Virus record (IMG/VR): IMGVR_UViG_3300045988_168552
Origin: a virus
Length of the DNA stretch: 64,000 nt
Reading direction: 5' to 3' (one strand)
The position numbers were made by a program, and so were the translations under genes. Below the pieces are notes generated by a model. The model ran no database searches. It had not been told where the DNA came from and saw only the letters and a program-made list of their open reading frames with translations. Positions within the stretch are counted from its first letter, which is position 1. Each line of letters begins with the position of its first letter. Shown here in pieces: positions 1 to 64,000 of the stretch.

Positions 1-29
1 ACAACGAAAAGGGCGAGGTTCTCACAGAT

Positions 30-470
30 ATGCTGACTAAGGCGAAAAGTTCTAAGTGGGAGTTTCATAACTTCAGAATCTTTTTTCTGCCTTGTTTTAC
101 AAATGCTTATATCTCGTCGATATATGGCTACAGGCAGATTTCCGAATTGCAGGTTGCGCAGGAATTATCCCGCTTCTTCGCATTTGAAGGCGTTAAGTCA
201 GTTATCGGAGATTATTCCATGCTGGCACTCCCCGGGGGTATAGCCGTAGCTCGGTGCATCTTCAAGGATGAATATATAGTTTCTGCTGAGTTGTTCGATT
301 TCGTAACATACGAGTCTCTTGATAGGGATGAAATCAAGGACATCTACTATCAGGAGTTTCATCGACACATTTCCGGAGAAGAAATGAATATCTCTAATTT
401 CCCCGAAGATCTTCTGAGGGAAATTCTTGAGGATAGTGTAGAGAAGATGCAGAAGAAATGTAATAAATAA
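30..470 (+). CDS. hypothetical protein (possibly 5'-truncated by window edge)
   Basis: 146-aa ORF. The frame stays open back to nt 3, so the real start may lie upstream of the window. No motif recognised. Confidence 0.55.
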   Translation: MLTKAKSSKWEFHNFRIFFLPCFTNAYISSIYGYRQISELQVAQELSRFFAFEGVKSVIGDYSMLALPGGIAVARCIFKDEYIVSAELFDFVTYESLDRDEIKDIYYQEFHRHISGEEMNISNFPEDLLREILEDSVEKMQKKCNK

Positions 471-483
471 AAACAAAGCAAGT

Positions 484-753
484 ATGGATAAGAAAAAGTT
501 AAAGAAACTCTTTTATGAGGTGAAAGCAACAACCTCAGATGTGATATTTACAGTATTCATGTTTGGCATGCTCTATCTGCTTATTCATGCGATTATCACC
601 GATGTTAAAAGAGATGACAACCGCATAAAAGGTAGTAGCATCACCGTAACTTCAAAAGGTCACGAGTACATCATCTTTGAAACCGCCAGAGGCTACACCT
701 GCTGCATTCACTCAGCCTCCTGCCCCTGCGAAAAAAATCACTTAAAGCGATAG
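484..753 (+). CDS. small membrane protein
   Basis: 89 aa. One hydrophobic helix (VIFTVFMFGMLYLLIHAII) and a C-terminal Cys cluster (CCIHSASCPC). Confidence 0.5.
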   Translation: MDKKKLKKLFYEVKATTSDVIFTVFMFGMLYLLIHAIITDVKRDDNRIKGSSITVTSKGHEYIIFETARGYTCCIHSASCPCEKNHLKR

Positions 754-755
754 TT

Positions 756-1304
756 ATGGATAATAAAATGAATATGTTAAAAGAAACGCTAGGTGAGGAC
801 GGTTTAGACCGTCTGGCTGGTTTATCTGATAAGTGCTTTTTCATTAAAAAGGAAGACATCGAAAAAACGTTTGGTCGGAATTTGATTAATGACGGAAGTA
901 TTTTGGTAGGTGACAAGTCTCATTTTATTCCGGTTGATCTTACCAGTGATACGACAATCCAGGCAGAAGAACCAAGAAGAAGTTTCCGGTGTTCTTTCAC
1001 TATAGTAGATAAGCAGGAAGAACGTTATAATGCTCAGATGTTGGTAGTCTGCGTACTGCCGGTATTCGGTAAGTCGCTGTTTCCTGTAACTCCCCCTCAC
1101 CTTCCATTTCGATTGGCTGATGGCTACACAACGCTGTATCGCAACCGTCATAACTTCTTTTATGCGGCAATGAGAAATCTCTTCTCTCATTCCTTATCTG
1201 AGAAATCTGAAGAAGAGCAGTTGTTTGAAAGGCTAGAAACAGCGCAAGAGTTTGGCAATTATGAATATAACCCCCTGCTGACCAGCGATTCCATCGTTGG
1301 TTAG
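756..1304 (+). CDS. hypothetical protein
   Basis: 182-aa ORF starting 2 nt after the upstream stop (TAGTTATG junction). Tight same-strand packing. Confidence 0.6.
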   Translation: MDNKMNMLKETLGEDGLDRLAGLSDKCFFIKKEDIEKTFGRNLINDGSILVGDKSHFIPVDLTSDTTIQAEEPRRSFRCSFTIVDKQEERYNAQMLVVCVLPVFGKSLFPVTPPHLPFRLADGYTTLYRNRHNFFYAAMRNLFSHSLSEKSEEEQLFERLETAQEFGNYEYNPLLTSDSIVG

Positions 1305-1330
1305 TAGGGAGAGGATAAAAAGAAGAGAAT

Positions 1331-1744
1331 ATGATGACAATAAACAAAGAAATAATCCGGAGGACGAGTTTTTTTCTTCAGGCAATAGTTGAAGGCAAGA
1401 CTATTCAAATGAATGAAGGAGCCGTTTGGAAGGATATAGATATTGACGGGGAAGGAATAGATATTTCTATGCTCATATCGTGCCCATACCTTTACCGCAT
1501 TAAGCCGGAAGTAAAGTACCGTTCTTTTAAGGACAAAAAAGAGTGCTGGGCTGAGATGCAAAAACATCAGCCGTTTGGGTGGATAAAGTGCGAAGAAGGC
1601 TGTTTTAATATCGTTTATGTCACTGACGAATATGTAGGCCTGGCAGATCCCGATGGTAGCTCCATCTTGCTGGCATCAAAAAACAGCTATCAAGACAACA
1701 CCTTTGCAGACGGCACTCCATTTGGTATGAAAGTGGAGGAATAG
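1331..1744 (+). CDS. hypothetical protein (shares N-terminal module with 9582..10163)
   Basis: 137 aa. LQAIVEGKTIQ...YLYRIKPE resembles LQAIKEGKPVE...KYRIKPRE in 9582..10163. Confidence 0.6.
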   Translation: MMTINKEIIRRTSFFLQAIVEGKTIQMNEGAVWKDIDIDGEGIDISMLISCPYLYRIKPEVKYRSFKDKKECWAEMQKHQPFGWIKCEEGCFNIVYVTDEYVGLADPDGSSILLASKNSYQDNTFADGTPFGMKVEE

Positions 1745-1746
1745 TT

Positions 1747-2088
1747 ATGGCACTTGAACAATGCTTAGATTTACAGCTTATACTTCTTGCGGTATTTGTA
1801 ATATCCCTTATCGTGTTGATGGAGCAGATAGCTGAGTATATTTATTTTAAAAAAGATAACAGTATGAAGATAAAAATTATTTCAGTTCGTTTTCCCAGGT
1901 TCTTTAATGTGGAGAGATTACCGAGCTTTACGGATGAAGTGAAGTACTTCATCATGTATAAAAAACATTGGTGGCAGAGATACAGATACTTGAATGACTG
2001 TTTCACCCGCCCTATGAAGTTTGACAGCGCTGATGCAGCAAAAGAATATCTCAAAAAGCAAGGTATAGATTATAAAGGAAAAGCATAA
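1747..2088 (+). CDS. hypothetical membrane-anchored protein
   Basis: 113 aa. N-terminal hydrophobic helix (LILLAVFVISLIVLM). TAGTTATG junction with the upstream gene. Confidence 0.5.
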   Translation: MALEQCLDLQLILLAVFVISLIVLMEQIAEYIYFKKDNSMKIKIISVRFPRFFNVERLPSFTDEVKYFIMYKKHWWQRYRYLNDCFTRPMKFDSADAAKEYLKKQGIDYKGKA

Positions 2089-2104
2089 TATTTTTGATTA
2101 GCGT

Positions 2105-2860
2105 ATGGCAGATGAAAGTTTTTTAAAGCAAGCCTACACCCTCGAAGACCTGGCAAACGATATATTCTGGCGAGACCTAAAAGAATTGCCGGCAGATCAG
2201 GTTTATTGGAACCACGGTTTTTGGGCAGAACAGGAGCGGTTGCGTAAGGCTCTCGATGAGGGCGTAGTAATCAATAATGAATGGTACAATGAGGATTTTC
2301 GCATTCCAAGAACTCTGCATCATGGGATGTATGAATATTTGAAAGGTGCAGACGAGTTTCGTTGCAGAGTAGGAGTTGTCTTGTACTATGGTGATAAATT
2401 CACGCAAGATGGTGCGTGTTTGTCCTTCTATTCCGGAGATACGAAATACCAGCAGCGTCCTGCGCCTGATTACGTCGCTCGTTATTTTACTAAAAGAAGA
2501 CAGACTATGACAGAGAAAAAAGTGTTGCCCCTCGTCCTAGAAAAAAAATGGTTTAAGAAAATCGTTTCGGGCGAGAAGACTGAAGAATATCGGGAAATCA
2601 AGAAGTATTGGGCTTCCCGACTGGTAAATCAGCAAGCCGAAAGCGGTGAAGTGTTGTTTGATGAGTTCGGCGGCTATACCACCGTGATAGGCGAGCCGGA
2701 ATATAAACCCTTCACCCACGTCCTATTCTATGCTGGTTACGCAAAAGACCGTCAGGTAGTAGAAAAGAAAATCGAAAGCATCACCATCGGCAAACCGCAG
2801 AAGGGTATGTGTCCGGATGAGTGGCTAGGCAAGGATGTTTTCATCATCAAATTCAAGTAA
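2105..2860 (+). CDS. ASCH-domain-like protein
   Basis: 251 aa. The C-terminal part VLPLVLEKKWFKKIVSGEKTEEYREIKKYWASRL...HVLFYAGY fits the ASCH / ASC-1 homology pattern (beta-barrel with G.K..E.R). By eye only. Confidence 0.5.
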   Translation: MADESFLKQAYTLEDLANDIFWRDLKELPADQVYWNHGFWAEQERLRKALDEGVVINNEWYNEDFRIPRTLHHGMYEYLKGADEFRCRVGVVLYYGDKFTQDGACLSFYSGDTKYQQRPAPDYVARYFTKRRQTMTEKKVLPLVLEKKWFKKIVSGEKTEEYREIKKYWASRLVNQQAESGEVLFDEFGGYTTVIGEPEYKPFTHVLFYAGYAKDRQVVEKKIESITIGKPQKGMCPDEWLGKDVFIIKFK

Positions 2861-2864
2861 GCGT

Positions 2865-3002
2865 ATGGCAAAGAAAGAAGAGAAATGCTGTGGCAACTGC
2901 TTTTGGTTCGACAACGAGGATGCTTACGGCCAAGGCTGGTGCATCGATGAGCAATGTGAAACATCCTGCGGCAGTATTTGTGGTAATCACTTAAACAGAT
3001 AA
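2865..3002 (+). CDS. small Cys-rich protein
   Basis: 45 aa, too short for the ORF track. MAKKEEKCCGNCFWFDNEDAYGQGWCIDEQCETSCGSICGNHLNR. Bounded by TAAGCGTATG junctions on both sides. Confidence 0.5.
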   Translation: MAKKEEKCCGNCFWFDNEDAYGQGWCIDEQCETSCGSICGNHLNR

Positions 3003-3006
3003 GCGT

Positions 3007-3477
3007 ATGAAAGAAGAAGATTATATTAAGTCATATCCTTATGATACCTACACCGAGCGTGTAGATGCGGATAAGCTGGCAGAAGGTAGAATATACCTTA
3101 TTGAAACGCCGAGAGCTGAGACAAGATTTCTGAGAGCGTATGTTTGCGTAAAGCAGGTTCTTCCTTCTGATGGTGGTATTGTATTGCATTTTGGTATTTA
3201 TATTGAGCGAGCAGGAATGACGGTTCATATTTCTGACCCTCACGCAAAGAATTACCAAAGCGTTGCGTCTTCACGTTGCGCCAATGCTATATATAAAGAT
3301 ATAGGTTTAATGCGATATGATGATTATAATTTCTATATTCCTAGTCAAGATCAGGTAAAGGATGTCCTAGACAACCTTCGCAGTTTGGGCTATATGTTTA
3401 TAGATGATGAAATGAGAAAGATCGACATCGCACCTCTATTTCCGGCGGTTCCATTTTGTATAAAGAATAAAGAATAA
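3007..3477 (+). CDS. hypothetical protein (shares C-terminal module with 9582..10163)
   Basis: 156 aa. RIYLIETPRAE...YIPSQDQVKDVLDNLRSLGYMF parallels RIYLLRSDIDAG...YHPSLAQVQMLESKLREIGYEF. Confidence 0.6.
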   Translation: MKEEDYIKSYPYDTYTERVDADKLAEGRIYLIETPRAETRFLRAYVCVKQVLPSDGGIVLHFGIYIERAGMTVHISDPHAKNYQSVASSRCANAIYKDIGLMRYDDYNFYIPSQDQVKDVLDNLRSLGYMFIDDEMRKIDIAPLFPAVPFCIKNKE

Positions 3478-3494
3478 TAAAAACGTTAAAGATT

Positions 3495-3758
3495 ATGGCA
3501 TGTGATTGTATTAGCAGAGTAGAGAAATTGGTTAAGGCAAAGACTAACGAGAGTGGTTGTCTTGATACAAGTATCGGTGTTCCATCTGGCATTGCGATGG
3601 TAAACATTTATGGTTTGTTCCATAAGCAGAAGAAGGATGGTTCCTTCTGTGAAAAGTGGAACCAGATAAATATCCTCCCCCAGTATTGCCCTTTCTGTGG
3701 CAAGAAGTATGTGGAGGATAAAAAAGAAGATGTTCAACAGGAAGAAAAGGAAAAATAG
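3495..3758 (+). CDS. putative zinc-ribbon protein
   Basis: 87 aa. Cys pairs CDC near the N-terminus and CPFC near the C-terminus, plus an acidic tail. Confidence 0.5.
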   Translation: MACDCISRVEKLVKAKTNESGCLDTSIGVPSGIAMVNIYGLFHKQKKDGSFCEKWNQINILPQYCPFCGKKYVEDKKEDVQQEEKEK

Positions 3759-3761
3759 CGT

Positions 3762-3896
3762 ATGAAAGAAAGTCTTAGAGATTATTATTATCACCCGGAA
3801 TTTACAATGGCGGATAAATCATTTATGATGATTCCTACCCCAAAAGACTACGGGCAGTATTTACAGAATAAGCGTAATAGGAGAAGAAAGAAATGA
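3762..3896 (+). CDS. small basic protein
   Basis: 44 aa, too short for the ORF track. MKESLRDYYYHPEF...NKRNRRRKK. In-frame TAGCGTATG junction with the upstream gene. Confidence 0.4.
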   Translation: MKESLRDYYYHPEFTMADKSFMMIPTPKDYGQYLQNKRNRRRKK

Positions 3897-4159
3897 CGTT
3901 AGAGTTATCGATGGAGGAAAAGGTAATCGTAACCGTTCTTTGGGTGTTTACGATATTCTTTATGATGTTTCTTTCCGGAATGTTTGAAGGCAGTCGCGAG
4001 TCAATAAGGGCATCAAATATTCCGCCACCACTACCACCATCGCCCTCTCACTCCCGTTCCCTGCGATTCCATCGCAGACCAAAAATAAAGAGTAATAACA
4101 AAAATAAAAACAAAAAAGATTATGGCAGAAATAACAAAACAACAGAATGTAGAGAATGA
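3893..4159 (+). CDS. questionable ORF (small membrane protein?)
   Basis: N-terminal TM-like helix VIVTVLWVFTIFFMMFLSGMF. The C-terminal half is just the translation of the repeated hairpin plus A-rich leader element, and it overlaps 4122..4427. Confidence 0.25.
   Translation: MTLELSMEEKVIVTVLWVFTIFFMMFLSGMFEGSRESIRASNIPPPLPPSPSHSRSLRFHRRPKIKSNNKNKNKKDYGRNNKTTECRE
4053..4077 (+). repeat. conserved hairpin element, copy 1
   Basis: CCCGTTCCCTGCGATTCCATCGCAG. Perfect 7-bp stem CTGCGAT/ATCGCAG with loop TCC. Followed by an A-rich leader and ATG 4122. Confidence 0.8.
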
Positions 4160-4427
4160 ATCAGAAGAAGAGGAGTGCGGCAAGCAGATTTTTCAGCTCA
4201 ACCTTTCCTACTATGAGATGAAGGACGACAAGTTCACCGTCAAGGTAACTTGCGAGAAGGATGGCAAGGAGTCTGACCTGAAAATCCTCACCGATGATAA
4301 TTCTATCGGTATGGTGTATGAGGGAATGAAAATCGTCCTTGGTACCGTGGCTCGCTTCTACCTGATGAGCCTTTTGGATAAAGGCGCAATCACCCAGGAG
4401 GAGTACGATAAAATGACGGGTAATTAA
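4122..4427 (+). CDS. hypothetical acidic protein
   Basis: 101 aa. Start context AAGATTATGGCAGAAA is shared with 6127. Its first ~15 codons are duplicated at 6127. Confidence 0.6.
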   Translation: MAEITKQQNVENESEEEECGKQIFQLNLSYYEMKDDKFTVKVTCEKDGKESDLKILTDDNSIGMVYEGMKIVLGTVARFYLMSLLDKGAITQEEYDKMTGN

Positions 4428-4444
4428 TCGGAAATGATAGATAT

Positions 4445-4612
4445 ATGAAGCAAGAAGAAAAAAGCTCTATTAAGTCTTCATTACCCTGCAAGTCTCAGGA
4501 GTCAGCAGAGGAGTATGATAGTAATGATGTTCCTCTCATTTCTCCTCCGTTGACTCCAAGAGTATTATTGCTACAAATGATACATGTTTTTATAAAGACA
4601 AAAAAGAAATAG
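4445..4612 (+). CDS. small protein (C-terminus duplicated in 6127..6276)
   Basis: 55 aa, too short for the ORF track. ...EEYDSNDVPLISPPLTPRVLLLQMIHVFIKTKKK. Confidence 0.4.
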   Translation: MKQEEKSSIKSSLPCKSQESAEEYDSNDVPLISPPLTPRVLLLQMIHVFIKTKKK

Positions 4613-4615
4613 CGT

Positions 4616-5164
4616 ATGTTGTACGAAGCAAAGAAAGGAACAAAGACTTATGAATACATAAACAGTATTCTTGAAGCCGAATTTGAAGAGTACAAAGCTT
4701 ATATGAAGCGAGTACACGAAGCCGTAGATTTCGAGTTTCAGAAGTACAAAGGTTATCAGCCGAACGGCAGCTTGTTGCGAGAGCACGAGATAATCGCAAT
4801 CTGGGTACCAGCCGAGCAGTATGATACGATGGATAAGAAGCTATGGCGAAAGGTAGATAGCACCACAATCAAGAACGTTCTCCACGTAGCGGTAATGCCT
4901 AACAAGCGTTACAAGTGGGGCAAAAGAGTGGATGCCATCCTTTCCTCTTACAAACCAGTAACAAATCACTGGAAGTTGTTAAAGGCATTGAATGTAAAAG
5001 AGCCTGCATCCAGCAGTTTCTCCATTACTCAGCTCCTCAGTCATAAAGACCGTATCTTTGCCTTCTTTGACGATAGCATCCGAGCCGAGAAGTGCAATCC
5101 TGATTTCAAGGAAATCACGATAGGAGAGTATGAGGATCTTATAAATAGTGATAAAGAAGGGTAG
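4616..5164 (+). CDS. hypothetical protein, paralog A
   Basis: 182 aa. Collinear with 6280..6822 (MLYEAKKGTKTYEYINSILEAEFEEYKAYMKRV vs MLYEAKQETKAYEYIKGILDAEFKEHQAYMKRV). Confidence 0.7.
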   Translation: MLYEAKKGTKTYEYINSILEAEFEEYKAYMKRVHEAVDFEFQKYKGYQPNGSLLREHEIIAIWVPAEQYDTMDKKLWRKVDSTTIKNVLHVAVMPNKRYKWGKRVDAILSSYKPVTNHWKLLKALNVKEPASSSFSITQLLSHKDRIFAFFDDSIRAEKCNPDFKEITIGEYEDLINSDKEG

Positions 5165-5167
5165 CGT

Positions 5168-5623
5168 ATGAAGATAAATATGAATCAGGTGAAGGAGAAG
5201 ATTGCAGGCTTTATTTTTGACCTTATCATAGAATCGGGCAGTAAGTCTAAGTTCTTCCGTAAGTACACCAACCATCGCTTCCGTAAGCAGTACGAACGAT
5301 TGAAGGATGATTCCTATTTTCATCAGTATAAACGCAACAGCGATTTAGAAAAAGTGAATAGTAAGCTGCATGAAAAGATCAGCGCTTTAAACTACAGACT
5401 TCGCTCTATTTATGATGCGGTGAAAGTCGTAGCCACGGAGTACCCTAAGAACATCCCGTGCCCTCACGGAGAAAAGGATGAAGTAAACGATTGCCCTGTC
5501 AGAACAGATTCCACTGAATGCTGGTGCTGCCCAGGTTTCGTATGTAGAATACCTGAAAAAGGTACCATCATTTGTTGGAATGAGAACTTTGAACAGAGTG
5601 AGGATTTAGAAAAGAAGGAGTAG
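5168..5623 (+). CDS. hypothetical protein with Cys-rich C-terminus
   Basis: 151 aa. CPHGEKDEVNDCPVRTDSTECWCCPGFVC. Confidence 0.6.
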   Translation: MKINMNQVKEKIAGFIFDLIIESGSKSKFFRKYTNHRFRKQYERLKDDSYFHQYKRNSDLEKVNSKLHEKISALNYRLRSIYDAVKVVATEYPKNIPCPHGEKDEVNDCPVRTDSTECWCCPGFVCRIPEKGTIICWNENFEQSEDLEKKE

Positions 5624-5626
5624 AGT

Positions 5627-6040
5627 ATGGAAATAAAAGATTATAAGTTTAAGGCAAAAAGTATTGAAGATTCCAGATACCATCCTGCAAAAGGCTCCTG
5701 GGTTATCGGTTGTTTCTATTATGACAACGAGAATGCTTATATCCGTCATCCTTACAAGGTAGATAAGAACGGCAGACCTACGTCATATATGAGCACAAGA
5801 GTTGATCCTGATACGCTTTGTCAATATACCGGAATGAAGGATAAAAACGGTGTAGAGATATATGAGTACGATTTGTTGTCATGTGAGGATCATACTAAAC
5901 TTCGCTTATTTTGTAACACGTGCCTTCCTTGTCTAGATGATACTGTAGTCTTTTTGCAGTTATCATCTGAATCAAGTGTACAAAATGCTGAGGTGTATGG
6001 TAACATCTTTGATGATCACTACATTAGAGCGCCCCGATAG
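5627..6040 (+). CDS. YopX-family phage protein
   Basis: 137 aa. TLCQYTGMKDKNGVEIYEYDLL and a C-terminal EVYGNIFDD match the YopX signature (qyTGlkDknGkeIyegDi ... GNi.dn). Confidence 0.7.
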   Translation: MEIKDYKFKAKSIEDSRYHPAKGSWVIGCFYYDNENAYIRHPYKVDKNGRPTSYMSTRVDPDTLCQYTGMKDKNGVEIYEYDLLSCEDHTKLRLFCNTCLPCLDDTVVFLQLSSESSVQNAEVYGNIFDDHYIRAPR

Positions 6041-6056
6041 ACGTTGCCCTCTCGCC

Positions 6057-6082
6057 CCCGTTCCCAGCGATTCCATCGCAGG
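6057..6082 (+). repeat. conserved hairpin element, copy 2
   Basis: CCCGTTCCCAGCGATTCCATCGCAGG, stem with one mismatch. Part of the 4.04/6.04 kb segmental duplication. Confidence 0.75.
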
Positions 6083-6126
6083 TCAAAAGTAAAGAGTAAT
6101 AACGAAAATAAAAACAAAAAAAGATT

Positions 6127-6276
6127 ATGGCAGAAAAAACAATGTTACAGAATGTAGAGAATGAATCAGAAGAGGAGTATGATTGTAATGATGTTCCTCT
6201 CATTTCTCCTCCGTTGATTCCAAGAGTATTATTGCTAAAAATGATACATGTTTTTATAAAGACAAAAAAGAAATAG
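6127..6276 (+). CDS. small chimeric protein (N-term of 4122 gene fused to C-term of 4445 gene)
   Basis: 49 aa, too short for the ORF track. MAEKTMLQNVENESEEEYDCNDVPLISPPLIPRVLLLKMIHVFIKTKKK. Confidence 0.4.
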   Translation: MAEKTMLQNVENESEEEYDCNDVPLISPPLIPRVLLLKMIHVFIKTKKK

Positions 6277-6279
6277 CGT

Positions 6280-6822
6280 ATGTTGTACGAAGCAAAACAA
6301 GAAACAAAGGCGTACGAATACATTAAAGGTATTCTCGATGCTGAATTTAAAGAACATCAAGCCTACATGAAACGAGTAGAAGAAGCCGTAGGCTTCGAGT
6401 TTGAAAAATATCAGGGCTATCAGCCTAACAGAACTCTCACAAGAGAGTACGAGATTACTGCTATATGGGTTCTTTCTGAGCGTTACGATACACTAGATAA
6501 GAAGGTGTGGAAGAAGATAGACGGTGTAAAATTGGAGGACGGTTACTATGTAGCTATTGCGCCTAATAAGCGATATAAGCAAGGCAAGGCAATAGCCTCC
6601 GTTCTTCTCTCCTATAAATCAGTTGCTAACCATTTCAAGGTAATGAAGGAACTGAATATAGAAGTCCCTCAAACTAGCCGTTTCTCTATTACTCAGCTCC
6701 TCCGTCATAAAGACCGCATTTTCGTTTACTTTGATGACAGCATCCGAGCCGAGAAAAAAAATCCTGATTTCAAGGAAATCACGATAGGAGAGTATGAGGA
6801 TTTCGTTAATAGCAAAGATTAG
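6280..6822 (+). CDS. hypothetical protein, paralog B
   Basis: 180 aa. Full-length paralog of 4616..5164. Confidence 0.7.
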   Translation: MLYEAKQETKAYEYIKGILDAEFKEHQAYMKRVEEAVGFEFEKYQGYQPNRTLTREYEITAIWVLSERYDTLDKKVWKKIDGVKLEDGYYVAIAPNKRYKQGKAIASVLLSYKSVANHFKVMKELNIEVPQTSRFSITQLLRHKDRIFVYFDDSIRAEKKNPDFKEITIGEYEDFVNSKD

Positions 6823-6827
6823 AGCGT

Positions 6828-7622
6828 ATGGAAACAAATGATTATGTAAGCATCATCAAGAATATGCTAAAGTTTAGTAATATGGTGGAATGCGTTTATC
6901 CCGACCAATACAAGTTTGTCTGTCATCTGCATAATATTCAGGAGCGTGAAGCGATGGATATGTACGGTGATCTACGTAAGATAGCTTCGGGTCAGTATTG
7001 GAGTATCAACGATAAGAAGGACGGGTATCTTTATTCCATGATAAACATGGCGTTGGAAGCTAGTAAGATTCAAGTCTTCAACTCTCTCATCAAAGATACC
7101 GCAGCCATTGGCGAGGATAGAAAGCCAAATATCCTTGCATTCTTTAAAAGAGGCGATGAGCGTTTTCAGCAGGAGTTTAATTTGCAATGGCAGGTTGCAT
7201 ATCTTGATATAGCCGAAATGATAAAGAACGGCTATACGCTAACGGCTACCGCCCGCCAGGTAGATAATGTTGATGCCAAAGATTACGTAGGCGAGAATAA
7301 TAACAAGAAATCATATATTCCTATTTACGATGGCGATGTAATGCTTTGCTATGTAAGAAACCCGAAATGGTGGAGTTCTGATTGCGAGAACAGCGGTCTG
7401 TATCTCTGTAAAGATGGCGTTTACTATCGTCTCATTTATACCCCAGGTAAAGGTTATATCAGACACGGTGAGCCTGATACTGACGAAGCCTTCGAGTTGG
7501 ATATTGAGGAGAATGCCTTCAGCAGCTATGTGATGACTCTCAGTCAGAAGTGGTATAAGCTTGGTAATATCCACGCTGGTATCGGATTCTTAATTGAAAA
7601 ACCAGAAGATAAAGACGAATAG
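6828..7622 (+). CDS. hypothetical protein
   Basis: 264-aa ORF in the tightly packed early operon. No motif recognised. Confidence 0.6.
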   Translation: METNDYVSIIKNMLKFSNMVECVYPDQYKFVCHLHNIQEREAMDMYGDLRKIASGQYWSINDKKDGYLYSMINMALEASKIQVFNSLIKDTAAIGEDRKPNILAFFKRGDERFQQEFNLQWQVAYLDIAEMIKNGYTLTATARQVDNVDAKDYVGENNNKKSYIPIYDGDVMLCYVRNPKWWSSDCENSGLYLCKDGVYYRLIYTPGKGYIRHGEPDTDEAFELDIEENAFSSYVMTLSQKWYKLGNIHAGIGFLIEKPEDKDE

Positions 7623-7625
7623 CGT

Positions 7626-8603
7626 ATGGAAATAGAAACGAAAGAAACTCCCGTAAAGGGAGCATTGATTTATCAGCCGCAGGGTGCGGCTGGTGAATAT
7701 GCCAAATGGGCAATCAATCTATACCATGGTTGCTCTAACGGTTGCACGTATTGTTATAACCGCAGAGGGGTGTTGAGCCATGTCTTCGGTGATAAGCCGG
7801 AACTGGCAGCACCTATCATCAAGCAGCGAGATAAGTTGCTCAATGAATATCTGAAGAAAAACAATATGACTGCACATGATGCTATTAAGAAAGGTGTTGT
7901 AAACCATGAAAGTCTTGTTGCTGCCCGTGATCTTATCTCGAAGGATCTAGAGAAGATAGGAATAGATAAAATACGTCAGGATGGCGGTATCTTTTTCTCT
8001 TTCACCTGCGACCCATTCGATATAGAGGCAGATATGTTTATCCTGCAGCAGGTGGTTTTACATTTGCTATTTGATCGTATTCCAGTCACGATATTAACAA
8101 AAAACGTGCATTGGATGCAGACGGGTTTGTGGAAGAGTACACTTCGAGACCTTACAACAGATTATAAGGATATAGCTCGCTACCTCACCATCGGTTTTAC
8201 TATTACCGGTAAAGATAAGCTGGAGCCTGGCGCTCCTTCTACCGAGGAACGTATCGAAGCTTTGCGTGAACTGCACGACAAATACGTGGTTAAGAACTTT
8301 GTGTCTTTAGAGCCAATAACGAGTATTCATACCGCATCGGAAGTAATCAAGAAAACATATCAGATTACGGACGAGATACGTATTGGTGTCCAGTCGCCTA
8401 TCAAGAAGGACAGATATGATCCGAACGAGTTTACTGGTTTCGTTATCGCGGTTAAAACCCTGGCACGCGGTCTTGATTGCCGTTTCATGGTAAAGGATAG
8501 TATGTATAAGCTGGCTGAAACTTTTGAAGGTGCTTATAGAGATTTGTGTGTTACAAAACTTGATGAGATAAGAGAAATTTATGCAACAAAAAGTAAAGAA
8601 TAA
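7626..8603 (+). CDS. radical SAM protein (SplB / DNA-repair-photolyase-like, COG1533-like)
   Basis: 325 aa. YHGCSNGCTYCY carries the CxxxCxxC 4Fe-4S/SAM motif close to the N-terminus, as in the SplB-like radical SAM group. Confidence 0.75.
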   Translation: MEIETKETPVKGALIYQPQGAAGEYAKWAINLYHGCSNGCTYCYNRRGVLSHVFGDKPELAAPIIKQRDKLLNEYLKKNNMTAHDAIKKGVVNHESLVAARDLISKDLEKIGIDKIRQDGGIFFSFTCDPFDIEADMFILQQVVLHLLFDRIPVTILTKNVHWMQTGLWKSTLRDLTTDYKDIARYLTIGFTITGKDKLEPGAPSTEERIEALRELHDKYVVKNFVSLEPITSIHTASEVIKKTYQITDEIRIGVQSPIKKDRYDPNEFTGFVIAVKTLARGLDCRFMVKDSMYKLAETFEGAYRDLCVTKLDEIREIYATKSKE

Positions 8604-8607
8604 AATT

Positions 8608-9297
8608 ATGAAAAGTAAATTGAAGTATTACGCCCAGGTTATCGCTGTTAACCTGTTGGCATTTTTGGTACCCGTTTTAGCCGTTGCCCTTATCTATGTT
8701 CTCGGCAAGTTGAAGAACATCTGTTCCCATCCTTGCATTCTGTCGCAGGAGATATACGATTGCTGCCTGGAGGCAACCATCGTGGTATTGGCTGGTTTCT
8801 CCGTAGGTTTTTGGCTTCTCTCCTGGGCTGATAGCTGGAGAAAGACAAAGCTTATGGCTTTAAAGTTAAGGCATCGATGTAAACGTGAAGAAGAAAAAAT
8901 AGCCTCTAAAATTTTTTTTGCTATGGGTGTAGATCCTGCAAAAGGTAGAGTAGAGCCTAAAGTGGATATGGCAGAGCAGAAGAATACGCCTGCGCTTGGC
9001 GATTCCGAGTTTGAGGATATTTCCGGATTGACGGTTAAAGAGATTTATCATCTCTATCACGGTCGTCAAGTTCTGATTACGGCTGGTAAGGCGAAGGGAA
9101 ATTTTCTCGGCCGTCTTGCTGGCTATGACAATGAAGGTTCTATTCTTTACATAGGTTTCACTCAATACTGCCTGGGTTCTTACTCCCTGGATGAAATAAA
9201 CGCTATGCGTGATACAAATCCAGAGGTTAGCTATGTAGAACCAGGATATAAAGGTTACGATTGCTATATCCCTAGTCTCATCCGTATTCATAAGTAA
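8608..9297 (+). CDS. membrane protein
   Basis: Start taken at the second in-frame ATG, just after the upstream stop (the track ORF starts at 8581). Hydrophobic helices at the N-terminus (VIAVNLLAFLVPVLAVALIYVL; ATIVVLAGFSVGFWLLSW). Confidence 0.6.
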   Translation: MKSKLKYYAQVIAVNLLAFLVPVLAVALIYVLGKLKNICSHPCILSQEIYDCCLEATIVVLAGFSVGFWLLSWADSWRKTKLMALKLRHRCKREEEKIASKIFFAMGVDPAKGRVEPKVDMAEQKNTPALGDSEFEDISGLTVKEIYHLYHGRQVLITAGKAKGNFLGRLAGYDNEGSILYIGFTQYCLGSYSLDEINAMRDTNPEVSYVEPGYKGYDCYIPSLIRIHK

Positions 9298-9315
9298 TGG
9301 TATAAAGCTTAGATT

Positions 9316-9579
9316 ATGACAACAGCAGAAGAGGCAAGAAGAAAAACCCTTAACGCCATCAAGGAGATATATGAAGACCAGCTCGAATTAGTAGATGCAA
9401 TCATCCGTCGTGCTTGTGATGATTTAAAGTATGAAGATACTGTAACGTTCGATAGTGATGAAGACAGAAGTAACGTAAGGTTATATCTTGATGAACTCGG
9501 TTATGAAACCTGGTGTGGGGTAGATGGTGAGTGTAAGTTGACTATCTCATGGCGACATGAAAGAAGTAATAAAAAATAG
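9316..9579 (+). CDS. hypothetical protein
   Basis: 87-aa ORF. No motif recognised. Confidence 0.55.
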   Translation: MTTAEEARRKTLNAIKEIYEDQLELVDAIIRRACDDLKYEDTVTFDSDEDRSNVRLYLDELGYETWCGVDGECKLTISWRHERSNKK

Positions 9580-9581
9580 TT

Positions 9582-10163
9582 ATGAAGAAGAATTATTTGT
9601 TTGACGTTGATGGCTTGCTGCAGGTGCTGCAAGCCATCAAGGAGGGGAAGCCGGTGGAGTTTCGCCTATTGGAGGAACCTGATTGGCGAGACTTCGACCC
9701 GGAGAATTGCGATATTGATACCGAGAACTGCAAGTACCGTATCAAGCCTCGTGAATATGGCAAGAATATCGGTACCACGCCTATCTCTCCCGAAGATTTA
9801 CAGGAGGATAGAATCTATCTTTTGAGAAGCGATATTGATGCCGGTACGATTAAGGGCTTTATTTGCGTAAAATATAATGAGTGGCGGGGAAGAAAGATTA
9901 TCACGCTGCATTTCTCTTGGAATAGCGATGGCGTTTGCTCTACGCTTTATGTAGGCGATCCTGATGTGGATTTTTGTTGCAGCGAGCGGTCTTCTGGCTT
10001 CGCTAACAATATTTGTCCTAACCTCGTGACGAATAACTTTGATAGTGTTTCCATCTATCACCCTTCTCTGGCGCAAGTTCAGATGTTAGAATCTAAACTG
10101 CGGGAAATAGGCTATGAGTTTAGTAATGGCAAAATGCAAAAGCTCAATGGAACCAAAGCGTAA
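9582..10163 (+). CDS. hypothetical two-module protein
   Basis: 193 aa. The N-terminal module is related to 1331..1744 and the C-terminal module to 3007..3477. Confidence 0.65.
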   Translation: MKKNYLFDVDGLLQVLQAIKEGKPVEFRLLEEPDWRDFDPENCDIDTENCKYRIKPREYGKNIGTTPISPEDLQEDRIYLLRSDIDAGTIKGFICVKYNEWRGRKIITLHFSWNSDGVCSTLYVGDPDVDFCCSERSSGFANNICPNLVTNNFDSVSIYHPSLAQVQMLESKLREIGYEFSNGKMQKLNGTKA

Positions 10164-10743
10164 ACAAACATCGCTCCTTACCAAGGAGCAGGTAACAGAG
10201 CAGCTTCTTCAGCAGCATTTGCGCGGCTGGAAATCGAACCCTAAGTTCATCGTAGAAAACTTTTATGTGTTCGGCTGGGAGAGTGATATGCTCATCAAGA
10301 CCCGAAGCGGATATTGGTATGAGGTGGAATGCAAAATATCCCTTGCTGATTTCAAGAACGATTTCACCCATAAGCGGCAGAAGCATGAATTGCTGAAGAA
10401 TGGAGATGAGAAACGTCGTCGCCCGAATTTCTTTTATTATTGCGTACCTTGGTACCTTAGTGCGAAAGTATATCCTCTCCTTCCTGATTATGCCGGGTTG
10501 ATTGTACTTAAAGCGGATGGTAAACTGAATGAGATAAAACAGGCACACTGTCTGCATCTGCAAAAGTACACCGATGAGGAACTGAAGCTATGCGATAAGT
10601 TTTATTATGCCTACCGCAACTGGAAAAAGTGTGTAGAGCGTAATCAGCCTACCGCAGAAATCAAGCGCCTGAAGGATGAGATTGCTTTCCTCAAGGCAGA
10701 ATACAAGGCAGTAGCCGGATGTGATATTAAAGACGCATTTTAA
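10114..10743 (+). CDS. PD-(D/E)XK nuclease-like protein (MmcB-like)
   Basis: GWESDMLIKTRSGYWYEVECKISLADFKNDF fits a D...(D/E)xK core as in MmcB-family proteins. The true start may be an internal ATG (10126 or 10147), because the 5' end overlaps the upstream gene. Confidence 0.5.
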   Translation: MSLVMAKCKSSMEPKRKQTSLLTKEQVTEQLLQQHLRGWKSNPKFIVENFYVFGWESDMLIKTRSGYWYEVECKISLADFKNDFTHKRQKHELLKNGDEKRRRPNFFYYCVPWYLSAKVYPLLPDYAGLIVLKADGKLNEIKQAHCLHLQKYTDEELKLCDKFYYAYRNWKKCVERNQPTAEIKRLKDEIAFLKAEYKAVAGCDIKDAF

Positions 10744-10764
10744 TGATTAAAAGATTTATAGATT

Positions 10765-11418
10765 ATGGAAAAGATTGAATTTACAAAGGAACAGATAGAA
10801 AAGATAGCTGAAGACATCAGTATTATCTGCTTTCGTTCTAACTCGGAGGCAAAGAAGTTTTTGCTTATGGAATATCCGAAGGTTAAGGATGTGCTCGGTA
10901 AATCCTGTATCTGGGATGAGCCTATCTATAATGAGGAACACCCCAAGGAAGTGAAAAGCGTGCTGCCTAGTTTTGAGGCAGTTCATACTTTCGGCTCATC
11001 GGCTTTATTCAAACCGACTCTCGCTGAGATTATCCAGGCTTGCCCTATCAACCTTCTTGGAAACTTTAACGCTGTCACCATTCATTACAATGGTTTTACA
11101 GAGGACGCTTCCAAGCATCAGAGTATCGTGACTCCTTACGTGATTTGTGAGAAGAAGAAGCCATTCGTTCCTTGTTTCAGCGACGAAGAGGGGAAGAAGC
11201 TACACCCTTCGCCATTGAAGATAGGCGACCTTGTTGGCACTATCATCGACGAGTTCTGCCAGGTAAGCATTGATGTTATCCAGCCCGATACCCGCAACCT
11301 TCAGACATTGTTTGATGGGCCGATGAATGAAGTTCCCGAGAAATACCTGGATAAGCATTTCCGCCCGATAGAGATTATCAAGGACAGCGAATATAAGATT
11401 CATTTAATCATTAACTAA
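10765..11418 (+). CDS. hypothetical protein
   Basis: 217-aa ORF. AGATTATGG start context. Confidence 0.6.
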   Translation: MEKIEFTKEQIEKIAEDISIICFRSNSEAKKFLLMEYPKVKDVLGKSCIWDEPIYNEEHPKEVKSVLPSFEAVHTFGSSALFKPTLAEIIQACPINLLGNFNAVTIHYNGFTEDASKHQSIVTPYVICEKKKPFVPCFSDEEGKKLHPSPLKIGDLVGTIIDEFCQVSIDVIQPDTRNLQTLFDGPMNEVPEKYLDKHFRPIEIIKDSEYKIHLIIN

Positions 11419-11438
11419 GCTTTCTAAAGCAATAGATT

Positions 11439-12035
11439 ATGTTTGAGATATACGTTAAAATGAAGAGAAAAAAGTGCTGGGAACTTGCTATAGAGGTTCC
11501 CAACGCTTGTGGTGGGATGCCTCATCTTTGGATGTATTTGGAAAAGAAATACCTTCCATCTTACGTACCGGTAGGAGCTGATGGAAAACCGCTGGAGCTG
11601 GACTGGGTGAAGGAAAAACAGACAAAAGGTGAATATGTAAGCCGCTGGATCTGTGCTTCATCCAAAAAGGAGATCGAGGATTTACAGAAAGATTTCCGCT
11701 TAACTTATGAGGAAATGATGGTATTCAGATCTACCTTTGATTTTGCAAAGGTTCTAGGCGAAGATATACCAGTTTATCTTGAATGCTTAAAGGTTGTCGC
11801 TGACGAGTGTGGAGGTATATATCCACAACAATACGAAAAGTTGAGTGCCTTTATTAAGGTTCACAGCATAAATGACATAGAGGCGATCGCTTTCAACCAG
11901 ACAAGCGTAAACTGCGCCTGTGATTTCTTTGGCAACAGATACAATGAGCCAACAGATAACTTCTGGGACTGCATGTGTCCAAAGGATTTTTATGACAATC
12001 TTAGAAAAGATTGTGATACTAAAGACGCATTTTAA
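11439..12035 (+). CDS. hypothetical protein
   Basis: 198 aa. Its last 8 codons plus stop and flank repeat the 3' end of 10114..10743. Confidence 0.6.
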   Translation: MFEIYVKMKRKKCWELAIEVPNACGGMPHLWMYLEKKYLPSYVPVGADGKPLELDWVKEKQTKGEYVSRWICASSKKEIEDLQKDFRLTYEEMMVFRSTFDFAKVLGEDIPVYLECLKVVADECGGIYPQQYEKLSAFIKVHSINDIEAIAFNQTSVNCACDFFGNRYNEPTDNFWDCMCPKDFYDNLRKDCDTKDAF

Positions 12036-12059
12036 TGATTTTAAATAGATATAAAATTT

Positions 12060-13277
12060 ATGAGTTTATACACAAAAGAAGAAAAGAAAAAATCCCTTTG
12101 GCATCCTATTACCGATGAGGATTTTGATATTGACTTCAGTAAGCCGTTTATCGTTTGCTGCGATGATGCTTCTCTCTTCATCGTGAAAGATTTTGCAGAT
12201 ATGTTTAACTATCTGGATGAAGACCGATTCTACGATGTCAAGGCGCAAACCTTGTCTGAAGAAGGCAAGGAGGAATTTCGAGAAGACTATTATGGATATA
12301 TGTATCTTGACGAGGATTTCTACCATGCGATAGATTGGGCGAAGGGCGAGTGTATCGAGGACGTGAAAGGCGATCGAGAGAGGCCTGAATTGTTCGTAAT
12401 GTATGAATCGGGTCCAAAGGTGTTTGACCGTTTCGATTTCGGTCCGAGCGGTACTCCGGCATACGGTGGTGCGCCGTTACTGCGCAGAGATTTCGCTGCA
12501 AACTATCCCGAATTATATCACGTAGAATATATCGTTAACTTAGATCGGGTCTCAGAAACTCAACTCAGTGCTCTCTTTAGAGCGTCTCTTGATAAGCCTA
12601 AAACCGCTTATGTGGTAACATCGGGCGAGTATAGCGACTACCGCGTCGATGGAGTATTTTCTGATAAAGAGAAGGCAGATTCGTTCGTTACTAAAGCCGA
12701 GGATAGAACTATTGAAACATATAATATTGATGACGAGGAGCAGCTTCGAGAGGAATGCTGGTATGAAATTAATATTAGTATATATAAATCTTCAAAAGTA
12801 ATGGGAGTTTCCGTTCATGATCTGTGTCTGTCAGATAAGTATTTCGACGCAGTAAGGTTTACGCTTAGAGATGGCGTAAACGGTTATTTCTCCTTTTACC
12901 TGAAAGCTCTCAACCGTGATAAGGCAAAAGCAATAGCTTTGGAGCGTTTCCATGCTCTCTTGGCAGTAGAGTCCTCTCACTTTCCAATGCTAAGATGGAC
13001 GCGTGTCAGAAAACCTTGTTATGGTTCTGAAGATTTCCAAGAAGGTCTCGTATTTGGGTATTTCGATTATAAGGCTTATTTCTATCCAAGTAATAGAATG
13101 GAGCGAACACAAGACCTGTTTATGGAGATTAAGTTTTCCTTGCCTATTCCATTGACCGAAGAGGAGGAGAACAATATCGACTGGCAAAATCTCATAGAGT
13201 CCGTTTGTCTGCAGCTTATGAATAGTCATGGCTTGAAGATAGAATCAAGAAAAGATTTGCCTGCAGAATTTATTTGA
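12060..13277 (+). CDS. hypothetical protein
   Basis: 405-aa ORF. No motif recognised. Confidence 0.6.
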   Translation: MSLYTKEEKKKSLWHPITDEDFDIDFSKPFIVCCDDASLFIVKDFADMFNYLDEDRFYDVKAQTLSEEGKEEFREDYYGYMYLDEDFYHAIDWAKGECIEDVKGDRERPELFVMYESGPKVFDRFDFGPSGTPAYGGAPLLRRDFAANYPELYHVEYIVNLDRVSETQLSALFRASLDKPKTAYVVTSGEYSDYRVDGVFSDKEKADSFVTKAEDRTIETYNIDDEEQLREECWYEINISIYKSSKVMGVSVHDLCLSDKYFDAVRFTLRDGVNGYFSFYLKALNRDKAKAIALERFHALLAVESSHFPMLRWTRVRKPCYGSEDFQEGLVFGYFDYKAYFYPSNRMERTQDLFMEIKFSLPIPLTEEEENNIDWQNLIESVCLQLMNSHGLKIESRKDLPAEFI

Positions 13278-13315
13278 TTAGCAAGTAACTTTAAGAATTT
13301 ATAGAAAAAGAAGAT

Positions 13316-13678
13316 ATGATGATACAGATTCAAGATTGGGAATCTTCCCAGAAAATCATTGTCGTAGATGAAATCAATCACGGCACCGTACAGGTGGAGG
13401 TACCGAAGCCTGGACCCTACAAGGACGAGTATTACCAGTATGCCGATTGCGCTATCTATAACCTATGGGTAGATGAGAAGTACCGCAAACAGGGAACGGC
13501 TCGCCTCCTGATAGAGACCGCAGAGCGGGAAGCTAAGGAACTGGGCTGCAAATCGGTACAGCTGGAGTGGAACGATAAAGACACCGAGGTTTTCGTTCTC
13601 GCATGGTATAAACGTCTTGGCTATCATGTAAAGGGATTGAGTGAAAACGATCTGCTGTTGCTGGTAAAGAAACTCTAG
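13316..13678 (+). CDS. GNAT-family N-acetyltransferase
   Basis: 120 aa. LWVDEKYRKQGTARLLIETAEREAKELGCKSVQLEW...YKRLGY is GNAT motif A plus B. Confidence 0.85.
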   Translation: MMIQIQDWESSQKIIVVDEINHGTVQVEVPKPGPYKDEYYQYADCAIYNLWVDEKYRKQGTARLLIETAEREAKELGCKSVQLEWNDKDTEVFVLAWYKRLGYHVKGLSENDLLLLVKKL

Positions 13679-13750
13679 TTGCAATGTTGAATGTTGAACA
13701 TTGAAAAGCATTCAGCACTACTTTGTCCAACCCATTACAAGGAAAAGTAT

Positions 13751-13758
13751 TACCTTTG
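13751..13758 (+). promoter_or_regulatory. putative Bacteroidota -7 promoter box (TAnnTTTG) with no downstream CDS
   Basis: TACCTTTG in the intergenic region after the GNAT gene. The nearest plus-strand CDS is 4.9 kb away. Confidence 0.3.
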
Positions 13759-13971
13759 TAAATAGAAATGAATAAAGAAACTATTTCGTTCTAAATATTT
13801 AATGAGTTATTAGGTTATATGATTACTTAACTGCAAGGAGTTGCAGCGTTTTAGATTATTCATTATGATTATAAGGGCTTCTTCGCTGCGAAGCAGGGGA
13901 GCCTTTTCCCATTTACTTTTTAGATATTTCTTATATATATAGATAATGTATTAATTTCCAAAAACGCAGAA

Positions 13972-14006
13972 GGGCGGGTGTCGTGATGACATCCGCCCTT
14001 TTATCT
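13972..14006. terminator. bidirectional intrinsic terminator between convergent operons
   Basis: GGGCGGGTGTCgtgatGACATCCGCCC followed by TTTTATCTTT on plus. On minus the same stem is followed by a T-run after CTTCTGCG. Confidence 0.7.
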
Positions 14007-16007
14007 TTAAACGTTCCTTCCGTCCGGAAGCACGAACCAGCCGATATTTCCTCGCCAGAATTTGCATCCCATATATAGCGAGTCGAAGGCATCGGTGAAG
14101 TCAGTACGCTGCTGCAACGGCAGGTTGTCTTCCGTTTCCGGTTTCTTCTCCTGACTCTTATCCTTTCTGAATCCCTGATAGCCGATGCTTACTTCACAGA
14201 GCTGCAAGGCTATAATCAGGTCGGGATTGTTAGGCTGATTGATACGAATAGCAGGATATTCTATGCCGGCAAGACCATTATTGATGATGCGATGCTTCAC
14301 CTCATGCTTTTCCGGCACACCCATATCTATCGCCGTCACGTTCCAGCCATTGCGCTCCAACTCTTTTATGACTGCCTGGTAGAATTTCTCATCGGTCAAA
14401 GCATACGATGCACCCTGCTTTGCGGTGGCATCGTAGTAGTAAACCACATCACGGTTCACGGCCCTCTTCGGAGCATAATAATGTGAGAAATCATCTACCA
14501 ACTCCCTCAGCTTGCGCTCGTTCTTTACATAGAAGCTCTTGATTACATTCACTGCCTCCACTCCGTCACGTTGATATACCTGACCTACCACCAACGTATT
14601 GATGTTGGCGTTATAGTCAAATGCGAGATAGAGAGGGAGGTCGTTCACGCAGTCGGCATCCATACGGCAGTCGTTTCTCTCGGACAGTTCCTTAAAGTCC
14701 GGCTGATAGCTTTCTGATGTAATCTTCTTGCCACCGATGATGCCCGTAGTCTTCTGAGTGCTCCAGTTGGCTTGCGAAAGGGGGTCTATCTCATCGCAGG
14801 TGTAACCGTGAACATGATCTATATCCAGGTTAGAATAGAAACCATCATTAGATTTTTTGATTTTCACGTTCAGGATGGAAACCATGAAGGTATAGTTAGG
14901 CAAATCTCGCTTCATCGTGCGGATATAGTCTTCCGTAAGCAAATCTACATTGTCGAGGGTAGAAGCACGCCTAACGAGGAATGCAGAACGGCGAAGCTCT
15001 CTCAGATAGTCGTCTCGAAACTTATCCGCCTTGTCAAACATCTGCATTTCCCACCATTCTTCTTCCGTAAACAGATATTCATAATCATAGATGAGTTCTG
15101 CATCCGCTGCATCCACCAGCTTATAGTTTACCGCCATATCCACCATGTTCTTGGTGAGCTGGTTGCCATGGTTAGGCAGAATCTTAAACTGCCCCTCGTG
15201 CTTAATCATCTTGAGGGCGATGGCACGTATCATCAATCTTAAATCAGGTGGCACGGCATGAGGGATATGCCCGGTCTTTTTGGCATTATAGATAAGGTCG
15301 TTGTAACGGATAATCTTGTTTGCATAGTCTTCCAACTGCTCCTGCACCCATCTGTAAGTCTTGCCTTGAAATTTACCTGATTCTATCGTAAGGTCAAGTT
15401 TCTCCTCCTCACGCTCCAGCCAACTGCCCTTGGTAGTAAGCGAAGCATCAGATAGGAATCTTGTCGATTTATAGAGCGGGTTGTAATCAGTAAAGTTGAG
15501 GTTACCCAAAGGGTGAGTCTGGCCTGATAACGCCGGCATCAACTCATCGGTTACTTTCTTATAAGGGAAGAATCTTGCCTCGTCACCTACCATCGCTGAA
15601 AAAGTGTAGCTGTTGGCACTTGCGGTCTGCGAGAGGGAGATGAGCACCCACTGGGCACCATTGGCAAACCAAATGATATTGTCATAGCTTTTCGGCTTAA
15701 AGATAGCCTCACGAGCGTGCTTCGGTGGTCGTCCCCAACCGAAATGAATGCCCTGCGTAAAGCCGAACATTCGTTCCATGGCAGCCATGGTACCAGGAAT
15801 AGTTTTGCCGAATCCCTGCTGTCGTGATACGGCTACCCAGGCTCCCAGCATACCGGGCATGGAGTTAGAAGCCATCCAGACGTAAGGAGCCACAAGACCA
15901 TCGGTTTTACCCACACGTCTTGCGGCAATCACCCTTTCATCCTTCGCAGCCATATACAGAGATTGCTGCTGGAATTTGGTTAGGTATATCAAATGTGGTT
16001 GTTGCAT
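14007..16007 (-). CDS. terL: terminase large subunit
   Basis: 666 aa. Walker A-like AARRVGKTDG, Walker B-like AMVGDEARF, C-terminal acidic nuclease-type motifs (LAFDYNANINTLVVGQ, VVYYYDATAKQG). Size typical of TerL. Confidence 0.8.
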   Translation of the reverse strand: MQQPHLIYLTKFQQQSLYMAAKDERVIAARRVGKTDGLVAPYVWMASNSMPGMLGAWVAVSRQQGFGKTIPGTMAAMERMFGFTQGIHFGWGRPPKHAREAIFKPKSYDNIIWFANGAQWVLISLSQTASANSYTFSAMVGDEARFFPYKKVTDELMPALSGQTHPLGNLNFTDYNPLYKSTRFLSDASLTTKGSWLEREEEKLDLTIESGKFQGKTYRWVQEQLEDYANKIIRYNDLIYNAKKTGHIPHAVPPDLRLMIRAIALKMIKHEGQFKILPNHGNQLTKNMVDMAVNYKLVDAADAELIYDYEYLFTEEEWWEMQMFDKADKFRDDYLRELRRSAFLVRRASTLDNVDLLTEDYIRTMKRDLPNYTFMVSILNVKIKKSNDGFYSNLDIDHVHGYTCDEIDPLSQANWSTQKTTGIIGGKKITSESYQPDFKELSERNDCRMDADCVNDLPLYLAFDYNANINTLVVGQVYQRDGVEAVNVIKSFYVKNERKLRELVDDFSHYYAPKRAVNRDVVYYYDATAKQGASYALTDEKFYQAVIKELERNGWNVTAIDMGVPEKHEVKHRIINNGLAGIEYPAIRINQPNNPDLIIALQLCEVSIGYQGFRKDKSQEKKPETEDNLPLQQRTDFTDAFDSLYMGCKFWRGNIGWFVLPDGRNV

Positions 16008-16054
16008 ATTTTAAAATTTTGTTATCCTGAATGTATGTTGATTTAGCCGCGTCC

Positions 16055-16081
16055 TTGCGTCCGTTAGGCGTTCCTGCGGAT
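16055..16081 (+). repeat. 27-nt element, inverted partner at 26796..26822
   Basis: TTGCGTCCGTTAGGCGTTCCTGCGGAT. Its reverse complement occurs at 26796..26822 with 1 mismatch. Confidence 0.8.
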
Positions 16082-16089
16082 CATAGCAC

Positions 16090-16428
16090 CTATCCTTTGC
16101 AGTACTCCATCCTAAACTGTCTTGCAAGAAACTTATCGTTTTTGATAAGGTTTACGATTTCCTCCTCCGTATGACAGCCTTCCCAGAAGAGTTCGGTATG
16201 GTCTCCGTCCCTGTCTTCATCTACAGAGAAAGGCACACCGTAGTTGGTGTAGGTTTCTCCGTGATGTTGAACCAGGTGGCGACCTGGGCTTTTTCGGATG
16301 TTTTCTATCCAGACTTTATTATCACACTCGCACCATTTATTGTATTCTTCTCCTGTCAGGGTCATGTCAATACCGATAGGGTAGTGACCGGAACATCCAT
16401 TGGTTCCGAAATAAATAATCTTTGCCAT
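16090..16428 (-). CDS. hypothetical protein
   Basis: 112-aa ORF in the minus-strand terminase operon. Confidence 0.6.
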   Translation of the reverse strand: MAKIIYFGTNGCSGHYPIGIDMTLTGEEYNKWCECDNKVWIENIRKSPGRHLVQHHGETYTNYGVPFSVDEDRDGDHTELFWEGCHTEEEIVNLIKNDKFLARQFRMEYCKG

Positions 16429-16440
16429 AATTTCTCAGAT

Positions 16441-17382
16441 TTAAAATAGGCTCGGCTGCGCCAACTCTAATTTGATACGCTTGCAAGCCTTGTCGTAATA
16501 TTCTTTGTTCACCTCAAAGCCGATAAAATTCCTCTTTTCTCTGATGCAGGCGATGGCAGTAGTGCCGCTGCCCATGCAGTTATCGAGAACCAAATCACCT
16601 TCATTAGAATGCTTGGTTATGATTTTCCGAATCAAATCTACTGGCTTTTGGGTAGGGTGAAATCTATCCTTTTCATGGCAGATAGGGTAAGAATATACGC
16701 CATTATCGTACTCGCTTTTGAATATAGGAGACGAACCTTTTACGGCACAAACGGCAAATTCCTTGGCGTTCGTGAGATAGTTAATCTTACTATTAATAGG
16801 AACGGGGTTTGTCTTCTGCCACTCTATCAATCGTAGCTGATTAAAGCCCGCTTCCTCCATCGCTTCTTTTACGATATTGATTTTCCACAAATCGTAAAAG
16901 CAGACGATATATCCGCCATCCTTTAGACATCGATATGATTCCTTAATCATCTTTTTTATATCAAAAGCGTCAGGTTGGTCCCATTCCCCAAAATCAATGG
17001 ATATACGAAATCTGTCGGTGTCTTTTCCTGTTGGCTTAGACTTAGCATAGTTAGAATCCCGAGAAATTGCGTATGGCGGGTCGGTTATTATCAGCGAGAT
17101 TGAATCCTTGCCAATCTTCTTGATCCCCTTCAAGCAATCCTCATTGTATATCCTATTGCATTCCAGTAGGTCGTCACCATTTCCGTTCCAATAATCGGCA
17201 TAATCGTTAAACTTATCTTCTTCGGTTGGTTCCAAGCTAGTGAATGTGGTACCGCATCGGTCACAGCGATATGTATTTTCTACTCGACCATCTGGTACGT
17301 CGTTCTCTCCGCACCAAACAATACCCCCACCACAAGTAGGGCATTGAAGTGAAACGATTTCAAGTATTTTGTCTTTTGCCAT
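16441..17382 (-). CDS. DNA N6-adenine/N4-cytosine methyltransferase (beta class) with N-terminal zinc ribbon
   Basis: 313 aa. Catalytic IITDPPYAI precedes the SAM-binding VLDNCMGSGTTAIAC (motif IV before motif I). N-terminal CPTCGG...CDRCG. Confidence 0.9.
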   Translation of the reverse strand: MAKDKILEIVSLQCPTCGGGIVWCGENDVPDGRVENTYRCDRCGTTFTSLEPTEEDKFNDYADYWNGNGDDLLECNRIYNEDCLKGIKKIGKDSISLIITDPPYAISRDSNYAKSKPTGKDTDRFRISIDFGEWDQPDAFDIKKMIKESYRCLKDGGYIVCFYDLWKINIVKEAMEEAGFNQLRLIEWQKTNPVPINSKINYLTNAKEFAVCAVKGSSPIFKSEYDNGVYSYPICHEKDRFHPTQKPVDLIRKIITKHSNEGDLVLDNCMGSGTTAIACIREKRNFIGFEVNKEYYDKACKRIKLELAQPSLF

Positions 17383-17394
17383 AAAGCCTATTAA

Positions 17395-17634
17395 CTATAA
17401 ATTATTAACTCTTAACTTTCCCACATGCCATTTCGAGCAAACCTTGCACTGATAAGCCGTATATCCGGCAGCCATGATTTTAGGGTGCAGCTTCAGAAAC
17501 TCGCAGGCTTCATCCTCACTCTCGTAGGCAACCTTGGCTTTCCAGCCGTGGCTGCTTTTTCTCGTCCAGTGTTCCGGATCAGGACGGAAGGGAGGTATCT
17601 TGTTGGGATGATGATTTCCGTATCGCTTACTCAT
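17395..17634 (-). CDS. small hypothetical protein
   Basis: 79 aa. C-terminal YQCKVCSKWHVG. Confidence 0.5.
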   Translation of the reverse strand: MSKRYGNHHPNKIPPFRPDPEHWTRKSSHGWKAKVAYESEDEACEFLKLHPKIMAAGYTAYQCKVCSKWHVGKLRVNNL

Positions 17635-18412
17635 CGGCTGGTCCCTCCTTCATTTCTTTAGCTTGTTTGTCAGCCTCCTTCTCTTCCATCACCTCTTCCA
17701 TGTAGTCGAAGTAATCAGGAGCTTTTTCCGGAGTAGCATTCAGACTCTCCTCATCGGCTATCTGCTGCATATCCTTCACCGTAAGACCGTACTTGCGAGC
17801 CATCTTGCGCTTATACTCATCGGTATAGTTGATGCGGTCGTGTTTCACGATGCTTACATCCTGGGTAATGGCAATGCGGCTCATATCCGGCATCTCATCC
17901 GTAGCATCTTTATCCTCCACGAAGTTACCATATACGTTAGCCAGGGCTTGCATACCCTTATCCACCGCGCGGTCGTTGTTCTGCTGCTTACCCGTGCGGA
18001 TGAGCCATTCAGCGCTGCTCAGATACATCGCTTTGTGTCGAGGACTTTCGTCGGTCTGAAAGAAGCGGATTATATGGTTGCATACCGCCACATCATTATT
18101 CAGTTCCGTAACCGTTCGAGGTTTGATATTTCCTTCATCGTCAATATCAATATGCAGCGCCATCACCATTTCCTGCGCCTCTTTGTTGCCCTGTCCTGCC
18201 TGGTTCACGAAGAGCGTATAATCGCGTCGTGCGATATTGCGGCAGGTGGTACGCGGGTCTATGTCGTTGTTCTGAACCCATCGCTTGTAGAACTCAGCAC
18301 AAATCTGCATGCGGTATCGCTGTTCCAGTTTGGGGAACATCGTCTCCATGCTGAGACCATTTGATAGCCATTTGTCTATCCTCTGCAGGGTGTTCTGTGT
18401 TAATTGGCTCAT
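17627..18412 (-). CDS. hypothetical protein (terminase small subunit candidate by position only)
   Basis: 261 aa. First gene of the minus-strand operon that ends with terL. Acidic C-terminal tail. No motif recognised. Confidence 0.6.
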   Translation of the reverse strand: MSQLTQNTLQRIDKWLSNGLSMETMFPKLEQRYRMQICAEFYKRWVQNNDIDPRTTCRNIARRDYTLFVNQAGQGNKEAQEMVMALHIDIDDEGNIKPRTVTELNNDVAVCNHIIRFFQTDESPRHKAMYLSSAEWLIRTGKQQNNDRAVDKGMQALANVYGNFVEDKDATDEMPDMSRIAITQDVSIVKHDRINYTDEYKRKMARKYGLTVKDMQQIADEESLNATPEKAPDYFDYMEEVMEEKEADKQAKEMKEGPADE

Positions 18413-18471
18413 TCCTTATTAATGTTTAATGTATAAAATGTATAATTTGTGGAGCATCGAAAAACGAAATC

Positions 18472-18498
18472 CGTGTCATTCGTGTCATTCGTGTTCAA
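18472..18498. repeat. 9-bp tandem repeat in divergent promoter region
   Basis: CGTGTCATT CGTGTCATT CGTGTTCAA. Confidence 0.7.
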
Positions 18499-18543
18499 AA
18501 CCCCGAACCCCGGAAGGCTATATACCATCCGCACATCTGATTG

Positions 18544-18551
18544 CAAAATTA
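18544..18551 (-). promoter_or_regulatory. putative -7 box for the minus-strand operon
   Basis: The plus strand reads CAAAATTA, which is TAATTTTG (TAnnTTTG) on minus, about 130 nt upstream of ATG 18412. Confidence 0.35.
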
Positions 18552-18617
18552 CGAAATTGCCCCTAGATGGTTGGGACAAGAAAATCCTTTTGTCCCCATC
18601 TCTCAATTAAAAACCGA

Positions 18618-18625
18618 TACCTTTG
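18618..18625 (+). promoter_or_regulatory. putative -7 box (TAnnTTTG)
   Basis: TACCTTTG about 45 nt upstream of ATG 18672. Confidence 0.45.
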
Positions 18626-18671
18626 CAATAGTATTAAGACAACATAGGATAACAATAAAAAGAAAAAAGAA

Positions 18672-19292
18672 ATGCAAAGTTTAATTCCAACTCTTACAAG
18701 GTTTCTTGCAGCCATTATCGGCTTAGTGTGGTGCACACTGGAACCATCTCTTAACTACATTGCCGTATGCTTCTTCGCCCTTGTCTGCGACTGCTACACG
18801 GCGTGGCGCTGCAACTGCCGCATCTATTCCCGCTATCGTGAGGCTATCAAGAAAGACCCTCGATGCAGAATCGATGGGAAACTGAAATCTAAGAAAATGG
18901 CAAAGATGGTGAAAGATTTCTCCGTCCTCATCCTTGCGATATTCTTGGCCACGATGGTGGATACCGTCATACTCGATTTCCAAAACCCTCTCCATCTCGC
19001 CAACTATCTTGCCGCCATTTATTGTGGTGTGCAGCTCGTGAGCATCCTCGAAAACGAGAGCACCTGCAATGGGGCACCCTGGGCAAGAGTGATGCAGAAG
19101 ATTGTGGCCGATAAAACCGAAAGGCACTTCAATGTGAAGCTGAAAGACTTGATGAAGGAAGAAGAGGAGGAAACTCCATCAGCTGAGAAGAAAGATGAAG
19201 TAGAGACTACTCTGAAAGAGGATAAGAAGAAAGAAGATGATAATGACGACTGGATTCCGCAGAAACCTGCAGACCCGGTAATGGGCATGTAA
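18672..19292 (+). CDS. holin-like membrane protein
   Basis: 206 aa. Several hydrophobic helices, and GVQLVSILENES matches the E..SI.EN signature of the phage_holin_4 (TcdE-like) family. Long acidic C-terminal extension. Confidence 0.55.
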   Translation: MQSLIPTLTRFLAAIIGLVWCTLEPSLNYIAVCFFALVCDCYTAWRCNCRIYSRYREAIKKDPRCRIDGKLKSKKMAKMVKDFSVLILAIFLATMVDTVILDFQNPLHLANYLAAIYCGVQLVSILENESTCNGAPWARVMQKIVADKTERHFNVKLKDLMKEEEEETPSAEKKDEVETTLKEDKKKEDDNDDWIPQKPADPVMGM

Positions 19293-19356
19293 TGTGCCAA
19301 TATCTCTTAATTTCTGTACGTTATCAGTTAATAATGTGTTAAAATCTCTTTGAATT

Positions 19357-19959
19357 ATGACAATATCAAATGTTTTGGAACACTGGGCTACGATATATAA
19401 GCCCTTGTCTCACGACCCGACAAGCAAGAAGCTGGAGGATCAGAGTTTCTTTCGTATTCGTGATATTGATGAGGAAAATATCTTTTCCCGTAACGCCAAT
19501 ATCATCCACTCTCCCTGTATGCTCTATCGTGTAGTTAACTCCGGAGAGTTGAAATCGGATAAGCAAGCCCTGATTACTTATCAGGTTTGTTTCCTTACCA
19601 GACTGAAAGACTCCTCTGCTACGTTGGGCAGATATGATGGCGGCAAATTGCAGGCTGCATCGGATGATCTGATGGAGTATTGCGAAGACCTTGCGTCTTA
19701 TCTCACTCAGCTTCGCCGCACAGGTATCTGTCCTATCACGGGCAGAAACTTCAAGACGGAAGAGCCTAAGTTGGGCATAGAGTTATCATCCATTGATATA
19801 GAGAGTTTTGCCTATGGTGTAAATCCTCTTTTCCGTGGTCCGAGCTGGCTCCTTGCTGATTGTTATTGGCAGACTATCCGTCCGCTCTATAATTTCCAAT
19901 GTGAAAAGGAGCAGAAATATATCATTCCTGCATCGACAGAAGACGGAAAGGAGGGATAA
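19357..19959 (+). CDS. hypothetical protein
   Basis: 200-aa ORF upstream of the tape measure. Confidence 0.6.
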   Translation: MTISNVLEHWATIYKPLSHDPTSKKLEDQSFFRIRDIDEENIFSRNANIIHSPCMLYRVVNSGELKSDKQALITYQVCFLTRLKDSSATLGRYDGGKLQAASDDLMEYCEDLASYLTQLRRTGICPITGRNFKTEEPKLGIELSSIDIESFAYGVNPLFRGPSWLLADCYWQTIRPLYNFQCEKEQKYIIPASTEDGKEG

Positions 19960-19962
19960 GTC

Positions 19963-20517
19963 ATGCCTATCAGAACCCAACCTATTAAGTCGCCTTTTGC
20001 ACCCCTGAAAGAGGTGGCAGGTGTATATCTGAAACAAGCCCTTCTTGATATAGAAGTCAACTTCAATACCCAGAAGATTTATCCGGTAGAAGTATATCGC
20101 GGCTATGAGAAGGTGAACAAATACCGCGAGGAACACGGCATGTGGTATTCTACGGGTGAAGGTAAGAAATCCTTTGAGGGTACGGTATATCAGGCTGATG
20201 AAAAGACGGGTAATCTGATGGTAGGAATCCGTTATAACGATTATCTCCGATATGTGGATATTGGTGTAGGTTTGACGGGTGATCCTCGTGACCCTGCAGC
20301 CCATATCACTGCCGATAAGGTGGACCGCTCAAAGAAAGCCAAGTTTAAAACCCGCTACATCGGCAAGTGGGATAGAAGGGCAGGTAAATCTCACCGCCCT
20401 GCCATCATGCGAACCGTCCGCAGACTGAAAACAAGATACGAAAATCATCTTGCCGATTACTATGGCTACCAAGGCTTGTTGCAGATAATGAACGCCCTGG
20501 AAGGCAAAGACGAGTAA
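19963..20517 (+). CDS. hypothetical protein
   Basis: 184-aa ORF immediately upstream of the tape measure. Confidence 0.6.
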   Translation: MPIRTQPIKSPFAPLKEVAGVYLKQALLDIEVNFNTQKIYPVEVYRGYEKVNKYREEHGMWYSTGEGKKSFEGTVYQADEKTGNLMVGIRYNDYLRYVDIGVGLTGDPRDPAAHITADKVDRSKKAKFKTRYIGKWDRRAGKSHRPAIMRTVRRLKTRYENHLADYYGYQGLLQIMNALEGKDE

Positions 20518-20528
20518 CCCATCTCGCC

Positions 20529-20548
20529 CCCGTTCCTGGCGATTCCAT
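20529..20548 (+). repeat. conserved hairpin element, copy 3 (degenerate, 3' arm lost)
   Basis: CCCGTTCCTGGCGATTCCAT followed by an A-rich leader and ATG 20590. Confidence 0.6.
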
Positions 20549-20589
20549 TCTCATATCCTCAAAAAATAAACATTAAAAAATAAAAAGCA

Positions 20590-23500
20590 ATGGCAAAGAA
20601 TAAAACAGAGGCTATCATCACGCTCAACGGTCAGCAGCCGCTCCAGGTACTGAAGCAGTTGCAGGAGGCAGCAGCGGGTATATCCGACCAGATAGATGTG
20701 GCTCAGGCGAAGCTGAAAAACCTGAAGCCAAATACCGACCCATATAAAGCCCTCGATGCCACCATCAAGGATTTGAAGAAGCAGTATGATTTGCTGGCTT
20801 CTGCACAGATTAAAGATATAGCTGCCAATGAACGTTTGCAGAGTGTAGTGGACCAACTTAGTAATACTTCACTCCGCAATCTGCGCCGTGCATTGGGCGA
20901 CGGCAAACGTCAGCTTGAAGGCTTGTCAGAGGCAGAACTGGAGCAGGCTAATTCCATCCGCGCTATGATGAAGACAGTAGGCGACCAGATACGTCTGCTC
21001 GAAGGAAAGTATGTGAAGGTTAAGGAAAATTTAAAAAATGTTGGTGAGCAATCCGACCAATGGCTCAGTAAGGCTCTTACTCAGCAGAGAGAGCTTGTTT
21101 CTTCTTTAAAGAAAACATCCTCCGGCTATCAGTTTAACCTCGATATTTTAAAGCAACTGGAGGCTGAAGAGGATAGACGTAACGGCAAGATGAGTGCCAG
21201 TGAAGCTATGCTAGCCGTCGGTAATAAAAACGCTACCGCCTCCGAACTTCGCCGTGCTAGAACATCACTTACTCAGGCGAGGGATAATGTAGATACATCT
21301 GATACCGCTCTGATTAAATCTTTTAACGATGCCCTTGCTCAGATTGAGGAACGCCTGGATGCCGTATCGGGCAAGGCTCAGAAAGCAGCCATCAGTTGGC
21401 AGAAAATGCGTCAGGTATTATCTAACCCTGGTAAGGCTTCAGGCGAGGACATTAAGCGCACCATGGACGCTATTCAGCAGAAAATACAGCAACTCCCTGC
21501 TGGAAGTAAGGCTGTATCTGATTTGCGGAGACAATACGCCCAGTTGGAGCAGACTCTGAAAGGTACCCGCCTCTCGCAAGCGCAGCTCAATGATATTGTT
21601 GCCCGCAGTAAGACTGGCAAGGCAAATATCAATGAGCTGAGACAGGCTTATAAGCAACTTGAGGAGGAACTGAACTTTGTCAACACCAAGAGCGAGACAT
21701 TTGCAAACAGACAGAAGGAGCTGAAGAACCTCAAAAAGGTTATTGATGACGCAACGGGTGCAGCCAATAAGCAGAGTGGTGCGTGGAATACGGCGTTAAA
21801 GAACTTAACCGCATACGTAGGTCTGTTTGCGGTATTTAACCAGGCAAAGACTTACTTTGTTGATTTATTCCGTCTGAACATGAAGTTTATGGATCAGTTG
21901 ACGGATATTCGTAAGGTTGCGCTTTCTACTACGGATGAAATAGCAAATCTTTCTCGTGAGTTGGCAAAAATTGATACCCGTACCAGTCTTGAAGAGTTAA
22001 ACCGAATCGCTTATGCTGGTGCCAAGTTAGGTATTCAAACACAGGGTGGCACTATGGCACTCGCTGGCTTCGTCCGTGCCGCCGACCAGGTAAATGTGGC
22101 GCTTAAAGAAGATTTGGGCGAGGAAGCGCTCACGGCTTTGGCAAAGATTACTGAGGTAATGGGATTGGTTGGCAAGTATGGTGTAGAAAAAGCCATGCTG
22201 AAGACCGGTTCTGCAATCTTCCGTCTGGCATCTACATCTACCGCTACTAGTGGCAAAATTGTTGATTTCTCTAATCGTATGCTTGCCCTTGGCGAACAGG
22301 CTGCCCTTACCACGCCTGATATTCTCGCCCTTGGTTCTGCGGTAGATAGTATGGCATTGGAGCCAGAAGTTGCTGCTACTGCTTTCGGTAAACTGGTAAC
22401 TGAGTTACGAAAAGGCACAAGCCCTATTGAAAAATCCCTGGGTATTGCTACTGGAAGTTTGAAGAAGATGATCGAGAGCGGAAGAGGTATGGACGCTATT
22501 CTTACTATCTTTAGAAGAATGGGCGAAACCAAAAACGTTTTTGCTCTTGATGGATTGTTTAAAGACTTAGGCTCTGACGGTGCCCGACTCGTGAAGACGA
22601 TGGTTACGATGGCTGCCAAGAATGGTATGCTTACAAAAGCTGTTGAGGAATCCAACAAAGCTTTTAATGACGGTACGGCTGTAACGGTAGAGTATAATAT
22701 GCAGCAGGAAACCGCTATGGCTTATATGGAGCGTGCCAATAACCTTTGGGAGAAACAGTTTGTTTCGTCTAGCGCAGCGGCAGGTCCCGTTCACGATATA
22801 GCCAAGGCGTGGTTTGAGTTAACTAAGGAGTTGACTAGCAGCCTCGGTTTTATGACAGAGGTAAAATTAGCCATCGGACTTATCTTTGCTTCTGTCAAAA
22901 TGCTGCTGAATATCCTTCCTACGCTCATATCTATGCTCAGTATGGCAGGTTTGGCGGGTGCGTTTGCATACGTACTTGATTATGCTCAGAAGTTGAGTTC
23001 TGCTTCGGCCTCACTGAGCGTGGTTTGGGCTAAGATGGTTTCAACTTTCAATAAACTGTCATTAGTAAAACAGGCTGGTGTCTTCGGTGGCATAATCGGC
23101 TTGTTAGGTATTCTTGTCGTAAAGTTGGCTGAATATACGTCTTCTCTGAATCAGGCTTCAGCCGGTCAGCGTGTACTGAACGAAGTACAGGAGGAAGGTA
23201 AGCGTAGGGCAATGGAAGAGCAGGAGCAACTGAATCGTCTTCATAATGTAATGAAAGATACTTCTGCTTCTATGAAGTTGCGAATCGATGCGATGAATCA
23301 GTTGAATAGTGCTATTCCTGGACTCAATGCAAAGATTAATGCTGAAACCGGTGCTGTCAAGGAAAATACTCAGGCATGGGATGCAAACTTTACCCGCTTG
23401 CAGAAGTATTACGAACTTGAAGGTGCCCGTTCTAAGCTGGCAGAGTTGGGTCGTCAGAAGGTGGATGCAATTCTTGATTTGCAGAAAAAAGAAGATGCTT

Positions 23501-26500
23501 ACGCTAACTCGAAGGTACAGACACCTAACGGCTCCTATATTCAGACTTCCGGCGGTGCCATGATGCCTTCTCAGGTTCAGGGCGCTATCGGCCAAGCAGG
23601 TCAGAGGGCTGCGGCAAAGAGTGCTCGTGATAAGGCTCAACGCCGATTGGACGATGTTATTGCGCAGGAAAACGCATTAAGAGATAGATTCGGCGCGGAA
23701 TTGGATGTGGCAACTGGTAAAGAGACGGGAACCCCACAACATATTGATGAAACTGGGAAGGGCGGTAAAGGCTCTGCTACAACTCCTGAAGACGATGCCC
23801 GCAACAATATATCCGAGTTCATAACCAAAATCAAGAACTTCTACGAACGCCAGAAGACGGCAATGGTAGAGGAAATGACAAAGGATAATGTAGAAAAGGA
23901 GATACAGAAGCAGGTTGTTTATGACTTGGATATAAAGCTGAAATCGGCTCTCGCTGCGGCAAAGCAATCTATTGTTCTCGGTAAGAAAACCTGGGATGAT
24001 TTCAAAAAGACAATGGATAAAGACCGCAAGGAGAAGGATGATGAGTTTGGCCAGTCTCAGTCTCGTACCTTGCTGGAACAGATTAATGCTTACGATGTGT
24101 CAAAACTCCGTGCTGACCTTTTAAAGCAACTGCCTAAAATCAAGAAGGGCAAGATCGTTGGCTATAAATCCGATGAGCGGGATAGGGCATACCTCGACCG
24201 TCAATGGCTCGATGCGTCAAAGGGCGAAAACAGTAACGCCAATATCATACAGGAACGCATGGAGCAGCGCCGTAAAGAACTGCTGGAGCATGATTACACC
24301 AAAGTGGTGCAGGAAAATTCTTTCCTCGGTCTGATAAGCTCTCGCTTTGCAGATGTATCCCTCGATTCTCTTCAGAAGGACAAAAATGATGTTATCAAGG
24401 TTCTTGAAAAGGCAAGAACGCAGATGGCTGATCTTTTTGCTACTGAAGGAAAGAAAGATAACTTACTGAAATTCCTCTTTGGCGAGAATTACGAAAATAC
24501 ACCTTCCGTCTTTCTTGCGCTTTTGGATGATACGGAGGAGGACGTAAAGCTGTTCTATCAGAAACTCATCCAGTATTCTGATGAATATACTGCTGCAGAA
24601 AAGAAACATTACGATGAAGCAAAGAAGATTACTGATTTCTTGTGGAAAACCAATCAGCGCAATCTTGCCAACCAGGAAGCCCTTCGCAAGATGCAGCAGG
24701 AAAGTGCGCTCTTCGGTAAGCGAACTAATATGTGGTCTAACCTCGGTCTCGGCGACCTCACCGCCGACCCAGAGGTGGAGCTGATGAAGATGAAGATGCA
24801 GATGGCAGAAGATTATTATGCTTTCGTTTTCAAAAACTCACGCAACAAGCAGCTCCTCGATGAAGCAGACAAGGCTCGTCAGGAGGCAGAACTTGCCTAT
24901 GTCAACCAAATGGCAACGGCGATGAAGAACCGCCTCTCGCAGATGCAGCAGCTCGTGCAGCCTATCGAAACCTTCGGTTCGGAAGTAGGCAAGGCATTTG
25001 CCGAAATGCGTAACGATGTAAGCAGCGCGCAGGAAGCCATTAAGAACGCCCTGAAGTCTATGCTTGAGTCATGGGCTAATATGGCACTCAACGACGTGAA
25101 TACACAGATGTGGAAGGCTATCAACGATGCAGGAGCCAAGCGAGCTAAGAAAAGAGCGCAGCCTGATATTGATAAAGCGAGAGCCAACGCTAATGCCAAT
25201 GCCGTGAAGGAAGATTTCTCTCATCTCGGCACGAAGGCTAACCCGATGTATGTGCGACTGGTAGATGAGGGTGCAGCTTACCTTACTCCGCAACCGCAGT
25301 CTAGTTTCGAGAATATGAGTTCACGGCAGCAGCCTATCGGTTGGAATCCTGATGGCTCGCCTATCATGCCTGGCAAATCTCCTATTGCGCCTGATAACAC
25401 TCCCGTCGTGCCTTATGCGCCTACCGATACCAAGCAGCAGGGTACACCAGAGCAGCAAAACGGTGCTCCTCATGCGTGGGCACATCGCAACCGAGACAAC
25501 GCCAATGCGTTCTATCAGGATGCCGCAACGCAAACGGGTGCGGCAGCAGCCGATGCTATCGCAGGTGGCGGTTCCTGGTCCGATGTCGCAGCAGGTATCG
25601 GTGGTTCTTTCATCGGTGGTGTGATGAATACCGAGTTCAAGACTGGCGGCGGCAAATCTAAGGAAGACAAGGAGAAAGCCGAGCAACTGAAGAAGGAAAA
25701 GAAGCACCAGAAGGAACTGAGCAAAGAGGTAAAGAAGGGCAATAAGGATCGTGAGAAGGTAACTACCCAGGGCGTGAAGAACATCACTAACGTAACTGAT
25801 GCCGGAAACAAGGAGCAGACTGAGGGCACAAAGGTGGCTTTGAATGCGGGTATGGCTATGACCCAAACTGCGCTCACTGAGAACCTTAATAAAACGCAGG
25901 AAAATAACGAGGCCATCATTCAATCGGATGCGGACCGCATGCAAGCAGGAATGACCTTCTCTATCGCTGGTGCCATCGGTAAGTGTTTTGATTTCCTGGG
26001 TCCTATCGCGGGTCCTATTGCAGCCGCAGGTGTAATGGCTACCCTGATGGGCTTGCTCCAGTGGGCACTCAATTCTGCATTCAGCGGCGGCAAGAAGAAG
26101 AGTAATACCAATACCACCAACACCAAGCTTGTAACAGGCATGCTTACCTACGATAGCGGTAACGTGCAGGATTTGAAGCCATTTGTGGCTGATAATGGCG
26201 AAGTGTATTGGGCGAAGGAAGATGATGGCAAGCAGATGCAGGGTGTGAAGATGCTCACGTCTCCAACCGCCACCACCGTGAACGGTCAGCCGTCTCTCGT
26301 AGCCGAGAGAGGACCAGAAATCGTGATTGGTAGGGAAACCACCCACGCCATGATGATGAATAACCCTGGCTTGCTGAAAGCGCTCGTGAACTACGACCGC
26401 AACTATTCAGGAAGAAACTCAGCAAGAAGGGCATTTGATAATGGCAATGTGGGTGATGTTCTTGCAGCAGGCACGAAAGCAGGCAATGGTAATCTTTCGT

Positions 26501-26685
26501 CTGGCGCGTCAGCGGCAGGCGACCTGGTTACCGCAGGCATTGCAAGCAATGCGGCGCTCCTGCAAGCCGTGAATGCGCTCATTCAGCGCCTGAATGAGCC
26601 TATCAACGCCAAGATTAATATGTTTGGTCGTGGCGAGCTGTATGATAGCCTGAATAAGGCTAATCAGTTTATGAAGAATAAATAG
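20590..26685 (+). CDS. tail tape measure protein
   Basis: 2031 aa. Long Ala/Lys/Glu/Gln-rich helical sequence. LTDIRKVALSTTDEIANLSRELAKIDTRTSLEELNRIAYAGAKLGI resembles the TP901-type tape-measure core. Internal hydrophobic Gly/Ala-rich segments. Confidence 0.85.
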   Translation: MAKNKTEAIITLNGQQPLQVLKQLQEAAAGISDQIDVAQAKLKNLKPNTDPYKALDATIKDLKKQYDLLASAQIKDIAANERLQSVVDQLSNTSLRNLRRALGDGKRQLEGLSEAELEQANSIRAMMKTVGDQIRLLEGKYVKVKENLKNVGEQSDQWLSKALTQQRELVSSLKKTSSGYQFNLDILKQLEAEEDRRNGKMSASEAMLAVGNKNATASELRRARTSLTQARDNVDTSDTALIKSFNDALAQIEERLDAVSGKAQKAAISWQKMRQVLSNPGKASGEDIKRTMDAIQQKIQQLPAGSKAVSDLRRQYAQLEQTLKGTRLSQAQLNDIVARSKTGKANINELRQAYKQLEEELNFVNTKSETFANRQKELKNLKKVIDDATGAANKQSGAWNTALKNLTAYVGLFAVFNQAKTYFVDLFRLNMKFMDQLTDIRKVALSTTDEIANLSRELAKIDTRTSLEELNRIAYAGAKLGIQTQGGTMALAGFVRAADQVNVALKEDLGEEALTALAKITEVMGLVGKYGVEKAMLKTGSAIFRLASTSTATSGKIVDFSNRMLALGEQAALTTPDILALGSAVDSMALEPEVAATAFGKLVTELRKGTSPIEKSLGIATGSLKKMIESGRGMDAILTIFRRMGETKNVFALDGLFKDLGSDGARLVKTMVTMAAKNGMLTKAVEESNKAFNDGTAVTVEYNMQQETAMAYMERANNLWEKQFVSSSAAAGPVHDIAKAWFELTKELTSSLGFMTEVKLAIGLIFASVKMLLNILPTLISMLSMAGLAGAFAYVLDYAQKLSSASASLSVVWAKMVSTFNKLSLVKQAGVFGGIIGLLGILVVKLAEYTSSLNQASAGQRVLNEVQEEGKRRAMEEQEQLNRLHNVMKDTSASMKLRIDAMNQLNSAIPGLNAKINAETGAVKENTQAWDANFTRLQKYYELEGARSKLAELGRQKVDAILDLQKKEDAYANSKVQTPNGSYIQTSGGAMMPSQVQGAIGQAGQRAAAKSARDKAQRRLDDVIAQENALRDRFGAELDVATGKETGTPQHIDETGKGGKGSATTPEDDARNNISEFITKIKNFYERQKTAMVEEMTKDNVEKEIQKQVVYDLDIKLKSALAAAKQSIVLGKKTWDDFKKTMDKDRKEKDDEFGQSQSRTLLEQINAYDVSKLRADLLKQLPKIKKGKIVGYKSDERDRAYLDRQWLDASKGENSNANIIQERMEQRRKELLEHDYTKVVQENSFLGLISSRFADVSLDSLQKDKNDVIKVLEKARTQMADLFATEGKKDNLLKFLFGENYENTPSVFLALLDDTEEDVKLFYQKLIQYSDEYTAAEKKHYDEAKKITDFLWKTNQRNLANQEALRKMQQESALFGKRTNMWSNLGLGDLTADPEVELMKMKMQMAEDYYAFVFKNSRNKQLLDEADKARQEAELAYVNQMATAMKNRLSQMQQLVQPIETFGSEVGKAFAEMRNDVSSAQEAIKNALKSMLESWANMALNDVNTQMWKAINDAGAKRAKKRAQPDIDKARANANANAVKEDFSHLGTKANPMYVRLVDEGAAYLTPQPQSSFENMSSRQQPIGWNPDGSPIMPGKSPIAPDNTPVVPYAPTDTKQQGTPEQQNGAPHAWAHRNRDNANAFYQDAATQTGAAAADAIAGGGSWSDVAAGIGGSFIGGVMNTEFKTGGGKSKEDKEKAEQLKKEKKHQKELSKEVKKGNKDREKVTTQGVKNITNVTDAGNKEQTEGTKVALNAGMAMTQTALTENLNKTQENNEAIIQSDADRMQAGMTFSIAGAIGKCFDFLGPIAGPIAAAGVMATLMGLLQWALNSAFSGGKKKSNTNTTNTKLVTGMLTYDSGNVQDLKPFVADNGEVYWAKEDDGKQMQGVKMLTSPTATTVNGQPSLVAERGPEIVIGRETTHAMMMNNPGLLKALVNYDRNYSGRNSARRAFDNGNVGDVLAAGTKAGNGNLSSGASAAGDLVTAGIASNAALLQAVNALIQRLNEPINAKINMFGRGELYDSLNKANQFMKNK

Positions 26686-26746
26686 AAGAAGGTTTTGTTG
26701 ATTATTAGTTGTTAGTTTTTAGGTTAATTAGTTATTTGTTTATTGA

Positions 26747-26780
26747 GGCTGTTTCGCTGTGAAGCGAGGCAGCCTTTTTT
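26747..26780 (+). terminator. intrinsic terminator after tape measure
   Basis: GGCTGtTTCGCTgtgAAGCGAgGCAGCC followed by TTTTTTG. Confidence 0.7.
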
Positions 26781-26782
26781 GT

Positions 26783-26822
26783 CTGCGGATTTCAAATCCG
26801 CAGGAACGCCTAACGGACACAA
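26783..26822 (+). repeat. hairpin plus 27-nt element (inverted partner of 16055..16081)
   Basis: CTGCGGAT-TTCAA-ATCCGCAG stem-loop followed by GAACGCCTAACGGACACAA. Confidence 0.8.
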
Positions 26823-26828
26823 TTTCTT

Positions 26829-27390
26829 TTTGGTCCCATTTTGTGACCAAACCCATCATTTAGTGGGCTTTTGATAACTCGCTGATTTTGTGGGCTTTTT
26901 GGTCTCAAAAGCATATCTTGGTCTCATTTTTCGCCGAAATTCACTACTATATATAAAATTTTCCGTGTATTTTTTCTTTTCCCTAAAATCAAAATCCCCT
27001 AACCTCAAGCTAGAAGTTAGTAGCATTAACGGCTATGCTGTAAACATCAGACAATAAGGTAGTTATGAGGATATGAAAGAGTGGCAGCTAGCGAGAGAAA
27101 TGCAGGATTTTCTACATATTTTCTACATATTCCAAATATATTTTTGCATTCCTGCGTACATTAGTTTATAGAAATTAATTAAAAAATGAGACCAAAAATA
27201 AGAAAATCGCTGAAAAACAATCAGATAGCGAAAAATCGTAGTGGGCTAGCTGTGGGACAATGGTGGGTCAGCAGTGGGGCAAAATCCCCCATTTTCTTTA
27301 TTAGGGGACTTTAACATTTCACCCTTCAAAAATAAAATGAGACCAAAATGAGACTTTTGAGACCAAAATCGGGAGTTTGGTCCCATTTTT
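26829..27390. other. putative origin of replication (iteron field around an AT-rich core)
   Basis: GGTCTC-containing iterons at 26901 and 26920 are mirrored by GAGACC iterons at 27188, 27339 and 27359. TTTGGTCCCATTTT is present at both ends (26829, 27376). An 11-bp tandem TTCTACATATT x2 lies at 27110..27131. There is no credible CDS, and a primase-like gene lies directly downstream. Confidence 0.45.
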
Positions 27391-27414
27391 GAAAAAATGA
27401 AGTTTCGGGTGTGA

Positions 27415-27506
27415 AAGCTTTTGCCCTTACAGGGCGCATTGCTGATTGCCATTATACCCAGGGCGATGCCCTGGGCTAGGAGCTTCTGCCCCTTCAGGGC
27501 GTGTGG
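27415..27506 (+). repeat. GC-rich REP-like triple-hairpin element, copy A
   Basis: GCCCTtacAGGGC, CCCAGGGcgatgCCCTGGG and GCCCCttcAGGGC. The reverse complement recurs at 56441..56532. Confidence 0.85.
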
Positions 27507-27605
27507 GGATCACGAAAAATCCGTCTAAATATATAATATTTCTTAAAAATATAACTTATATTATATATTATATAGCTTACCTATACTCTTTTCGATTTAT
27601 TTTTG

Positions 27606-27613
27606 TATCTTTG
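27606..27613 (+). promoter_or_regulatory. putative -7 box (TAnnTTTG)
   Basis: TATCTTTG about 35 nt upstream of ATG 27648. Confidence 0.45.
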
Positions 27614-27647
27614 CAGCAGATTTTATATAATATAATATATGTAAGGT

Positions 27648-28724
27648 ATGTTTGAGGAGATATGTTCCATCTATCGGGATGCGAAAGATGCACTCGGAAG
27701 ATACGTCGATATGGAGACGGGCGAGTGCATCACGCAGATGTCTATCCGTGAGTTCTGTCTTACGGATAGGTGGAAGCCGTATGTAGAGAAGCTGAGAGAC
27801 ATGCGGCAGGAATTTGGCAGCAAGGCGAAGAAGATGTCGGAGTACATCGAAACAAAAAAGATGCTTCCGGGAGCCACACTGAGCGGTCTCTTCCGTCTTT
27901 ACGAAGACGAAAGCCTTACCCACCCCGGTCAGCGGGTGATGGTTTCCCGAAGAGAAACCCACCTTCAGCAGCATACTGGATGGCTCGCCATCGACATCGA
28001 CCTTCAGGACAATCAGCAGCTTACCAATTTCGAGAATATCCGCATGGTGACTCGCTTCCGCCCGGAGATAGGCTTGCTGATGCGTTCCTGTTCGGGTACC
28101 GGATATTTCGGACTGGTTCGCCTGGCTTATCCCGATAGGCACAAGGAGCAGTTCAAGGCTATCCTCAAGGAATACGCAGCCCTGGGAATTGTGCTCGACA
28201 AGCAATGTGGCAATATCGGACGTGTGCGCTTCGCCTCATGGGATGATGCCGACCATATATATATTAATAATAATGTACAACCATACCTAGGCTTGGCGAC
28301 AGATGAGCCGCAGGTGATACCACAGGCACGCCCGATGTATCGGCAGACGCAGAGTAACACCTCTGCTGTTTACGGCAATGGCTACGACAATAAAGCCTTC
28401 TGGAATGATCCTCGCACGCAAGACCGCATCATCGAACTCATCGTAAAAGCCTTGGTGAGCCGAAACATCAACATCACGGAAAGCTACGATGAGTGGACCA
28501 AGGCAGGTTGGGCATTGAAGGCGCATCCCTATGGCGAACGTCTGTTTCACGAGCTTTCGGCATGTAGTCAGAAATACAATGCTGCTCAAGCATCGCAGAA
28601 GTGGCGACAGTTGGGCAGAAGCACCACCGTGAGTTACAATTACCTCATCCACGCCTGCAAGGAGAATTTAGGCCAAGGAGAATATCACTCTATCCTGCAG
28701 CAGGTATGGAGGGAAAGAGGCTAA
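27648..28724 (+). CDS. primase-polymerase-like replication protein (VirE/BT4734-like N-domain + PriCT-2-like C-domain)
   Basis: 358 aa. LAIDIDLQDN, SCSGTGYFGLVRL and NIGRVRFASWDDADHIY fit the VirE_N/BT4734 pattern. YDEWTKAGWALKAH...SACSQKYNAAQASQKW fits PriCT-2. Confidence 0.65.
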   Translation: MFEEICSIYRDAKDALGRYVDMETGECITQMSIREFCLTDRWKPYVEKLRDMRQEFGSKAKKMSEYIETKKMLPGATLSGLFRLYEDESLTHPGQRVMVSRRETHLQQHTGWLAIDIDLQDNQQLTNFENIRMVTRFRPEIGLLMRSCSGTGYFGLVRLAYPDRHKEQFKAILKEYAALGIVLDKQCGNIGRVRFASWDDADHIYINNNVQPYLGLATDEPQVIPQARPMYRQTQSNTSAVYGNGYDNKAFWNDPRTQDRIIELIVKALVSRNINITESYDEWTKAGWALKAHPYGERLFHELSACSQKYNAAQASQKWRQLGRSTTVSYNYLIHACKENLGQGEYHSILQQVWRERG

Positions 28725-28755
28725 TAAGAAAAGTTTTTTAAATACGTATAAGATT

Positions 28756-29040
28756 ATGGCAAAGAGAAATGTAAAAATCCCGAAGGGGTCATGGCTCGAC
28801 CAGAAAGGTCAGCGATGGATGAAAGTAATATTCGATGTAATGTCCGGTTTCGGGGGGTGTGAAAAGTTCATCCGTCAGATCAATTTGGACTTCACCTGCA
28901 ACTTCGATTTCGGACTGAAAAGATATGTAGTTAATATGGATGATTATGGTAATCTGCGAAACGTTGTGTTGCAGAAATACCCATCGCTGGCGAGGTATGG
29001 AGCCTTCCGACTGGTGATGACAACTCATCAAGTAAAATGA
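28756..29040 (+). CDS. hypothetical protein
   Basis: 94-aa ORF. AGATTATGG start context. Confidence 0.55.
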   Translation: MAKRNVKIPKGSWLDQKGQRWMKVIFDVMSGFGGCEKFIRQINLDFTCNFDFGLKRYVVNMDDYGNLRNVVLQKYPSLARYGAFRLVMTTHQVK

Positions 29041-29047
29041 TAAGATT

Positions 29048-29581
29048 ATGAAATTGATAACGATTATTGGTCCCTCTGGGGCTGGCAAGGATACGGTAGC
29101 GCTCATGTTGTCTGCCATCCTGGGATATGAAGTGCTTTGTTCCTATACCACCAGACCTATGCGTGAAGGTGAAGTGGACGGCAAGGAGCATCATTTTGTC
29201 AAGGAATGCAACGTTCCCAAAAGCGAAATGCTTGCTTATACCCGATACGGCAACTATGAGTATTGGACGGAGAAGAAACAGATAAATGGTGCTGCCATTT
29301 ATGTCATCGACGAGAAAGGACTGATGGAGCTGATGGAGCGCTGCCCGAAGGCTAAGATCATCACCGTCTATGTTTCGGCAAAGCCGGAAACTTTGAAGAA
29401 GCGCGGTATCTCTGAGGAACGTACCGACAGAGACCAGTATCGTGTTCAGATTGATTTCAACAGCTATGACTATGTGATACCCAACAACCGCTCGATATTC
29501 CATCTTTGGGATTTCGTGGCGTTCGTAGCCAAGAAAATAAGAGAGCAGGAATTGGGCATTCCTAACCATGCTGTAAAGTAA
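29048..29581 (+). CDS. guanylate-kinase-like (d)NMP kinase
   Basis: 177 aa. P-loop IIGPSGAGKDT and YTTRPMREGEVDGKEHHFV, the guanylate kinase signature. Confidence 0.85.
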   Translation: MKLITIIGPSGAGKDTVALMLSAILGYEVLCSYTTRPMREGEVDGKEHHFVKECNVPKSEMLAYTRYGNYEYWTEKKQINGAAIYVIDEKGLMELMERCPKAKIITVYVSAKPETLKKRGISEERTDRDQYRVQIDFNSYDYVIPNNRSIFHLWDFVAFVAKKIREQELGIPNHAVK

Positions 29582-29674
29582 GTTCAAAGTGAATATCCAG
29601 TACCGTTACAATACAGACTGAGTACAGACTGAGCATAGATAGAATAATATATAAACATCAAATAAAGAAACAAT

Positions 29675-30562
29675 ATGAAAATGATAATTCCTGGTGTTGA
29701 GTGGTGGCCTCAGAAGACCGCCGCTCAACAGATTGCTCGAGTAGGCAGAGTTTGCTACAAGAGCAAAGGTAAGCAGCCTGACGAGAATCTTCCTGAAGAC
29801 AAGAAAGAAGATTTTCTGGAGAAACAGGCAGTGCAGTTGGCCAACCGATTCTGGGAGAGCGGCCACCGCTCCATGTACCGACATGGTACCCTTTACTTCT
29901 TCGTGAAGAACGATAGTAGGCTGCCAAAACACCTCTGGTCTTTCCTCGTTGCATCACCTTACATCAATTATGCAGTGCAGGAAAAGAAGGTATGGATCAG
30001 CAGCAATATGCAGTTCCTTTGCGAGCACGGCAATATATTCGAAATGCTATCCCCATTCAATGTGAAGGAAGCCGAGTTTATCGAAAAGGCGCAGAAATAT
30101 GATTGCAAGGAAGCACTCAATCTCCTCCGAATGACGCTGGTGGTGACTACGCAGATCAGCACCAGCCGTGAGTTGAACCGCACATCACCTAATAGCATCA
30201 GTGAGCAGAGTACACGCTATGTGAACCTTGAGAAGAAAGGTGGCGTGCAGATTGCCCGTCCCCATTGGTTGCACGAGGGCACCCGCTGGCAGAAGTTCCT
30301 CTATCTCACCGGCTGCAAGATTGCCGACTGGCTCTATCGTCGATTGCTGAAATCGGGCATGAAGCCACAGGATGCAAGAGGCATTCTTCCTCTTGATACC
30401 TATACGGTAGTAGCTTACACCTACACCATCACCGAGTGGCAGCATATCCTCGACCTCCGCTTCAGAGAAACCACCGGCAAGGCGCATCCTAATGCCAAAG
30501 AGGTAGCCTTCGAGATCAACCGCATCATTGATGAAAGAATGGAGGCATTTAATAACAAATAA
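29675..30562 (+). CDS. thyX: ThyX-like flavin-dependent thymidylate synthase homolog (non-canonical RHR motif)
   Basis: 295 aa. SGHRSMYRHG, ...SRELNRTSPNSISEQSTRYV (ThyX motif region) and ARGILPLDTYT...EWQHILDLR. By my by-eye alignment the canonical RHR reads RTS. Confidence 0.75.
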   Translation: MKMIIPGVEWWPQKTAAQQIARVGRVCYKSKGKQPDENLPEDKKEDFLEKQAVQLANRFWESGHRSMYRHGTLYFFVKNDSRLPKHLWSFLVASPYINYAVQEKKVWISSNMQFLCEHGNIFEMLSPFNVKEAEFIEKAQKYDCKEALNLLRMTLVVTTQISTSRELNRTSPNSISEQSTRYVNLEKKGGVQIARPHWLHEGTRWQKFLYLTGCKIADWLYRRLLKSGMKPQDARGILPLDTYTVVAYTYTITEWQHILDLRFRETTGKAHPNAKEVAFEINRIIDERMEAFNNK

Positions 30563-30581
30563 AAAAGTAAGCAATCAGTCT

Positions 30582-30734
30582 ATGCCACGTCGCATTCATA
30601 AAGATTGCCCTTTTACAGCCGAAGAGATAGACGAGTTTCACGCTATGCTCTATAACGTGAACACGTCTTTCCCGTGCATCAATCCCGCACCCGTATCATG
30701 GCTGAAAGGCTTTCAGAATTATAGCAGTAAATAA
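30582..30734 (+). CDS. small hypothetical protein
   Basis: 50 aa from an internal ATG of track ORF 30528..30734. The upstream part of that ORF overlaps thyX. Confidence 0.35.
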   Translation: MPRRIHKDCPFTAEEIDEFHAMLYNVNTSFPCINPAPVSWLKGFQNYSSK

Positions 30735-30823
30735 TCGCCGTTAAGGGAGATTATGATTAATAGAGCCTCTTATGCCTCTTTTTTATGACGGTTTCCAAAA
30801 TTGCAACTGTCATAAATGGAGCC

Positions 30824-30849
30824 TCCGTTCCCAGCGATTCCGTCGCTGG
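30824..30849 (+). repeat. conserved hairpin element, copy 4
   Basis: TCCGTTCCCAGCGATTCCGTCGCTGG followed by an A-rich leader and ATG 30886. Confidence 0.8.
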
Positions 30850-30885
30850 TTCGTACAGAAAAAAGTAAAAAAGCAATAAAAAGCA

Positions 30886-31860
30886 ATGGGAACAAAAAAC
30901 AAAAAACAACAGCAGCAGGCATTGGCCAAGCGTGAGCAGCAGATCAGAAATCTGCCGACCATCTATACTTTCAACTTCAAGGATGTGCCTGCAGAGCAAT
31001 ATATCAAACCATTGGAAACTCTCTTTTCCAATGCCGATTTCTATAATTTGATGGAGAATCGTAACGAGATGGTACGTTCTGCTTGCCGCATTCCTCAGAA
31101 CTCTCCTAAGATGCCCCTGCTTATCAAGGCTATCCAGGATAAGGATCTGAAACTTGCCAAGCAGGTATATGCCGCACTCGTACAGATAAACCTGCACAGC
31201 AAGGTAACTTTCGATTTCCTCAATTTCGGTCAGTTGCTCCGTTATTACGTAGATTATTCCAAGCCAGGCATCCGTGAGACGGTTTCCCGCCTTTCCATTA
31301 ATCTCGACAAGATAACTTTCTATGCCGATAGTCTGGAAGACCTTCTTAACCAGGCAAGAGCGGATATGAGAGAAATTTTCAATGGCACTACCGAGTTCAA
31401 GCAGTTTGATGGTGTAGTGGAAAGCCTGAAGCAGTTGGAAGGTTTCTTCAATTATTCCCGCACCAAAGACATCAACAGCAAAGATAATGCCCTCTACTGC
31501 GAGTATGCCGACAGCATCAATGCCTATATGGAGAAGCGAATGCAGACCTATTCGGCAAAATACCGCAAGCTGCATCCCCAGCTCCCTGGCTTCACCCAGG
31601 ATCAGATGATAGAAGCCCTCAACCTCTTCTTCGAGGAGAACGGTAAGTTCAATGAGAGCTTCATCAGTACTACCGAGAGTGGAGGCAAGTATATCGATGC
31701 CGTAAAGCTCTCCTTCAACATCGACGAAGAGCAGACCCAGAAGCTCGATAAGCTGGTACCCAAGCCGAAGGAAGGCAACTCCATCCAGAAGTATTGCCTG
31801 AACGTTACCGATGCAATCATGCTCTACTATGCCCAGCAGAAAGGCATCTCCTTCGCCTAA
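30886..31860 (+). CDS. hypothetical protein
   Basis: 324-aa ORF behind a hairpin/A-rich leader. Confidence 0.65.
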   Translation: MGTKNKKQQQQALAKREQQIRNLPTIYTFNFKDVPAEQYIKPLETLFSNADFYNLMENRNEMVRSACRIPQNSPKMPLLIKAIQDKDLKLAKQVYAALVQINLHSKVTFDFLNFGQLLRYYVDYSKPGIRETVSRLSINLDKITFYADSLEDLLNQARADMREIFNGTTEFKQFDGVVESLKQLEGFFNYSRTKDINSKDNALYCEYADSINAYMEKRMQTYSAKYRKLHPQLPGFTQDQMIEALNLFFEENGKFNESFISTTESGGKYIDAVKLSFNIDEEQTQKLDKLVPKPKEGNSIQKYCLNVTDAIMLYYAQQKGISFA

Positions 31861-31879
31861 TCAATAAAGTAAAAAAACA

Positions 31880-32611
31880 ATGCCAAATATCTATCTCCGT
31901 CTCCCCACCTCCCGCTGCCAGTTTTTCCGGCACCGCGATCCCAAGCTCACCCTGGCAAAGGATGAGCCAGTGGTGTTCAGTAACTACTCGCACGAGCACT
32001 TCATCATGCGCAACTCCCTCATCAATGCTCCAGCCCGCAGCAGCCGCATCGACCTCGGCTGTTTCTCCCAGCAGCAATGGTGCAATATGCTCACGGGCAG
32101 GCACCCTGCCGGAGGCAAGGTAATGATGCGCCGTGATGCCGGAAACTGGCTCACCTTCCGAGAGGTTCAGCAGCTTAACGGTCGCCTGACCGACGGCAAG
32201 GGAGCCAATGATGATTACCTCTGCATCCGCTTACCCAGCGAAGTAGAGATTGTCGATACCGTTTATTCCGTAAAGCCTACCTTTACCCTCGATACGAACG
32301 GCATGCGTGCGCTGGCGGTCTCACTCAACAACGATTTCAAGCGCAGCCTCGTAGAATGGTCGCTATCCACCTTCGACTTTTGTACGTCCAAAGGCAGGGT
32401 TATCGCCCGCTCCCATAACGCTATGCTGGAGCGGTACTTAATGCGATATGGTATAGAAGCCAGTGAGGAAGAGAAAGACGTATTGCGCCGCATCATCGGC
32501 AGGTGGTTCCGCACGGAGCACTGCTTCTTCAAGTCCTATTCCTGCGTGGATATGCAGTATAAAGATAGCCGTGATAAGCCCAATCGCATCGATGAAGTGC
32601 AGTGGCTATGA
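31880..32611 (+). CDS. hypothetical protein
   Basis: 243-aa ORF. Confidence 0.6.
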   Translation: MPNIYLRLPTSRCQFFRHRDPKLTLAKDEPVVFSNYSHEHFIMRNSLINAPARSSRIDLGCFSQQQWCNMLTGRHPAGGKVMMRRDAGNWLTFREVQQLNGRLTDGKGANDDYLCIRLPSEVEIVDTVYSVKPTFTLDTNGMRALAVSLNNDFKRSLVEWSLSTFDFCTSKGRVIARSHNAMLERYLMRYGIEASEEEKDVLRRIIGRWFRTEHCFFKSYSCVDMQYKDSRDKPNRIDEVQWL

Positions 32612-32685
32612 TTTTACACCTTATATAATAAGTGTTAATTCATAAGATAATAAACGTTAAATAATAGATAAATCAAGGAAACGAT

Positions 32686-33174
32686 ATGAATTTACCCGAT
32701 AGTTGCAGAGAGTTATTTCTTGAGGGAGTAACTGATGCTTATTTTTATGCCGTAAGGGACAGTTCCGTCCCTATTCCATTCAGCATACCGCTGATATTGC
32801 AGATAAACGGATGCAAGTTTGCCGGCGAAGCACTCCATGTTGCCACCAGTGAGGGCAATAATTATGTAATATCTGATGGCATCACCGCTAAGCAGACTTC
32901 TTCAGAGGGTGGCAACGGTACCGTCTTCAAGTTCGAGATTACCGCCAATATCCGTGACGGAAAGGGAAATATACCCGAAATTATCAAGAATATGCACGGA
33001 AAGGACTATTATATAGTCTTGCGCAAGCAGGATGACTCGCTTTATCTGTGCCATACGCTGCCTGGCACCTTCGGTATCACCGATTCCGTAACCAGTCAGA
33101 ACGATGCTGAGACCCGTAGTATTACGGCTATCTGTCAGGCGATGTCGGAGTTTATTCCGATAACGATTTCTTAA
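32686..33174 (+). CDS. hypothetical protein
   Basis: 162-aa ORF followed by a terminator. Confidence 0.6.
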   Translation: MNLPDSCRELFLEGVTDAYFYAVRDSSVPIPFSIPLILQINGCKFAGEALHVATSEGNNYVISDGITAKQTSSEGGNGTVFKFEITANIRDGKGNIPEIIKNMHGKDYYIVLRKQDDSLYLCHTLPGTFGITDSVTSQNDAETRSITAICQAMSEFIPITIS

Positions 33175-33265
33175 TTAGTTACCGAAAAATCAGTATCTAA
33201 TTATCTTCTAGTTTTTTTTAAAAAGCTTATATTCATAATAATGTTAAATTAGATTTGAGTTTCAG

Positions 33266-33300
33266 CCCTGCCGTCCGTGAGGATCGCAGGGTTTTTTATT
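33266..33300 (+). terminator. intrinsic terminator
   Basis: CCCTGCcgtccgtgaggatcGCAGGG followed by TTTTTTATTTT. Confidence 0.7.
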
Positions 33301-33367
33301 TTCTCCTAAATCATAGCTATTTCGGCATATAGGCTTATTTTGTCCCTATACGCCCACGCATTTCCAT

Positions 33368-33375
33368 TACCTTTG
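33368..33375 (+). promoter_or_regulatory. putative -7 box (TAnnTTTG)
   Basis: TACCTTTG about 105 nt upstream of ATG 33480. Confidence 0.4.
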
Positions 33376-33479
33376 CCCTCAGAAAATATCAATAGTCTTC
33401 TAGCATAATAACAAGGTAAGGAGATTTGTTTTCAGGATAACGATAACATACATTAATTTTTAAAATTCTATTACCCACA

Positions 33480-35111
33480 ATGAAAGGTCTTTATGAAATT
33501 CTGACCGAAAAGAAGTGGATGGTGAACCCCGATTTCGTGCATGGCATTCGCAAAACGATCGAGCAGAACTTAAATACTCATACAGCGTTTACCAAACCGG
33601 AAAAGACTTGTGGATTCGTCACTGCAAAGGATGATAAAGGAAACACCTACTATCCGGAGGAATATCAGATTTCCGAGGATGGCAAGCAGGTGAGAGCTAA
33701 CTATCAGCTCGACTATCCGGAAGATGATGAGCGGGCGCAGAACTTTCCGTTTGTTTCGGTTCTCACCGTAGATGGTCCTATCACTCGAAATGGTGGATAT
33801 TGCTCTTATGGTTCTATCGACCATCGCGATATGATGATGCGTGCGGCTGATCATCCGCTTTGCCGAGGTCATCTTTTTATCATCAATACTCCTGGCGGTT
33901 CGGCTTGGGCTAAGAACGATTACGCACTTGCCATCGACTATGCCCACTCCAAAGGTCAGAAGGTTATTGCTCTGGTAGATGGTATGTGTGCCAGTGCAGG
34001 TATGTATCTCGCTTCTCTTTGCGATGAGCGATATTACCTGAATCCGAAAGACCAGGTTGGTTGCATCGGCGTGATGGCTGCATTCTATACTTTGGCTAAT
34101 GGCTCAAAGGATAAATACACGGATGAGACTTATCACGAGGAGTATGACCCAGAGTCATTCGACAAGAATAAGGCTTACCGCGACATCGCCAACAAGAACG
34201 ACAACAAGGAACTCGTAAAAGAGCTTGCCGAGTTGGGTGTGGAGTTCAGAGCCGATGTAAAGAAAGCCTGTCCTAACGCTATTGAGGATGTTCACCTGAA
34301 AGGTAAGGTCTTCAATGCTGAAGACGTGAAGGGAATCCTTATGGATGACCAGAGTACCTTTATGGTTTGCGTTCAGCGTTGTTTCGCTCTCTACAACGGC
34401 ACAGCCGAGCCTATCAAACGAGAGGCTTCTATCCAAAAGCCGGAACCGGAAGATAACGAGCCGGAGCAGGCATCAGCATCCACCGCACAAGAAAATCATC
34501 AACATACTATTCATCAAAAATCAATCAATATGGCAAATTATCCAAAGATCAACGCCGCTTGCGGTATGCAGGATGGTCAGCAGATTGAGGTGAAGGAGGA
34601 AGGCGCATTCATGAATGCCCCATTGCTCGACACCCTCGAAGCTCATCTCGCATCACAGGAGCAGGCTGTGGCTGATGCAAAGCAGAAAGCCACTACAGCA
34701 GAGCAGAGTCTTGCTGACCTTCAGGCAAAGCACGACGCACTCGCTGAGACCATCGCCCAGAAGGACGAGGAAATCAAGAATCTGAAAGAGGCAAAGGCTA
34801 AGGCCGATGAGGACATCAAAGCCCTCAATGACGCTAAGGCAAAGACTGATGAGGAGAAGGCAAAGGTAGATGAGGAGCTGAAGACTGCACAGGCTTCTCT
34901 TGCTACTGCCCAGCAGACCATCGCCGACAAGGACGCTCAGATTGCTGAGTTGAACGAGAATCCAGGCGAGGAGCCAGCACAGGGTGCAGCACCTCAGAAC
35001 AACGGCGAAGGTGCAAAGGCTCAGAACCTCCGTGAGTTTGATCCATCGAAGTATAAGACCAATGCCGAGCGCAAGGCAGCTTTCGAGCGTTTCAAGCGAG
35101 GCGAGGAGTAA
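33480..35111 (+). CDS. prohead protease (S49/ClpP-fold) fused to coiled-coil scaffold-like C-terminus
   Basis: 543 aa. LFIINTPGGSAWAKND...VDGMCASAGMYLASLCDERY is the SppA/S49 pattern. The C-terminal ~150 aa are Ala/Lys/Asp/Glu heptad-like (AKADEDIKALNDAKAKTDEEKAKVDEELK). Lies directly upstream of the capsid gene. Confidence 0.8.
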   Translation: MKGLYEILTEKKWMVNPDFVHGIRKTIEQNLNTHTAFTKPEKTCGFVTAKDDKGNTYYPEEYQISEDGKQVRANYQLDYPEDDERAQNFPFVSVLTVDGPITRNGGYCSYGSIDHRDMMMRAADHPLCRGHLFIINTPGGSAWAKNDYALAIDYAHSKGQKVIALVDGMCASAGMYLASLCDERYYLNPKDQVGCIGVMAAFYTLANGSKDKYTDETYHEEYDPESFDKNKAYRDIANKNDNKELVKELAELGVEFRADVKKACPNAIEDVHLKGKVFNAEDVKGILMDDQSTFMVCVQRCFALYNGTAEPIKREASIQKPEPEDNEPEQASASTAQENHQHTIHQKSINMANYPKINAACGMQDGQQIEVKEEGAFMNAPLLDTLEAHLASQEQAVADAKQKATTAEQSLADLQAKHDALAETIAQKDEEIKNLKEAKAKADEDIKALNDAKAKTDEEKAKVDEELKTAQASLATAQQTIADKDAQIAELNENPGEEPAQGAAPQNNGEGAKAQNLREFDPSKYKTNAERKAAFERFKRGEE

Positions 35112-35161
35112 TCTTCATTTTTCATTTAATTTCATTTCATCTTATTTAAATTTTAATTATT

Positions 35162-36466
35162 ATGGCAAATCTTCCTAAAGATTTTATCGGCACCACTGCC
35201 CTTGAGCACGTAGCCGAGCAGGTGAGCAAGGAAATCCTGATGGGTCCAGGCTACACCGATGCAGAGGAAATGGATCGCCTCGGCATTCAGGTTATCAGCG
35301 GTATGCAGTTTAAGCGTACCTTCAACATCTTCCTCCGTAAGGGTGGTACTACCCGCCGTAAGGATGTTCACGCTAAAGTGAGCAGCCAGGCAGGATTCCT
35401 CAAGGAACGTACTTTGACAGTGAAGCTTACTTGGGACCACTTTGACGATAACATCGATAACTACTGCGAGACACCTTTCGGTACAGACGCACAAGGTCAG
35501 TACCCTCTCTCTACCCAGGCTACAGAGGCTATCCTGAAGGATTACGCCGACAACCTTACAGCTTGCTTGTGGTTCGGTGATATTGACCTCGATAACGGCG
35601 ATGAGACCGTTCCTGCAAAGGATCAGGCTCTTGCATTGTATGATGGTTATCATACCTGCGTAAAGCACGACATCGAGGATGCCCTTATCTCTGAGGCTAA
35701 CGGCAACCTTATCCAGTGTGATGCCATCGAGGAGCCTGCCGACAACAACGACTCTACTCCATTCGATAACTTCGTCGACTGGTACTTCAAGTGGGATGCA
35801 CGTCTGCGCAAGCAGAAGGTAATGGTCTATATGGACGAATCTACTGCCCGCAACATTGCAGCCGGTTACGCTAACAAGTATCACGGCAACTTCAAGGTAG
35901 AACCAGAGGCAGGTGACAACTTCAAGTTGCCAGGTTACTCTAAGGTAACCATCTGTCCTGTATCAGACTTCGGTACTGGCGGCCGTATGTATGCTACCGT
36001 AGAGGGTAACTTCGTTTACGGTGTTGATACAGAGAACAATAAGACTTTCGTCAGCGTTCGTGTAGGCTCTGACACCGATCACAGAACTATCTCTTTCCAG
36101 ATTCAAAGTATTCAGGGTGCAGGTATCAAGGTGCCATTCTCTAGCAGCCTGTGCGTCAGCCCAGGTAAGCTTGAGAACCCAGGTTACAAGGCAGGTGATT
36201 ACATCGACTCTAACCTCACCGTCACCCTCGCAAAGAACAGCACTGCTGATGCTGGTGAGATTGATGGTAGCGTGAAGGTTAACGGTAAGCCTTACACCGA
36301 CCCTGTTGACACCAACGCCAACGACGTGCTGACTCTTGAGGCAGTAGATGGCGAAACTAACTTCGCCTTCGATCACTGGAGCAACGACAGCAAGGAGAAG
36401 AAGATTCAGGTAATCGCCAGCGGCACAAGCATGGCTTACACCGCCTTTTTCAAGAAGAAGGGTTAA
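35162..36466 (+). CDS. major capsid protein candidate with C-terminal repeat-type domain
   Basis: 434 aa, immediately after the protease-scaffold gene. The C-terminal ~90 aa (VKVNGKPYTD...FAFDHWSNDSKEKKIQVIASG) look like an InlB B-repeat/Flg_new-type module. By position and size only. Confidence 0.6.
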   Translation: MANLPKDFIGTTALEHVAEQVSKEILMGPGYTDAEEMDRLGIQVISGMQFKRTFNIFLRKGGTTRRKDVHAKVSSQAGFLKERTLTVKLTWDHFDDNIDNYCETPFGTDAQGQYPLSTQATEAILKDYADNLTACLWFGDIDLDNGDETVPAKDQALALYDGYHTCVKHDIEDALISEANGNLIQCDAIEEPADNNDSTPFDNFVDWYFKWDARLRKQKVMVYMDESTARNIAAGYANKYHGNFKVEPEAGDNFKLPGYSKVTICPVSDFGTGGRMYATVEGNFVYGVDTENNKTFVSVRVGSDTDHRTISFQIQSIQGAGIKVPFSSSLCVSPGKLENPGYKAGDYIDSNLTVTLAKNSTADAGEIDGSVKVNGKPYTDPVDTNANDVLTLEAVDGETNFAFDHWSNDSKEKKIQVIASGTSMAYTAFFKKKG

Positions 36467-36480
36467 CCCCCTCTCCTGCC

Positions 36481-36506
36481 CCCGTTCCCAGCGATTCCAT
36501 CGCTGG
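36481..36506 (+). repeat. conserved hairpin element, copy 5 (consensus)
   Basis: CCCGTTCCCAGCGATTCCATCGCTGG. Perfect 8-bp stem with loop TCC. Confidence 0.85.
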
Positions 36507-36615
36507 TCCAACAGGCAAAAAGGCAGTCCTCTATAAATCCTCGGCGGCGGTCGCCTGACCTGGCGGAATATGGCTTCCGTCGCCATTTCGTTAAATCATC
36601 AAAAAAGATACAATT

Positions 36616-37194
36616 ATGGCAGAAACAGTAACATGCCCAGAGATCAAAGATTTGCTTTCCGAGAACGATTGCTTGGAAAACTTCGGCGGTCTTGGCGTAA
36701 ACGTATATGTCTTTATCAAGAGTGAGCTTGCTGCTCCTCTCTCACCAGAGAAAGGTAAGAACACCTATGCAGTGCTGACTGCTGCGTCCTTCAAGAAAGG
36801 TAAGGGCCTCTACAAGTTTGAGTGCCAGGATGGCGGTCAGGGTCACACCTGGGAGAACCTCGGTTACCAGAAGGGTTTTAAGCAGACCTTGGACTACGTT
36901 CTTGAGAGCGTAAATGCCGATACTGCTTATGTGGCTCGTGGTCTCAATAATCTCAAGTGTGGTTATATCATCGAGGACGGTGATAAATCAATCATCGTTT
37001 ATGACAAGCAGCACGACTTCAAGTACGACTCCGGTAATATTAAAGGAGACACGGGCAAAAAACCAGAAGATGATCGTGTAGTCACACTGAGCGGTTCCCT
37101 CAGTCCGACAACGTTTGGCCGTTATGAGATTGCCACACCAGAAAGTGGCTGGGATTCTCTCTGTAATGGCGCAGGCACAGCGGGGGAAGTGTAA
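36616..37194 (+). CDS. hypothetical structural protein (major tail tube candidate)
   Basis: 192 aa, downstream of the capsid gene and behind a hairpin element. No firm motif. Confidence 0.55.
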   Translation: MAETVTCPEIKDLLSENDCLENFGGLGVNVYVFIKSELAAPLSPEKGKNTYAVLTAASFKKGKGLYKFECQDGGQGHTWENLGYQKGFKQTLDYVLESVNADTAYVARGLNNLKCGYIIEDGDKSIIVYDKQHDFKYDSGNIKGDTGKKPEDDRVVTLSGSLSPTTFGRYEIATPESGWDSLCNGAGTAGEV

Positions 37195-37356
37195 GCGGAA
37201 CTGACAAGAGCGATACCAATTCCGCTTCCCGGCAGTCATCTAAGCGGAGCAAGCAGGTAGCATCTATCAATGATGAAACCTCTACGCCCGGCGAGAACGA
37301 TGAATAATCGCTCCCATATCCAATGCGTTCCATTGGCAATTTACTCTATAAATCAA

Positions 37357-37406
37357 AGCCTCGGTATTGATCCTTAATAAAATAAGGCAAGATACCGGGG
37401 CTTTTC
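37357..37406 (+). terminator. intrinsic terminator
   Basis: AGCCTCGGTAT...ATACCGGGGCT (11-bp stem, one G-T pair) followed by TTTT. Confidence 0.6.
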
Positions 37407-37501
37407 GCATTTAAAACTGCACATATCTTTCATTTTTTTAAATCTTATCCCATAATTAGATTTTTTTATGCAAAATGCGTTTCCGCATAGAATATTTTTC
37501 T

Positions 37502-37509
37502 TATTTTTG
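37502..37509 (+). promoter_or_regulatory. putative -7 box (TAnnTTTG)
   Basis: TATTTTTG about 49 nt upstream of ATG 37558. Confidence 0.45.
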
Positions 37510-37557
37510 CAGCATAAAATTTTAATTTATATAGTGTAACTAAAATAGTAAGAGATT

Positions 37558-38463
37558 ATGGAGCTAAGACATTTACGTTCGTTTGTGTATGTTGCAGAGA
37601 CGCTTTCTTTCAGCATCGCCGCCTCCCGATGCTTTGTCACCCAATCCGCCATCAGTCAGCACATCAAGGCTCTGGAGGATGAACTGGGATGCAAGCTGCT
37701 GATACGCACATCGCACAGCATCATGCTCACCGAGAACGGGGAGGCACTTCTGCCACGTGCCAAGGAAATACTGAAGTTGGCGGAAGACTGCAAGGAGCAT
37801 ATCAATGCACTCAACAATTGCATGACCGGAGAACTGCGCATCGGTGTAGGTTCCTTTATCGCACCCTATATTCGTGTGGCTGCACTTATATTCATGGAGC
37901 GATACCCTAACGTAAGGGTGAATGCCGAATTTACCAAGGCAACGAGCCTGAACCGCCTGTTGCGAGACCACATGCTGGATCTCGCTTTTACGATGAACGA
38001 AGCCTATACCAACGAGGGCATCGAGAGCCATCCCTGCATCCCATTCAGTATTTGTGCCATCATGCGAAACACACACCCTCTTGCCAGGAAAGATAAGGTA
38101 ACATACGATGACCTGCTGAAGCATGGCATCATCATGCCCGATGTAGGCGAACGTGTTTTCAACACTTTTCAGCAATATTTGCAGAACGATCTCACCAAAT
38201 TAAGCGTAAAGTGTATTCTCAGCGACCCCGACGAAGACCTTGCCATCATAGAAGATACTCACCTGGTTACTTTTATGCCGAAGCTGTATCTGAAGAACCA
38301 CCCTACCCTTATAGCTCGCCCTATCCTGGGCATAGGAGAAGAACTGATGAGTAATGCCCACTGGATGAAGGATGTACCTATGAAACGTTCGTCACAACTC
38401 TTCCTCGACATTATCAGGGACGAAGCCATCCCGTATATCAAGGCTTTGGAAGAAACCATGTAG
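37558..38463 (+). CDS. LysR-family transcriptional regulator
   Basis: 301 aa. N-terminal HTH MELRHLRSFVYVAETLSFSIAASRCFVTQSAISQHIKALEDELGCKLLIRTSHSIMLTENG is textbook LTTR, followed by a substrate-binding-domain-sized C-terminus. Confidence 0.9.
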   Translation: MELRHLRSFVYVAETLSFSIAASRCFVTQSAISQHIKALEDELGCKLLIRTSHSIMLTENGEALLPRAKEILKLAEDCKEHINALNNCMTGELRIGVGSFIAPYIRVAALIFMERYPNVRVNAEFTKATSLNRLLRDHMLDLAFTMNEAYTNEGIESHPCIPFSICAIMRNTHPLARKDKVTYDDLLKHGIIMPDVGERVFNTFQQYLQNDLTKLSVKCILSDPDEDLAIIEDTHLVTFMPKLYLKNHPTLIARPILGIGEELMSNAHWMKDVPMKRSSQLFLDIIRDEAIPYIKALEETM

Positions 38464-38465
38464 TT

Positions 38466-38516
38466 GGTACCAAAGTACATTTGTACTTATGTACTTCTGC
38501 ACGTTTGTACTTTTTC
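38466..38516 (+). promoter_or_regulatory. GTAC-rich dyad/repeat region (possible LTTR box and/or terminator)
   Basis: Palindrome AAGTACAttTGTACTT (38473..38488). GTACTT repeated at 38483, 38491 and 38507. Confidence 0.3.
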
Positions 38517-38601
38517 TTATCTGTCTATTAGTGTTCCTGCTTCATGATTTATCAGCAAGAACATCTAATGAAAATCACTTTTCAGTTTACTTCATTCATG
38601 T

Positions 38602-38609
38602 TACCTTTG
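38602..38609 (+). promoter_or_regulatory. putative -7 box (TAnnTTTG)
   Basis: TACCTTTG about 42 nt upstream of ATG 38651. Confidence 0.45.
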
Positions 38610-38650
38610 CATACGATTCCGATATTGGAAGAATTTAAACACAAAAAACT

Positions 38651-39163
38651 ATGCAGGTAAAAACGAATGATGGCAACTATGATGTTGCCAGCAAGGGATT
38701 GGGTAATACCGCCCTTGGACTTGGTATCGCAGGTTTGGCTACCAGTTTGCTGGGTGGCGGTGCATCCTTGTTTAACCTCGGCAGAGGCAACAATGGCATG
38801 ACTGCCAATCCGAGTGATCCGGATGCACGCTTCGTAACCAAGGGTGAGGCCAACCTTATGCAGGAGAACTCTACATTGAAGACTGAACTGGCTATCCAGA
38901 AGAGCGAGAACTATGCCGACAAGAAGATGGTAGAGATAACTCAGTATCTCGACGGTAAGGTTCGCCAGCTCGAAAACAAGGTGGATGCCAACAAGGATGC
39001 ACAGCAGGCGGTCAACGCAGAGCAGATGGCATATAATGCCGCTGCCAACGCCAACATCGACGTGCTGAAATCGCAGGTGGCTTCACTCACGAGTGTTACC
39101 AAGCTGATGATTCCATCGGGCAATGTTTGTCAGATGGGATGCGGATGCGCTTGTAATCAGTAA
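38651..39163 (+). CDS. hypothetical protein: Gly-rich hydrophobic segment, coiled coil, C-terminal Cys cluster
   Basis: 170 aa. LGNTALGLGIAGLATSLLGGGASLF, a long helical Gln/Asn/Ala region, and an ending CQMGCGCACNQ. Confidence 0.6.
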   Translation: MQVKTNDGNYDVASKGLGNTALGLGIAGLATSLLGGGASLFNLGRGNNGMTANPSDPDARFVTKGEANLMQENSTLKTELAIQKSENYADKKMVEITQYLDGKVRQLENKVDANKDAQQAVNAEQMAYNAAANANIDVLKSQVASLTSVTKLMIPSGNVCQMGCGCACNQ

Positions 39164-39193
39164 CCGTATTTTCGGATAAAAGGAAGAAACGAT

Positions 39194-39616
39194 ATGGATT
39201 ACAAGAACTCGCAAATCCTGGCAGCGGTAGTGTCCGAATGGGCACGCCCTGCCATCTCTCAGATAGCGGCTGGCAATCTGATGCACTTGCCTATGCTACA
39301 GTCTCTCCAGGCTACCATCGGCAGCATGGGACTGGTGAGCGGCAACTATTCTCTGCAAGCCGATATAGAACCGATGATTCAGCCTGTGGTCAATGCGCTT
39401 GTCACCCCGATGCTCGCCAAGTATTTCGGTAACATTCCCGAAGAGAGCATTCCGCAGATGGCGCACGATGTGGTAGAGCAGCTTCGCTACAAAGGACCGC
39501 TCTCTATCCTGGAGGGTGTGATAACCTTTGACGAGGAGGATCTTGACGAACTCGCCGACCTTCTTCAGAAGAACCTTCCGGTAGAGAAGACCCAGGGCTA
39601 TCAAGTGAAACATTAA
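39194..39616 (+). CDS. hypothetical protein
   Basis: 140-aa ORF. Confidence 0.6.
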   Translation: MDYKNSQILAAVVSEWARPAISQIAAGNLMHLPMLQSLQATIGSMGLVSGNYSLQADIEPMIQPVVNALVTPMLAKYFGNIPEESIPQMAHDVVEQLRYKGPLSILEGVITFDEEDLDELADLLQKNLPVEKTQGYQVKH

Positions 39617-39657
39617 TGCGGCGGTGAAGTCGTCGCTCTATTAAAACAGAAAAGAGT

Positions 39658-40080
39658 ATGAACAAAAGAACAATTCCAGCCTGCATCATGGCTACGCTTG
39701 CAGTAGGTGCAACCGCCACTGCTCCCTATTATGATGTAAATATCACGCAGCAGCTCTGTGCTCCTTCATGCGTGGACGAGACTCCGGTTTTCAACCCTCA
39801 GTTCTCTGTAAAGAGTATTGACAACGTGGGTACTTCGCAATATCTCATAACCATTCACGTAGAGGGTGTTATCAGTTACGTGCCTTGCAACTGTGGCTCC
39901 TGCTGCACCCGCTCGCAGGTAGTAAGTCAGGATTTCACCATTCCTGTCTTCTCTGCTACGGCAATCACGAACGTTACCACATCTCTTGGCAGCGTGAAAA
40001 ACCGTCTTGTCAAGGTAGCCTGCTGCTCCTGCAGCAAGACTTTCGTGTGCGATGCTCCTTTAACGCTCACCATCGCATGA
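39658..40080 (+). CDS. secreted Cys-rich protein
   Basis: 140 aa. Signal-peptide-like MNKRTIPACIMATLAVGATATA. Cys clusters CAPSC, CNCGSCC, ACCSCSKTFVC. Confidence 0.6.
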   Translation: MNKRTIPACIMATLAVGATATAPYYDVNITQQLCAPSCVDETPVFNPQFSVKSIDNVGTSQYLITIHVEGVISYVPCNCGSCCTRSQVVSQDFTIPVFSATAITNVTTSLGSVKNRLVKVACCSCSKTFVCDAPLTLTIA

Positions 40081-40112
40081 CTATCCACCAACAAAAGGAA
40101 AGGTAAGAAACG

Positions 40113-40244
40113 ATGAAGTATATTCAGTTGATAGATCAAGCCCGCGCTCACGGCGTGGCTACCGAGAAGAAGATGATGGAGGCGATGGAGCAGTTGAGCT
40201 GCGACCTCGCCTCCCTGGAGGAAACAAATCCGGAATTGTACTGA
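40113..40244 (+). CDS. small ORF ending at an in-frame TGA
   Basis: 43 aa (MKYIQLIDQARAHG...EETNPELY), too short for the ORF track. Its TGA (40242..40244) is in frame with the downstream ORF. Confidence 0.4.
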   Translation: MKYIQLIDQARAHGVATEKKMMEAMEQLSCDLASLEETNPELY

Positions 40245-40268
40245 TGCATCCTCCGTCACCAGCACGCA

Positions 40269-40613
40269 GTGTTCTATGATCGTCATTACAGTGAGAAAAT
40301 GGCCAACCATGATGTCTGCCATCTTGTGTACAGCAAGAAAGGCGAGAATGGCGAATTGGTAGGAACCGGGGCGCATTGGACCAAATCGCAGATAGCGAAT
40401 GCCACCAAAGGCATGAAGTTCCGTGAAAAGGTGAACGATTGGGATAAGTATGTTGCCTTCAATGCCATGTATGCTGACCTGTGCAGCGATATGACAGAAG
40501 ATGAAATCATCAGGGCAGCTTATCTCTTCTATTTCCAGGACGCTGACTGGCAACCCGAAGAAGACGATTGTACTAAGATATGGGACTATATGTCCGCTCA
40601 CGCTACGATGTAG
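40269..40613 (+). CDS. hypothetical protein (same frame as 40113..40244)
   Basis: The track ORF starts at GTG 40269 and the first ATG is 40299. Well-balanced composition. A 253-aa antisense ORF overlaps it but looks spurious. Confidence 0.55.
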   Translation: MFYDRHYSEKMANHDVCHLVYSKKGENGELVGTGAHWTKSQIANATKGMKFREKVNDWDKYVAFNAMYADLCSDMTEDEIIRAAYLFYFQDADWQPEEDDCTKIWDYMSAHATM

Positions 40614-40694
40614 TTTGTTTTGAACTAGGTAATATAGATTTCGCACTAGCGAGTGCAAGTATTTAAAGTAAAAAGATTGGGATAACATTTTTTG

Positions 40695-40737
40695 AAGCCT
40701 CTTTGCGCCTGTAAAAGCCGCAGGGAGGCTTTCTTTG
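40695..40737 (+). terminator. intrinsic terminator
   Basis: AAGCCTC...GAGGCTT stem followed by TCTTTG. Confidence 0.55.
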
Positions 40738-40762
40738 TCCCCATCATCTTTTTAGCATTTGC

Positions 40763-40770
40763 TATCTTTG
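40763..40770 (+). promoter_or_regulatory. putative -7 box (TAnnTTTG)
   Basis: TATCTTTG about 34 nt upstream of ATG 40804. Confidence 0.45.
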
Positions 40771-40803
40771 CCATCAGAATAAAAACGATAAAACAGAAAA
40801 GAT

Positions 40804-41358
40804 ATGGCAAAGATTCAACCTCTTGCAGATTTCATCCTCTCCTTCGAGGGAGGTTACGTCAACCACCCCAACGACAAGGGCGGTCCTACCAACATGGGTG
40901 TAACCCTCAAAACCTGGCAGACCCAAGGCTACGACAAGAACGGTGATGGTCGCATAGACGCAAAGGACGTGAAGCTCATTACAAAAGCCGATGCTATCTC
41001 CATCCTTCGCCGTTGCTACTGGAACCGATGGAAAGCCGATGCTATCAAAGACCAGAGCATCGCCAACATCCTGGTAGATTGGGTATGGCTTAGTGGTACC
41101 CCAGGCATCACCCTCGTACAGGCAATGCTGGGAGTAACCGCCGATGGTATCGTAGGCAACAGAACCCTCAAGGCGCTCAACGACCAGAACCCTAAGAAGT
41201 TTTTCGAGCGCATTAAGGCACGCCGCAAGCAGTATATCGCACGCGTCTTCGCCAAGCGTCCTAGCCAGAAAGAATTTGAGGCAGGCTGGCTCCGTCGCCT
41301 CAATGCCATCAGTTACGGCAGTCTCATCACCAATGGTGGAATGGAAATAAGTTTTTAA
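40804..41358 (+). CDS. endolysin, GH108 lysozyme + PG_binding_3 domain
   Basis: 184 aa. ILSFEGGYVNHPNDKGGPTNMGVT is the GH108 signature. The C-terminal LVQAMLGVTADGIVGNRTLKALN is a peptidoglycan-binding repeat. Confidence 0.9.
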   Translation: MAKIQPLADFILSFEGGYVNHPNDKGGPTNMGVTLKTWQTQGYDKNGDGRIDAKDVKLITKADAISILRRCYWNRWKADAIKDQSIANILVDWVWLSGTPGITLVQAMLGVTADGIVGNRTLKALNDQNPKKFFERIKARRKQYIARVFAKRPSQKEFEAGWLRRLNAISYGSLITNGGMEISF

Positions 41359-41379
41359 CAATAAATAGATAAAAGATTT

Positions 41380-41991
41380 ATGGCAAGTTACAATGGAAAC
41401 ATCGACCTTTTGGCTCTGAATGGAGCCAAGGTCTTAGTAGGTATCGATGAGAAGAATGCGCAGCGTCCTTACGTCTGCATTCCTATCGATGTGAACGAAA
41501 TTCGAGTAGATACATCAAAGAATGATGCAAGTAAAACTCAGGCAAAACTGAGAGTTAACATCTGGCCTTTCAATGAGGCGTACAAGAATAAGATTCGCCA
41601 GAGTGCAGCCGAGCGTGGCGATACCCAGGTGAGTGTACCAACCCACGAAATGCAGCTCTCGTTCTCCACCGAGTACGTCAAGGCAGTAGCCAAGGCATTC
41701 CCGAAACTCGTAGAGCAAGTAAAGGAAGCCAACAAGGATCGAGACCCCGACATCGTAAATCAGGATTTCAACGATGAGAACTCTCACCTCTTCAAGGCAA
41801 TCCGCACCCGCATGAATAAGCGCATCGCCAGTCTCTATCAGCCACAGCCTACCGCCCAGCAGCAGACGTACCCACAGCAAGCCTACGGAGCCGCTGGCAA
41901 CGCTACCGCCTATGTGCTGCCAGCAGATGGAGGCAATGATTACTCTTCAATGCCAGGTTACGATGATCCTAACAGCGACCTGCCATTCTAG
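41380..41991 (+). CDS. SSB-like protein (acidic C-terminal D-L-P-F tip)
   Basis: 203 aa. Globular N-domain, Gln/Pro-rich linker (QPQPTAQQQTYPQQ), C-terminal YDDPNSDLPF resembling the DDDIPF tip of bacterial/phage SSBs. Confidence 0.5.
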   Translation: MASYNGNIDLLALNGAKVLVGIDEKNAQRPYVCIPIDVNEIRVDTSKNDASKTQAKLRVNIWPFNEAYKNKIRQSAAERGDTQVSVPTHEMQLSFSTEYVKAVAKAFPKLVEQVKEANKDRDPDIVNQDFNDENSHLFKAIRTRMNKRIASLYQPQPTAQQQTYPQQAYGAAGNATAYVLPADGGNDYSSMPGYDDPNSDLPF

Positions 41992-41994
41992 CCA

Positions 41995-42019
41995 CTGTTC
42001 CCAGTGATTCTATCGCTGG
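41995..42019 (+). repeat. conserved hairpin element, copy 6
   Basis: CTGTTCCCAGTGATTCTATCGCTGG. A C-to-T change in the 5' arm keeps pairing only as G-U on the plus-strand RNA. Confidence 0.8.
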
Positions 42020-42041
42020 TCTTCTCTTAATATATAAGAAT

Positions 42042-43148
42042 ATGCAAGAACAGATAAACCTTACCATCCCCCGCGGCTGGAATCAATGCACCCCTTCCCA
42101 GCTAGAGCAGATTGCCCTCATCATGCTGGAGCAGATAGAGAAATCCAAGGCAGACCGCTATCACCCCTTCGATATGCAGAAGGTGAAGGTAGCCGTCTTC
42201 TTCCTCTTTGCCGGGATAAGCATCAATGCCTATCCCGACCCTCGTCTGCCTATCAATGAGCAGCACTACCTGGTAAGCATAGAGCCGCAGAAGAAGAGCC
42301 TCCTGAAGAAGCTCCTCACCATCTGTACCCCCATTCCCAGCGATTCTATCGCTGGTACCCAATCGGCTATCCACTTCCCCCTCTATCTCTGGCAGCTCAA
42401 CTATTGGCTCTCTCCGAAAGCCAAGACCGATGATAAGACCTCCCCTGAGTACATCGCTCAGGGCGCAGGTCTTCTCGATTGGCTGGATGCAGATAGTGGC
42501 AATTTCCTCACCCGCTTCCCCTATCCATCAATCCGTCAGAAATCCAAGTGGTATCGTCGTGCAAAAGCTTTCCGCGGTCCTAACATCGATCTCGATGGTT
42601 TCTCCTGGCAGCAGTACCGTTTTGCCAGCGACATGATGCAGACCTACACCAAGTTAAGCAATAACCTGGTAAAGATGAAGAAGATGGATAAATTCACCGA
42701 GGAACAACTCCAGACGCAAGCCCAGAGTGTAGCCAGCGCCAGAAACATGTTCCTTGCCACCATCTTCAACACCACCACCCAATATATCGACCCGACAACA
42801 GGTATCACAAAATATGATTTTCACTACGAGTCGAAGCAGTTCACCGAGAACGCAGGTTATTTCGTCAATTATCCGGAAGCCAACTGGCAGGTCATCCTCT
42901 TCTGGTGGAGCGGCATCATGCACACCCTAGCCCGTCGCTACCCTCACGTATTCAAGGTGCAGAAGGTAAACAACAGCAAGCCGCAAACCCCGATGGAAAT
43001 CTACACCGCCACCACCGCCACGATGCAGAAGTATGCCGGCTTAACGGAAGATCAGGTCAACACCCAATCCTACTCCCTCGTTCTTGAACATCTCGAAAGG
43101 TTGTCGAAAGAGAATGAGGAAGTGGAAAAAATGAGGAGAGGAAAATGA
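42042..43148 (+). CDS. hypothetical protein (contains hairpin element copy 7 in frame)
   Basis: 368-aa ORF. Its stop overlaps (ATGA) the first TRD-like mini-ORF. Confidence 0.6.
   Translation: MQEQINLTIPRGWNQCTPSQLEQIALIMLEQIEKSKADRYHPFDMQKVKVAVFFLFAGISINAYPDPRLPINEQHYLVSIEPQKKSLLKKLLTICTPIPSDSIAGTQSAIHFPLYLWQLNYWLSPKAKTDDKTSPEYIAQGAGLLDWLDADSGNFLTRFPYPSIRQKSKWYRRAKAFRGPNIDLDGFSWQQYRFASDMMQTYTKLSNNLVKMKKMDKFTEEQLQTQAQSVASARNMFLATIFNTTTQYIDPTTGITKYDFHYESKQFTENAGYFVNYPEANWQVILFWWSGIMHTLARRYPHVFKVQKVNNSKPQTPMEIYTATTATMQKYAGLTEDQVNTQSYSLVLEHLERLSKENEEVEKMRRGK
42330..42355 (+). repeat. conserved hairpin element, copy 7 (inside CDS)
   Basis: CCCATTCCCAGCGATTCTATCGCTGG, translated as PIPSDSIAG. 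Confidence 0.8.
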
Positions 43149-43276
43149 TAGACGTAAAGGTATCTGTACATCCTTTGAGTCATAAACAGAAATGGAAGAA
43201 ATGGGCGGGGCTTTCTCCTGCACTCAGAGCCACCGATTACAAATGCCCACACTGCATAAGGATAGAGTATGAATAA
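43145..43276 (+). CDS. stand-alone C5-MTase TRD-like mini-protein 1
   Basis: 43 aa, too short for the ORF track. LSPALRATDYKCPH resembles the sPTLtA.dYKgp TRD segment. Ends IEYE-TAA in a TATGAATAA junction. Confidence 0.5.
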   Translation: MIDVKVSVHPLSHKQKWKKWAGLSPALRATDYKCPHCIRIEYE

Positions 43277-43400
43277 CCATCGTTTTTACCAATATCCACG
43301 AGGCGAGAATAAGGGCGGTATTCTAAATACGGATCTCTGCCCTACCATTACCATCAATGCGTGGGAGCAGAACGTTTTTCTGATAAAGAAATATGAGTAA
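43269..43400 (+). CDS. stand-alone C5-MTase TRD-like mini-protein 2
   Basis: 43 aa. PRGENKGG...CPTITINAWEQN. The ATG lies inside the upstream TATGAATAA. Ends KKYE-TAA. Confidence 0.5.
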   Translation: MNNHRFYQYPRGENKGGILNTDLCPTITINAWEQNVFLIKKYE

Positions 43401-43719
43401 TAACAACCAACCTCAATACAAGCGAGGAACGATTATCAAGAACGGAAAGAGATATGGCTTTTATCCCGATGGTTCTCTCTATCGGATATACTCCACCTCT
43501 GACCGTCCGTTTCTTGAAATCGTGGATATAGAAGGTAAAACCTTCCTGCGCATCCGTCAGGCGACAGAGCAAGGCTATACCGATTGCCCTGCACCCGGTG
43601 CAGCCGATTTGAATTACCCTACCTCCGCATTAAGACGTAGCCGCACGGTAGGGGGTGGTAAATTAGTAAATGCACTCACGGCTGCCAGTAGCAATCCGTT
43701 TGTGTTTGTAGAATTATAA
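43393..43719 (+). CDS. stand-alone C5-MTase TRD-like protein 3
   Basis: 108 aa. IRQATEQGYTDC...YPTSALRRSRTVGGGKLVNALTA resembles the aTk.GY...p.S.tRRGRVg...TLt TRD type. Confidence 0.6.
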   Translation: MSNNNQPQYKRGTIIKNGKRYGFYPDGSLYRIYSTSDRPFLEIVDIEGKTFLRIRQATEQGYTDCPAPGAADLNYPTSALRRSRTVGGGKLVNALTAASSNPFVFVEL

Positions 43720-43748
43720 ACAAAAAAAGATTTATAGAGCAAAACAAA

Positions 43749-45050
43749 ATGATAACGAAATTCAATTTCAAGGATAAGACCATTAAGTCTTATGCCATCC
43801 GAAAGCTGACACCCTTCGAGTGTTTCCGACTCATGGGTGTGCGAGATGATGTGATCCGCACGATGCAGAGTACCAATGCCGAGGCAGCCGAGCGAGTAGC
43901 TGGCTATAAGAGCAAGGGAAAGGCAGAAGATATGGCAGTATCAGCCAGCCAGCAATACAAGCAGGCAGGCAACTCCATCGTGGTAGATGTACTTGCAGCC
44001 ATCTATCAGCAACTCTGGTACCCGAAAGAACCGAAGCGTGAGGCACAGACTTCTTTCTTTGCCGATTTCTTCCCAGAAGACCAACTTCCACCCTATCCGG
44101 TAGATAAGAACCACGGTGAAAAACTTATTCTCACCACCTTCTCCGGTTATGACTCGCAGCTCATGGCAGCCGATGTCCTCGCCCAGCAGCATCCTGATTT
44201 CCGTTGGACATGTGTAGGCTGGAGCGATATAGACAAATACGCCTGTCAGATGCACGACCTTATCTTTCCGCAGTTTGCTGACAAAGCCTTGGGCGATATA
44301 ACCAAAATCGACTGGCAGCAAGTAAAGAATAATGTGGGGGGCCAAGAAATCGACCTTTTCACCTATTCCTCACCTTGCCAGGATATATCGCAAGCCGGCA
44401 AGCAGATGGGTTTGAAGGAAGGCTCCGATACCCGTTCGGCATTATTGTGGCGAGTAGCCGATGCCGTGGAGGTATTGCGTCCGAAGTATCTGCTTCAGGA
44501 GAATGTGGCAGCCCTGGTAAGCGAGAAGTTTATGCCCGATTTTCAGAAGTGGCGTGATAAGCTCTCGTCTCTCGGCTACGTAAGCCGATGGGCAAGGCTC
44601 AATGCCAAAGACTATGGTGTTCCGCAGAACCGTGACCGTGTTTTCTGCCTCTCAATGAGAAAAGATGTAGCCTTCGATTACCAGTTTCCCGACCCTATTC
44701 CGCTGAAGAGAAAGTTGGAAGATGTGTTGCAGGAGGAAGTAGATACAAGGTTTTTCCTGAAAGATGAAGTCGTCAGCAAGTTCCTTCAGGCAAACGATAA
44801 AGACACCTGCGTCTTCCATCAGTTCGAGATAGATCCGAGTCATGAGAATGCGATGGCATTAAAAGCCATCCTCACCCTTTATATAGAAGAGGCGCATCTT
44901 TGGTATTACACTCCAAAAGAACTGCAGGAGAAGATTTCTTCCGCTCACGAAGACATCATCATGCCGCTGTTCAATGACTGGAAAGAGAACGGCAAGTTCG
45001 CAAATCCTAAGTTGGAAAATATGTATCATCAGTTTTTGAAGAAGAAATGA
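43749..45050 (+). CDS. DNA (cytosine-5) methyltransferase core, circularly permuted (motifs IX-X before I-VIII)
   Basis: 433 aa. N-terminus carries IRKLTPFECFRLMGV (IX) and QQYKQAGNSIVVDVL (X). These are followed by TFSGYDSQ (I), DLFTYSSPCQDISQAG (IV, catalytic PCQ), LLQENV (VI) and YGVPQNRDRVFCLS (VIII). Confidence 0.9.
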   Translation: MITKFNFKDKTIKSYAIRKLTPFECFRLMGVRDDVIRTMQSTNAEAAERVAGYKSKGKAEDMAVSASQQYKQAGNSIVVDVLAAIYQQLWYPKEPKREAQTSFFADFFPEDQLPPYPVDKNHGEKLILTTFSGYDSQLMAADVLAQQHPDFRWTCVGWSDIDKYACQMHDLIFPQFADKALGDITKIDWQQVKNNVGGQEIDLFTYSSPCQDISQAGKQMGLKEGSDTRSALLWRVADAVEVLRPKYLLQENVAALVSEKFMPDFQKWRDKLSSLGYVSRWARLNAKDYGVPQNRDRVFCLSMRKDVAFDYQFPDPIPLKRKLEDVLQEEVDTRFFLKDEVVSKFLQANDKDTCVFHQFEIDPSHENAMALKAILTLYIEEAHLWYYTPKELQEKISSAHEDIIMPLFNDWKENGKFANPKLENMYHQFLKKK

Positions 45051-45196
45051 TTTGTAATCGTTCTATCATCCTTGGCTTGTATAGCCCTTCCCAAAACGGC
45101 ATTGTCGTGCATCCGAAAGGCATTGCCATTTGCCTTACTGGTGGTGGCAAAGGGCACGATGTTGATAAACCGAAAATATTATTAGAGTATGAATAA
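45047..45196 (+). CDS. stand-alone C5-MTase TRD-like mini-protein 4
   Basis: 49 aa. QNGIVVHPKGIAICLTGGGKG parallels the M.HhaI-type QGeRIYs.rGIaiTLsayGGG. ATGA overlap upstream. Ends LEYE-TAA. Confidence 0.55.
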   Translation: MICNRSIILGLYSPSQNGIVVHPKGIAICLTGGGKGHDVDKPKILLEYE

Positions 45197-45341
45197 GGTT
45201 ATTCCTTTCGTAAAACGATTTAAGGAGTTATGCCCACGATTAGAAGGCTACTCCACCGCTCTATCATCGAGATATGATGGATGGGGTGGGCTGTACGACA
45301 ACCACGGGCAACATACAATGTTATTATTAAGATATGACTGA
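45189..45341 (+). CDS. TRD-array mini-protein 5
   Basis: 50 aa. Weakest TRD likeness. The ATG lies inside the TATGAATAA junction. Ends LLRYD-TGA, overlapping the next ATG. Confidence 0.4.
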   Translation: MNKVIPFVKRFKELCPRLEGYSTALSSRYDGWGGLYDNHGQHTMLLLRYD

Positions 45342-45504
45342 AAAGCATTATATCGGATGGTCCCGAGACCATAAAGGCAAGGTTCGCAATCGTCCACGCA
45401 AGGATATAGCGAATGCAGTAACCCAATTCAATAGCGGCGATAGCTATACCAATCAAGACGTTTTGGGTGATACGTCGCCTTATGTAATATATGAATATGA
45501 TTAA
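45334..45504 (+). CDS. stand-alone C5-MTase TRD-like mini-protein 6
   Basis: 56 aa. GWSRDHKGKV...DIANAVTQFNSGDSYTNQDV. Ends VIYEYD-TAA. Confidence 0.5.
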   Translation: MTEKHYIGWSRDHKGKVRNRPRKDIANAVTQFNSGDSYTNQDVLGDTSPYVIYEYD

Positions 45505-45673
45505 GATATTAGCCATTCACGAGGCGAGAACAGAGCACGCCAAGGAAGTACGCAAGCAGACCGGCACCAATGATTATCGGGATAAAGCCATCTTCTTCCG
45601 CGATAATCATTTGATGCAGTGCATTGGCACCTTCCATACGAAAGATAATCTTCTTGCCTTTAGTTATGAATAA
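45491..45673 (+). CDS. stand-alone C5-MTase TRD-like mini-protein 7
   Basis: 60 aa. RTEHAKEVRKQTG...CIGTFHTKDNLL. Ends FSYE-TAA. Confidence 0.55.
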   Translation: MNMIKILAIHEARTEHAKEVRKQTGTNDYRDKAIFFRDNHLMQCIGTFHTKDNLLAFSYE

Positions 45674-45676
45674 AAT

Positions 45677-45859
45677 ATGATTCAGCAAGCCATCATTACT
45701 CACTATCGAACTGAGGAAGCGAAGGCTTATCGCAAGATACACGGCGACAGAGGCGGTTGTCGTTATCAGGATAAGTATCATCGCCCAAGCCCTTACCCCT
45801 GGAGTAACTGCATTTCCACCGTAACAAAAGATAATCTTTTATGGCAACAATACGAATAA
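45677..45859 (+). CDS. stand-alone C5-MTase TRD-like mini-protein 8
   Basis: 60 aa. RTEEAKAYRKIHGD...SNCISTVTKDNLL. Paralog of mini-protein 7. Ends QQYE-TAA. Confidence 0.55.
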   Translation: MIQQAIITHYRTEEAKAYRKIHGDRGGCRYQDKYHRPSPYPWSNCISTVTKDNLLWQQYE

Positions 45860-45999
45860 GAACCTGCGCAAGCAGAGGCAGAGCCGATGGAGATTGGTAT
45901 TCCAACCCTCACTCTGAAAGGCTCGAAATCGGAGACTGCATCAGTAACGCTATTTCCTCTATCGCCAAGGATTTTATGATCATTATCAATTATGAATAA
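45841..45999 (+). CDS. stand-alone C5-MTase TRD-like mini-protein 9
   Basis: 52 aa. ASRGRADGD...ERLEIGDCISNAISSIAKDFMII resembles RGR...QrLE.r.dg.sNtlTsv.KDnlv. Ends INYE-TAA in TATGAATAA. Confidence 0.55.
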   Translation: MATIRIRTCASRGRADGDWYSNPHSERLEIGDCISNAISSIAKDFMIIINYE

Positions 46000-46011
46000 G
46001 AAGAGGAGCAT

Positions 46012-46036
46012 CTGTTCCCAGCGATTCTATCGCTGG
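46012..46036 (+). repeat. conserved hairpin element, copy 8
   Basis: CTGTTCCCAGCGATTCTATCGCTGG, in the leader upstream of ATG 46176. Confidence 0.85.
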
Positions 46037-46175
46037 TTCCCTCCCTTCTTTGTCCCCACCAAAGCCATAAAAATCCCTAACTTTACACTCAGAAACAAGA
46101 GAAATAGGCGCGCGTATATCGCCGCCCTTCTCTCTTCCATCACATTCAGGATAACATATAAAAAGAAACGCAAAA

Positions 46176-47993
46176 ATGGCAAGCAAAAACAAAAACAGAG
46201 TAACCAACCTGCAGCAGCTCCAAAATCGTAGTGAGGAACTGAAAGATGCAGGCTATGTAGCCGTTCGGCCAGATGCTTTTACGTCGCCTAAGAACGGCGG
46301 CAATAAGGTCTTTTCCTGGAACGACTACGTTCACGGCATGCTCCTAACCACAGCCGGTATGTCGGCAAGCGGTGGCGACGCAGGCGGTTCCGCAGCACGT
46401 CAGCAAGTCTCCACTATCTTTGCATCAAGCGGCGGCGAGAACCTGGGCAAACCGAAGGACGTAGGTACCGAAGGCTTAGGCTTTATGGAATGGGGTATGG
46501 CCAACCGACTGCCAAACCTTATCTGGATGCTCTCCCGTATGTCGCCTTTCACGGCAGCAGGAGTAGATTACATCAAGAAGATACTGGTAGGTCGTGGTCC
46601 CGCAGCCAAGTATCATTACACTCAGTACGTAGGCGGGAATATCACGGAGAAATATATCCCCTACGAGAGCGCAGGAGTCCTGCTCCGTGGTCAGATAGCT
46701 GACCTGAAAGCCAAGGAAGAGGCAGCCGCCGAAGCCAAGCGTCAGAACGAGCAGCAGAGCCAGAACGGGCAGTCTCAGCAGTCAGAGTCTCCGTTCCCTG
46801 CGGTTCAATCGCAGGTCTTATCCTCCGATGAAGAGGAAAGCGAGGAGATGAAATCTCTGAAAGAAGCCCTCCACAAATGGGAAGAAACCAATGCGCAGCT
46901 TCGTGATTTCCTGGAAAACAATGACCTGATGCAGACCTTCCTCGATTTGGCAGGCGATATGGCTCTGATGTCTCAGTGCTTTGTAGAACTCCAGCTCAAT
47001 CAGCGTTCCCTCGACGAGAACGGCAAAGCTGTTCCTACTGCCCAATGGACCCCGAAGGTAATCGGTCTGAAGCATCGCAGCATCTTCACCACCCGACTGG
47101 AGCGCATGGACGAGAACTACCGCATCAACTATGCCTACGTGAGCAATCAATGGCTCGACCCTACACAATACGTCGGCGTGCAGAAAGAGGAAGACCGCAA
47201 GATAGCGGCTATCCCCTATCTCCCTACCACATCAGCCGTGAAGGATTTGCAGCGCAATATCCGTGAGGCACGTCAGAAGCAGGTAAGCCGCAAGAAACGC
47301 CCTACCCGCTTCATCATGTCGCCAAGAGATTTCGGTGGTCCGTACTATGCCGATGCCCTTTGGCACTCCATCTTTGCCGGCAGCATCTTCGAGTATGCCT
47401 TCACCATCGTAGATGACCGCCTCACCCGAAAGCGCAACAGCAATATCATCGGTAGAGTTATCTATATCCATCAGGACTATATCAGCAGGCTCTATCAGCA
47501 ACAGGGCGAGCAGAAAAAGAAGACCTACGGCGAGATTCAGAATGAAATCTTTACTTCTATCAATACATGGCTCGCCAATCCCGATAATGCAGGTCAGGCG
47601 CTCATTTCCTCTGCCTTCACGGGCAGCGATGGAAACGAGCACAAGGCTTGGGAAATCGTGGAAATCGAAACCAAGGCAAATGATCAGGCAAATGCCGATA
47701 AGACCGAGCTGCAGGAAATAAGTAGTATCATCTTCTTTGCCATGGGTCTTGATGCCAAGCTCATCGGTAATACTCCTGGCGATACGGCATCATCGGGCGG
47801 TACCGACCTGAGAGAACGTTTCCTGGTAAAGCAAATCCAGTTTGCCCCATTGCAGCAGTTGATGATACGCCCACTGGAAGTTTTGAGCCGCTTCAACGAT
47901 TGGGATGAGCATCTGGTATGGCAGATAGACAGAGAGGTATTGACTACCCTCGATAACTCGAAGACCGGAGTGGCAAAACAAGAGACCTCTTAA
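46176..47993 (+). CDS. portal protein candidate
   Basis: 605 aa, a size typical of portals. Sits behind a hairpin element and ahead of structural genes. The N-terminal FMEWGMANRLPNLIW segment is portal-like by eye only. Confidence 0.5.
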   Translation: MASKNKNRVTNLQQLQNRSEELKDAGYVAVRPDAFTSPKNGGNKVFSWNDYVHGMLLTTAGMSASGGDAGGSAARQQVSTIFASSGGENLGKPKDVGTEGLGFMEWGMANRLPNLIWMLSRMSPFTAAGVDYIKKILVGRGPAAKYHYTQYVGGNITEKYIPYESAGVLLRGQIADLKAKEEAAAEAKRQNEQQSQNGQSQQSESPFPAVQSQVLSSDEEESEEMKSLKEALHKWEETNAQLRDFLENNDLMQTFLDLAGDMALMSQCFVELQLNQRSLDENGKAVPTAQWTPKVIGLKHRSIFTTRLERMDENYRINYAYVSNQWLDPTQYVGVQKEEDRKIAAIPYLPTTSAVKDLQRNIREARQKQVSRKKRPTRFIMSPRDFGGPYYADALWHSIFAGSIFEYAFTIVDDRLTRKRNSNIIGRVIYIHQDYISRLYQQQGEQKKKTYGEIQNEIFTSINTWLANPDNAGQALISSAFTGSDGNEHKAWEIVEIETKANDQANADKTELQEISSIIFFAMGLDAKLIGNTPGDTASSGGTDLRERFLVKQIQFAPLQQLMIRPLEVLSRFNDWDEHLVWQIDREVLTTLDNSKTGVAKQETS

Positions 47994-48027
47994 AAGTAAA
48001 AAAGTAAAAAGGTAAAAAAATAAGGAT

Positions 48028-49143
48028 ATGATACTCTTTACGAATCAAGAACTTAGGCTTCACCTCCCCAGCAATGCCGTGGACGAGGTAGCCAATCTGC
48101 AGGGTATGCTCGACAATAGCGAAAAGGACTTCTTGAAGCCTCGCCTGGGAGCATCCCTATACGACCGTCTCTGCAAGCAGTATGCAAGCATAGAACCCTT
48201 AATATTCTGCGATGCGGTTGCTGATGGTACCTACGTCAACGACCCATGGAATGAGCTTCTGCTTTATGCGCAGCGCATGATTGTGAATGATGCGATGGCG
48301 CAAAACATCGAGAAGCAAGCACTTTCTGTGAATGGCTCCGGCATCAACGTAGCTTCCAGCAACGACTATGCCGTAGCCACCGACAAGCAGATAGCGCAGG
48401 GCAAGGAAAGCTACCGCCAGTCGGCCATGACCTCGCTCAATAACCTGCTTTCCCTCTTGGAGGGATGGGCAAAGGAAGTGAATACTCCTATGCCTATCGA
48501 GGCATCGGGCGATGGTACAGAAGGAACAGATGAAGGAACCGATAGCGGCAAAGATGATGCAGACGAAGCCGAGAAGAAACGGCATGAAGCGATAGAGGAA
48601 ATCGTAACCCTTTGGCAGGAGAGTAAGTACTATTACTACCATCGAGATCTGCTTTTCCCTACCTGCGAGTCTTTGCAGCCGTATCTCGATATTTACGGCA
48701 ACAGAGATAAGTTTGTGCGTCTCATCCCTGATATGCTTTTCATCCAGAGTGAGTATCTGGAAGAAGCATTTGGCGAAGATTTCATCCCTCGCCTCTTGCA
48801 GGCTGATGAGAACGACAAGATGCTGAAGAAGGCGCGTCAGCTTGTAGCCGCCTATCTCAAGGAACGTACATCAGTTATCAGTTTCGATAAGCTTACCCGC
48901 TCCACAGCGCACAATGATGCCATTACCGTAAGGGAAAGCATTCATCGGTTGCTGAAGAAAGAGGAAGTCGAAGCGCAAGCGAAACTCGATGCAGCCAAAG
49001 CTGATAGCGCCACAGAAGGCGGCTCCTCCTCATCGACGAGTAACGCCTCCAGTGCTTCATCATCGAATGACAAGGATGGCAGCGAAGGCTACGACAACAA
49101 CCAAAAAGGTTCTCGTATCTTCGTAACCCCTATTCTGTGCTAA
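48028..49143 (+). CDS. hypothetical structural protein
   Basis: 371 aa. Acidic and Ser-rich internal and C-terminal low-complexity regions. Confidence 0.6.
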   Translation: MILFTNQELRLHLPSNAVDEVANLQGMLDNSEKDFLKPRLGASLYDRLCKQYASIEPLIFCDAVADGTYVNDPWNELLLYAQRMIVNDAMAQNIEKQALSVNGSGINVASSNDYAVATDKQIAQGKESYRQSAMTSLNNLLSLLEGWAKEVNTPMPIEASGDGTEGTDEGTDSGKDDADEAEKKRHEAIEEIVTLWQESKYYYYHRDLLFPTCESLQPYLDIYGNRDKFVRLIPDMLFIQSEYLEEAFGEDFIPRLLQADENDKMLKKARQLVAAYLKERTSVISFDKLTRSTAHNDAITVRESIHRLLKKEEVEAQAKLDAAKADSATEGGSSSSTSNASSASSSNDKDGSEGYDNNQKGSRIFVTPILC

Positions 49144-49185
49144 AAATATTCGTAATTTTCAAATAAACAACAAAAACAAGGATTT

Positions 49186-50301
49186 ATGGAAAATTTATCA
49201 TTACAGGAAATCATCAACATTTTGAAACCTGCCATCGGTGCAAGAATGCTTACCCAGGAGCAGAAAGATGCCTATGAGCAGGGATTGTCTCTCCTGGAAG
49301 GTGCAAGTAATGCACGCTCGTTTATCGAGAACTCACGTAAGTTTAAAGACTATCATCGCCGTACCCGACAGATGATCGCCTATCTGAATAGCTACAGCAG
49401 CTCTCAAGCCAACGCTGCATCATCATCTGCTGCCGACAAGCGACGTGTAGGTCGCCCAACCAAACAGGAACAGGAAGCCTATGCCGAACTTCAGAAAAAG
49501 AAAGCCATGGAAGAGGCGAAGCAGTCTCTCTTTCCTAATCTGAAGCCCGACACCACCGTGCAGCCGCTTACCTATAATGGTATCGTAGCCAACCCTAACG
49601 GCGAAAGTATCGCTGCTACCATGCCCAACCTGATGCAGTTGCGTCCGTTCCTCTCTACTGCCCTTCAGGAGCAGGTGAACACCGTGCGTGACCTTCGTAG
49701 CGAGATGGCAAGCAAGGCAGAGCAGGCGAAGACCATGGCAGAAGCCAACGAGAAAGCTATCTCGCAGGGTAAAAGCGCCATCTATACCGAGGATGAGATT
49801 GCCGAACTAGCCACAAGAGCCGTAGAAATCGAAAGCGATATTCTTCCGGAAATCTTTAAGGCTGTAGATAGAGAGATGGGCGAATGCTATCTGAGACTGA
49901 GCGAGAAGACTGGAGACCCTGAATACATCGCTTACGCAAAGAAGGCCTTCACCATCGACCCTCAGACTCTCCGCACTCAGTTTAAGCCATTCTATGAAAA
50001 GGCATTAGCACGCGACCCTCTTTTTGCCGAGCAGGTAGCCGAGAAGATTGCCAATGACCGCCCAGAAGTAAAGGCAGCTCGTGATGCAGCCGCCAAGCAC
50101 AAGGCTGAAGCCGATGCTCGGATCAAGTATATCCTTCGTAAGGATAAGCTATCTACTCAAACGAGAGTGAAAGGCATCAAGGAGCGCATAGACCAACTTC
50201 GCCAGGATTACTCTGACATCGTGACCGAAGAGGAGCTTTCCGGCTATGAAGCTATTCTCACAAAAACTATAGAAGAAGCCAAAGAGGATTCCGAAGCATA
50301 A
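49186..50301 (+). CDS. hypothetical structural protein
   Basis: 371 aa, helical, Ala/Glu/Lys-rich. Confidence 0.6.
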   Translation: MENLSLQEIINILKPAIGARMLTQEQKDAYEQGLSLLEGASNARSFIENSRKFKDYHRRTRQMIAYLNSYSSSQANAASSSAADKRRVGRPTKQEQEAYAELQKKKAMEEAKQSLFPNLKPDTTVQPLTYNGIVANPNGESIAATMPNLMQLRPFLSTALQEQVNTVRDLRSEMASKAEQAKTMAEANEKAISQGKSAIYTEDEIAELATRAVEIESDILPEIFKAVDREMGECYLRLSEKTGDPEYIAYAKKAFTIDPQTLRTQFKPFYEKALARDPLFAEQVAEKIANDRPEVKAARDAAAKHKAEADARIKYILRKDKLSTQTRVKGIKERIDQLRQDYSDIVTEEELSGYEAILTKTIEEAKEDSEA

Positions 50302-50307
50302 AAAAAA

Positions 50308-50961
50308 ATGACAAAGAATAAAGAAACCCCCGAACAGCGCACGCAGCGTTTCAAGACCCTTTGCGTTAATATCCTCGCCCAGAGCGGCAACTGCCAGGAA
50401 TCCCAGCATACTTTCAAGAGCACGCAGAGCATTCCCGAAATGTGCGAGGCATGGCGCAAGTACTGGCACGGCTTAATCACCGAGGTACCGCAGCAGGTAA
50501 TCGATGCTTTCAAAGCCGTATATCCGGAATTTAAGGCTGATATAAACCAGGGTGGTATCTTCTATAACGAAGATTCGCCTACCGGTACCGTCCTTGTGGG
50601 TGATACAGACGAGGAAATCCACCTCTACTCTTCCCGAAAGATATACGTCCTCGGCAAGGCGCACGTCATTCTCCATAATGCGGCTACCGCCCTCGTGATG
50701 AATGAAGGCTGTAAGATAGAGTTATTGGATGGCAGCAAGGCAACCATCAAGGCAGGTTACGGAATCGCCCGGAATTATGCCCATCTGGTAACTTGCCAGG
50801 AAGCGGAATGCTACGACCAGAGTGTAGCCTTCATTACCGATGGCACCCTTCACGACCATGGGCATCAGAAGATCAATGCCTTTGGTACGGCAATGATCGA
50901 CACCTTTACCCATCGACTCATAGACCTCTATGATAGCGCCAGGATAGAAATCAGAAAGTAA
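50308..50961 (+). CDS. hypothetical protein
   Basis: 217-aa ORF. Confidence 0.6.
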   Translation: MTKNKETPEQRTQRFKTLCVNILAQSGNCQESQHTFKSTQSIPEMCEAWRKYWHGLITEVPQQVIDAFKAVYPEFKADINQGGIFYNEDSPTGTVLVGDTDEEIHLYSSRKIYVLGKAHVILHNAATALVMNEGCKIELLDGSKATIKAGYGIARNYAHLVTCQEAECYDQSVAFITDGTLHDHGHQKINAFGTAMIDTFTHRLIDLYDSARIEIRK

Positions 50962-50985
50962 ATATCAGAAAATAGAAATCAGAAA

Positions 50986-53892
50986 ATGAACTCACATCTC
51001 TCTATATTAATCAATGATAAGCCTGTGGCGCTCCCCGATGATTTCTCTATAGATATAGAGGATCAGAACCCGGTATTTAACGATACGGAAATGTTCTCCT
51101 ATCCCTTCTCTATCCCGCTAGACGGCAACCGCTGGCTGGTAAAGAACATCGAAGATATTCATGCTGCTATGAAAGCCGTGAATATGGAGCACCTGCCTGT
51201 CAGAATCAATGCCGACGGATTGCCATTCCGCAGCGGTACCCTGGTTATGCAGGATGGTGAGGAGATAACCAATTCTCTCTCTATGAGCATCGATGCCAGC
51301 ACGCAGAGTTTCAGCGAACTTATCAGCGACCTGCAATGTCGTGATATTCCGGTCAAAGACCAGATTATCATCGGCGAGAAAATTGGCAATGTGAGGGTGG
51401 ATATTTGGAGTAACCCGGTAGTAAAAGTCAACCTGCATTCCGATGGCAAGAAAGGTGGAAAGAATACCACCGCCACCGTTACGACCGACCCCTTGAGAGC
51501 TAGTAAGGTACTGGAACCCCAGGCACTCGGTTTCTCCTATCCCGCAAGCTGCAAGGAATATACCTCTACTGATACGGCACACTATATCGGCGATGCCTAC
51601 AACAAGAGTAAGAAATCTTATTCTTCTGGTGCGATAACGATCAATGTACCGCAAGAGACTGCCAACGGCAACTATATTAATACCTCGGCAGCCTATGACG
51701 AGACGGATGGCGCTGGCAGACCTGCTACCTACTGCAATGCCCGAATCTGTTACAAGCATCATGCCCTTGATGATGAAGGGAATACATCGAGTGACCTCAT
51801 CAAAATGGATAAGTGCTCATGGACGAATGAAGACCTCTATCCTTACTGGGTGTTGGATGCCAAACGTCCGCAATCGGGCATCTGCTTCTATGTACTCTAT
51901 TTCCTCGACTGCCTCTTTGCCCATTTGGGTGTAACCTTTGACAAACGCGCATTAATGGAGATAGAGGACCTGAAGCATCTCTGCTTCTTCACCACCGTCT
52001 GCGGTTATGATACTCTCGAACACCCCCATCACGGCGATTATTACGAAGCAAAGGAAATTCAGGATGCCAAGGACATCATCAACAAGGATGGCTATGTAAA
52101 AGGCAGCAATCCCGAAATGGAGATCGTGGCTGCTAAATCCGTAGGCGAAATCAAGACGGGCTTCTTTAAGGATCAGAAGCATATCAATTCCTGGTTGGAG
52201 AGCCGTGGCTGCGGCGGTCAGATTGAAATCACCAAGGCAGAAGATAAGGACGTGCAGGAACTCGAGCTTACGCTGACTGAAAACGGTGTGGCTACCACCC
52301 GCCATATCCAGGTGGGCGAGGTAGTTGCTTTTCCTCCTGGCAAGGGAATGAAAGTAACGGGTATCACCATCGAATCGAATATCAAGAAGTTTGAGGTGCA
52401 GGCAAACGTGCTCTATATGGTTGCCAACAGCGAGAATTTCCCTGACGAGAGCGTGAGCACTGTCATCTCTTCTCTAGAAAACGCATTCGGTATCAAGTTC
52501 TCCTACGATTACGAGCAGAAGAAGGTCACGGCTTATCTCACCCGCGACGTGATGCGAAAGAGCGGCAGAAAGACTAGGGATTTCCACTGCGAAATCCATT
52601 CGATGATTCCGGTGACCGAGAAGATTACCGGTGTGCGTATGCGCTATTCAGCCGAGGAGGATGCTAAGGAACAGAAGAGTTATGTGCGCAACGCCAAGGG
52701 CGAATTGAAGGATTCCAGCTACGATACCGACTATAATTACATTGACTATCCGTTGCCCGATGGTAACTCTAGCAAGATGGGTAGAACCGTTACGGATATG
52801 AAATATATAGAGTTTTTCCATAACATCAACAATCCAGGCGATAATAACTGCTACATCGACCGCAACACCGGCAATGCCTATCGTGTAAAGGTCAATAAGG
52901 AAGCTAAGACTTCCAACGAGCTGAAGCCTGTACTCTTCGAGGTAGGCCAGTTCAAGGGTGTAGAATATGGCGATTGCAGTGATGAGAATGAAGATTTCAT
53001 CCACGATATTTCCATCGACTTCACCCCTGTACCTTTCAACGATGTAAACTATTTCAAGGAGGTAAAGGCAGCCTATGGTTCGCATACCGCTGATGTGACT
53101 GACTTTGAAGGCAAGCCTTTGCTAAAAAGTGTAGTGCAGATTACAGAGGCTCAACAACCTATCCTCTGCGCTTATGTAGATGAGGATATGGAGCATGAGT
53201 TTGTACTGCAGGAGATTAACCAGGTTATCTCTTCTTCTTTCTGTGATTTCTACATGAAACAGAAATTAAAGCTCGTGGAAAGCTACGACCCTTCGGGCAC
53301 GGATGATGGCAACTCACCCTTGCAGGATAAGTCACGATGGGGCTTTGCCATGGCATTAATGCGTGGTGGCGGTAGTGATGCCACCCTGCAACCATACGAT
53401 TATAACTACGACCATTTCGGCACATCCAAATGGCGAACCAATGCAGGACAGTATGCCCTGGCTTGCGATTCGCTGGATATGATGGGCAATGTGTTTGATT
53501 ATAATGGTGTGCAGGAAGGTGTAGGCACCGGCGAACGTTTCTCGCTGAAGATACGAGCCTTCAAGGAACCATCGTGGCTAAAAGATCCGAAGTATAAGGA
53601 TTTGGTGCTCTGCAATGCCGATGAAGTAGATAAAAACGGTAAGGTAGTTAAGAAGGTCCGCTCCCGTGGTCTCTTCGATACCTTCATTCTCCCCTACGCC
53701 TATTTCCTTCTGAACAGAAAGAAGTTTATGATAAGATGCACCACCACCGTAGCGCAAGTGGCTGATATACCGAACCACTGGCAGGATTGGTGGAATATAG
53801 GCGGCATGAAATGTCTCATTGACAAGGTGAATACCACCATTGATGCCAAGACGGGTATGGGCGAAGTAGAGTTAACGGTATATGCTTTATAA
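50986..53892 (+). CDS. large virion protein (baseplate/tail hub candidate)
   Basis: 968 aa. Position is upstream of the tail fibre in the same operon. No motif recognised. Confidence 0.6.
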   Translation: MNSHLSILINDKPVALPDDFSIDIEDQNPVFNDTEMFSYPFSIPLDGNRWLVKNIEDIHAAMKAVNMEHLPVRINADGLPFRSGTLVMQDGEEITNSLSMSIDASTQSFSELISDLQCRDIPVKDQIIIGEKIGNVRVDIWSNPVVKVNLHSDGKKGGKNTTATVTTDPLRASKVLEPQALGFSYPASCKEYTSTDTAHYIGDAYNKSKKSYSSGAITINVPQETANGNYINTSAAYDETDGAGRPATYCNARICYKHHALDDEGNTSSDLIKMDKCSWTNEDLYPYWVLDAKRPQSGICFYVLYFLDCLFAHLGVTFDKRALMEIEDLKHLCFFTTVCGYDTLEHPHHGDYYEAKEIQDAKDIINKDGYVKGSNPEMEIVAAKSVGEIKTGFFKDQKHINSWLESRGCGGQIEITKAEDKDVQELELTLTENGVATTRHIQVGEVVAFPPGKGMKVTGITIESNIKKFEVQANVLYMVANSENFPDESVSTVISSLENAFGIKFSYDYEQKKVTAYLTRDVMRKSGRKTRDFHCEIHSMIPVTEKITGVRMRYSAEEDAKEQKSYVRNAKGELKDSSYDTDYNYIDYPLPDGNSSKMGRTVTDMKYIEFFHNINNPGDNNCYIDRNTGNAYRVKVNKEAKTSNELKPVLFEVGQFKGVEYGDCSDENEDFIHDISIDFTPVPFNDVNYFKEVKAAYGSHTADVTDFEGKPLLKSVVQITEAQQPILCAYVDEDMEHEFVLQEINQVISSSFCDFYMKQKLKLVESYDPSGTDDGNSPLQDKSRWGFAMALMRGGGSDATLQPYDYNYDHFGTSKWRTNAGQYALACDSLDMMGNVFDYNGVQEGVGTGERFSLKIRAFKEPSWLKDPKYKDLVLCNADEVDKNGKVVKKVRSRGLFDTFILPYAYFLLNRKKFMIRCTTTVAQVADIPNHWQDWWNIGGMKCLIDKVNTTIDAKTGMGEVELTVYAL

Positions 53893-53909
53893 CATAAAAA
53901 ACGAAAAAA

Positions 53910-55118
53910 ATGGATAGAAAAATTTTAGTCACTGGAACGGGTATTCATTCTGCCCTAGGCAGAAATACAAAAGAAGTAGCCCTCAATCTTTCCCAGGGCA
54001 AATGCGGTTTGGTTCATGATATGTGCCGCAACTACTATAACTCCGATCTGTGCGGAGACGTACCTAGTTGGGCAGAAGATTATGAGAAAATCCTTACCCA
54101 TGCGCAGAATGCCTGCCTGCCTCTGCATGGTTTCACCGTCCTCAATGCCGTATTTGAAGCGCTGAAGAACGCAAAGGTCAGCAAGGATTTCTTGGAAAAT
54201 CATAACGTTTCCATCATCGTAAGCAATGACTCTGAATGTTATGAGAGCCAAACCGTGGTGGACCATGTGAATAAAAATCGTCACAACCGCTCTTTGCCGG
54301 TAAATACCCTGTTCCGTTCGCTCAACTCCACTATCAGTATGAACCTGGCATCCATCCTCCATATCCACGGCTTATCGCTTACCGTAAGCGCAGCCTGTGC
54401 CGGAGGAGGTCACGCCATCGGTCTTGCCAAGATGCTTCTCGATAGCAAGCAGACGGAAATGGTAATCGTGATTGGCGCGCAGGAATGCGAATCTAATTAC
54501 TGCATGGAAGCTTTCGATGCTCTCGGTGTTTTCTCACCCGATAATGTGCAGCCGTTTGGTAAAGGCAGAAATGGATTGGCACCATCAGGTGGTGCAGCCT
54601 GCATCATCCTTGAACCATCGGATAGTTTTCGTCTGAAAGAAGAGAAGGTGTATTCCTTCGCTTCTCTTTCCGGCTATGGCTTCTCTACCAATGGAAAAGC
54701 CATCACTACTCCTGATACCTATCAGGAAGAAGTATCTATGCTGAATGCTATCGAGAACGCAGGTCTGGACGAAGGTATGATAGACGTAGTACTTGCTCAT
54801 GCTACCGGTACCCCGATGGGCGATGAAGCCGAGGCAAAGGCAATAGAGAAGGTCTTTCCTATCTGTCCGAACGTAGTAGCCACAAAAGGCTTAACGGGTC
54901 ACGAGTGCTGGATGGCAGGCGTATCGCAAGCCGTGCAAGCCGTGATGATGCTCACCTACGGCCGTCTTTTTGGCGCTGTAACCACCGAGGAGAATGCCTT
55001 CCCATCCCTCAATCTTGTGATGCGCCCGAAGTCCTATGCTCCTCACCATATTCTCTGTAACGCCTTCGGTTTTGGCGGTACCAATTCATCCTTTATCATC
55101 TCAAAAGCATTGTTATGA
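53910..55118 (+). CDS. beta-ketoacyl-ACP synthase, KAS I/II (FabB/FabF-like) class
   Basis: 402 aa. ILVTGTGIHSALG, active-site Cys in SAACAGGGHAIGLA, PFGKGRNGLAPSGGAA, His in AHATGTPMGDEAE, ATKGLTGHECWMAG, NAFGFGGTNSS. Consistent with a Cys-His-His triad. Confidence 0.9.
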   Translation: MDRKILVTGTGIHSALGRNTKEVALNLSQGKCGLVHDMCRNYYNSDLCGDVPSWAEDYEKILTHAQNACLPLHGFTVLNAVFEALKNAKVSKDFLENHNVSIIVSNDSECYESQTVVDHVNKNRHNRSLPVNTLFRSLNSTISMNLASILHIHGLSLTVSAACAGGGHAIGLAKMLLDSKQTEMVIVIGAQECESNYCMEAFDALGVFSPDNVQPFGKGRNGLAPSGGAACIILEPSDSFRLKEEKVYSFASLSGYGFSTNGKAITTPDTYQEEVSMLNAIENAGLDEGMIDVVLAHATGTPMGDEAEAKAIEKVFPICPNVVATKGLTGHECWMAGVSQAVQAVMMLTYGRLFGAVTTEENAFPSLNLVMRPKSYAPHHILCNAFGFGGTNSSFIISKALL

Positions 55119-55360
55119 AAAAAGAAGAAATAACTCCTCGCATTATCGCCATCGTAAACAGCCTGAAAACCTCGTGGGTCGGTTGCGAGGTAACAGAACA
55201 CTCCAATCTCCGTGATGAGGTCCAGCTGGAATCCATCGATTTCCTCGATCTCATTCAACAGGTAGAAATGATGTTTCACATCAAGATCACCCCTGAAGAG
55301 GCAAAAGACTGCAAGCTCGTTTCCGATGTAGTCAATCTCGTAATTAAAAAGAAAGAATAA
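55115..55360 (+). CDS. acyl carrier protein
   Basis: 81 aa. ATGA overlap with the KAS stop. EVQLESIDFLDLIQQVEMMFHIKITPEE matches the ACP helix-II DSLD/phosphopantetheine-Ser region. Confidence 0.8.
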   Translation: MKKEEITPRIIAIVNSLKTSWVGCEVTEHSNLRDEVQLESIDFLDLIQQVEMMFHIKITPEEAKDCKLVSDVVNLVIKKKE

Positions 55361-55361
55361 T

Positions 55362-56411
55362 ATGGCAAAGAAAATTAATCTCACGTCGGGTTCCATTTTT
55401 GCCGGAAACCCCATCACCTTCACCATCCAGCCCGAAACGCTGGATAGCCCCTCCTTCCACCGTGTCATCATAGAAGTAAACTTTGATAACGGAGGAAGCT
55501 ACGAAACCGTGAAGCTCACGGTACCCGTCACCACCGAAGGCAATAACGTAGCCCTGGATGTCTCCTCTGCACTCCGCATCCCCCTCGACAATTTCCCGTA
55601 CACCGCCACCACAAAAACCTTCCCGCTCGTAAGATGGTACATAAAAGCCTACGATGAGTATATGAACAAAAACGGCGAAGTGCATACCAGTGTAGGCGAG
55701 GTCTATTATCCACAGAAGCCTGTCGCAGGTACCGATACTGACCTTCGCTGCATAGCAGGAGCCATGTCGGATATGGAGCGCATTCTATCCAATCCATCCC
55801 CAGCAGTAAAAGACTTTTCCCGAAAGCCAACCTCTATCCCCGAAGTCACCGTTGTAGGCGAATCCTTCTCCTACCCAGTCTCCTATGCCTCTTCACAGAT
55901 ATTGGCATCCAGCACTGCACTCACCGCTCCTACCTCTTCCGAACAGAAAATCACAAAGGAAGGTTCGCAGACTATTGGCGGTCACGCCCTCTATGCTCTG
56001 CCATCCTCGGAAGCTGAAAACCGCAGTACCTTCCGCTTCATCAATGCCCGTGGCTGCCTGGAGAGCATCAATATCCCGAAAGCCTACAGCAAGAAGCTTT
56101 CGGTAGAAACCACTCCTTATACGATAGCCGTGCAGGAAACCTTCAATACCTTCTCCCGGTCCGCTATCAAGAAGCAGAATAACCGTGAGTCGTGGCTTTA
56201 TCAGAGCGACCCCCTCGATACCGCCTGGCTCTACTGGTACCTTCACGAGTTTCTGATGAGTGAGCACGTATGGCTGAAGGTAAAAGATACCTGGCTCTCC
56301 TGCACAATCACCCAGGAAGACGAGATAATGATCAGCGATTCCACCACGCAGAATATGTACTCCGTTTCCTTCACAGTCAAGCTCGACATCAACGGAAGTC
56401 CCTACCTCTAG
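55362..56411 (+). CDS. hypothetical tail-associated protein
   Basis: 349 aa. Starts 1 nt after the ACP stop. Confidence 0.6.
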   Translation: MAKKINLTSGSIFAGNPITFTIQPETLDSPSFHRVIIEVNFDNGGSYETVKLTVPVTTEGNNVALDVSSALRIPLDNFPYTATTKTFPLVRWYIKAYDEYMNKNGEVHTSVGEVYYPQKPVAGTDTDLRCIAGAMSDMERILSNPSPAVKDFSRKPTSIPEVTVVGESFSYPVSYASSQILASSTALTAPTSSEQKITKEGSQTIGGHALYALPSSEAENRSTFRFINARGCLESINIPKAYSKKLSVETTPYTIAVQETFNTFSRSAIKKQNNRESWLYQSDPLDTAWLYWYLHEFLMSEHVWLKVKDTWLSCTITQEDEIMISDSTTQNMYSVSFTVKLDINGSPYL

Positions 56412-56440
56412 CCAGTACTCCCTGCAGTCCTTATCATCGC

Positions 56441-56532
56441 CTATACGCCCTGAAGGGGCAGCAGCTCCTAGCCCAGGGTAACACCCTGGGTAATGGCAGC
56501 ATCATCAATGCGCCCTGAAAGGGCAAAAGCTT
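56441..56532 (-). repeat. GC-rich REP-like triple-hairpin element, copy B (inverted relative to copy A)
   Basis: The reverse complement aligns with 27415..27506 at roughly 85 percent identity by eye, with small indels. Confidence 0.85.
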
Positions 56533-56561
56533 TTTGTCCCACCTAAAACTGCAAAAACCTT

Positions 56562-56569
56562 TATCTTTG
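56562..56569 (+). promoter_or_regulatory. putative -7 box (TAnnTTTG)
   Basis: TATCTTTG about 34 nt upstream of ATG 56603. Confidence 0.45.
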
Positions 56570-56602
56570 CCCTATAAATGAATAAAAATCCAAACAAAAA
56601 AA

Positions 56603-59600
56603 ATGGCAACAGAAGCAAAGAATACAAACTATTGGATTTCGAGCAGTGCGCTCTACATCCAGCTTAATGCGATGGGTGAGCCAGACTACATCCAGTGTAG
56701 CGTAGTCTCCGGCGCATCCATCCTCTGCTATATGCAGGGCATTCCGGGTCTGGAGTATGATGCCGGTCACAACTACCAGCGCTGGCCTCTTGCTGCCTAC
56801 CCTTCCGTCTTCCCTGATTCCGAGCGGAAGTACATCTATGCAGCCATCCCCCGCACGAGCACCGCCGACAACAATACCGCCGTGGTGGTATATCCGAGCG
56901 AGCGCATCGACCTGTACGGCTACTCTATCGCCAATCCCGACAAGCTGGTAGGCGACGAGAGATTCTACTACATCTATCTGCAGGGCATCATCTCTGAAGT
57001 GAAGACGGATGCTGATGGCAAGACCCGCAAGCGTAATTGGCTCCAGCACGTGGATTGTGGAAAACTGAATACCGACGAATCCCTTTCGAGCGGTATCGAT
57101 GGCTCCTGGTGGAAGTATAATTCCGTCACCGATTCCATCTCCTTCCTCAAAACCATCCTCTCTGCCACCTTTGATACGCAGACTGCCAAGGTTGCGAAAA
57201 TCACGAAGCTGTTCCTGGGGGGTAGCGAGTTGAACGGCGTAGCCGATGATCTCAGCCTGGAAACGGATAACACGAAGGTGGTTACTCCTCTATATCTGGG
57301 TCAGTTTGGCGTGAAGCATTTCCTGGCGAAAGACAAGGATGATGTAGCCCATGGCACGATTACCTTCGAGAAGGTGCAGAAGTTCCTGGCAGGTCTGAAT
57401 GTGGGTGATTTCAACTCAGAGAACGGCGGTTCGTGGACTCCCGATATAGAAGGTCGCTCGCATCTCATCACCGACTACCTGGAGGTGAGGATGAAGGCTA
57501 TATTCGAGGAGCTTGTAATCAAGAAAACCTCCACCATCGGTGGTAAGGAGATTCTGTCTCCTGCTGGAGGCGTGGTGGCTCATAAGGTAGAAGAGGTTAC
57601 TGTGACATATAATAATTTGTCACAGAAGGCTTATCGCTGCTATTTCTTAGCAGAACAGGAAGACGATGCCGTGGATAATGATTTCGCTATTGGCGACCAA
57701 GTGCGTTCTGAGTCATTCAACGTTCGCAAGGGCACTTACCACAAAGTTGGCAATCACTTTTACTGGCGATTGGTAATCGGTCGTGATGAGGAACCTGTGG
57801 AGTTGGAAGGAAAGAAGTATCACTACATCGACCTCTCCGATACCGATTGCGCTACGGCAAGCGATGTTCCTGCTAAAGGTGATGTGTTGTCGCAGTGCGG
57901 TAACAGAACCGATGTAGAGCGTCAGAACTGCCTTATCTTCTCGGCGGTAGATACCTATTCGCCATCCGTCAGCCTCTATCACGGCATAAATAGCTATTCC
58001 TTTGCAAATAAAGAGTACGTGGAGTATGGCGTAAACAAGCAGACCAACAAGGCTTTCTTTAACGTCTATGGCGATATGTATGTAGGCGACCGACCTACAA
58101 AGGAGAATGGCTATGAGGGTAGTAGCTACATCAAGTATGACAGCGCAGCCAAGCAGGTATCTGTTAAAGGCAAAATCTCAGCCAAATCAACCGTGGATGG
58201 CAAGGAATTGTCTCAGTATATCAAGGAGAACTCAGCAGGAGGCTTAACCGAGGAGCAGGTGAACAATCTCATCAAGAACTCGCAGGTGATAGCCGACCTT
58301 CAGAATCAGGTTGACGGAGCTATCGAGACGTGGTTTTACGATGGTGTGCCTACTTTGAAGAATGCGCCAGCAAGCAGTTGGACGACCGATAAGGATAAAG
58401 ATACCCATCTCGGCGACCTTTACTACGACAACAAGACGGGCAAGGCATACCGCTTTGCCAAGGATGGAAACACCTATAAGTGGACAATCATCACGGATAC
58501 TGATATTGCCAAAGCTCTTTCTGATGCCAGCAAGGCACAGGAGACCGCAGATGGCAAGATGAAGGTATTTAGTGCTCAGCCTATTCCGCCTTATCAGTTG
58601 GGCGACATTTGGGTAAACGCTACCTATCCTACAGATGGCAGCATCTACAAGAATGAAATCCTGCGCTGCCAGACTGCCAAGGCAAAAGGTTCGTCATTTG
58701 CCATCGCTGACTGGACTAAGGCTTCCAAGTACACCGATGATTCTGCCCTCAATACCTTCAAGGAAGAGTACAAGAACGATATGGCTAGCTACAAGGAGCA
58801 GCTTGATGAGAAAGTGGAGACCTGGTTCTACAACTATGCTCCTACTACTCAGAATAAGCCTGCTTCCGACTGGACTACCGATACGTTGAAGTCGCAGCAC
58901 GCTGGCGACCTGTTCTACAATACGTCAAATGGTTACACATACCGATGGACGGGTACGGCATGGGCGAGAATCAAGGATAACGACATCAACACTGCTATGA
59001 CCGCAGCAAGCAAGGCGCAGGACACGGCAGATGGAAAGCGTACCGTTTTCACCTCTCAGCCTACTGTTCCTTATGACGAGGGCGATTTGTGGGCTAGCGG
59101 CGGAGATGATGGCAAGACTTTGATGGTGTGCGTTAAGAGTAGAGTCACTGGCAGTTTCACCTCATCAGAATGGGTAAAGGCTAATGATTCCGACCTCAAC
59201 GCATTCGCCAAGACCATAGAGGAAAGCTTGAATGGAATACGAGACCAGCTCGACAAGAAGGCTGAGACTTGGTATCAGGCAACCGACCCGAGTACATCCT
59301 GGACTACCGATGATGCGAAGAAGGAGCATAAGGGCGACCTGTGGTATAACACAAGCAACAACCAGACTTTCTTTTGGAATGGTACGAAATGGGATAAGCA
59401 GGACGTGCCTACCGAGGTCTTCGACAAGATAGATGGCAAATCCAGCATCTATGTAAGCAAGCCTGCATCCTATGAGGAACGTGACCTCTGGATTTTGGAA
59501 GCAGCATATACCCTCGGTGGTGTTGCATATTCCAAGGGCGAGCTTGTCGTGGCAACCAAGACCAATGCTTCATTCAGCGCAGCCGATTGGACAAAGAAGG

Positions 59601-62600
59601 TTAAGTACACAGATGATACTGTAGCGAACGCCGCCAAAAAGGCAGCAGAGAAGGCTCAGAAGGCGGCAGAAAAGGCGCAGGGTGACATCAGCAAATTAGG
59701 AACTACCGTAACTGACAACAAAAAGGCATTCGATAACTACGTAACAGATGGCTATCTAGAGCCTTCCGAGATTGCGGCTATGGCGCAGGATTCCAAGCGA
59801 CTTGAAGATGCTTTTGCAGCCGCCGAGAAGTCTTACACTGAGGTAAAGGGAGCAGAGGTACTGGCGAACACCAAGGAACTCACTGACCTCAAAACTGCTT
59901 TTGCAACACTCACTACTGCCAAGACGGAACTCGTCACGTATCTCTCCGATATTTCGGCAAGATATAATAAGGCTGATACTAACGGCAAGGCAACCATCGT
60001 CTCAGCAGTGGGAACGAAATTTACCAACTTCCAGGGTGCGTATTCGGCTTTCTACGACAAACTGGGTCTGGCGAACGCATATATCACTCGCAAGATATAT
60101 GGCGACCTCGGTGTAGTTATAGGTGACGTAACCAGCCTTGCTTATTTAAAGAAGGCTCTGATGGATACTCCCGATACTGAGATTAACGGAGGTCTGATTC
60201 TTACATCACTCATCGGTTTGCGAGACACGGGCGGAAACACTACGGCAGGTATCAATGGTATAACGGAGAAGTCTGCAAAGGGAGGCGGCATCGCTGCTTG
60301 GTTCGGTGGCGAAATGGTTGATAAGGACTACAACGATGGCTCGAAAACTCCTGCTAACACCATCTTCCGCTTCGATGGCTCGGGCTATGTGGCAGGCGGC
60401 GCAATCTGGTGGGGAACAGATGGTAGGGTTCATGCAGACCCGACATCGTTTATCATCAGCGAGAAGAACTTGGGTGCATACCTCACCTTCTTTGAACCAA
60501 CATGGAAGTCAGGAAGTGCAGGAACGAGCGTTGCCGACCTTGTGTCGCTGAAGCCAAACGCACCATTTTCCAAACTTGGTGTATCGGGCGATGCTACATT
60601 CGAGGGTGCAATCACCTTTCACGGAATCAGCATCACGTATGATGCGACCAACAAGGCTATCAAGATAGATGGTAATCTCTATGCCACAGGCGGTATCACA
60701 GCATACGGAGCAGGAACGTCAACATCAGGTGGCGGCGGATTGAATGGTAGTGTAAAGAGCTATGCAGATGCCTTGAAGCTCACATCAGAATCGCTGTCTG
60801 AGGTTGCTTCTGCCTACTCCATCAAGGCTCTCAGCAGACGAATTGATAACATTGCTACAGAGCTTGGTGGTCTTAGCCTCTCTTGGGATAACATCACTGG
60901 CAAACCATCTACGTTTGCACCTAGTGCGCACACTCATAAGTGGGCTGAAATCACCGACCGCATCACGAAGGTAAGCCAACTTACTAATGATAGCGGTTAT
61001 ACAAAGAATACTGGTACTGTTACATCTGTTAGTCTTACTCTTCCTGCTGGTTTGACTTGTGCAACAAAGACCATCACAACAAGTGGTACGTTTGCCATCA
61101 GTCTTGCTTCTGGTTACTCTATTCCAACAACAACTAAACAAAGTTCTTGGGATAGTGCTGTATCAGTAAAACATAGTCATAGTAATAAATCTGTATTAGA
61201 CGGTATTTCGTCCGCAAAGGTAACTCATTGGGATAGTGCCTACGACTGGTATGCTCTTATGACTACTGACGAGGAGACTGCGGACGGCATTATCAATAAG
61301 TGGAACGAGGTAGTGAGCTTCCTCGCAAATATTGCACAGACTGACACTTTGAGCGGTATTGTTGACGGAATCAATAAGTCTATATCTGACGAGGTAACAA
61401 GAGCGAAAAAGGCAGAAGGGGTAAATGCTTCGGGCATATCAGCCAATAAGACGAGTATCACCACCTTGCAGGGCTACTTCACCAACGGCTCAGCGAAGAA
61501 GGCTCTCCAGCTCACGAATGCTCGCAAGCTTTGGGGTAACTCGTTTAACGGTACTGCCGATATTAACGGAAGCATCATCTTGCCTAGTGGAAAGTATATC
61601 TCCATCGGTAACATCAAGTTGGAGTATGATGCAGCTAATAAGGCGCTGAAGATTACGAATACTACGACCGAAGAGGTGGCTAACCTCTACACAAGTGGTG
61701 GTGTTTCTGCCTATGGTGTGGGAACATCATCATCAAGTGGCGGTGGTCTCAACGGCTCTGTAAAGGCTTATGCTGATGCTATCAGGCTTACTACTGAAAA
61801 CCTTTCAGAGATTGCTTCTGCATACTCAGTAGCAAAGCTCTATTCGGAGATTCAGAATGTGGCAAGTGCTGTTCCTAGTATCAGCGTGTTTGTGCCAACT
61901 GGCGGAAATGCCCTCACTGGTGCAACCTATGATGCAAGTACTGGTGTAATTACTTTCGCGAAGGGTACGTTCCTCACGGCTCATCAGTCTCTCGATGGTT
62001 ACGTTAATGCGATAGCAGTTAGCGGAAGTGGAAATGCCGTTACTGCCGTTACAAAGAGCGGCAAGACCATCACCTTCACGAAGGGTGCTACATATCTCAC
62101 CTCGCATCAGAGTTTAAGTAATTATTACACCAAGAGTAGTGTAGATTCTCTTCTTAATGGTAAGTCTGCTACTACTCATACACATAGTGTAAAGATTAAC
62201 GGTATCACTAAAACCATTGCGGCTAGTGGTGGAGATGCTGTAGATTTGGGAACTTATCTCACAACACATCAAAGTCTCGCAGCTTATGCAACTCAGAATT
62301 GGGTTAAAAATGAAGCTACTGCTCATAACGCAGATATGGTAGATAATTATCACGCTAGTGGTTTGTTTACTGGTTTCAGTATTTCTGATGTTGCAAACAA
62401 GGTTACTATTAGTATTGGTGGAACTTCTAAAGCACTGAATTTAGTAAGAGCTTTTCCTAGTGGTGTTGGACACAATTTTAACGATATTGCAACACACGGG
62501 AATAGTATGGGTATGTCTAATATTGCAGCACCTTATGCTAGTTCTACAGATAACTATCAAACGTTGAATGGTTATGTTAATCCTAATGGACAAACTGGTT

Positions 62601-64000
62601 GGCATCATTATATTAATCTGTCTTATACTGACAGTAATAATACGGCAACTTCTCCTAATATGTGGCAAACTCAGTTTGCTATAAAAGCTGGCTCTACTGA
62701 AGTTTATGTCCGTTCTAGAGCTGGAGGCAAGATAAGTAATGATGCAGCTTGGGCTGCTCCTTGGGTAAGACTTGCTAGAGTTACTGACAATGTAGCATCT
62801 GCATCAAAAGTTGCTAATGCTCTTTCTTGGAGCGGTTACAGTAGTGGTTCTTATAATGGTTCTGCTGCAAAGTCTATTAGTATTCCAAACAATACTAATC
62901 AGCTTACTAATGGAGCAGGGTTCATTACAGCTTCTGCTTCAATTACTGGTAATGCTGGAAGTGCTACTAAATTACAGAATGCTAGAACTATAAACGGAAC
63001 ATCGTTTAATGGTACTGCCAACATAGTAACTTCTTATTGGGGAACAACAAGAAAGCTTTGGGGCAATAGCGTGAATGGTAATGCTGATGTAAATGGCAGT
63101 ATAACTATTGCTAATACTGATGGTGTTTATGTGCAAATTGGTGATGTCAGATTAGTTTATGATAAAGCTAATACTGCCATTAAAGTAGTTAAGTCTGATG
63201 GTACAACCGCAGCTAACTTCTATGCTACTGGTGGCATTACCGCCTATGGTGAAGGTAGTGGTTCGTCAGGTGGTGGTGGGTTGAATGGTAGTGTGAAGAG
63301 CTATGCAGATGCCTTGAAACTTACTAGCGAATCCCTGTCTGAGATAGCTTCTGCCTACTCTATCAAGGCTCTTGATAGTCGTATCTCCAGCTTGGAAGGT
63401 GGTAGTGCTACTACCATCTCTGTCAGTGGCAGCGGTAATGCGGTTACGTCTATCACCAAGAATGGTACTACTATCAGTGTTGTCAAAGGCAGCACGTTCC
63501 TCACCAGCCACCAAAGTCTTGATGGTTATGTAAATAATATTACCACAAGTGGCACTGGTAATGCTATTACAAGTGTTACAAAGAGCGGTAAAACTGTTAC
63601 ATTTACTAAAGGTGCAACGTTCCTGACTAGTCATCAAAGTCTTAGTGCTTATTTGAAGTCTGCGGATGCAGCTAATACTTACCTTAAACTTAGCGGTGGT
63701 GCTATGACTGGTAATATTAGCTATAAAGGGTCTAAGAATACCTATGACATGATAAGGTTTGTGGACAACAATGTCGATATTTATGGCAATGGTATATGTA
63801 TCGGTGGTGGCGGACTTACTATTATTGGTGGAGGAGAATCAGCAAGTGAGGTGCTAAAACAACACACAAATGGTGGAGATGAAAATATGATTGTAGCTAA
63901 TGATGCTGCAATAGACTTCTTCTCTAATATGAATAGTGGATGGGATTCACGCAAAGCTGGTTCTTTTGATACATCTGGATATTGGAACGGAGTTGGATTT
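56603..64000 (+). CDS. tail fibre protein, 3'-truncated by window end
   Basis: Not in the ORF track because no stop is reached. I translated the frame (nt = 2 mod 3) from ATG 56603 through about 58.6 kb and spot-checked it in several stretches between about 60.6 and 64.0 kb without meeting a stop. No plus-strand track ORF occupies that frame. That gives more than 2460 aa. The sequence is Gly/Ser/Thr/Asn-rich with several internal repeat families. Confidence 0.8.
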   Translation, partial: MATEAKNTNYWISSSALYIQLNAMGEPDYIQCSVVSGASILCYMQGIPGLEYDAGHNYQRWPLAAYPSVFPDSERKYIYAAIPRTSTADNNTAVVVYPSERIDLYGYSIANPDKLVGDERFYYIYLQGIISEVKTDADGKTRKRNWLQHVDCGKLNTDESLSSGIDGSWWKYNSVTDSISFLKTILSATFDTQTAKVAKITKLFLGGSELNGVADDLSLETDNTKVVTPLYLGQFGVKHFLAKDKDDVAHGTITFEKVQKFLAGLNVGDFNSENGGSWTPDIEGRSHLITDYLEVRMKAIFEELVIKKTSTIGGKEILSPAGGVVAHKVEEVTVTYNNLSQKAYRCYFLAEQEDDAVDNDFAIGDQVRSESFNVRKGTYHKVGNHFYWRLVIGRDEEPVELEGKKYHYIDLSDTDCATASDVPAKGDVLSQCGNRTDVERQNCLIFSAVDTYSPSVSLYHGINSYSFANKEYVEYGVNKQTNKAFFNVYGDMYVGDRPTKENGYEGSSYIKYDSAAKQVSVKGKISAKSTVDGKELSQYIKENSAGGLTEEQVNNLIKNSQVIADLQNQVDGAIETWFYDGVPTLKNAPASSWTTDKDKDTHLGDLYYDNKTGKAYRFAKDGNTYKWTIITDTDIAKALSDASKAQETADGKMKVFSAQPIPPYQLGDIWVNATYPTDGSIYKNEILRCQTAKAKGSSFAIADWTKASKYTDDSALNTFKEEYKNDMASYKEQLDEKVETWFYNYAPTTQNKPASDWTTDTLKSQHAGDLFYNTSNGYTYRWTGTAWARIKDNDINTAMTAASKAQDTADGKRTVFTSQPTVPYDEGDLWASGGDDGKTLMVCVKSRVTGSFTSSEWVKANDSDLNAFAKTIEESLNGIRDQLDKKAETWYQATDPSTSWTTDDAKKEHKGDLWYNTSNNQTFFWNGTKWDKQDVPTEVFDKIDGKSSIYVSKPASYEERDLWILEAAYTLGGVAYSKGELVVATKTNASFSAADWTKKVKYTDDTVANAAKKAAEKAQKAAEKAQGDISKLGTTVTDNKKAFDNYVTDGYLEPSEIAAMAQDSKRLEDAFAAAEKSYTEVKGAEVLANTKELTDLKTAFATLTTAKTELVTYLSDISARYNKADTNGKATIVSAVGTKFTNFQGAYSAFYDKLGLANAYITRKIYGDLGVVIGDVTSLAYLKKALMDTPDTEINGGLILTSLIGLRDTGGNTTAGINGITEKSAKGGGIAAWFGGEMVDKDYNDGSKTPANTIFRFDGSGYVAGGAIWWGTDGRVHADPTSFIISEKNLGAYLTFFEPTWKSGSAGTSVADLVSLKPNAPFSKLGVSGDATFEGAITFHGISITYDATNKAIKIDGNLYATGGITAYGAGTSTSGGGGLNGSVKSYADALKLTSESLSEVASAYSIKALSRRIDNIATELGGLSLSWDNITGKPSTFAPSAHTHKWAEITDRITKVSQLTNDSGYTKNTGTVTSVSLTLPAGLTCATKTITTSGTFAISLASGYSIPTTTKQSSWDSAVSVKHSHSNKSVLDGISSAKVTHWDSAYDWYALMTTDEETADGIINKWNEVVSFLANIAQTDTLSGIVDGINKSISDEVTRAKKAEGVNASGISANKTSITTLQGYFTNGSAKKALQLTNARKLWGNSFNGTADINGSIILPSGKYISIGNIKLEYDAANKALKITNTTTEEVANLYTSGGVSAYGVGTSSSSGGGLNGSVKAYADAIRLTTENLSEIASAYSVAKLYSEIQNVASAVPSISVFVPTGGNALTGATYDASTGVITFAKGTFLTAHQSLDGYVNAIAVSGSGNAVTAVTKSGKTITFTKGATYLTSHQSLSNYYTKSSVDSLLNGKSATTHTHSVKINGITKTIAASGGDAVDLGTYLTTHQSLAAYATQNWVKNEATAHNADMVDNYHASGLFTGFSISDVANKVTISIGGTSKALNLVRAFPSGVGHNFNDIATHGNSMGMSNIAAPYASSTDNYQTLNGYVNPNGQTGWHHYINLSYTDSNNTATSPNMWQTQFAIKAGSTEVYVRSRAGGKISNDAAWAAPWVRLARVTDNVASASKVANALSWSGYSSGSYNGSAAKSISIPNNTNQLTNGAGFITASASITGNAGSATKLQNARTINGTSFNGTANIVTSYWGTTRKLWGNSVNGNADVNGSITIANTDGVYVQIGDVRLVYDKANTAIKVVKSDGTTAANFYATGGITAYGEGSGSSGGGGLNGSVKSYADALKLTSESLSEIASAYSIKALDSRISSLEGGSATTISVSGSGNAVTSITKNGTTISVVKGSTFLTSHQSLDGYVNNITTSGTGNAITSVTKSGKTVTFTKGATFLTSHQSLSAYLKSADAANTYLKLSGGAMTGNISYKGSKNTYDMIRFVDNNVDIYGNGICIGGGGLTIIGGGESASEVLKQHTNGGDENMIVANDAAIDFFSNMNSGWDSRKAGSFDTSGYWNGVGF

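Follow-up and report, generated by a model that had tools for sequence, protein, structure and literature searches.

A short hairpin element, repeated along one strand of the 64,000-nucleotide viral sequence analysed here (the window), is present in identical form at many scattered sites in the chromosomes of Segatella (Prevotella) copri, a bacterium of the gut. We favour the reading, with a probability of about 0.62, that it is a member of a family of small palindromes repeated at scattered sites in the Segatella copri complex, a REP/BIME-like or MITE-like mosaic module, which the phages of this host, including that of the window, have acquired and keep. On this reading the element represents a new REP/MITE-like palindromic repeat family common to host and phages. 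When 185,579 species genomes were scanned for the exact pattern, at least 120 stretches were retrieved; among the matches listed, nearly all were from Segatella copri or Prevotella sp. In strain HDD04, ten copies were located across the seven chromosomal blocks examined, at positions far apart from one another.

The conserved unit spans approximately 45 nt and comprises a C-rich lead (CCCCTCTCGCCCCC), GTTCC, an 8-bp stem, a TCY loop and a following TCCC. The unit extends in the 5′ direction through a C-rich lead GCCnCC, with CCCTCTC before that, and in the 3′ direction through T-C-C, while in the window copies TCC or A-rich sequence comes after the stem. The GTTCC lead-in, 8-bp stem and 3-nt loop described in an earlier note on this DNA are thus confirmed, although the real unit is longer than the one described. 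The predicted folding energy of the hairpin is -11.9 kcal/mol as RNA versus -8.4 as DNA, and a T-run is absent 3′ of the stem, in agreement with the earlier exclusion of an intrinsic terminator. The hairpin core, CCAGCGAT-NNN-ATCGCTGG, is matched seven times in the window with at most two mismatches, always on the plus strand (0.02 expected from shuffles), and the 25-nt motif is likewise matched seven times with at most three mismatches (0.00 expected). A covariance model made from the window copies, with a significance cut-off of E <= 1e-4, gave ten significant matches on the plus strand and none on the minus strand. The earlier note had counted eight copies, all on the plus strand. These stand as seven full copies and one half-site, several with starts placed 1 nt too low (corrected: 4054, 6058, 20530, 30825, 36482 and 42331), while two further copies (1282 and 46793) had been missed; the strand assignment holds for these two as well, and by chance no copy at all would be expected.

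The element typically occupies a gene boundary, where a stop codon directly precedes it and the next start codon follows ~25-140 nt further on, with occasional copies in frame within proteins. All window copies described below lie on the plus strand, and the distances given earlier to the start codons at 4122, 6127, 20590, 30886, 36616, 42042 and 46176 are correct. A consensus copy (36470..36514; 54.7 bits) directly follows the stop codon of ORF 35162-36466, while a full copy with one U.G pair (30813..30857; hairpin 30831-49; 50.8 bits) lies 37 nt ahead of ATG 30886. Another copy with a U.G pair in the stem (41983..42027; 48.8 bits) is found 4 nt past the stop of ORF 41380-41991 and 22 nt ahead of ATG 42042. 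The half-site (20518..20562; 43.6 bits), which retains the lead, GTTCC, 5′ arm and loop and has lost the 3′ arm, abuts the stop of ORF 19963-20517 and precedes the ATG at 20590 of the tape-measure gene, identified by a PHROG tape-measure match. The copy at 46000..46044 (44.5 bits) adjoins the start of the leftward ORF 45793-46011, lies 139 nt upstream of ATG 46176 and is followed after ~43 nt by a -7-box-like sequence, TAACTTTA.

Three copies form part of a 76-nt cassette repeat consisting of the element, a leader and GATTATGGCA. The first (4042..4086; 47.2 bits), 44 nt upstream of ATG 4122, carries the C-rich lead CCCTCTCACTCC and GTTCC, and its hairpin at 4054 has a 7-bp stem (CCTGCGAT/ATCGCAG) with a compensatory A:T to T:A change. 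Its duplicate (6046..6090; 53.8 bits) begins 6 nt past the stop of ORF 5627-6040 and ends 45 nt ahead of ATG 6127. The third member (3424..3499; 61% identity), before ATG 3495, consists of a decayed remnant (3424-3456) and an A-rich leader; the covariance-model score of the remnant (11.8 bits) is not significant alone.

Other copies are found within reading frames. That at 42319..42363 (48.8 bits), which had been taken for a leader element, actually lies within ORF 42042-43148 and is translated as PIPSDSIAG; homologues at ~60% identity lack the 22-26 aa segment that holds it. A second copy (46779..46823; hairpin motif 46791-46815; 27.8 bits), with the stem CCTGCGGT/ATCGCAGG and the loop TCA, lies within ORF 46176-47993, where it is translated as SPFPAVQSQV in a low-complexity linker that the relative L506 has deleted. 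Both represent in-frame insertions in variable protein loops. A degenerate copy (1264..1308; 37.9 bits), with the hairpin CCAGCGAT TCC ATCGTTGG at 1282-1300 and one G.T pair, occupies the final codons of ORF 756-1304 and is without the GTTCC lead. Furthermore, ORF 46176-47993 is followed past its stop by an (AAAAGTAA)4 array on the plus strand (47992..48023), an instance of the (GGTAAAAR)n array that harbours the element in chromosomal spacers of S. copri.

Comparison of orthologous sites indicates that the element comes and goes. The trpD-trpC spacer of S. copri is one chromosomal site of the element, and metagenome contigs with TrpC 91-99% identical provide alleles that are empty (27 nt), contain (GGTAAAAR)n only, contain the array and a forward hairpin, form another composite with a reverse hairpin, or contain a diverged member, AATCCGAT-GGA-ATCGGATT. 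Among the phages, most relatives carry the element behind their homologue of ORF 35162, while ~15 lineages are without it and retain the same downstream leader. The relative L341 has an empty site, TAG-AATATG, at the position of 41983..42027, demonstrating that the window copy at 41983 is a 47-nt insertion. At every orthologous site examined, both phage and trpD-trpC, the element is dispensable, and its gain and loss at these sites implies that no particular downstream gene relies on it.

These observations bear on the proposal in the earlier note that the element is a signal for late and duplicated phage genes or, alternatively, a dyad-symmetric site bound by a phage late regulator. Recognition of the element by a phage-encoded late regulator or phage RNA polymerase, as an operator, promoter or antitermination site, would account for multiple copies on a single strand upstream of structural genes, and with its 3-nt loop on an 8-bp stem the hairpin is similar in shape to N4 early promoters. 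However, the element sits in host housekeeping operons, in a second phage group and in some cases within ORFs, close relatives are without it at orthologous sites, and a scan of ~40 window proteins revealed no RNA polymerase domain. Transcription start data for the host also argue against this explanation. In S. copri dRNA-seq, seven of nine checkable chromosomal copies show no transcription start, and the HDD04 copies at 335018, 1131013, 1943609, 2169436 and 2737282/2737372 are all more than ~100 nt away from any TSS. Another HDD04 copy is followed at a distance of 62 nt by a TSS, which belongs to a canonical -33/-7 promoter. A promoter function of the element itself was rejected, as most host copies checked are without a nearby TSS. 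The phage-regulator explanation, N4-type hairpin promoter included, is thus largely refuted and very improbable.

The hairpin is nevertheless, judged by comparison of its variants, a real and selected structure. In a set of 46 distinct variants that were collected independently of the stem, pairing holds in 87% of cells versus 74% in shuffles. All eight stem pairs vary on both sides, with pairing preserved in variants such as CCAGCGTT/AACGCTGG, CAAGCGAT/ATCGCTTG, CGAGCGAT/ATCGCTCG and CATGGCTT/AAGCCATG, and the observed covariation was reached by none of 500 shuffles. The element is also near-identical across phages whose neighbouring protein is only ~68% identical, which could reflect a functional constraint stronger than a selfish repeat needs.

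The orientation of the element follows the genes. Every copy is on one strand in 83 of the 84 viral loci with at least two copies, in line with the strand-specificity first noticed in the window. In the genome collection, where the 45 de-replicated sites include some phage contigs that had been placed in MAGs, element and upstream gene point the same way at 35/37 independent sites. The fully classified intergenic sites comprise 26 tandem, six convergent, two anti-oriented and no divergent arrangements, and in the chromosomal (GTAAAA)n context the element follows the upstream gene in 18/18. The earlier note had set a generic host repeat in random orientation against its own reading; the element is indeed a host repeat, but its orientation is not random. 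The reverse-orientation trpD-trpC allele means that the rule is not absolute.

This pattern suggests that transcription probably runs through the element, with only the sense orientation tolerated or useful. Within mRNAs it would fold into a stable hairpin (~-12 kcal/mol) between stretches of unstructured C-rich RNA. In the sense orientation, the hairpin could stabilise the upstream message as a barrier at its 3′ end or between cistrons, and could leave the initiation region of the next gene, which is A-rich and has no Shine-Dalgarno sequence, free of pairing, while the antisense orientation would place G-rich, GGAGG-containing RNA at that region.

A more specific role is possible, though considerably less probable than the repeat-family reading, namely that the element is a true host cis-acting RNA signal, in which a host RNA-binding or processing protein reads the hairpin, UCY loop and GUUCC 5′ flank, and which phages copy to join host control of mRNA processing, stability or re-initiation. 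The loop is TCC or TCT in 97% of perfect CCAGCGAT stems, and the loop and GTT lead survive a half-stem replacement (AATCCGAT/ATCGGATT, with lead GTTG and loop TCC), but a transposase or recombinase would preserve loop and lead just as well. Orientation tracking transcription in both host and phages, the near-identity across diverged phages, the tight spacing to the next start codon (33-55 nt at 15/27 de-replicated sites) and one annotated ‘primary TSS’ 5′ end, ~18 nt past a hairpin and without a -7 box ahead, are all consistent with such a signal. Against it stand the dispensability at orthologous sites, the lack of a known candidate protein, and copies that are reversed, within ORFs or upstream of promoters. 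The host copy at 1824385 lies upstream of a promoter rather than within the transcript, as perhaps does the window copy at 46012.

The strand preference could alternatively reflect DNA rather than RNA, with the element acting as the single-strand DNA hairpin of a REP-type repeat moved by a tyrosine HUH transposase (RAYT/IS200-IS605-like) and the uniform phage strand resulting from insertion into the lagging-strand template and not from transcription. REP sequences have a GTAG plus hairpin architecture, and the conserved 5′ flank and imperfect palindrome of the present element fit this model, as do head-to-head pairs and fully palindromic variants (L119, L149, L193, L209, L267 and L277) and loop-flipped copies, CCAGCGAT-GGA-ATCGCTGG, after the GTTCC lead. 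The element strand, furthermore, bears G.T rather than A.C mismatches. The earlier note had argued for RNA-level action from a G-U pair that would be an A-C mismatch on the other strand; this argument is weak, the G.U:A.C mismatch ratio being 36:13 family-wide and 20:13 without one orthologous lineage. Assuming that replication is co-directional with the genes, the plus strand would be the lagging-strand template. In HDD04, however, the ten copies show no replichore bias (~4 consistent, five not and one at the terminus, with position 1 taken as the origin) and follow the upstream gene instead. No Y1 transposase was found when approximate RAYT and IS608 TnpA queries were compared by phmmer against all ORFs within ~8 kb around each copy. 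The trp insertion has a possible 8-9 bp direct repeat on its flanks, which would not suit HUH transposition. We consider this explanation unlikely. Under the repeat-family reading, spread and exchange may proceed by a transposition or recombination route; no clear terminal inverted repeats were found, and target-site duplication is ambiguous.

In the phages the element may double as a crossover point, since it is the only conserved sequence between diverged modules. A second phage group, made up of 56-63 kb contigs that share no tblastx match with the window, carries a single copy, situated at the junction of four alternative upstream and three alternative downstream gene modules, of which eight of the 12 combinations were seen. 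In the window, the cassette of element, leader and gene is repeated at 3424, 4042 and 6046 beside duplicated genes. The same intergenic slot holds different small repeats in relatives. It is doubtful, however, that the main phage role is that of a short conserved linker at gene boundaries, where homologous recombination shuffles modules and creates duplications, as such a role would be a consequence and not a selected function, and leaves the chromosomal copies, the in-ORF copies and the maintained stem unexplained. A negligible probability is assigned to a solitary CRISPR repeat mimicking the repeat of a host array as an RNA anti-CRISPR decoy. Type I CRISPR repeats superficially resemble the layout of GTTCC, hairpin and tail, but none of the examined host stretches with exact matches contains a regularly spaced array, and the copies occur singly or as head-to-head pairs at the borders of genes.

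Among known systems, the REP/BIME sequences of Enterobacteria and Pseudomonas (REPINs), mobilised by RAYT transposases, are likewise short, imperfect palindromes whose asymmetric 5′ flank is conserved. REP/BIME sequences also share the many scattered copies outside genes, at gene 3′ ends or between operon genes, the head-to-head pairs, the mosaics with other short motifs and a stem with compensatory change. The present element differs in its unrelated sequence and Bacteroidota host, in an orientation tied to the upstream gene, in its presence in several phage lineages and in frame within ORFs, and in that no RAYT was found around its copies. Rickettsia palindromic elements (RPE), roughly 100-150 bp in length, are likewise inserted in frame in coding genes, in tolerant surface or linker segments, whereas the S. 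copri element is mostly intergenic, much shorter and common to phages. The promoter-early stem-loops (PeSL) of T4-type phages and lambdoid linkers are also short conserved stem-loops at gene boundaries that mark the junctions of exchanged modules, but are phage-specific and include a promoter, while the element described here, which is not a promoter, has its origin in the host chromosome. Mycobacteriophage stoperators and start-associated sequences are similarly multi-copy, one-strand short motifs near phage gene starts; unlike this element, they are phage-specific sites for a phage repressor or the translation machinery, have no palindromic hairpin structure and do not occur in the host chromosome. 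The Correia elements of Neisseria and other MITEs show the same presence/absence polymorphism at orthologous intergenic sites, although the present element is only ~45 nt long, with a single hairpin and no terminal inverted repeats or clear target-site duplication. A precedent for occurrence in both host and phages is provided by host MITEs that are also found in phages, Prevotella phages included (bioRxiv 10.1101/2024.01.18.576219), and, like these shared MITEs, the element can be used as a marker tying a phage to its host.

The hairpin element of the window is a palindromic repeat of host origin, dispersed and optional, whose stem is maintained and whose polarity is linked to transcription. 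Its core (CCAGCGAT-NNN-ATCGCTGG) is matched seven times in the window with up to two mismatches, always on the plus strand and against an expectation of 0.02, while a 25-nt motif allowing up to three mismatches yields seven matches (expected: 0.00). A covariance model constructed from the copies recovers ten plus-strand matches at E <= 1e-4, and the minus strand of the window yields no significant match. The repeated, one-strand hairpin described in an earlier note is thus real and all eight of its sites are found by the model, with several coordinates proving 1 nt too low and two copies having been missed. The latter are located at 1282-1300, within the final codons of ORF 756-1304, and at 46791-46815, within ORF 46176-47993, both on the plus strand. 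Furthermore, the copy at 42331, previously placed among the leader elements, is situated inside ORF 42042-43148. A decayed remnant at 3424-3456 represents the third member of a 76-nt cassette consisting of the element, an A-rich leader and ATGGCA. The three cassettes (element, A-rich leader and GATTATGGCA; 3424-3499, 4042-4117 and 6046-6121) lie beside duplicated genes sharing 68-86% identity (4499-5078 and 6163-6742), which suggests a tandem duplication via crossover at the repeat. A small (AAAAGTAA)4 array, akin to that of the host mosaic, is found after the stop codon of ORF 46176-47993.

A scan for the exact core in viral contigs yielded more than 117 stretches. Judging from conservation, the unit is about 45 nt long and asymmetric, since in the 146 distinct exact-core viral copies among the matches listed the conserved sequence reaches well past the hairpin, with a C-rich lead (..CC.T..cGCCnCC) followed by GTTCC upstream of the stem and T-C-C downstream of it. 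Conservation of the lead (GTTCC and GCCnCC) amounts to 87-100% among these copies, and no symmetric counterpart is observed 3′ of the stem. A second search for copies made use of non-stem positions only, so that the stem sequence could not bias it, and seven to eight stem positions are paired in nearly all of the resulting candidates. These include the compensatory stems CCAGCGTT/AACGCTGG, CCGGCGAT/ATCGCCGG, CCAGCGAA/TTCGCTGG, CAGGCGAT/ATCGCCTG and CATGGCTT/AAGCCATG. Pairing holds in 87% of cells across 46 distinct variants, versus 74% in shuffles, and falls to 20-43% in slid registers. The proposed stem also withstood the covariation check, as each of the eight pairs varies in both arms and none of 500 shuffles reaches the observed score. 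The predicted stability of the hairpin is -11.9 kcal/mol as RNA and -8.4 kcal/mol as single-stranded DNA. On this pattern of variation, the stem is evidently a selected structure, more than a repeated sequence.

When TTCCCAGCGATTCNATCGCTGG was scanned over one genome per species (185,579 species), at least 120 stretches were recovered and, among the matches listed, almost all derive from Segatella (Prevotella) copri or unnamed Prevotella, where they lie far apart along the chromosome and on either strand. The few listed MAGs assigned to other phyla evidently reflect mis-binning, while a single Planctomycete match was discarded as a chance palindrome. De-replication of the stretches left 45 independent sites, some of which represent phage contigs binned into MAGs. 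In the complete S. copri strain HDD04, ten copies are found in seven fetched 8-kb blocks of the chromosome between 0.33 and 3.86 Mb. One host site is located within an operon, in the trpD-trpC spacer. A phage-specific reading of the element does not survive the presence of the same sequence at many dispersed S. copri chromosomal sites, including the trpD-trpC spacer; we estimate the probability that it is a host-derived repeat at about 0.9.

The chromosomal copies usually form part of a mosaic comprising, in this order, a stop codon, (GGTAAAAR)n, AGAGCC, TTAAC, CCCTTTGCGCCCCC, GTTCC, the hairpin and TCCCC. This is followed by an A-rich leader, the next ATG then lying at a distance of about 40 nt, by a canonical bidirectional terminator or, at a single but widely conserved locus, by a canonical TTTG/TAACTTTG promoter. 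Mosaic partners of the element are (GGTAAAAR)n as well as repeats of GGTTCTTTGCTCCT and AAGTTCAA. The palindrome itself recombines, as shown by head-to-head pairs 59-88 nt apart (L119, L174, L179, L193 and L209), fully palindromic variants (L149, L267 and L277) and loop-flipped copies (L377). In S. copri, many genes have a (GGTAAAAR)n array that begins at or just past the stop codon (e.g. L129, 6960-7010, and L448). These arrays range from 0 to ~14 units at the same site in different strains, provide TAA in each reading frame and make up the A-rich region ahead of the next gene. Arrays of TGTTGAATG adjoin some host copies of the element (aacattcaacaTTGAAAAAGCC-TCCGTTCC; L146, L152, L164 and L168), and such arrays and their inverted copies fill intergenic slots of related phages (L301, L307, L312, L319 and others).

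The element also occurs in more than one phage lineage. Approximately half of the viral stretches among the matches listed have no tblastx similarity to the window, some of which belong elsewhere in the same ~100-kb genomes. An unrelated phage group, made up of contigs of 56-63 kb (L002, L004, L008, L014, L018, L022, L023, L032 and others), does not figure among the relatives retrieved via three window proteins and carries one copy per contig, co-oriented with the genes and directly past a stop codon. Here the copy is situated at a junction between four alternative upstream and three alternative downstream gene modules, eight of the twelve possible combinations of which were observed. The element marks module-exchange junctions in S. 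copri phages.

Its presence at orthologous sites is optional in both host and phage. Eighty metagenome contigs carrying the trpD-trpC spacer, fetched via TrpC (91-99% identical in this protein), include an empty 27-nt allele (L381, L435 and L455), an allele with only the (GGTAAAAR)n array (L434, L442, L445 and L448) and, in the majority of contigs, the array with a forward hairpin. In a further composite allele the hairpin is reversed, with the stem CCTGCGAT (L403, L437 and others), while a 92%-identity species harbors a diverged member in reverse orientation, in whose stem (AATCCGAT/ATCGGATT) four pairs are replaced and the loop and GTTG lead retained. These alleles (empty, array only, forward and reverse) constitute a natural allelic series, with which a direct measurement of how the hairpin affects mRNA fate would be possible.

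In the phages, the element lies directly past the stop codon of ORF 35162 (35162-36466) in most of 59 relatives, while ~15 lineages have about 20 unrelated nt in its place, and the downstream leader CTCTATAAATCC...GGCGGCGG...CCGCCGCC is common to filled and empty relatives. Before ORF 42042, L341 reads ttcTAG-aatATG where the window has a 47-nt insertion, L306 carries a host-like (GGTAAAAR)n array and hairpin, and other relatives harbor other small repeats. The in-ORF copy at 42331 is contained in a segment of 22-26 amino acids (KKSLLKKLLSLCAPVPSDSIAGPQSAS) absent from homologues at ~60% identity, and that at 46793 in a low-complexity linker; L506 has a deletion of this linker, and homologues at a greater distance differ there. 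Because it is optional at orthologous sites, the element evidently moves or is exchanged. Furthermore, no downstream gene depends on it, since orthologous sites without the element occur in both host and phage. The proposal of a phage operator or late promoter in front of regulated genes is likewise contradicted by its presence in the host chromosome and by the empty orthologous sites of relatives.

Comparison of filled and empty sites revealed no terminal inverted repeats, the ends GAGCCTTAAC... and ...CTCCCAAT not being complementary, and a target-site duplication is ambiguous, as the flanking direct repeat AAGGTAAAA lies within a tandem array and the phage site repeats only 'AG'. At the first of the two phage sites, a leader of ~95 nt before ORF 36616 (36525-36615) is kept in most relatives, with or without the repeat, and in diverged versions only in the most distant ones; its CTCTATAAATCC resembles the T4 late-promoter TATAAATA, and it holds an GGCGGCGG...CCGCCGCC hairpin. 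A second family of small hairpins (CTAG-CCCAGGGC-NNN-GCCCTGGG-TATA), with copies in the window at 27457-27475 and 56472-56490, is common to viral and host loci (L302, L304, L308, L313 and others), numbers ~27 distinct copies in the fetched DNA and fills the slot before ORF 42042 in some relatives.

The orientation of the element follows transcription. Among the matches listed, all copies are on one strand in 83 of the 84 viral loci with at least two copies, and simple ORF calls in the phages place 135 downstream genes in the same orientation and nine in the other. The upstream gene is co-oriented at 35/37 sites from the genome collection (45 de-replicated, among the matches listed) and at all 18 listed chromosomal sites in a (GTAAAA)n context, while the fully classified intergenic sites listed comprise 26 tandem, six convergent, two anti-oriented and no divergent arrangements. 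Of the refuting outcome named in the earlier note, a generic host repeat with random orientation, the first half therefore holds and the second does not (35/37). No replichore bias is apparent among the ten HDD04 copies, assuming the origin at position 1, which in this small sample speaks against a purely replication-driven orientation. The earlier note had also taken G-U wobble as a hint of a role at the RNA level. Single stem mismatches on the element strand do show an excess of G.U over A.C (36:13), but 16 of the former come from one orthologous ORF copy, and the remaining ratio of 20:13 is too weak to establish such a role.

The element is neither a promoter nor a terminator, the former on the grounds of host dRNA-seq and scans of the window proteins. 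No T-run follows the stem in the window or in the 146 distinct exact-core viral copies among the matches listed, TCC(C) or A-rich sequence being found instead. An intrinsic (Rho-independent) terminator is ruled out by a stem without a U-run, as had been correctly noted from the start, and the canonical A-tract/hairpin/T-tract terminators adjoining some host copies stand apart. A published dRNA-seq map of transcription start sites (TSS) in HDD04 (bioRxiv 10.1101/2024.04.05.588293, Table S1A), with coordinates ~2 nt off the RefSeq record, places no TSS closer than ~100 nt to any of the copies at 335018, 1131013, 1943609, 2169436 and 2737282/2737372. At the copy at 1824385 a TSS follows after 62 nt, at a canonical promoter. 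The copy at 1831006 (L209, ~1831006-1831055, variant CAAGCGAT) is followed ~18 nt after the hairpin by a 'primary TSS' with a 7-nt UTR, which may be a processed 5′ end instead of a start, since no -7 box precedes it. Matches to the canonical Bacteroidota promoter (TTTG...TAnnTTTR) beside the window copies are no more frequent than by chance. N4-type hairpin promoters have a stem of 5-7 bp and a 3-nt loop, and are used by a phage-encoded RNA polymerase starting at a fixed distance. The element is alike in shape, but this identity was largely rejected as PHROGs and Pfam scans of ~40 window proteins detected no phage RNA polymerase or sigma factor or domain, and no TSS is present at seven of the nine host copies checked against the dRNA-seq data. 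A solitary CRISPR repeat, acting as an RNA anti-CRISPR mimic, was likewise dismissed, with no regularly spaced arrays in the exact-match host stretches among the matches listed. In Rfam, the window has no match at gathering thresholds and the host composite only chance-level matches (E up to 10), and no tRNA was found in the window.

We infer that the element is transcribed within mRNAs and folds into a hairpin between unstructured C-rich tracts, and that it may be tolerated, or useful, in the sense orientation only. The element lies between a stop codon and the initiation region of the following gene, which is A-rich and has no Shine-Dalgarno sequence. At this position the hairpin could impede 3′ exonucleases, set the sites of processing and prevent the next leader from pairing, while the antisense orientation would put G-rich, GGAGG-containing RNA between the genes. 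Such a role as an RNA barrier is possible, if somewhat doubtful. It is unlikely that S. copri uses the hairpin, together with the UCY loop and GUUCC/C-rich flank, as a true RNA signal, read by a host protein for processing, stabilising or re-initiating polycistronic mRNAs in a host without Shine-Dalgarno-based initiation, and independently captured by unrelated phages to tune their own operons.

Annotated relatives of the phage could not be identified by megablast against INPHARED (50,697 deposited phage genomes). The region 56582-64000 is occupied by one ORF exceeding 2,472 amino acids, which runs off the window end, contains internal 159-nt repeats at 60673, 61681 and 63214 and has no Pfam domain above the cut-off. 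The 56.5-64 kb stretch looks ORF-poor in the ORF list because of this one giant ORF, and stop-codon recoding is ruled out. Three items of unusual cargo for a tailed phage are also encoded in the window, at 53910-55118, 7626-8603 and 37558-38463: a beta-ketoacyl synthase, for which the two KS domains are both matched (E: 1e-24 and 3e-19), a regulator of the LysR family, and a radical-SAM-like match that is weak and sub-threshold.

Searches of the literature for an S. copri repeat, MITE or REP returned general precedents only; the element sequence is not printed in the searchable literature, and an S. copri transcriptome study does not mention repeats or palindromes. The repeat family thus appears undescribed. 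S. copri is a keystone gut bacterium, and the element ties an otherwise unannotatable phage family, as well as at least one unrelated family, to the S. copri complex. A conspicuous one-strand, multi-copy phage hairpin need not, as such, be a phage regulatory signal.

Among known systems, MITEs found in both host and phage, for which there is precedent (bioRxiv 10.1101/2024.01.18.576219), share some traits with the element, including presence/absence polymorphism at orthologous sites, as seen in the trpD-trpC alleles and the phage sites, but the hallmark terminal inverted repeats were not seen in the filled and empty sites compared and target-site duplication is ambiguous. Rickettsia palindromic elements resemble the in-ORF copies in their in-frame insertion. 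A phmmer search with YafM and IS608 TnpA queries found no RAYT/IS200 transposase among 15,649 ORFs from fetched loci. The gene for RAYT, a Y1 HUH transposase, is typically flanked by its repeats, and membership of the REP-RAYT system cannot be claimed without a transposase. REP/BIME repeats are nevertheless the likest to the element, which is a short imperfect palindrome with many dispersed chromosomal copies (at least 120 stretches in S. copri/Prevotella), extragenic and probably transcribed, after genes or within operons, with the two in-ORF window copies as exceptions, and occurring in inverted pairs and mosaics. The E. coli REP derives its polarity from a GTAG flank; the flank of the element differs in sequence, but its conserved GTTCC/GCCnCC lead is similarly asymmetric, such that a short palindrome with a polar flank, location 3′ of genes, pairs and mosaics are common to both.

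Follow-up and report, generated by a model that had tools for sequence, protein, structure and literature searches.

The window, that is, the whole 64-kb stretch of viral DNA that was analysed, holds a gene for a C5-cytosine methyltransferase (MTase) core surrounded by very small ORFs (Table 1). Three of these mini-ORFs (m1 to m3) lie 5' of the core and six (m4 to m9) lie 3' of it (43–108 aa). An earlier note, made from the letters of the DNA, had listed these ten ORFs, and all were found in place on the + strand. The start of m1 overlaps the stop of an upstream 368-aa ORF (ATGA). The same layout was found in 79 related viral loci, and the core is present in 77 of the 77 analysable relatives. 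The DNA belongs to a common human gut phage of about 100 kb, whose host is probably Prevotella.

A hairpin lies on each side of the array (CCAGTGATTCTATCGCTGG and the same sequence, CCAGCGATTCTATCGCTGG), and seven + strand copies occur in the window, compared with 0.05 expected. The upstream copy is a possible boundary of an expression unit. Inside the array, promoter and terminator signals were not above chance. The 79-aa ORF at the 3' end is probably not a gene.

Table 1. Features of the methyltransferase locus (positions are those of the window)
Feature	Position	Strand	Family dN/dS	Remarks
Hairpin CCAGTGATTCTATCGCTGG	42001..42019	+		5' of 368-aa ORF and array
m1, 43 aa, family F14	43145..43276	+	0.25	C-terminus IEYE
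m2, 43 aa, family F3, motif PRGxNxGG..CPTIT	43269..43400	+	0.27	C-terminus KKYE
m3, 108 aa, family F4, TRD type IRQATxxGY..YPxSxxRRxR..TLT	43393..43719	+	0.11	C-terminus FVFVEL
Circularly permuted C5-cytosine MTase core, 433 aa, without TRD recognition loops	43749..45050	+	0.14	PF00145
Motif IX IRKLTPFECFRLMG	43797-43838	+		Core residues 17-30; N-terminus of core (motif IX-X span 43797..43994)
Motif X YKQAGNSIVVDVL	43956-43994	+		Core residues 70-82; N-terminus of core
Motif I FSGYDSQ	44130-44159	+		Core residues 128-137; catalytic motifs in canonical order, span 44130..44645
Motif IV SSPCQ	44364-44390	+		Core residues 206-214
Motif VI QENV	44490-44516	+		Core residues 248-256
Motif VIII QNRDR	44619-44645	+		Core residues 291-299
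Variable region, N-terminal part, kept in core	44673..44804	+		Aligns to M.HhaI ~190-225
C-terminal extension, ~80 aa, specific to core family	44805..45047	+		Predicted helical, low confidence
m4, 49 aa, family F2, HhaI-like TRD core (SQNG..GIAICLTGGGKG)	45047..45196	+	0.10	C-terminus LEYE
m5, 50 aa, family F7	45189..45341	+	0.14	C-terminus LRYD
m6, 56 aa, family F15	45334..45504	+	0.31	C-terminus YEYD
m7, 60 aa, family F1	45491..45673	+	0.15	C-terminus FSYE
m8, 60 aa, second F1 member	45677..45859	+		C-terminus QQYE
m9, 52 aa, family F6	45841..45999	+	0.21	C-terminus INYE
79-aa ORF, family F16	45992..46231	+	~0.9	Start at last TATGAATAA
Hairpin CCAGCGATTCTATCGCTGG, same as CCAGTGATTCTATCGCTGG	46018..46036	+		19 nt past last mini-ORF

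The permuted core is without the TRD core

The core matched PF00145 at 6e-50, with the match split into two stretches, and has 7,954 relatives in the database. The positions of its motifs bear out the permuted order IX-X-I-IV-VI-VIII that had been proposed. De-permuted in silico, the core aligns to M.MpeI and M.HhaI, and its alignment reaches M.HhaI only to about residue 225. The target-recognition domain (TRD) segment of M.HhaI, residues 226-257 with GIAITL..GGG, was matched only after m4 was spliced in. Therefore, the proposed absence of a TRD holds for the TRD core and its recognition loops. A tail-like strand, KTIKSYA, is retained directly before motif IX. The C-terminal extension is partly conserved in the alignment, and its helices come from DSSP of a low-confidence model; it has no counterpart in the 271-aa alpha subunit of the split enzyme in locus L082 (see below). 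The extension is proposed as a candidate docking platform for the minis.

Homology of the minis to TRDs

Searched alone against Pfam, the minis gave no hit. The phmmer search with m3 gave 180 hits among 1.84 billion proteins. m3 matches the TRD position of canonical PF00145 enzymes (e.g., P0204 residues 210-269) and also fused multi-TRD chains. The HMMs of families F0, F1, F6, F8, F9, F23, and F26 match consecutive 45-50-aa units in fused TRD chains, which end in motifs IX-X. The F1 HMM (m7 and m8) reached up to 48 bits, and the F6 HMM (m9) found 17 fused-chain proteins at E below 0.001 with up to 55 bits. The TRD homology is strong for m3, m7, m8, and m9. For m4 it is indirect but good, through an hhalign link of F2 to F9 (95.6% probability), units of which are present in fused TRD chains; m4 itself aligns weakly to M.HhaI 226-257 (about +5 bits). 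The homology of m5 is indirect and weaker, through a link between F0 and F7 (90% probability; F0 units are present in fused chains), and that of m2 is marginal (21 bits within chain protein P0203). No significant TRD match was obtained for three window minis, m1, m2, and m6, and the hhalign link of m1 to F4 is weak (54% probability). The TRD-like character claimed for the minis thus stands for five of them (m3, m4, m7, m8, and m9), is marginal for m2, and is unproven for m1 and m6. The assignment to known TRD flavours was verified in part; m4 is the sole mini with an alignment, and a weak one, to a solved TRD (M.HhaI).

Otherwise unrelated mini families have a C-terminal tail in common, in which three hydrophobic residues are followed by E-Y-D/E, or which reads V-x-V-E-L. 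In the window, the last two residues are YE or YD in all minis but m3, which ends in VEL. Some array members in the relatives are un-TRD-like, namely the acidic F17 and the Cys-rich F19 and F21.

The core might be self-sufficient, either with the helical extension as an unconventional TRD or with relaxed specificity, and the minis might be regulators, competitive modulators, or stand-alone binders of DNA sites. The conserved extension and the families F17, F19, and F21 are consistent with this, and engineered stand-alone TRD fragments failed to complement (PMC5944983). However, MTase chains contain working TRD units to which the minis are homologous. Furthermore, they always lie beside the core and in its orientation in the 79 loci, even where the flanking genes differ. 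Finally, by alignment they encode precisely the segment that the core is without, which also argues for TRD modules that act in trans. We consider a self-sufficient core unlikely.

The junctions favour separate translation

The string TATGAATAA encodes Tyr-Glu/Asp-stop with an ATG embedded. The window holds four exact copies, not the five counted earlier, compared with 0.76 expected; all four are at mini-ORF ends, and three further junctions fit TATGANTRR. In the relatives the string degenerates to TAT-GAN-TRR, and coding constraints explain it, so that it does not stand as a conserved signal. Among 684 junctions, the overlap is 8 nt in 250 and 4 nt in 98; overlaps of 19, 14, and 11 nt also occur, as do gaps of 0-78 nt in about 40%. 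In the window, m2 overlaps m1 by 8 nt, the overlap of m4 with the core stop is 4 nt (ATGA), m9 overlaps m8 by 19 nt, the m7 stop and m8 are separated by AAT alone, and the 29 nt that separate m3 from the core contain stops in the frame of the core. The true start of m7 is probably its second ATG (45497), giving an 8-nt overlap, because its relatives begin MIKIL. The exact 124-nt spacing of m1 to m3 is real but trivial because m1 and m2 are both 43 aa long and the overlaps are 8 nt. The frame steps over the ten window junctions are 2,1,1,2,2,1,1,1,0,2; a regular +1 stepping, as described before, is true for half of the junctions and fails for the rest.

All three stop codons are in use at mini ends, GAN or GCT precedes the stop, and the sequence varies from junction to junction. 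The penultimate Tyr is encoded by TAT in 223 of 260 cases, compared with a background of 60% (odds ratio 4.1, P = 4e-18), indicating selection for each mini's own start codon. The fused-chain units that were inspected end in E-x-E or similar, without a penultimate Tyr.

Two mechanisms had been proposed for the array: TRD subunits acting in trans and programmed recoding. In the latter, frameshift or read-through at the junctions would yield tandem TRDs in one covalent chain, which might or might not include the core. Homologous TRDs do exist as fused chains (P0238, P0241, and P0194), so a covalent product could in principle also be functional. Where the overlap is the common 8 nt, shifting by +1 at the stop would carry the ribosome into the frame of the next ORF, and the database contains a rare natural core+F2 fusion protein, P0096. 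However, the junction geometries are too varied for a single rule, the window frame steps are mixed, the core is preceded by stops in its own frame, and three different stop codons occur. As read from the junction sequences, GAN or GCT before the stop allows no plausible slippery re-pairing. In addition, the TAT enrichment reflects selection for an ATG that a fusion would not need, and P0096 arose from an indel 20 codons upstream and not at a junction. Given the junction geometries, the stops, and the TAT enrichment, we favour trans-acting subunits and regard recoding as very unlikely.

Selection and turnover of the cassettes

The window and its relatives contain about 960 mini copies in about 25 recurrent families, all on the core's strand; about 75% are intact and about 25% are truncated or broken. 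The minis are under purifying selection, with a median dN/dS of 0.05-0.35 for the families compared with 0.14 for the core. Exact mini sequences recur on 13, 64 (m3), and 150 (m8) independent contigs, and the mini stops and starts are conserved across cores that are only 66-75% identical. Individual cassettes are dispensable because about a quarter of the copies are damaged.

The broken copies, and an array without an adjacent core in which several members are broken (L093), could suggest that the minis are remnants of a once-fused multispecific methyltransferase, or errors of assembly or frameshift. Against this, dN/dS is well below 1 in every mini family, stops and starts are conserved between diverged cores, the same mini is found unchanged on as many as 150 independent contigs, and the start codon has a signature of selection. 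The regular stops do not reflect assembly frameshifts, given the exact sequences on 13-150 contigs, nor, as the earlier note had argued, decay, given their conservation in relatives and the low dN/dS. Assembly error and gene decay were rejected on the 79 loci, the independent contigs, and the low dN/dS, and are largely refuted.

Cassette content varies among phages with 95% identical cores, and the indels coincide exactly with junctions. Relative L010, for example, carries at the m7/m8 boundary an F9 cassette that is absent from the window. Most minis might therefore be unused as proteins and serve as donors for recombination that brings a TRD next to the core or another MTase, or into frame with it. 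This turnover, the microhomology TATGA shared by the junctions, and the fusion P0096 would fit such a reservoir. However, every cassette has its own ATG and stop, both under selection, and silent cassettes would not require start codons. Since the copies are without exception direct repeats, an inversion system is absent, and no recombinase gene was seen beside the module in the loci whose ORFs were read. We find a silent reservoir quite unlikely.

Comparison with known systems

No published description of such a system was found in the literature. Judged by sequence, the closest relatives are metagenomic split enzymes with an alpha subunit (motifs I-VIII, 268-271 aa) and a beta subunit of fused tandem TRDs plus IX-X (e.g., P0194 in L082 and P0241 in L094). 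They resemble the window system in catalytic lineage, in TRD families F0, F1, F4, F6, F8, F9, and F23, and in phage-like contexts, and a covalent link across the variable region is already absent in them. L082 additionally has one stand-alone F0-like mini. Unlike the window system, they link their TRDs covalently to one another and to IX-X and are not permuted, and their inter-TRD linkers are not stop/start overlaps. The view that precedents cover only parts of the arrangement needs updating, as metagenomic relatives fuse the same TRD families beside a separate motif I-VIII subunit.

The multispecific C5-MTases of Bacillus phages (M.SPRI, M.Phi3TI, M.Rho11sI, and M.H2I) carry their TRDs in one polypeptide with canonical motif order. 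Like the present system, they are phage-encoded and probably anti-restriction, and each TRD is thought to give the single catalytic core one specificity. They differ from the present system, which encodes each TRD in a separate gene with a start and stop of its own, has a permuted core, and has arrays of up to about 20 units. PMC12707154 cites Trautner et al. 1996 for these enzymes.

M.AquI (alpha/beta) and M.EcoHK31I are natural two-subunit C5-MTases that form an active enzyme from separate polypeptides, as proposed here; the break in M.AquI lies in the variable region (PMC5944983). However, both of their subunits carry catalytic motifs, and they have a single specificity, no free-standing TRD, and no array. 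M.BssHII, M.Alw26I, M2.Eco31I, M.Esp3I, and M2.BsaI place IX-X before I-VIII with the permutation point in the variable region (PMC5944983). The window core likewise has IX-X first and the same permutation region. Those enzymes are single chains that keep the TRD, mostly in type H order (TRD-IX-X-I...VIII), whereas the TRD core is missing from both ends of the window core.

HsdS of type I restriction-modification systems resembles the minis in mechanism, not in membership: a separate specificity protein programs a methyltransferase, and cassettes vary. The fold and chemistry (N6-adenine) are unrelated. HsdS subunits are far larger than 45-60-aa modules, and phase-variable hsdS switching works by inversion. 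Type I specificity genes are described in PMC3510504 as translationally coupled to the MTase gene, and bioRxiv 10.1101/2020.06.18.137471 describes specificity switching by recombination between duplicated hsdS genes.

Proposed mechanism

Based on the sequences, we consider it probable on balance that a single TRD-less core is complemented in trans by TRD mini-proteins, each translated separately, and thereby gains many specificities. The core, with IX-X-I...VIII, the first half of the variable region, and the helical extension, would supply AdoMet binding and catalysis. Each mini would be translated separately as one TRD module of 43-108 aa, most of them starting by termination-reinitiation coupling at the ATG within the preceding Tyr-Glu/Asp-stop. 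The modules would dock non-covalently, one at a time, between the C-terminal variable half of the core and motif IX at its N-terminus, probably through the tail common to the families, and so complete the small domain of an active enzyme.

Non-covalent assembly across the variable region has precedent in M.AquI and engineered splits (PMC5944983). However, an engineered class-J permutant of M.MpeI/M.SssI, composed of IX/X-I...VIII plus a stand-alone TRD fragment, was inactive (PMC5944983); it is the most direct engineered analogue and, by analogy, counts against assembly in trans. In addition, docking would require the mini tail to pair with the core strand KTIKSYA or to displace it. The window minis that had no significant TRD match, the damaged copies, and the fused TRD chains of relatives also count against the model. 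The predicted structure of the natural fusion P0096 (pLDDT 58) was too poor for use.

In the trans-acting model, each module would specify one motif, and the repertoire would give the phage many 5mC specificities, which may protect its DNA from the varied restriction systems of Bacteroidales (probably Prevotella) hosts. Gain and loss of whole cassettes at junctions would retune this repertoire. If this is true, one enzyme would be programmed by many plug-in specificity proteins, evading host restriction.

Organization of the locus

The methyltransferase core of the window is flanked by nine TRD-sized units of eight families (mini-ORFs m1 to m9). Each mini has its own ATG and stop codon, and both are conserved in 79 loci. 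Inside the array, no promoter-like or terminator-like signals above chance were found. The window has seven copies of a hairpin, CCAGCGATTCYATCGCTGG, that has an 8-bp stem and a 3-nt loop; all are on the plus strand, and 0.05 copies would be expected. The copies are mostly intergenic, and those at 42001 and 46018 bracket the methyltransferase unit. The hairpin may be a terminator, a processing site or another phage regulatory element.

Two further ORFs border the array. The 368-aa ORF upstream is translationally coupled to m1 via ATGA; it is present beside the module in close relatives and absent in distant ones. The 79-aa ORF downstream starts at the last copy of the junction string TATGAATAA. 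Since its family has a dN/dS of about 0.9, it was judged probably not a gene, and it is probably a non-coding leader ahead of a 605-aa ORF at 46176.

Features of the locus and of related loci (nucleotide positions in the window or in the named locus; core motifs in residues)
Feature	Position	Strand	Remark
ORF, 368 aa	42042-43148	+	no Pfam or PHROG match
Mini-ORF m1	43145-43276	+	F14
Mini-ORF m2	43269-43400	+	F3
Mini-ORF m3	43393-43719	+	F4
Core ORF, 433 aa	43749-45050	+	PF00145, 6e-50
Core motif IX	residues 17-30		
Core motif X	residues 70-82		
Core motif I	residues 128-137		FSGYDSQ; window 44130-44159
Core motif IV	residues 206-214		PCQ
Core motif VI	residues 248-256		ENV
Core motif VIII	residues 291-299		QNRDR
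Mini-ORF m4	45047-45196	+	F2
Mini-ORF m5	45189-45341	+	F7
Mini-ORF m6	45334-45504	+	F15
Mini-ORF m7	45491-45673	+	F1
Four-codon ORF	45665-45680		ATG AAT AAA ATA TGA
Mini-ORF m8	45677-45859	+	F1
Mini-ORF m9	45841-45999	+	F6
ORF, 79 aa	45992-46231	+	
Hairpin CCAGCGATTCYATCGCTGG	1282, 6064, 30831, 36488, 42001, 42337, 46018	+	
Beta-ketoacyl synthase, 402 aa	53910-55118	+	complete; PF00109 1e-24, PF02801 3e-19
L082, split multispecific C5-methyltransferase	3921-6170		phage-like contig
L094, split multispecific C5-methyltransferase	2753-4421		phage-like contig
L010, non-TRD-like array members	5299-5457 and 5629-5802		
L093, mini array	2410-3857		

Circular permutation of the core

In its native order the core matched PF00145 in two stretches, which became a single stretch (profile positions 23-322) when the core was de-permuted in silico. 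The C5-methyltransferase motifs I, IV, VI, VIII, IX and X were all located, and the core could be aligned to M.MpeI and M.HhaI through PCQ, ENV and QNRDR. The Pfam stretches and the motif coordinates confirm the circular permutation proposed in the earlier note: IX-X lie N-terminal to I-VIII, and the break falls within the variable region. The proposal that no TRD lies between motifs VIII and IX also held, as the alignment to M.HhaI stops at about residue 225. About 45 core residues past motif VIII match the beginning of the variable region of M.HhaI, and an extension of about 80 residues, helical in a low-confidence model, then closes the core. Residues 226-257 of M.HhaI (GIAITL..GGG) have no counterpart in the core and were matched only with m4 spliced between core residue 356 and the core N-terminus. 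A self-sufficient core, to which the minis are accessory, would sit well with the extension of about 80 residues and poorly with the missing TRD stretch; we consider it rather unlikely.

In motif I of the core, Asp replaces the second Gly of FxGxG. The canonical-order relative from the isolate Prevotella sp. tf2-5 (L092) has Asp in motif I too, indicating a lineage trait and not a defect. A rare natural fusion of the core with a mini of the m4 family, P0096, arises via an indel located 20 codons before the junction. Its AlphaFold2 model, made with 29 shallow homologues, had a mean pLDDT of 58 and was unusable.

Relationship of the minis to TRDs

Neither Pfam nor PHROG matched any single mini significantly because the minis are too short. 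Only weak matches were seen: m3 and the core N-terminus align, in the same order, to phrog_8411 and phrog_16427, which are families of C-terminal-half methyltransferases. An exhaustive phmmer search of 1.84 billion representatives returned 180 significant matches for m3, among them canonical PF00145 enzymes of full length, where the match fell exactly at the TRD position. In one such protein of 333 aa (P0204) it covers residues 210-269, between QNRDR and motif IX, and it is placed similarly in P0218 and P0234. The m3 search also recovered head-to-tail fused multi-TRD proteins ending in IX-X (P0238, P0241, P0194, P0203, P0239 and P0249). The HMMs of families F0, F1, F6, F8, F9, F23 and F26 match consecutive 45-50-aa units of fused TRD chains, with E-values that assume a nominal database size of one million sequences. 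Profile-profile comparison joined F2 to F9 (95.6%), F0 to F5 (95%) and F0 to F7 (90%).

Judged by sequence homology, five of the window minis are TRD homologues and one more is marginal. The earlier reading of all nine as TRD-like was therefore upheld in part. It is clear for m3, m7, m8 and m9, well supported for m4, weaker for m5 and marginal for m2; for m1 and m6, size, position and the shared tail speak for it, but the homology is unproven.

We also rescored the de-permuted core with inserted minis against PF00145. The gain of 2-12 bits was rejected as evidence: minis that had been shuffled or reversed scored equally (176-182 bits), and the gain is thus a spacer effect. No TRD was matched when PDB sequences were searched with the F2 and F4 profiles, and m3 spliced into the core aligned to no solved TRD.

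Some array members in the relatives are not TRD-like. F19 is Cys-rich (CTQC...CPNC) and was read as zinc-ribbon-like, F21 has a CxxC and the C-terminal end VIVEI, and F17 is a 33-aa acidic peptide that is hardly more than a docking-type tail (FVLIEYD). These three families could be regulators or "blank" plugs.

Spread and conservation of the array

Scanning viral contigs for the core yielded 136 relatives, and 80 loci, mostly on contigs of about 50-110 kb, were analysed. Co-oriented minis adjoin the core in all loci examined in detail, and a conservative chain walk counted 0-13 of them upstream and 0-12 downstream; up to about 20 TRD-sized units flank the cores of relatives. Clustering grouped the minis into about 25 recurrent families. 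A tblastn census counted about 960 mini copies in 79 loci, none of them on the opposite strand, and about 75% were intact ORFs of the expected length. The mini families had a median pairwise dN/dS (Nei-Gojobori) of 0.05-0.35, and the core had one of 0.14. Exact copies of the window sequences of m4, m3 and m8 were found on 13, 64 and 150 contigs from independent assemblies, respectively, and are labelled 'hypothetical protein' in public annotation. The low dN/dS and the identical minis on independent assemblies exclude assembly frameshifts and simple pseudogene decay. Decay or artefact, for which the copies that are not intact might speak, is thus scarcely credible, and the regular mini boundaries, with their conserved stops and starts, are not random decay, as had been argued.

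The phage is a tailed virus, marked by a tape-measure-like protein of 2031 aa and an S49 protease-like protein. Searches by blastn and tblastn against 50,697 GenBank phages revealed no similar locus and no DNA-level relatedness; the best core matches in Bacillus phages were simply adjacent ordinary methyltransferase genes and were rejected. The database labels are 'Caudoviricetes sp.' and Prevotella sp. MAGs. These labels and the canonical-order relative in the Prevotella sp. tf2-5 isolate point to Prevotella as the host. The window also encodes a beta-ketoacyl synthase, an unusual auxiliary metabolic gene in a tailed-phage genome.

Junctions between the mini-ORFs

The string TATGAATAA occurs four times in the window against 0.76 expected, always at a mini-ORF end; the earlier note had put it at five junctions. 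Three further window junctions fit TATGANTRR. Across the relatives the string degenerates to TAT-GAN-TRR, that is, Tyr, Asp or Glu, and any stop, and the ATG of the next ORF is built from its TAT-G. Among 684 junctions, the 8-nt overlap was the commonest (250), followed by the 4-nt ATGA overlap (98); the remainder were other overlaps or gaps of 0-78 nt, for a full range of -25 to +78 nt. The stop codons used were TAA (259), TGA (94) and TAG (58). The penultimate Tyr was encoded by TAT in 223 of the 260 unique minis, compared with 60% elsewhere (odds ratio 4.1, P = 4e-18). The units of fused chains that were read end in E-x-E or similar, without the penultimate Tyr. Together, the TAT enrichment and the absence of this Tyr from fused units imply independent initiation of the minis, which probably occurs by termination-reinitiation coupling. 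Linkers that once joined TRDs and became stop/start overlaps, with the start codons kept by selection, would be expected to leave such a signature.

The recurrent overlaps might instead reflect recoding at the junctions. The frame steps along the window are 2,1,1,2,2,1,1,1,0,2 and stops in the frame of the core interrupt the spacer that follows m3, so that no single recoding rule could fuse the units. The recoding that had been suggested (programmed frameshift or read-through) would call for a conserved site of fixed geometry, such as a slippery sequence or a defined stop context, and the junction consensus is just TAT-GAN-TRR with three stops in use. We regard recoding as very unlikely. Stop-codon reassignment was rejected, since the three stops are all used and adjacent ORFs lie in different frames. 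An inversion shufflon or site-specific recombination site was also rejected, since all 960 copies are direct and the 'site' would be only TAT-GAN-TRR.

Evolution and turnover of the cassettes

The nearest relatives are phage-borne split enzymes, which consist of an alpha subunit with I-VIII (268-271 aa) and, after it, a beta subunit with a fused TRD chain plus IX-X. The beta subunits of L082 and L094 carry 4-6 fused TRDs plus IX-X, and one of the two contigs was binned as Muribaculaceae. No description of this alpha/beta split multispecific architecture was found in the literature. A stand-alone F0-like mini is also present in one split-enzyme relative. The window family looks like a further step, in which IX-X was fused ahead of I-VIII and the TRD chain was broken into genes. 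The array flanks the core on both sides, and both positions are topologically 'between VIII and IX'.

The cassette content is sharply different among phages with 95% identical cores, and the indels are cassette-precise. Related locus L010 has an F9 gene between two F1 genes, where the window has AAT alone. The four-codon ORF that bridges m7 and m8 in the window resembles either the scar left by the precise deletion of a cassette or an insertion site that stands empty. In locus L093, about eight TRD minis adjoin RecT and YqaJ genes, and no PF00145 gene lies within the 7.2-kb locus, which extends 3.5 kb to either side of the queried mini. There, several of the minis are truncated, broken or have non-ATG starts, and L093 may be an orphaned, decaying array. 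An array that serves as a recombination reservoir would suit this turnover; set beside the conserved starts and stops and the low dN/dS of the minis, it appears distinctly improbable to us.

Proposed completion of the core in trans

Otherwise unrelated mini families share a C-terminal motif, approximately [P/T/G]-x-[IVL]-[LVI]-[ILF]-E-Y-[E/D], or V-x-V-E-L. In single-chain relatives the equivalent strand leads straight into motif IX, for example PKVLLRY-RIRKLTP in P0194. The core N-terminus reads MITKFNFKDKTIKSYA-IRKLTP, and the core thus retains a tail-like strand of its own. The C-terminal tail could be a docking element that pairs with, or exchanges for, this N-terminal strand. The best-supported reading of the sequences, to which we give slightly better than even credence, is that TRD mini-proteins complement the core in trans. 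The core would be completed by one mini-protein at a time, which would yield a hyper-multispecific 5mC methyltransferase for anti-restriction. We are evenly divided on the fuller proposal of a plug-and-play methyltransferase, whose core would be programmed by up to about 20 minis of 45-60 aa. Here, the minis would dock by the shared beta-strand tail, possibly swapping with the core N-terminal pseudo-tail, and, in an arms race with the restriction systems of the host, the repertoire would be reshuffled one cassette at a time.

Non-covalent assembly across the variable region is tolerated by C5-methyltransferases, as in M.AquI and engineered splits (PMC5944983). A class-J permutant of M.MpeI/M.SssI split as IX/X-I...VIII plus a stand-alone TRD fragment gave no active enzyme (PMC5944983). 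This inactive split can be taken as the exact engineered analogue, and as a counter-precedent to trans complementation. It implies that the natural system, if working, must have evolved dedicated docking features, for which the shared tail and the core C-terminal extension are candidates.

Comparison with known systems and implications

The multispecific C5-methyltransferases of Bacillus phages (SPR type) likewise have tandem short TRDs serving one catalytic core; their TRDs and catalytic motifs are in one polypeptide, whereas here each unit is its own gene. M.BssHII is permuted likewise, but the window core has no resident TRD. M.AquI is also multi-subunit but is split differently: here IX-X and I-VIII are fused and the TRD units alone are separate. 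Type I HsdS has a similar functional logic, although the modules here are several times smaller. No description of detached TRD arrays was found in the full-text literature; most subscription journals fell outside this search, and a missing report is thus not proof of novelty.

The system is abundant, cleanly defined and directly testable. If the proposal is true, no smaller autonomous specificity subunits than the minis would be known for any DNA methyltransferase, and its confirmation would overturn the expectation that a C5-methyltransferase TRD cannot work as a free module. If the minis act in trans, a free 45-60-aa module can deliver the sequence recognition of a C5-methyltransferase, and the system would offer a natural scaffold for programmable cytosine methylation, together with about 25 catalogued TRD families, the targets of which could be deduced directly from natural presence/absence variants. 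The evolutionary path would also be clear, from inter-domain linkers to stop/start overlaps, and the selection on it can be seen in the codons. Databases contain thousands of relatives of this gut phage lineage, with individual minis on up to 150 contigs, and action in trans would explain how such a highly abundant lineage withstands the diverse restriction systems found in Bacteroidales.

Follow-up and report, generated by a model that had tools for sequence, protein, structure and literature searches.

Why does a phage carry genes for a ketoacyl synthase (KAS) and an acyl carrier protein (ACP) among its virion-type genes? The question arose from an initial annotation of IMG/VR virus record IMGVR_UViG_3300045988_168552, made from the sequence and its open reading frames alone. 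It described an ATGA-coupled KAS and ACP pair within a late structural operon, took this position to suggest a tail-linked function among other hypotheses, and did not name an origin for the pair. We analyzed the whole stretch of 64,000 nucleotides, referred to here as the window, together with related phage and cellular loci.

Organization of the locus

The KAS and ACP genes were re-found in the ORFs and in the sequence with the same coordinates and overlap (Table 1). Their junction is TTGTTATGAAAAAAG, in which the stop and start codons overlap as ATGA. The pair is part of an array with the order portal-like gene, adaptor-like gene, 371-aa gene, 217-aa gene, 968-aa gene, KAS, ACP, Dit-like 349-aa gene, and giant fibre-like ORF. 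The spacing is 17 nt between the 968-aa gene and KAS, -4 nt between KAS and ACP, and 1 nt between ACP and the 349-aa gene. The gaps of 1-17 nt given in the initial annotation thus hold around the cassette but not for the giant ORF, which had been placed directly downstream and begins behind a gap of 191 nt. No tRNAs or Rfam families were found in the window.

Table 1. Features of the KAS-ACP locus, with positions in the 64,000-nt window.
Feature	Coordinates	Strand	Remarks
Tape measure protein	20590..26685	+	PhageMin_Tail and phrog_25337
Portal-like protein, 605 aa	46176..47993	+	First gene of the tightly packed array
DUF6712 protein, 371 aa, adaptor-like	48028..49143	+	PF20459 (3e-12)
Two conserved backbone genes, 371 aa and 217 aa	49186..50961	+	Synteny among relatives
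Conserved backbone protein, 968 aa	50986..53892	+	Left border, insertion site
KAS, 402 aa	53910..55118	+	KAS I/II type, FabB-like but divergent, FlxC/ApeR-like origin
ACP, 81 aa	55115..55360	+	Start overlaps KAS stop (ATGA)
349-aa protein, tail-tube/Dit-like fold	55362..56411	+	Right border, insertion site
Intergenic region, 191 nt	56412..56602	+	GC hairpins and TAtcTTTG promoter-like motif
Giant fibre-like ORF, >2465 aa	56603..64000	+	Continues past the window end; marginal fibre match

The KAS and ACP genes are intact and constrained

Pfam searches found both condensing-enzyme domains in the KAS protein, PF00109 (1e-24, residues 3-237) and PF02801 (3e-19, residues 251-353). Comparison with FabB structures and a 54-sequence alignment matched the Cys163-His297-His331 triad, the conserved Lys326 and the gating Phe386 to their counterparts in E. 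coli FabB/FabF, and all five residues were unchanged in 15 of 15 phage KAS homologues. These results agree with the initial description of a complete KAS I/II-type enzyme with intact catalytic motifs, and the concern that catalytic residues might be missing on proper alignment was not borne out. The ACP matched PF00550 in Pfam (2e-5), NCBIfam ACP models (1.6e-11) and phrog_5934. Its LESIDF stretch holds an ESI motif whose Ser corresponds in the alignment to the DSL Ser of E. coli AcpP, and in all phage ACPs this (D/E)S(L/I) Ser was constant. Both genes are intact and constrained, with dN/dS values of 0.10 for KAS and 0.12 for ACP.

In fold, in both Pfam domains, in catalytic residues and in ACP architecture the phage pair is like housekeeping FabB/FabF with AcpP, but its KAS is only 25% and 23% identical to E. 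coli FabB and FabF, respectively, and falls outside them in the tree described below. Its best NCBIfam model was FabB (NF005935), with 166.5 bits against a cutoff of 630, and the FabF model TIGR03150 gave 162.6 bits against a cutoff of 493.75; cellular cluster-type KAS proteins (360-388 bits) were also under the FabB/FabF equivalog cutoffs. The top PDB sequence match was 4xox_A (deposited as 3-oxoacyl-ACP synthase), which at 138 bits ranked above the E. coli FabB structures. Given the curated cutoffs and the tree, we rejected membership of the phage KAS in the FabB/FabF equivalogs. The phage loci also do not fit a type II PKS KS-alpha/CLF system, in which a chain-length factor without the active-site Cys accompanies the KS: they contain one KS, which has Cys163, and no further KS-like ORF.

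The cassette is related to KS-ACP pairs of flexirubin/aryl-polyene-type clusters

Phylogenetic placement of the KAS, a check suggested in the initial annotation, put the phage clade with cluster-type KS. The tree was built by neighbour-joining only, has a long phage branch and contains E. coli proteins as its only housekeeping references; in it, the phage KAS were monophyletic in 195 of 200 bootstraps, phage and cluster-type KAS formed a group without E. coli FabB/FabF in 192 replicates, and about 125 replicates had the Bacteroidota cluster KAS as the sister of the phage clade. The phage KAS clade was distinct from all cellular sequences sampled, with 34-45% identity to the cellular homologues, and identity among the phage KAS lineages themselves went down to 34-45%. 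For the phage ACP, the ACP next to KAS in APE-type clusters gave a higher score than E. coli AcpP did.

Among the loci surveyed, the cellular homologues lay mostly within (TAL)-SDR-KAS-ACP-Lip_A_acyltrans-DH-TE-KS-KS clusters, a layout that corresponds to the published flexirubin cluster (PMC3992019). The nearest relatives of the phage pair, at 35-40% identity, are the FlxC-position KS and the adjacent ACP of Bacteroidota flexirubin/aryl-polyene clusters (the flx cluster of Chitinophaga pinensis, and the ApeR-like KS of proteobacterial APE clusters). These clusters share the KS-then-ACP gene order and the Cys-His-His-Lys set with the window (PMC3992019, PMC8253772). They differ from the phage loci in that the phages have kept only KS and ACP and form a separate long branch.

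These comparisons place the ancestry of the cassette with the KS-ACP pair of flexirubin/aryl-polyene-type clusters, not with housekeeping FAS, and thereby supply the origin that the initial annotation had not named. As part of our leading explanation, for which the case is about evenly balanced, KS and ACP would have been captured once from the FlxC position of such a cluster by an ancestor of ~100-kb Prevotella/Bacteroidales siphophages. Clusters homologous to the aryl-polyene type were widespread in Prevotella/Segatella in our scan, with at least 588 matches in Bacteroidales, and aryl polyene BGCs have been reported in Prevotella (PMC13455363). Megablast and tblastn searches of INPHARED found no close relative of the window phage; the best KAS match there (36% identity) lay on a faecal contig that has no annotation, and the remaining KAS matches look host-type. 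A literature search found no description of the phage KS-ACP clade.

The cassette is an accessory element found at several sites

The order 968-KAS-ACP-349 was found in 54 of 80 IMG/VR loci and recurs in dozens of independent ~100-kb contigs. The same junctions were present in JGI, ENA and Logan assemblies as well as in the IMG/VR contigs, and the identical protein was indexed in 89 collection blocks. Because the arrangement recurs across independent assemblies, the contig is not chimeric, which answers a worry voiced in the initial annotation. The explanation that 53.9-55.4 kb is chimeric or contaminating host DNA has therefore been refuted and is left with a negligible probability: no point was found in its favour, and the codon-level purifying selection within the phage lineage and the separation of the phage KAS clade from cellular sequences also oppose it.

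In about 25 related phages with the portal...968-349-fibre backbone, the 968-aa and 349-aa genes are adjacent, mostly with gaps of 5-70 nt, forming a clean empty site, and none of these relatives came up when IMG/VR as a whole was scanned for the phage KAS clade. The cassette is thus an accessory among related phages, carried by 54 loci and lacking in about 25 relatives. In another clade the cassette is reversed (ACP-KAS) and follows the tape measure gene (TMP), giving the order TMP-ACP-KAS-primase (loci L008-L015, L017, L025, L027 and L090); the TMP site carries no cassette here, and the same goes for 80 of 80 loci in the wider clade. In locus L016, a 160-kb contig, it lies between exonuclease and terminase. 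The cassette abuts tail genes in two of three phage lineages, and in the lineage studied here it shares the elevated dS and divergence of the 968/349 block. The best reading of this distribution is a moron-like accessory that has moved from one site to another along the borders of tail genes, and tail-module edges are classic moron insertion sites. The accessory insertion and the alternative sites speak against the earlier idea that position implies a tail-linked function.

Prevotella is the indicated host, from binning and one isolate assembly. A 90-kb phage contig belonging to the sister clade is present whole in the assembly of the isolate Prevotella sp. MGM1. This strain was not among the 80 matches listed of the at least 588 Bacteroidales matches in the cluster scan.

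Flanking genes and transcription signals

The virion-gene setting described in the initial annotation was supported by matches to the portal and adaptor of Polaribacter phage Leef_1 and by a tube/Dit-like fold, the match of the giant ORF being marginal. The 605-aa protein resembled the Leef_1 portal (tblastn E 3e-15, 26.6% identity, 47% of the query), and the DUF6712 protein weakly resembled the Leef_1 adaptor gp07 (BLASTP E 7e-4), which likewise follows the portal. The 371-aa and 217-aa backbone genes had no family matches in Pfam or PHROG and were syntenic in cassette-positive and cassette-negative relatives alike. The AF2 model of the 349-aa protein (pLDDT 66) gave partial Foldseek matches in PDB (probability 0.9-1.0, TM 0.2-0.39) to tube proteins of AFP, monocin, T5 and lambda and to a baseplate chain of lactococcal phage p2. 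In BFVD it matched uncharacterised siphovirus proteins, with E down to 6e-13 beyond one close relative. Leef_1 gp15, which is encoded after the Leef_1 TMP, was among these matches; the likeness to gp15 is at the fold level only, with no sequence-level link.

The position of the 968-aa gene to the left of KAS was confirmed, but its label as a virion protein found no database or structure match. Pfam, PHROG, PDB sequence and INPHARED tblastn searches gave no match, and neither hhalign against the Leef_1 'tail spike' nor PHROG searches with remote family members found anything. The AF2 model was unusable (pLDDT 30), and the family comprises 297 clusters at 50% identity. The giant ORF matched the tail collar fibre 9d93 marginally (E 0.0026) and is mosaic among relatives, differing widely in length and identity. 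Taken with the matches above, the genes flanking the cassette are plausibly virion genes.

A TAtcTTTG motif, the sole intergenic Bacteroidota-type TAnnTTTG motif in 44-58 kb, lies 41 nt before the giant ORF, and short GC hairpins occur in the same 191-nt gap. The KAS-ACP cassette was bordered by no TAnnTTTG motif and no terminator. The full -33/-7 pattern showed no enrichment, and a scan for sigma-70 promoters and terminators performed no better than shuffles, the sigma-70 model being ill-suited to Bacteroidota. The gaps of 17, -4 and 1 nt around the cassette suggest read-through from the upstream virion genes, and we infer that the cassette is co-transcribed with the virion genes because the gaps are only 1-42 nt.

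Partner enzymes and a possible mechanism

At the Pfam level, no FabD, FabG, FabZ, PPTase or lipid acyltransferase was found from about -8 kb to +64 kb, a range that takes in all of the phage genome except about 25-30 kb outside the window. This agrees with the initial observation that the window holds no partner lipid enzymes. The phage loci carry only KS and ACP; TAL, KR, DH, thioesterase, LPLAT, KS/CLF and exporter genes were not found in them.

The surveyed phage sequence contains no PPTase, and conversion of the phage ACP to holo-ACP would need one from the host. Host FabD would then load malonate, and the phage KS would carry out decarboxylative Claisen condensation on its private ACP. 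The chain could be processed by host FabG/FabZ or by the KR/DH of a host aryl-polyene cluster, and a host acyltransferase could pass the product into an envelope lipid. Infected cells would in this way come to make, or to divert, a special pool of acyl or polyene lipid.

Capture from a pigment-lipid cluster together with insertion between virion genes makes the cassette most likely a host-manipulating accessory and not part of the tail. Our leading explanation, held with middling confidence, is a moron-like auxiliary module that was captured once, is kept by purifying selection and is not a tail component; its proposed function, the use of host enzymes to alter an envelope lipid, is the inferred part. 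A purely metabolic role does not predict the adjacency to tail genes or the divergence shared with the 968/349 block.

Discussion

A virion-linked function, in line with the initial annotation, would mean that an acyl chain made by KS/ACP is joined to a protein of the tail or baseplate, or that KS and ACP are packaged, aiding penetration of the Bacteroidota outer membrane. The cassette lies between virion genes here and right after the tape measure gene in the other clade, its gaps are tight with a real ATGA overlap, and it has the high dS also seen in the 968/349 block, all of which would suit such a role. However, sister phages with homologous 968-aa, 349-aa and fibre proteins lack the pair altogether, the L016 cassette adjoins exonuclease and terminase instead of tail genes, no protein acyltransferase was found, and the edge of a tail module is a classic place for morons to insert. 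A role in tail-protein acylation is weakened by these points, and we regard the virion-linked reading as quite improbable. We give a similarly low standing to a related reading, in which the lipid that KS-ACP would make or reroute is of the aryl-polyene type, lies in the Prevotella outer membrane and matters for phage entry, its effect being either to block superinfection or to supply lipid for tail proteins. It would explain why the cassette travels and diverges with the receptor-binding tail end, and seroconversion genes linked to tail-spike genes are a precedent for envelope modification that blocks superinfection.

A generic booster of fatty acid synthesis, giving extra FAS II elongation for late membrane or phospholipid supply, also appears unlikely. 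The clade stems from the aryl-polyene/flexirubin KS-ACP pair instead of housekeeping enzymes, the KAS scores far under the FabB/FabF equivalog cutoffs, bulk FAS would not need a private, highly diverged ACP, and tailed phages do not build a lipid envelope. This idea does draw on the best NCBIfam and PDB matches, which are FabB/FabF-type enzymes, on the lack of specialised tailoring genes in the phage, and on the fabG-acpP-fabF sets of predicted Rhodobacteraceae prophages, virus-associated KAS and ACP genes that have been listed as AMGs (PMC8224337). Those sets keep the housekeeping operon order, whereas the pair described here is an old phage-specific clade inside virion genes. That KS and ACP serve as non-catalytic decoys blocking host FAS or aryl-polyene enzymes, or as an anti-defence factor, is very unlikely, because neither the catalytic residues nor the phosphopantetheine-site Ser vary among phage lineages sharing just 34-45% identity; the strong divergence from cellular homologues with a long branch, and the accessory status that counter-defence genes often share, are the observations that such decoys would account for.

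The rhizobial NodF/NodE system offers the best functional analogy for a KS and ACP pair that stands alone. NodF works with the ketosynthase NodE, and the remaining steps come from housekeeping FAS. NodF is a specialised ACP beside housekeeping AcpP, serving the polyunsaturated acyl chain of Nod factors (PMC9542644). The comparison concerns function. NodFE is bacterial and symbiosis-related and its product reaches a known acceptor via NodA, whereas the phage pair is viral and has no known acceptor or transferase.

Aryl-polyene and flexirubin-type clusters are among the commonest bacterial biosynthetic clusters, and their products are located in the outer membrane. An abundant human-gut and rumen Prevotella phage lineage keeps KS and ACP under purifying selection while identity falls to ~35%, which suggests that phages manipulate the aryl-polyene lipid pathway. 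The pair would then provide a two-gene handle for learning what the pathway does and whether envelope polyene lipids affect phage infection, and the catalogue of viral auxiliary genes would widen from bulk fatty acid synthesis to specialised lipid and polyketide chemistry. Prevotella sp. MGM1, with its sister-clade phage contig, could make the lipid-pathway idea testable.

The KAS and ACP genes and their neighbours

As the initial annotation had proposed, the window carries a KAS gene with intact catalytic motifs whose stop overlaps the start of an ACP gene (ATGA in TTGTTATGAAAAAAG); both ORFs, their domains and the residues concerned were verified. In an alignment to FabB-type structures and in a 54-sequence alignment, the catalytic positions of the KAS are occupied by Cys163, His297, Lys326, His331 and Phe386, and the Ser of an ESI motif in the ACP sits where E. 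coli AcpP has DSL. Pairwise Nei-Gojobori dN/dS over eight relatives was 0.10 for the KAS and 0.12 for the ACP, with 0.05 to 0.16 for neighbouring genes. The condensing enzyme is shown to be intact and constrained, with a dedicated carrier. The pair lies 17 nt and 1 nt from its flanking genes; the intergenic gaps of 1–17 nt described earlier hold for these flanks but not for the giant fibre-like ORF, which is preceded by a 191-nt gap.

Features of the window with coordinates and supporting matches
Feature	Coordinates	Strand	Evidence or remarks
KAS ORF, 402 aa	53910-55118	+	PF00109 1e-24, PF02801 3e-19
ACP ORF, 81 aa	55115-55360	+	PF00550 2e-5; NCBIfam ACP models down to 1.6e-11; phrog_5934 'acyl carrier protein'
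Intergenic region, 191 nt	56412-56602		Precedes giant ORF start 56603; three short GC-rich hairpins and TAnnTTTG motif
Tape measure protein, 2031 aa	20590-26685
LysR-type transcriptional regulator, full-length	37558-38463		HTH_1 and LysR_substrate; phrog_3736
S49-type head protease
GH108 endolysin and holin
Primase			BT4734_N/PriCT_2
ThyX
Dcm methylase

The pair belongs to a tightly packed array (46176-56411, gaps of 1–42 nt). Its first gene encodes a 605-aa protein similar to the one annotated as portal in Polaribacter phage Leef_1 (E 3e-15), and the second a DUF6712 protein that weakly matched the Leef_1 adaptor at the same position (E 7e-4). For the model of the 349-aa protein (pLDDT 66), Foldseek matched tail-tube, Hcp and baseplate proteins with high probability over part of their length, among them lambda gpV, the AFP, monocin and T5 tubes and one chain of the phage p2 baseplate. 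Many siphovirus proteins that are uncharacterised are structurally homologous to the 349-aa protein, including Leef_1 gp15, whose gene is directly 3' of the Leef_1 tape measure gene, the usual Dit position. The giant ORF gave only a marginal tail-collar-fibre match, but its length and sequence both vary in mosaic fashion between relatives. Because of this portal, adaptor, tube/Dit-fold and fibre evidence, embedding in a virion/tail gene array is reasonable, but a "baseplate operon" is undemonstrated. The 968-aa protein had been called a virion protein, an unverified label, since every method applied left the protein unassigned.

The hairpins in the 191-nt gap are GCCCTGAAGGGGC; CCCAGGGTAACACCCTGGG; and GCCCTGAAAGGGC then AAAAGCTTTTTG. 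TAtcTTTG at 56562 is the only intergenic Bacteroidota-type -7 motif (TAnnTTTG) within 44–58 kb, and a separate promoter for the fibre gene is probable.

Distribution and mobility of the cassette

An identical KAS protein was found in 89 blocks of a public assembly collection, on JGI and ENA contigs of up to about 94 kb, and more than 120 further KAS clusters were 86–94% identical, many on contigs of about 100 kb. The order 968-KAS-ACP-349-giant ORF was present in 54 of 80 IMG/VR loci, all retrieved via the 968-aa protein. An assembly artefact was ruled out by this recurrence of the identical KAS and gene order across independent contigs, and its probability is negligible; chimerism at the cassette, raised earlier as a concern, does not apply, as protein and gene order recur in JGI, ENA and IMG/VR.

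Four cassette states were observed among related phages. The arrangement in the window, 968-KAS-ACP-349, is shared by relatives with an identity of 69% or more in the 968-aa protein. A sister clade, found in rumen and elsewhere, has the pair in reversed order behind the tape measure gene (tape measure-ACP-KAS, about 1 kb without ORFs, primase, ThyX); the corresponding tape measure-to-primase interval of the window carries no cassette. About 25 relatives with the backbone portal-adaptor-371-217-968-349-fibre have 968 directly beside 349, with gaps mostly of 5–70 nt. Their 968-aa protein is 37–51% identical, and many of their contigs are 94–106 kb. An IMG/VR-wide profile scan that kept matches down to 30% identity found no phage-clade KAS in these contigs, and both of the two relatives inspectable at the tape-measure site lacked the cassette there. 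In the fourth state, on a 160-kb contig, the pair is flanked by a 5'-3' exonuclease gene on one side and the terminase gene on the other. Since presence, absence and location vary among related phages, the cassette acts like a moron or auxiliary gene and not a structural component. Furthermore, dS of the 968-KAS-ACP-349 block (50986-56411) was 0.5–0.9, two to three times that of the portal-to-217 genes (about 0.3), which places the cassette in a fast-exchanging module end and indicates that this segment is a recombining mosaic.

An ORF-poor stretch of about 1 kb separates the primase from the tape measure gene in the window (26686-27647) and from the KAS in the sister-clade locus L009 (11246-12305). 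It contained no tRNA or Rfam family and could be an origin or regulatory region.

Origin of the pair

The KAS is FabB-like but falls far short of the NCBIfam equivalog cutoffs, with 166 bits where the FabB model requires 630. A scan of 185,579 species genomes recovered chromosomal homologues with 35–40% identity in Flavobacteriia, Chitinophagia, Cytophagia, Bacteroidales, Myxococcota and others, most in one layout: (aromatic amino-acid ammonia-lyase)-SDR-KAS-ACP-Lip_A acyltransferase-dehydratase(s)-4HBT thioesterase-KS-(ACP)-KS. This layout matches the published Chitinophaga pinensis flexirubin cluster (FlxA TAL, FlxB reductase, FlxC ketosynthase and others; PMC3992019) and resembles aryl-polyene clusters, which make outer-membrane polyene lipids (10.1101/2020.12.19.423268; PMC8253772). 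Clusters of this type, but with no lyase alongside, abound in Prevotella/Segatella, Muribaculaceae, Barnesiella and Alistipes (at least 588 matches), and aryl polyene clusters have been reported in Prevotella species (PMC13455363).

In a neighbour-joining tree (405 columns, 200 bootstraps, no Bacteroidota housekeeping FabF among the references), the 15 phage KAS were monophyletic in 195 of 200 replicates, on a long branch. In 192 replicates, phage and cluster-type KAS grouped together without E. coli FabB and FabF, and the Bacteroidota cluster KAS was sister to the phage clade in about 125. The phage ACPs scored 26–38 bits against the cluster ACP encoded directly after the KAS, versus 15–25 against E. 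coli AcpP and 9–20 against the second cluster ACP. The simplest reading of these sequences is that one old capture took a KS-ACP pair and nothing else.

Among the matches listed, the cluster KAS was 73–82% identical across Prevotella/Segatella, Muribaculaceae, Barnesiella, Alistipes and Parabacteroides. A "secondary metabolite" gene is not usually so strongly conserved, a hint that its role in the envelope of gut Bacteroidales may be a core one. ACPs of the tape-measure-site clade (L009 9753-10016, L010, L013, L015 and L017; upstream of the KAS) share a C-terminal extension, KPS(L/V/I)C(D/N), that is conserved and in which the Cys is invariant; the window ACP and cellular ACPs lack this extension.

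Possible function

In agreement with the initial annotation, no malonyl transferase, reductase, dehydratase, PPTase or lipid acyltransferase was found from about -8 kb to +64 kb. We give an even chance to the reading that the pair is an auxiliary KS-ACP module extending a chain for an envelope lipid; the evolutionary half of this reading is much firmer than the biochemical half. The phage ACP would be primed by host PPTase and FabD and its chain extended by the phage KS; host FAS II enzymes, or the KR and DH of a host aryl-polyene cluster, would complete each cycle, and a host acyltransferase would pass the product to the envelope lipid. NodF partners the ketosynthase NodE, with housekeeping FAS supplying the remaining steps. 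A dedicated ACP beside the housekeeping AcpP has precedent in NodF (PMC9542644).

A generic booster of FAS is an unlikely alternative to this envelope-lipid module. A virion-linked or tail-acylation role is improbable, given sister phages without the cassette and its context near the terminase on the 160-kb contig, and a non-catalytic decoy, against which the invariant catalytic residues argue, is quite improbable.

The general kind is already known, because KAS and ACP genes were listed as auxiliary genes of predicted prophages (PMC8224337). Within the literature searched, three points appear new: the deep phage-specific KS-ACP clade, its derivation from aryl-polyene/flexirubin-type clusters and not housekeeping FAS, and the fixation of the pair in an abundant gut/rumen Prevotella phage lineage in which it moves between tail-gene-border sites.

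Phage and host

INPHARED contained no close relative of the window phage. GTDB bins holding phage contigs were uncultured Prevotella sp. UMGS1972 (87% KAS identity), rumen Prevotellaceae and Prevotella MAGs, and one Bacteroidaceae MAG. The isolate assembly of Prevotella sp. MGM1 contains a whole phage-sized contig of 90,283 bp from the TMP-ACP-KAS sister clade (Contig204; loci L017 and L082), which suggests that host and phage form a pair that can be cultured, or that the phage is in a carrier or episomal state. The binning, this isolate contig and the Bacteroidota promoter motif point to Prevotella/Bacteroidales as the probable hosts.

The tape measure gene is about 30 kb away from the Dit-like and fibre genes (55362-64000), with the primase, ThyX, head protease, LysR regulator, endolysin and Dcm methylase genes in between, and this scrambled module order is kept across the clade. 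Two near-identical copies of a 35-nt T-rich motif, TTTGTTTTTATTTT[T/C]GTTATTACTCTTTA[T/C]TTTTG, occur on the minus strand of the window (4080-4114 and 6084-6118) and may be a repeated regulatory element of the early region. At 16548-17279, close to its replication module, the sister-clade phage L009 has a gene whose product contains a Tad2-like (Thoeris anti-defence 2) domain.
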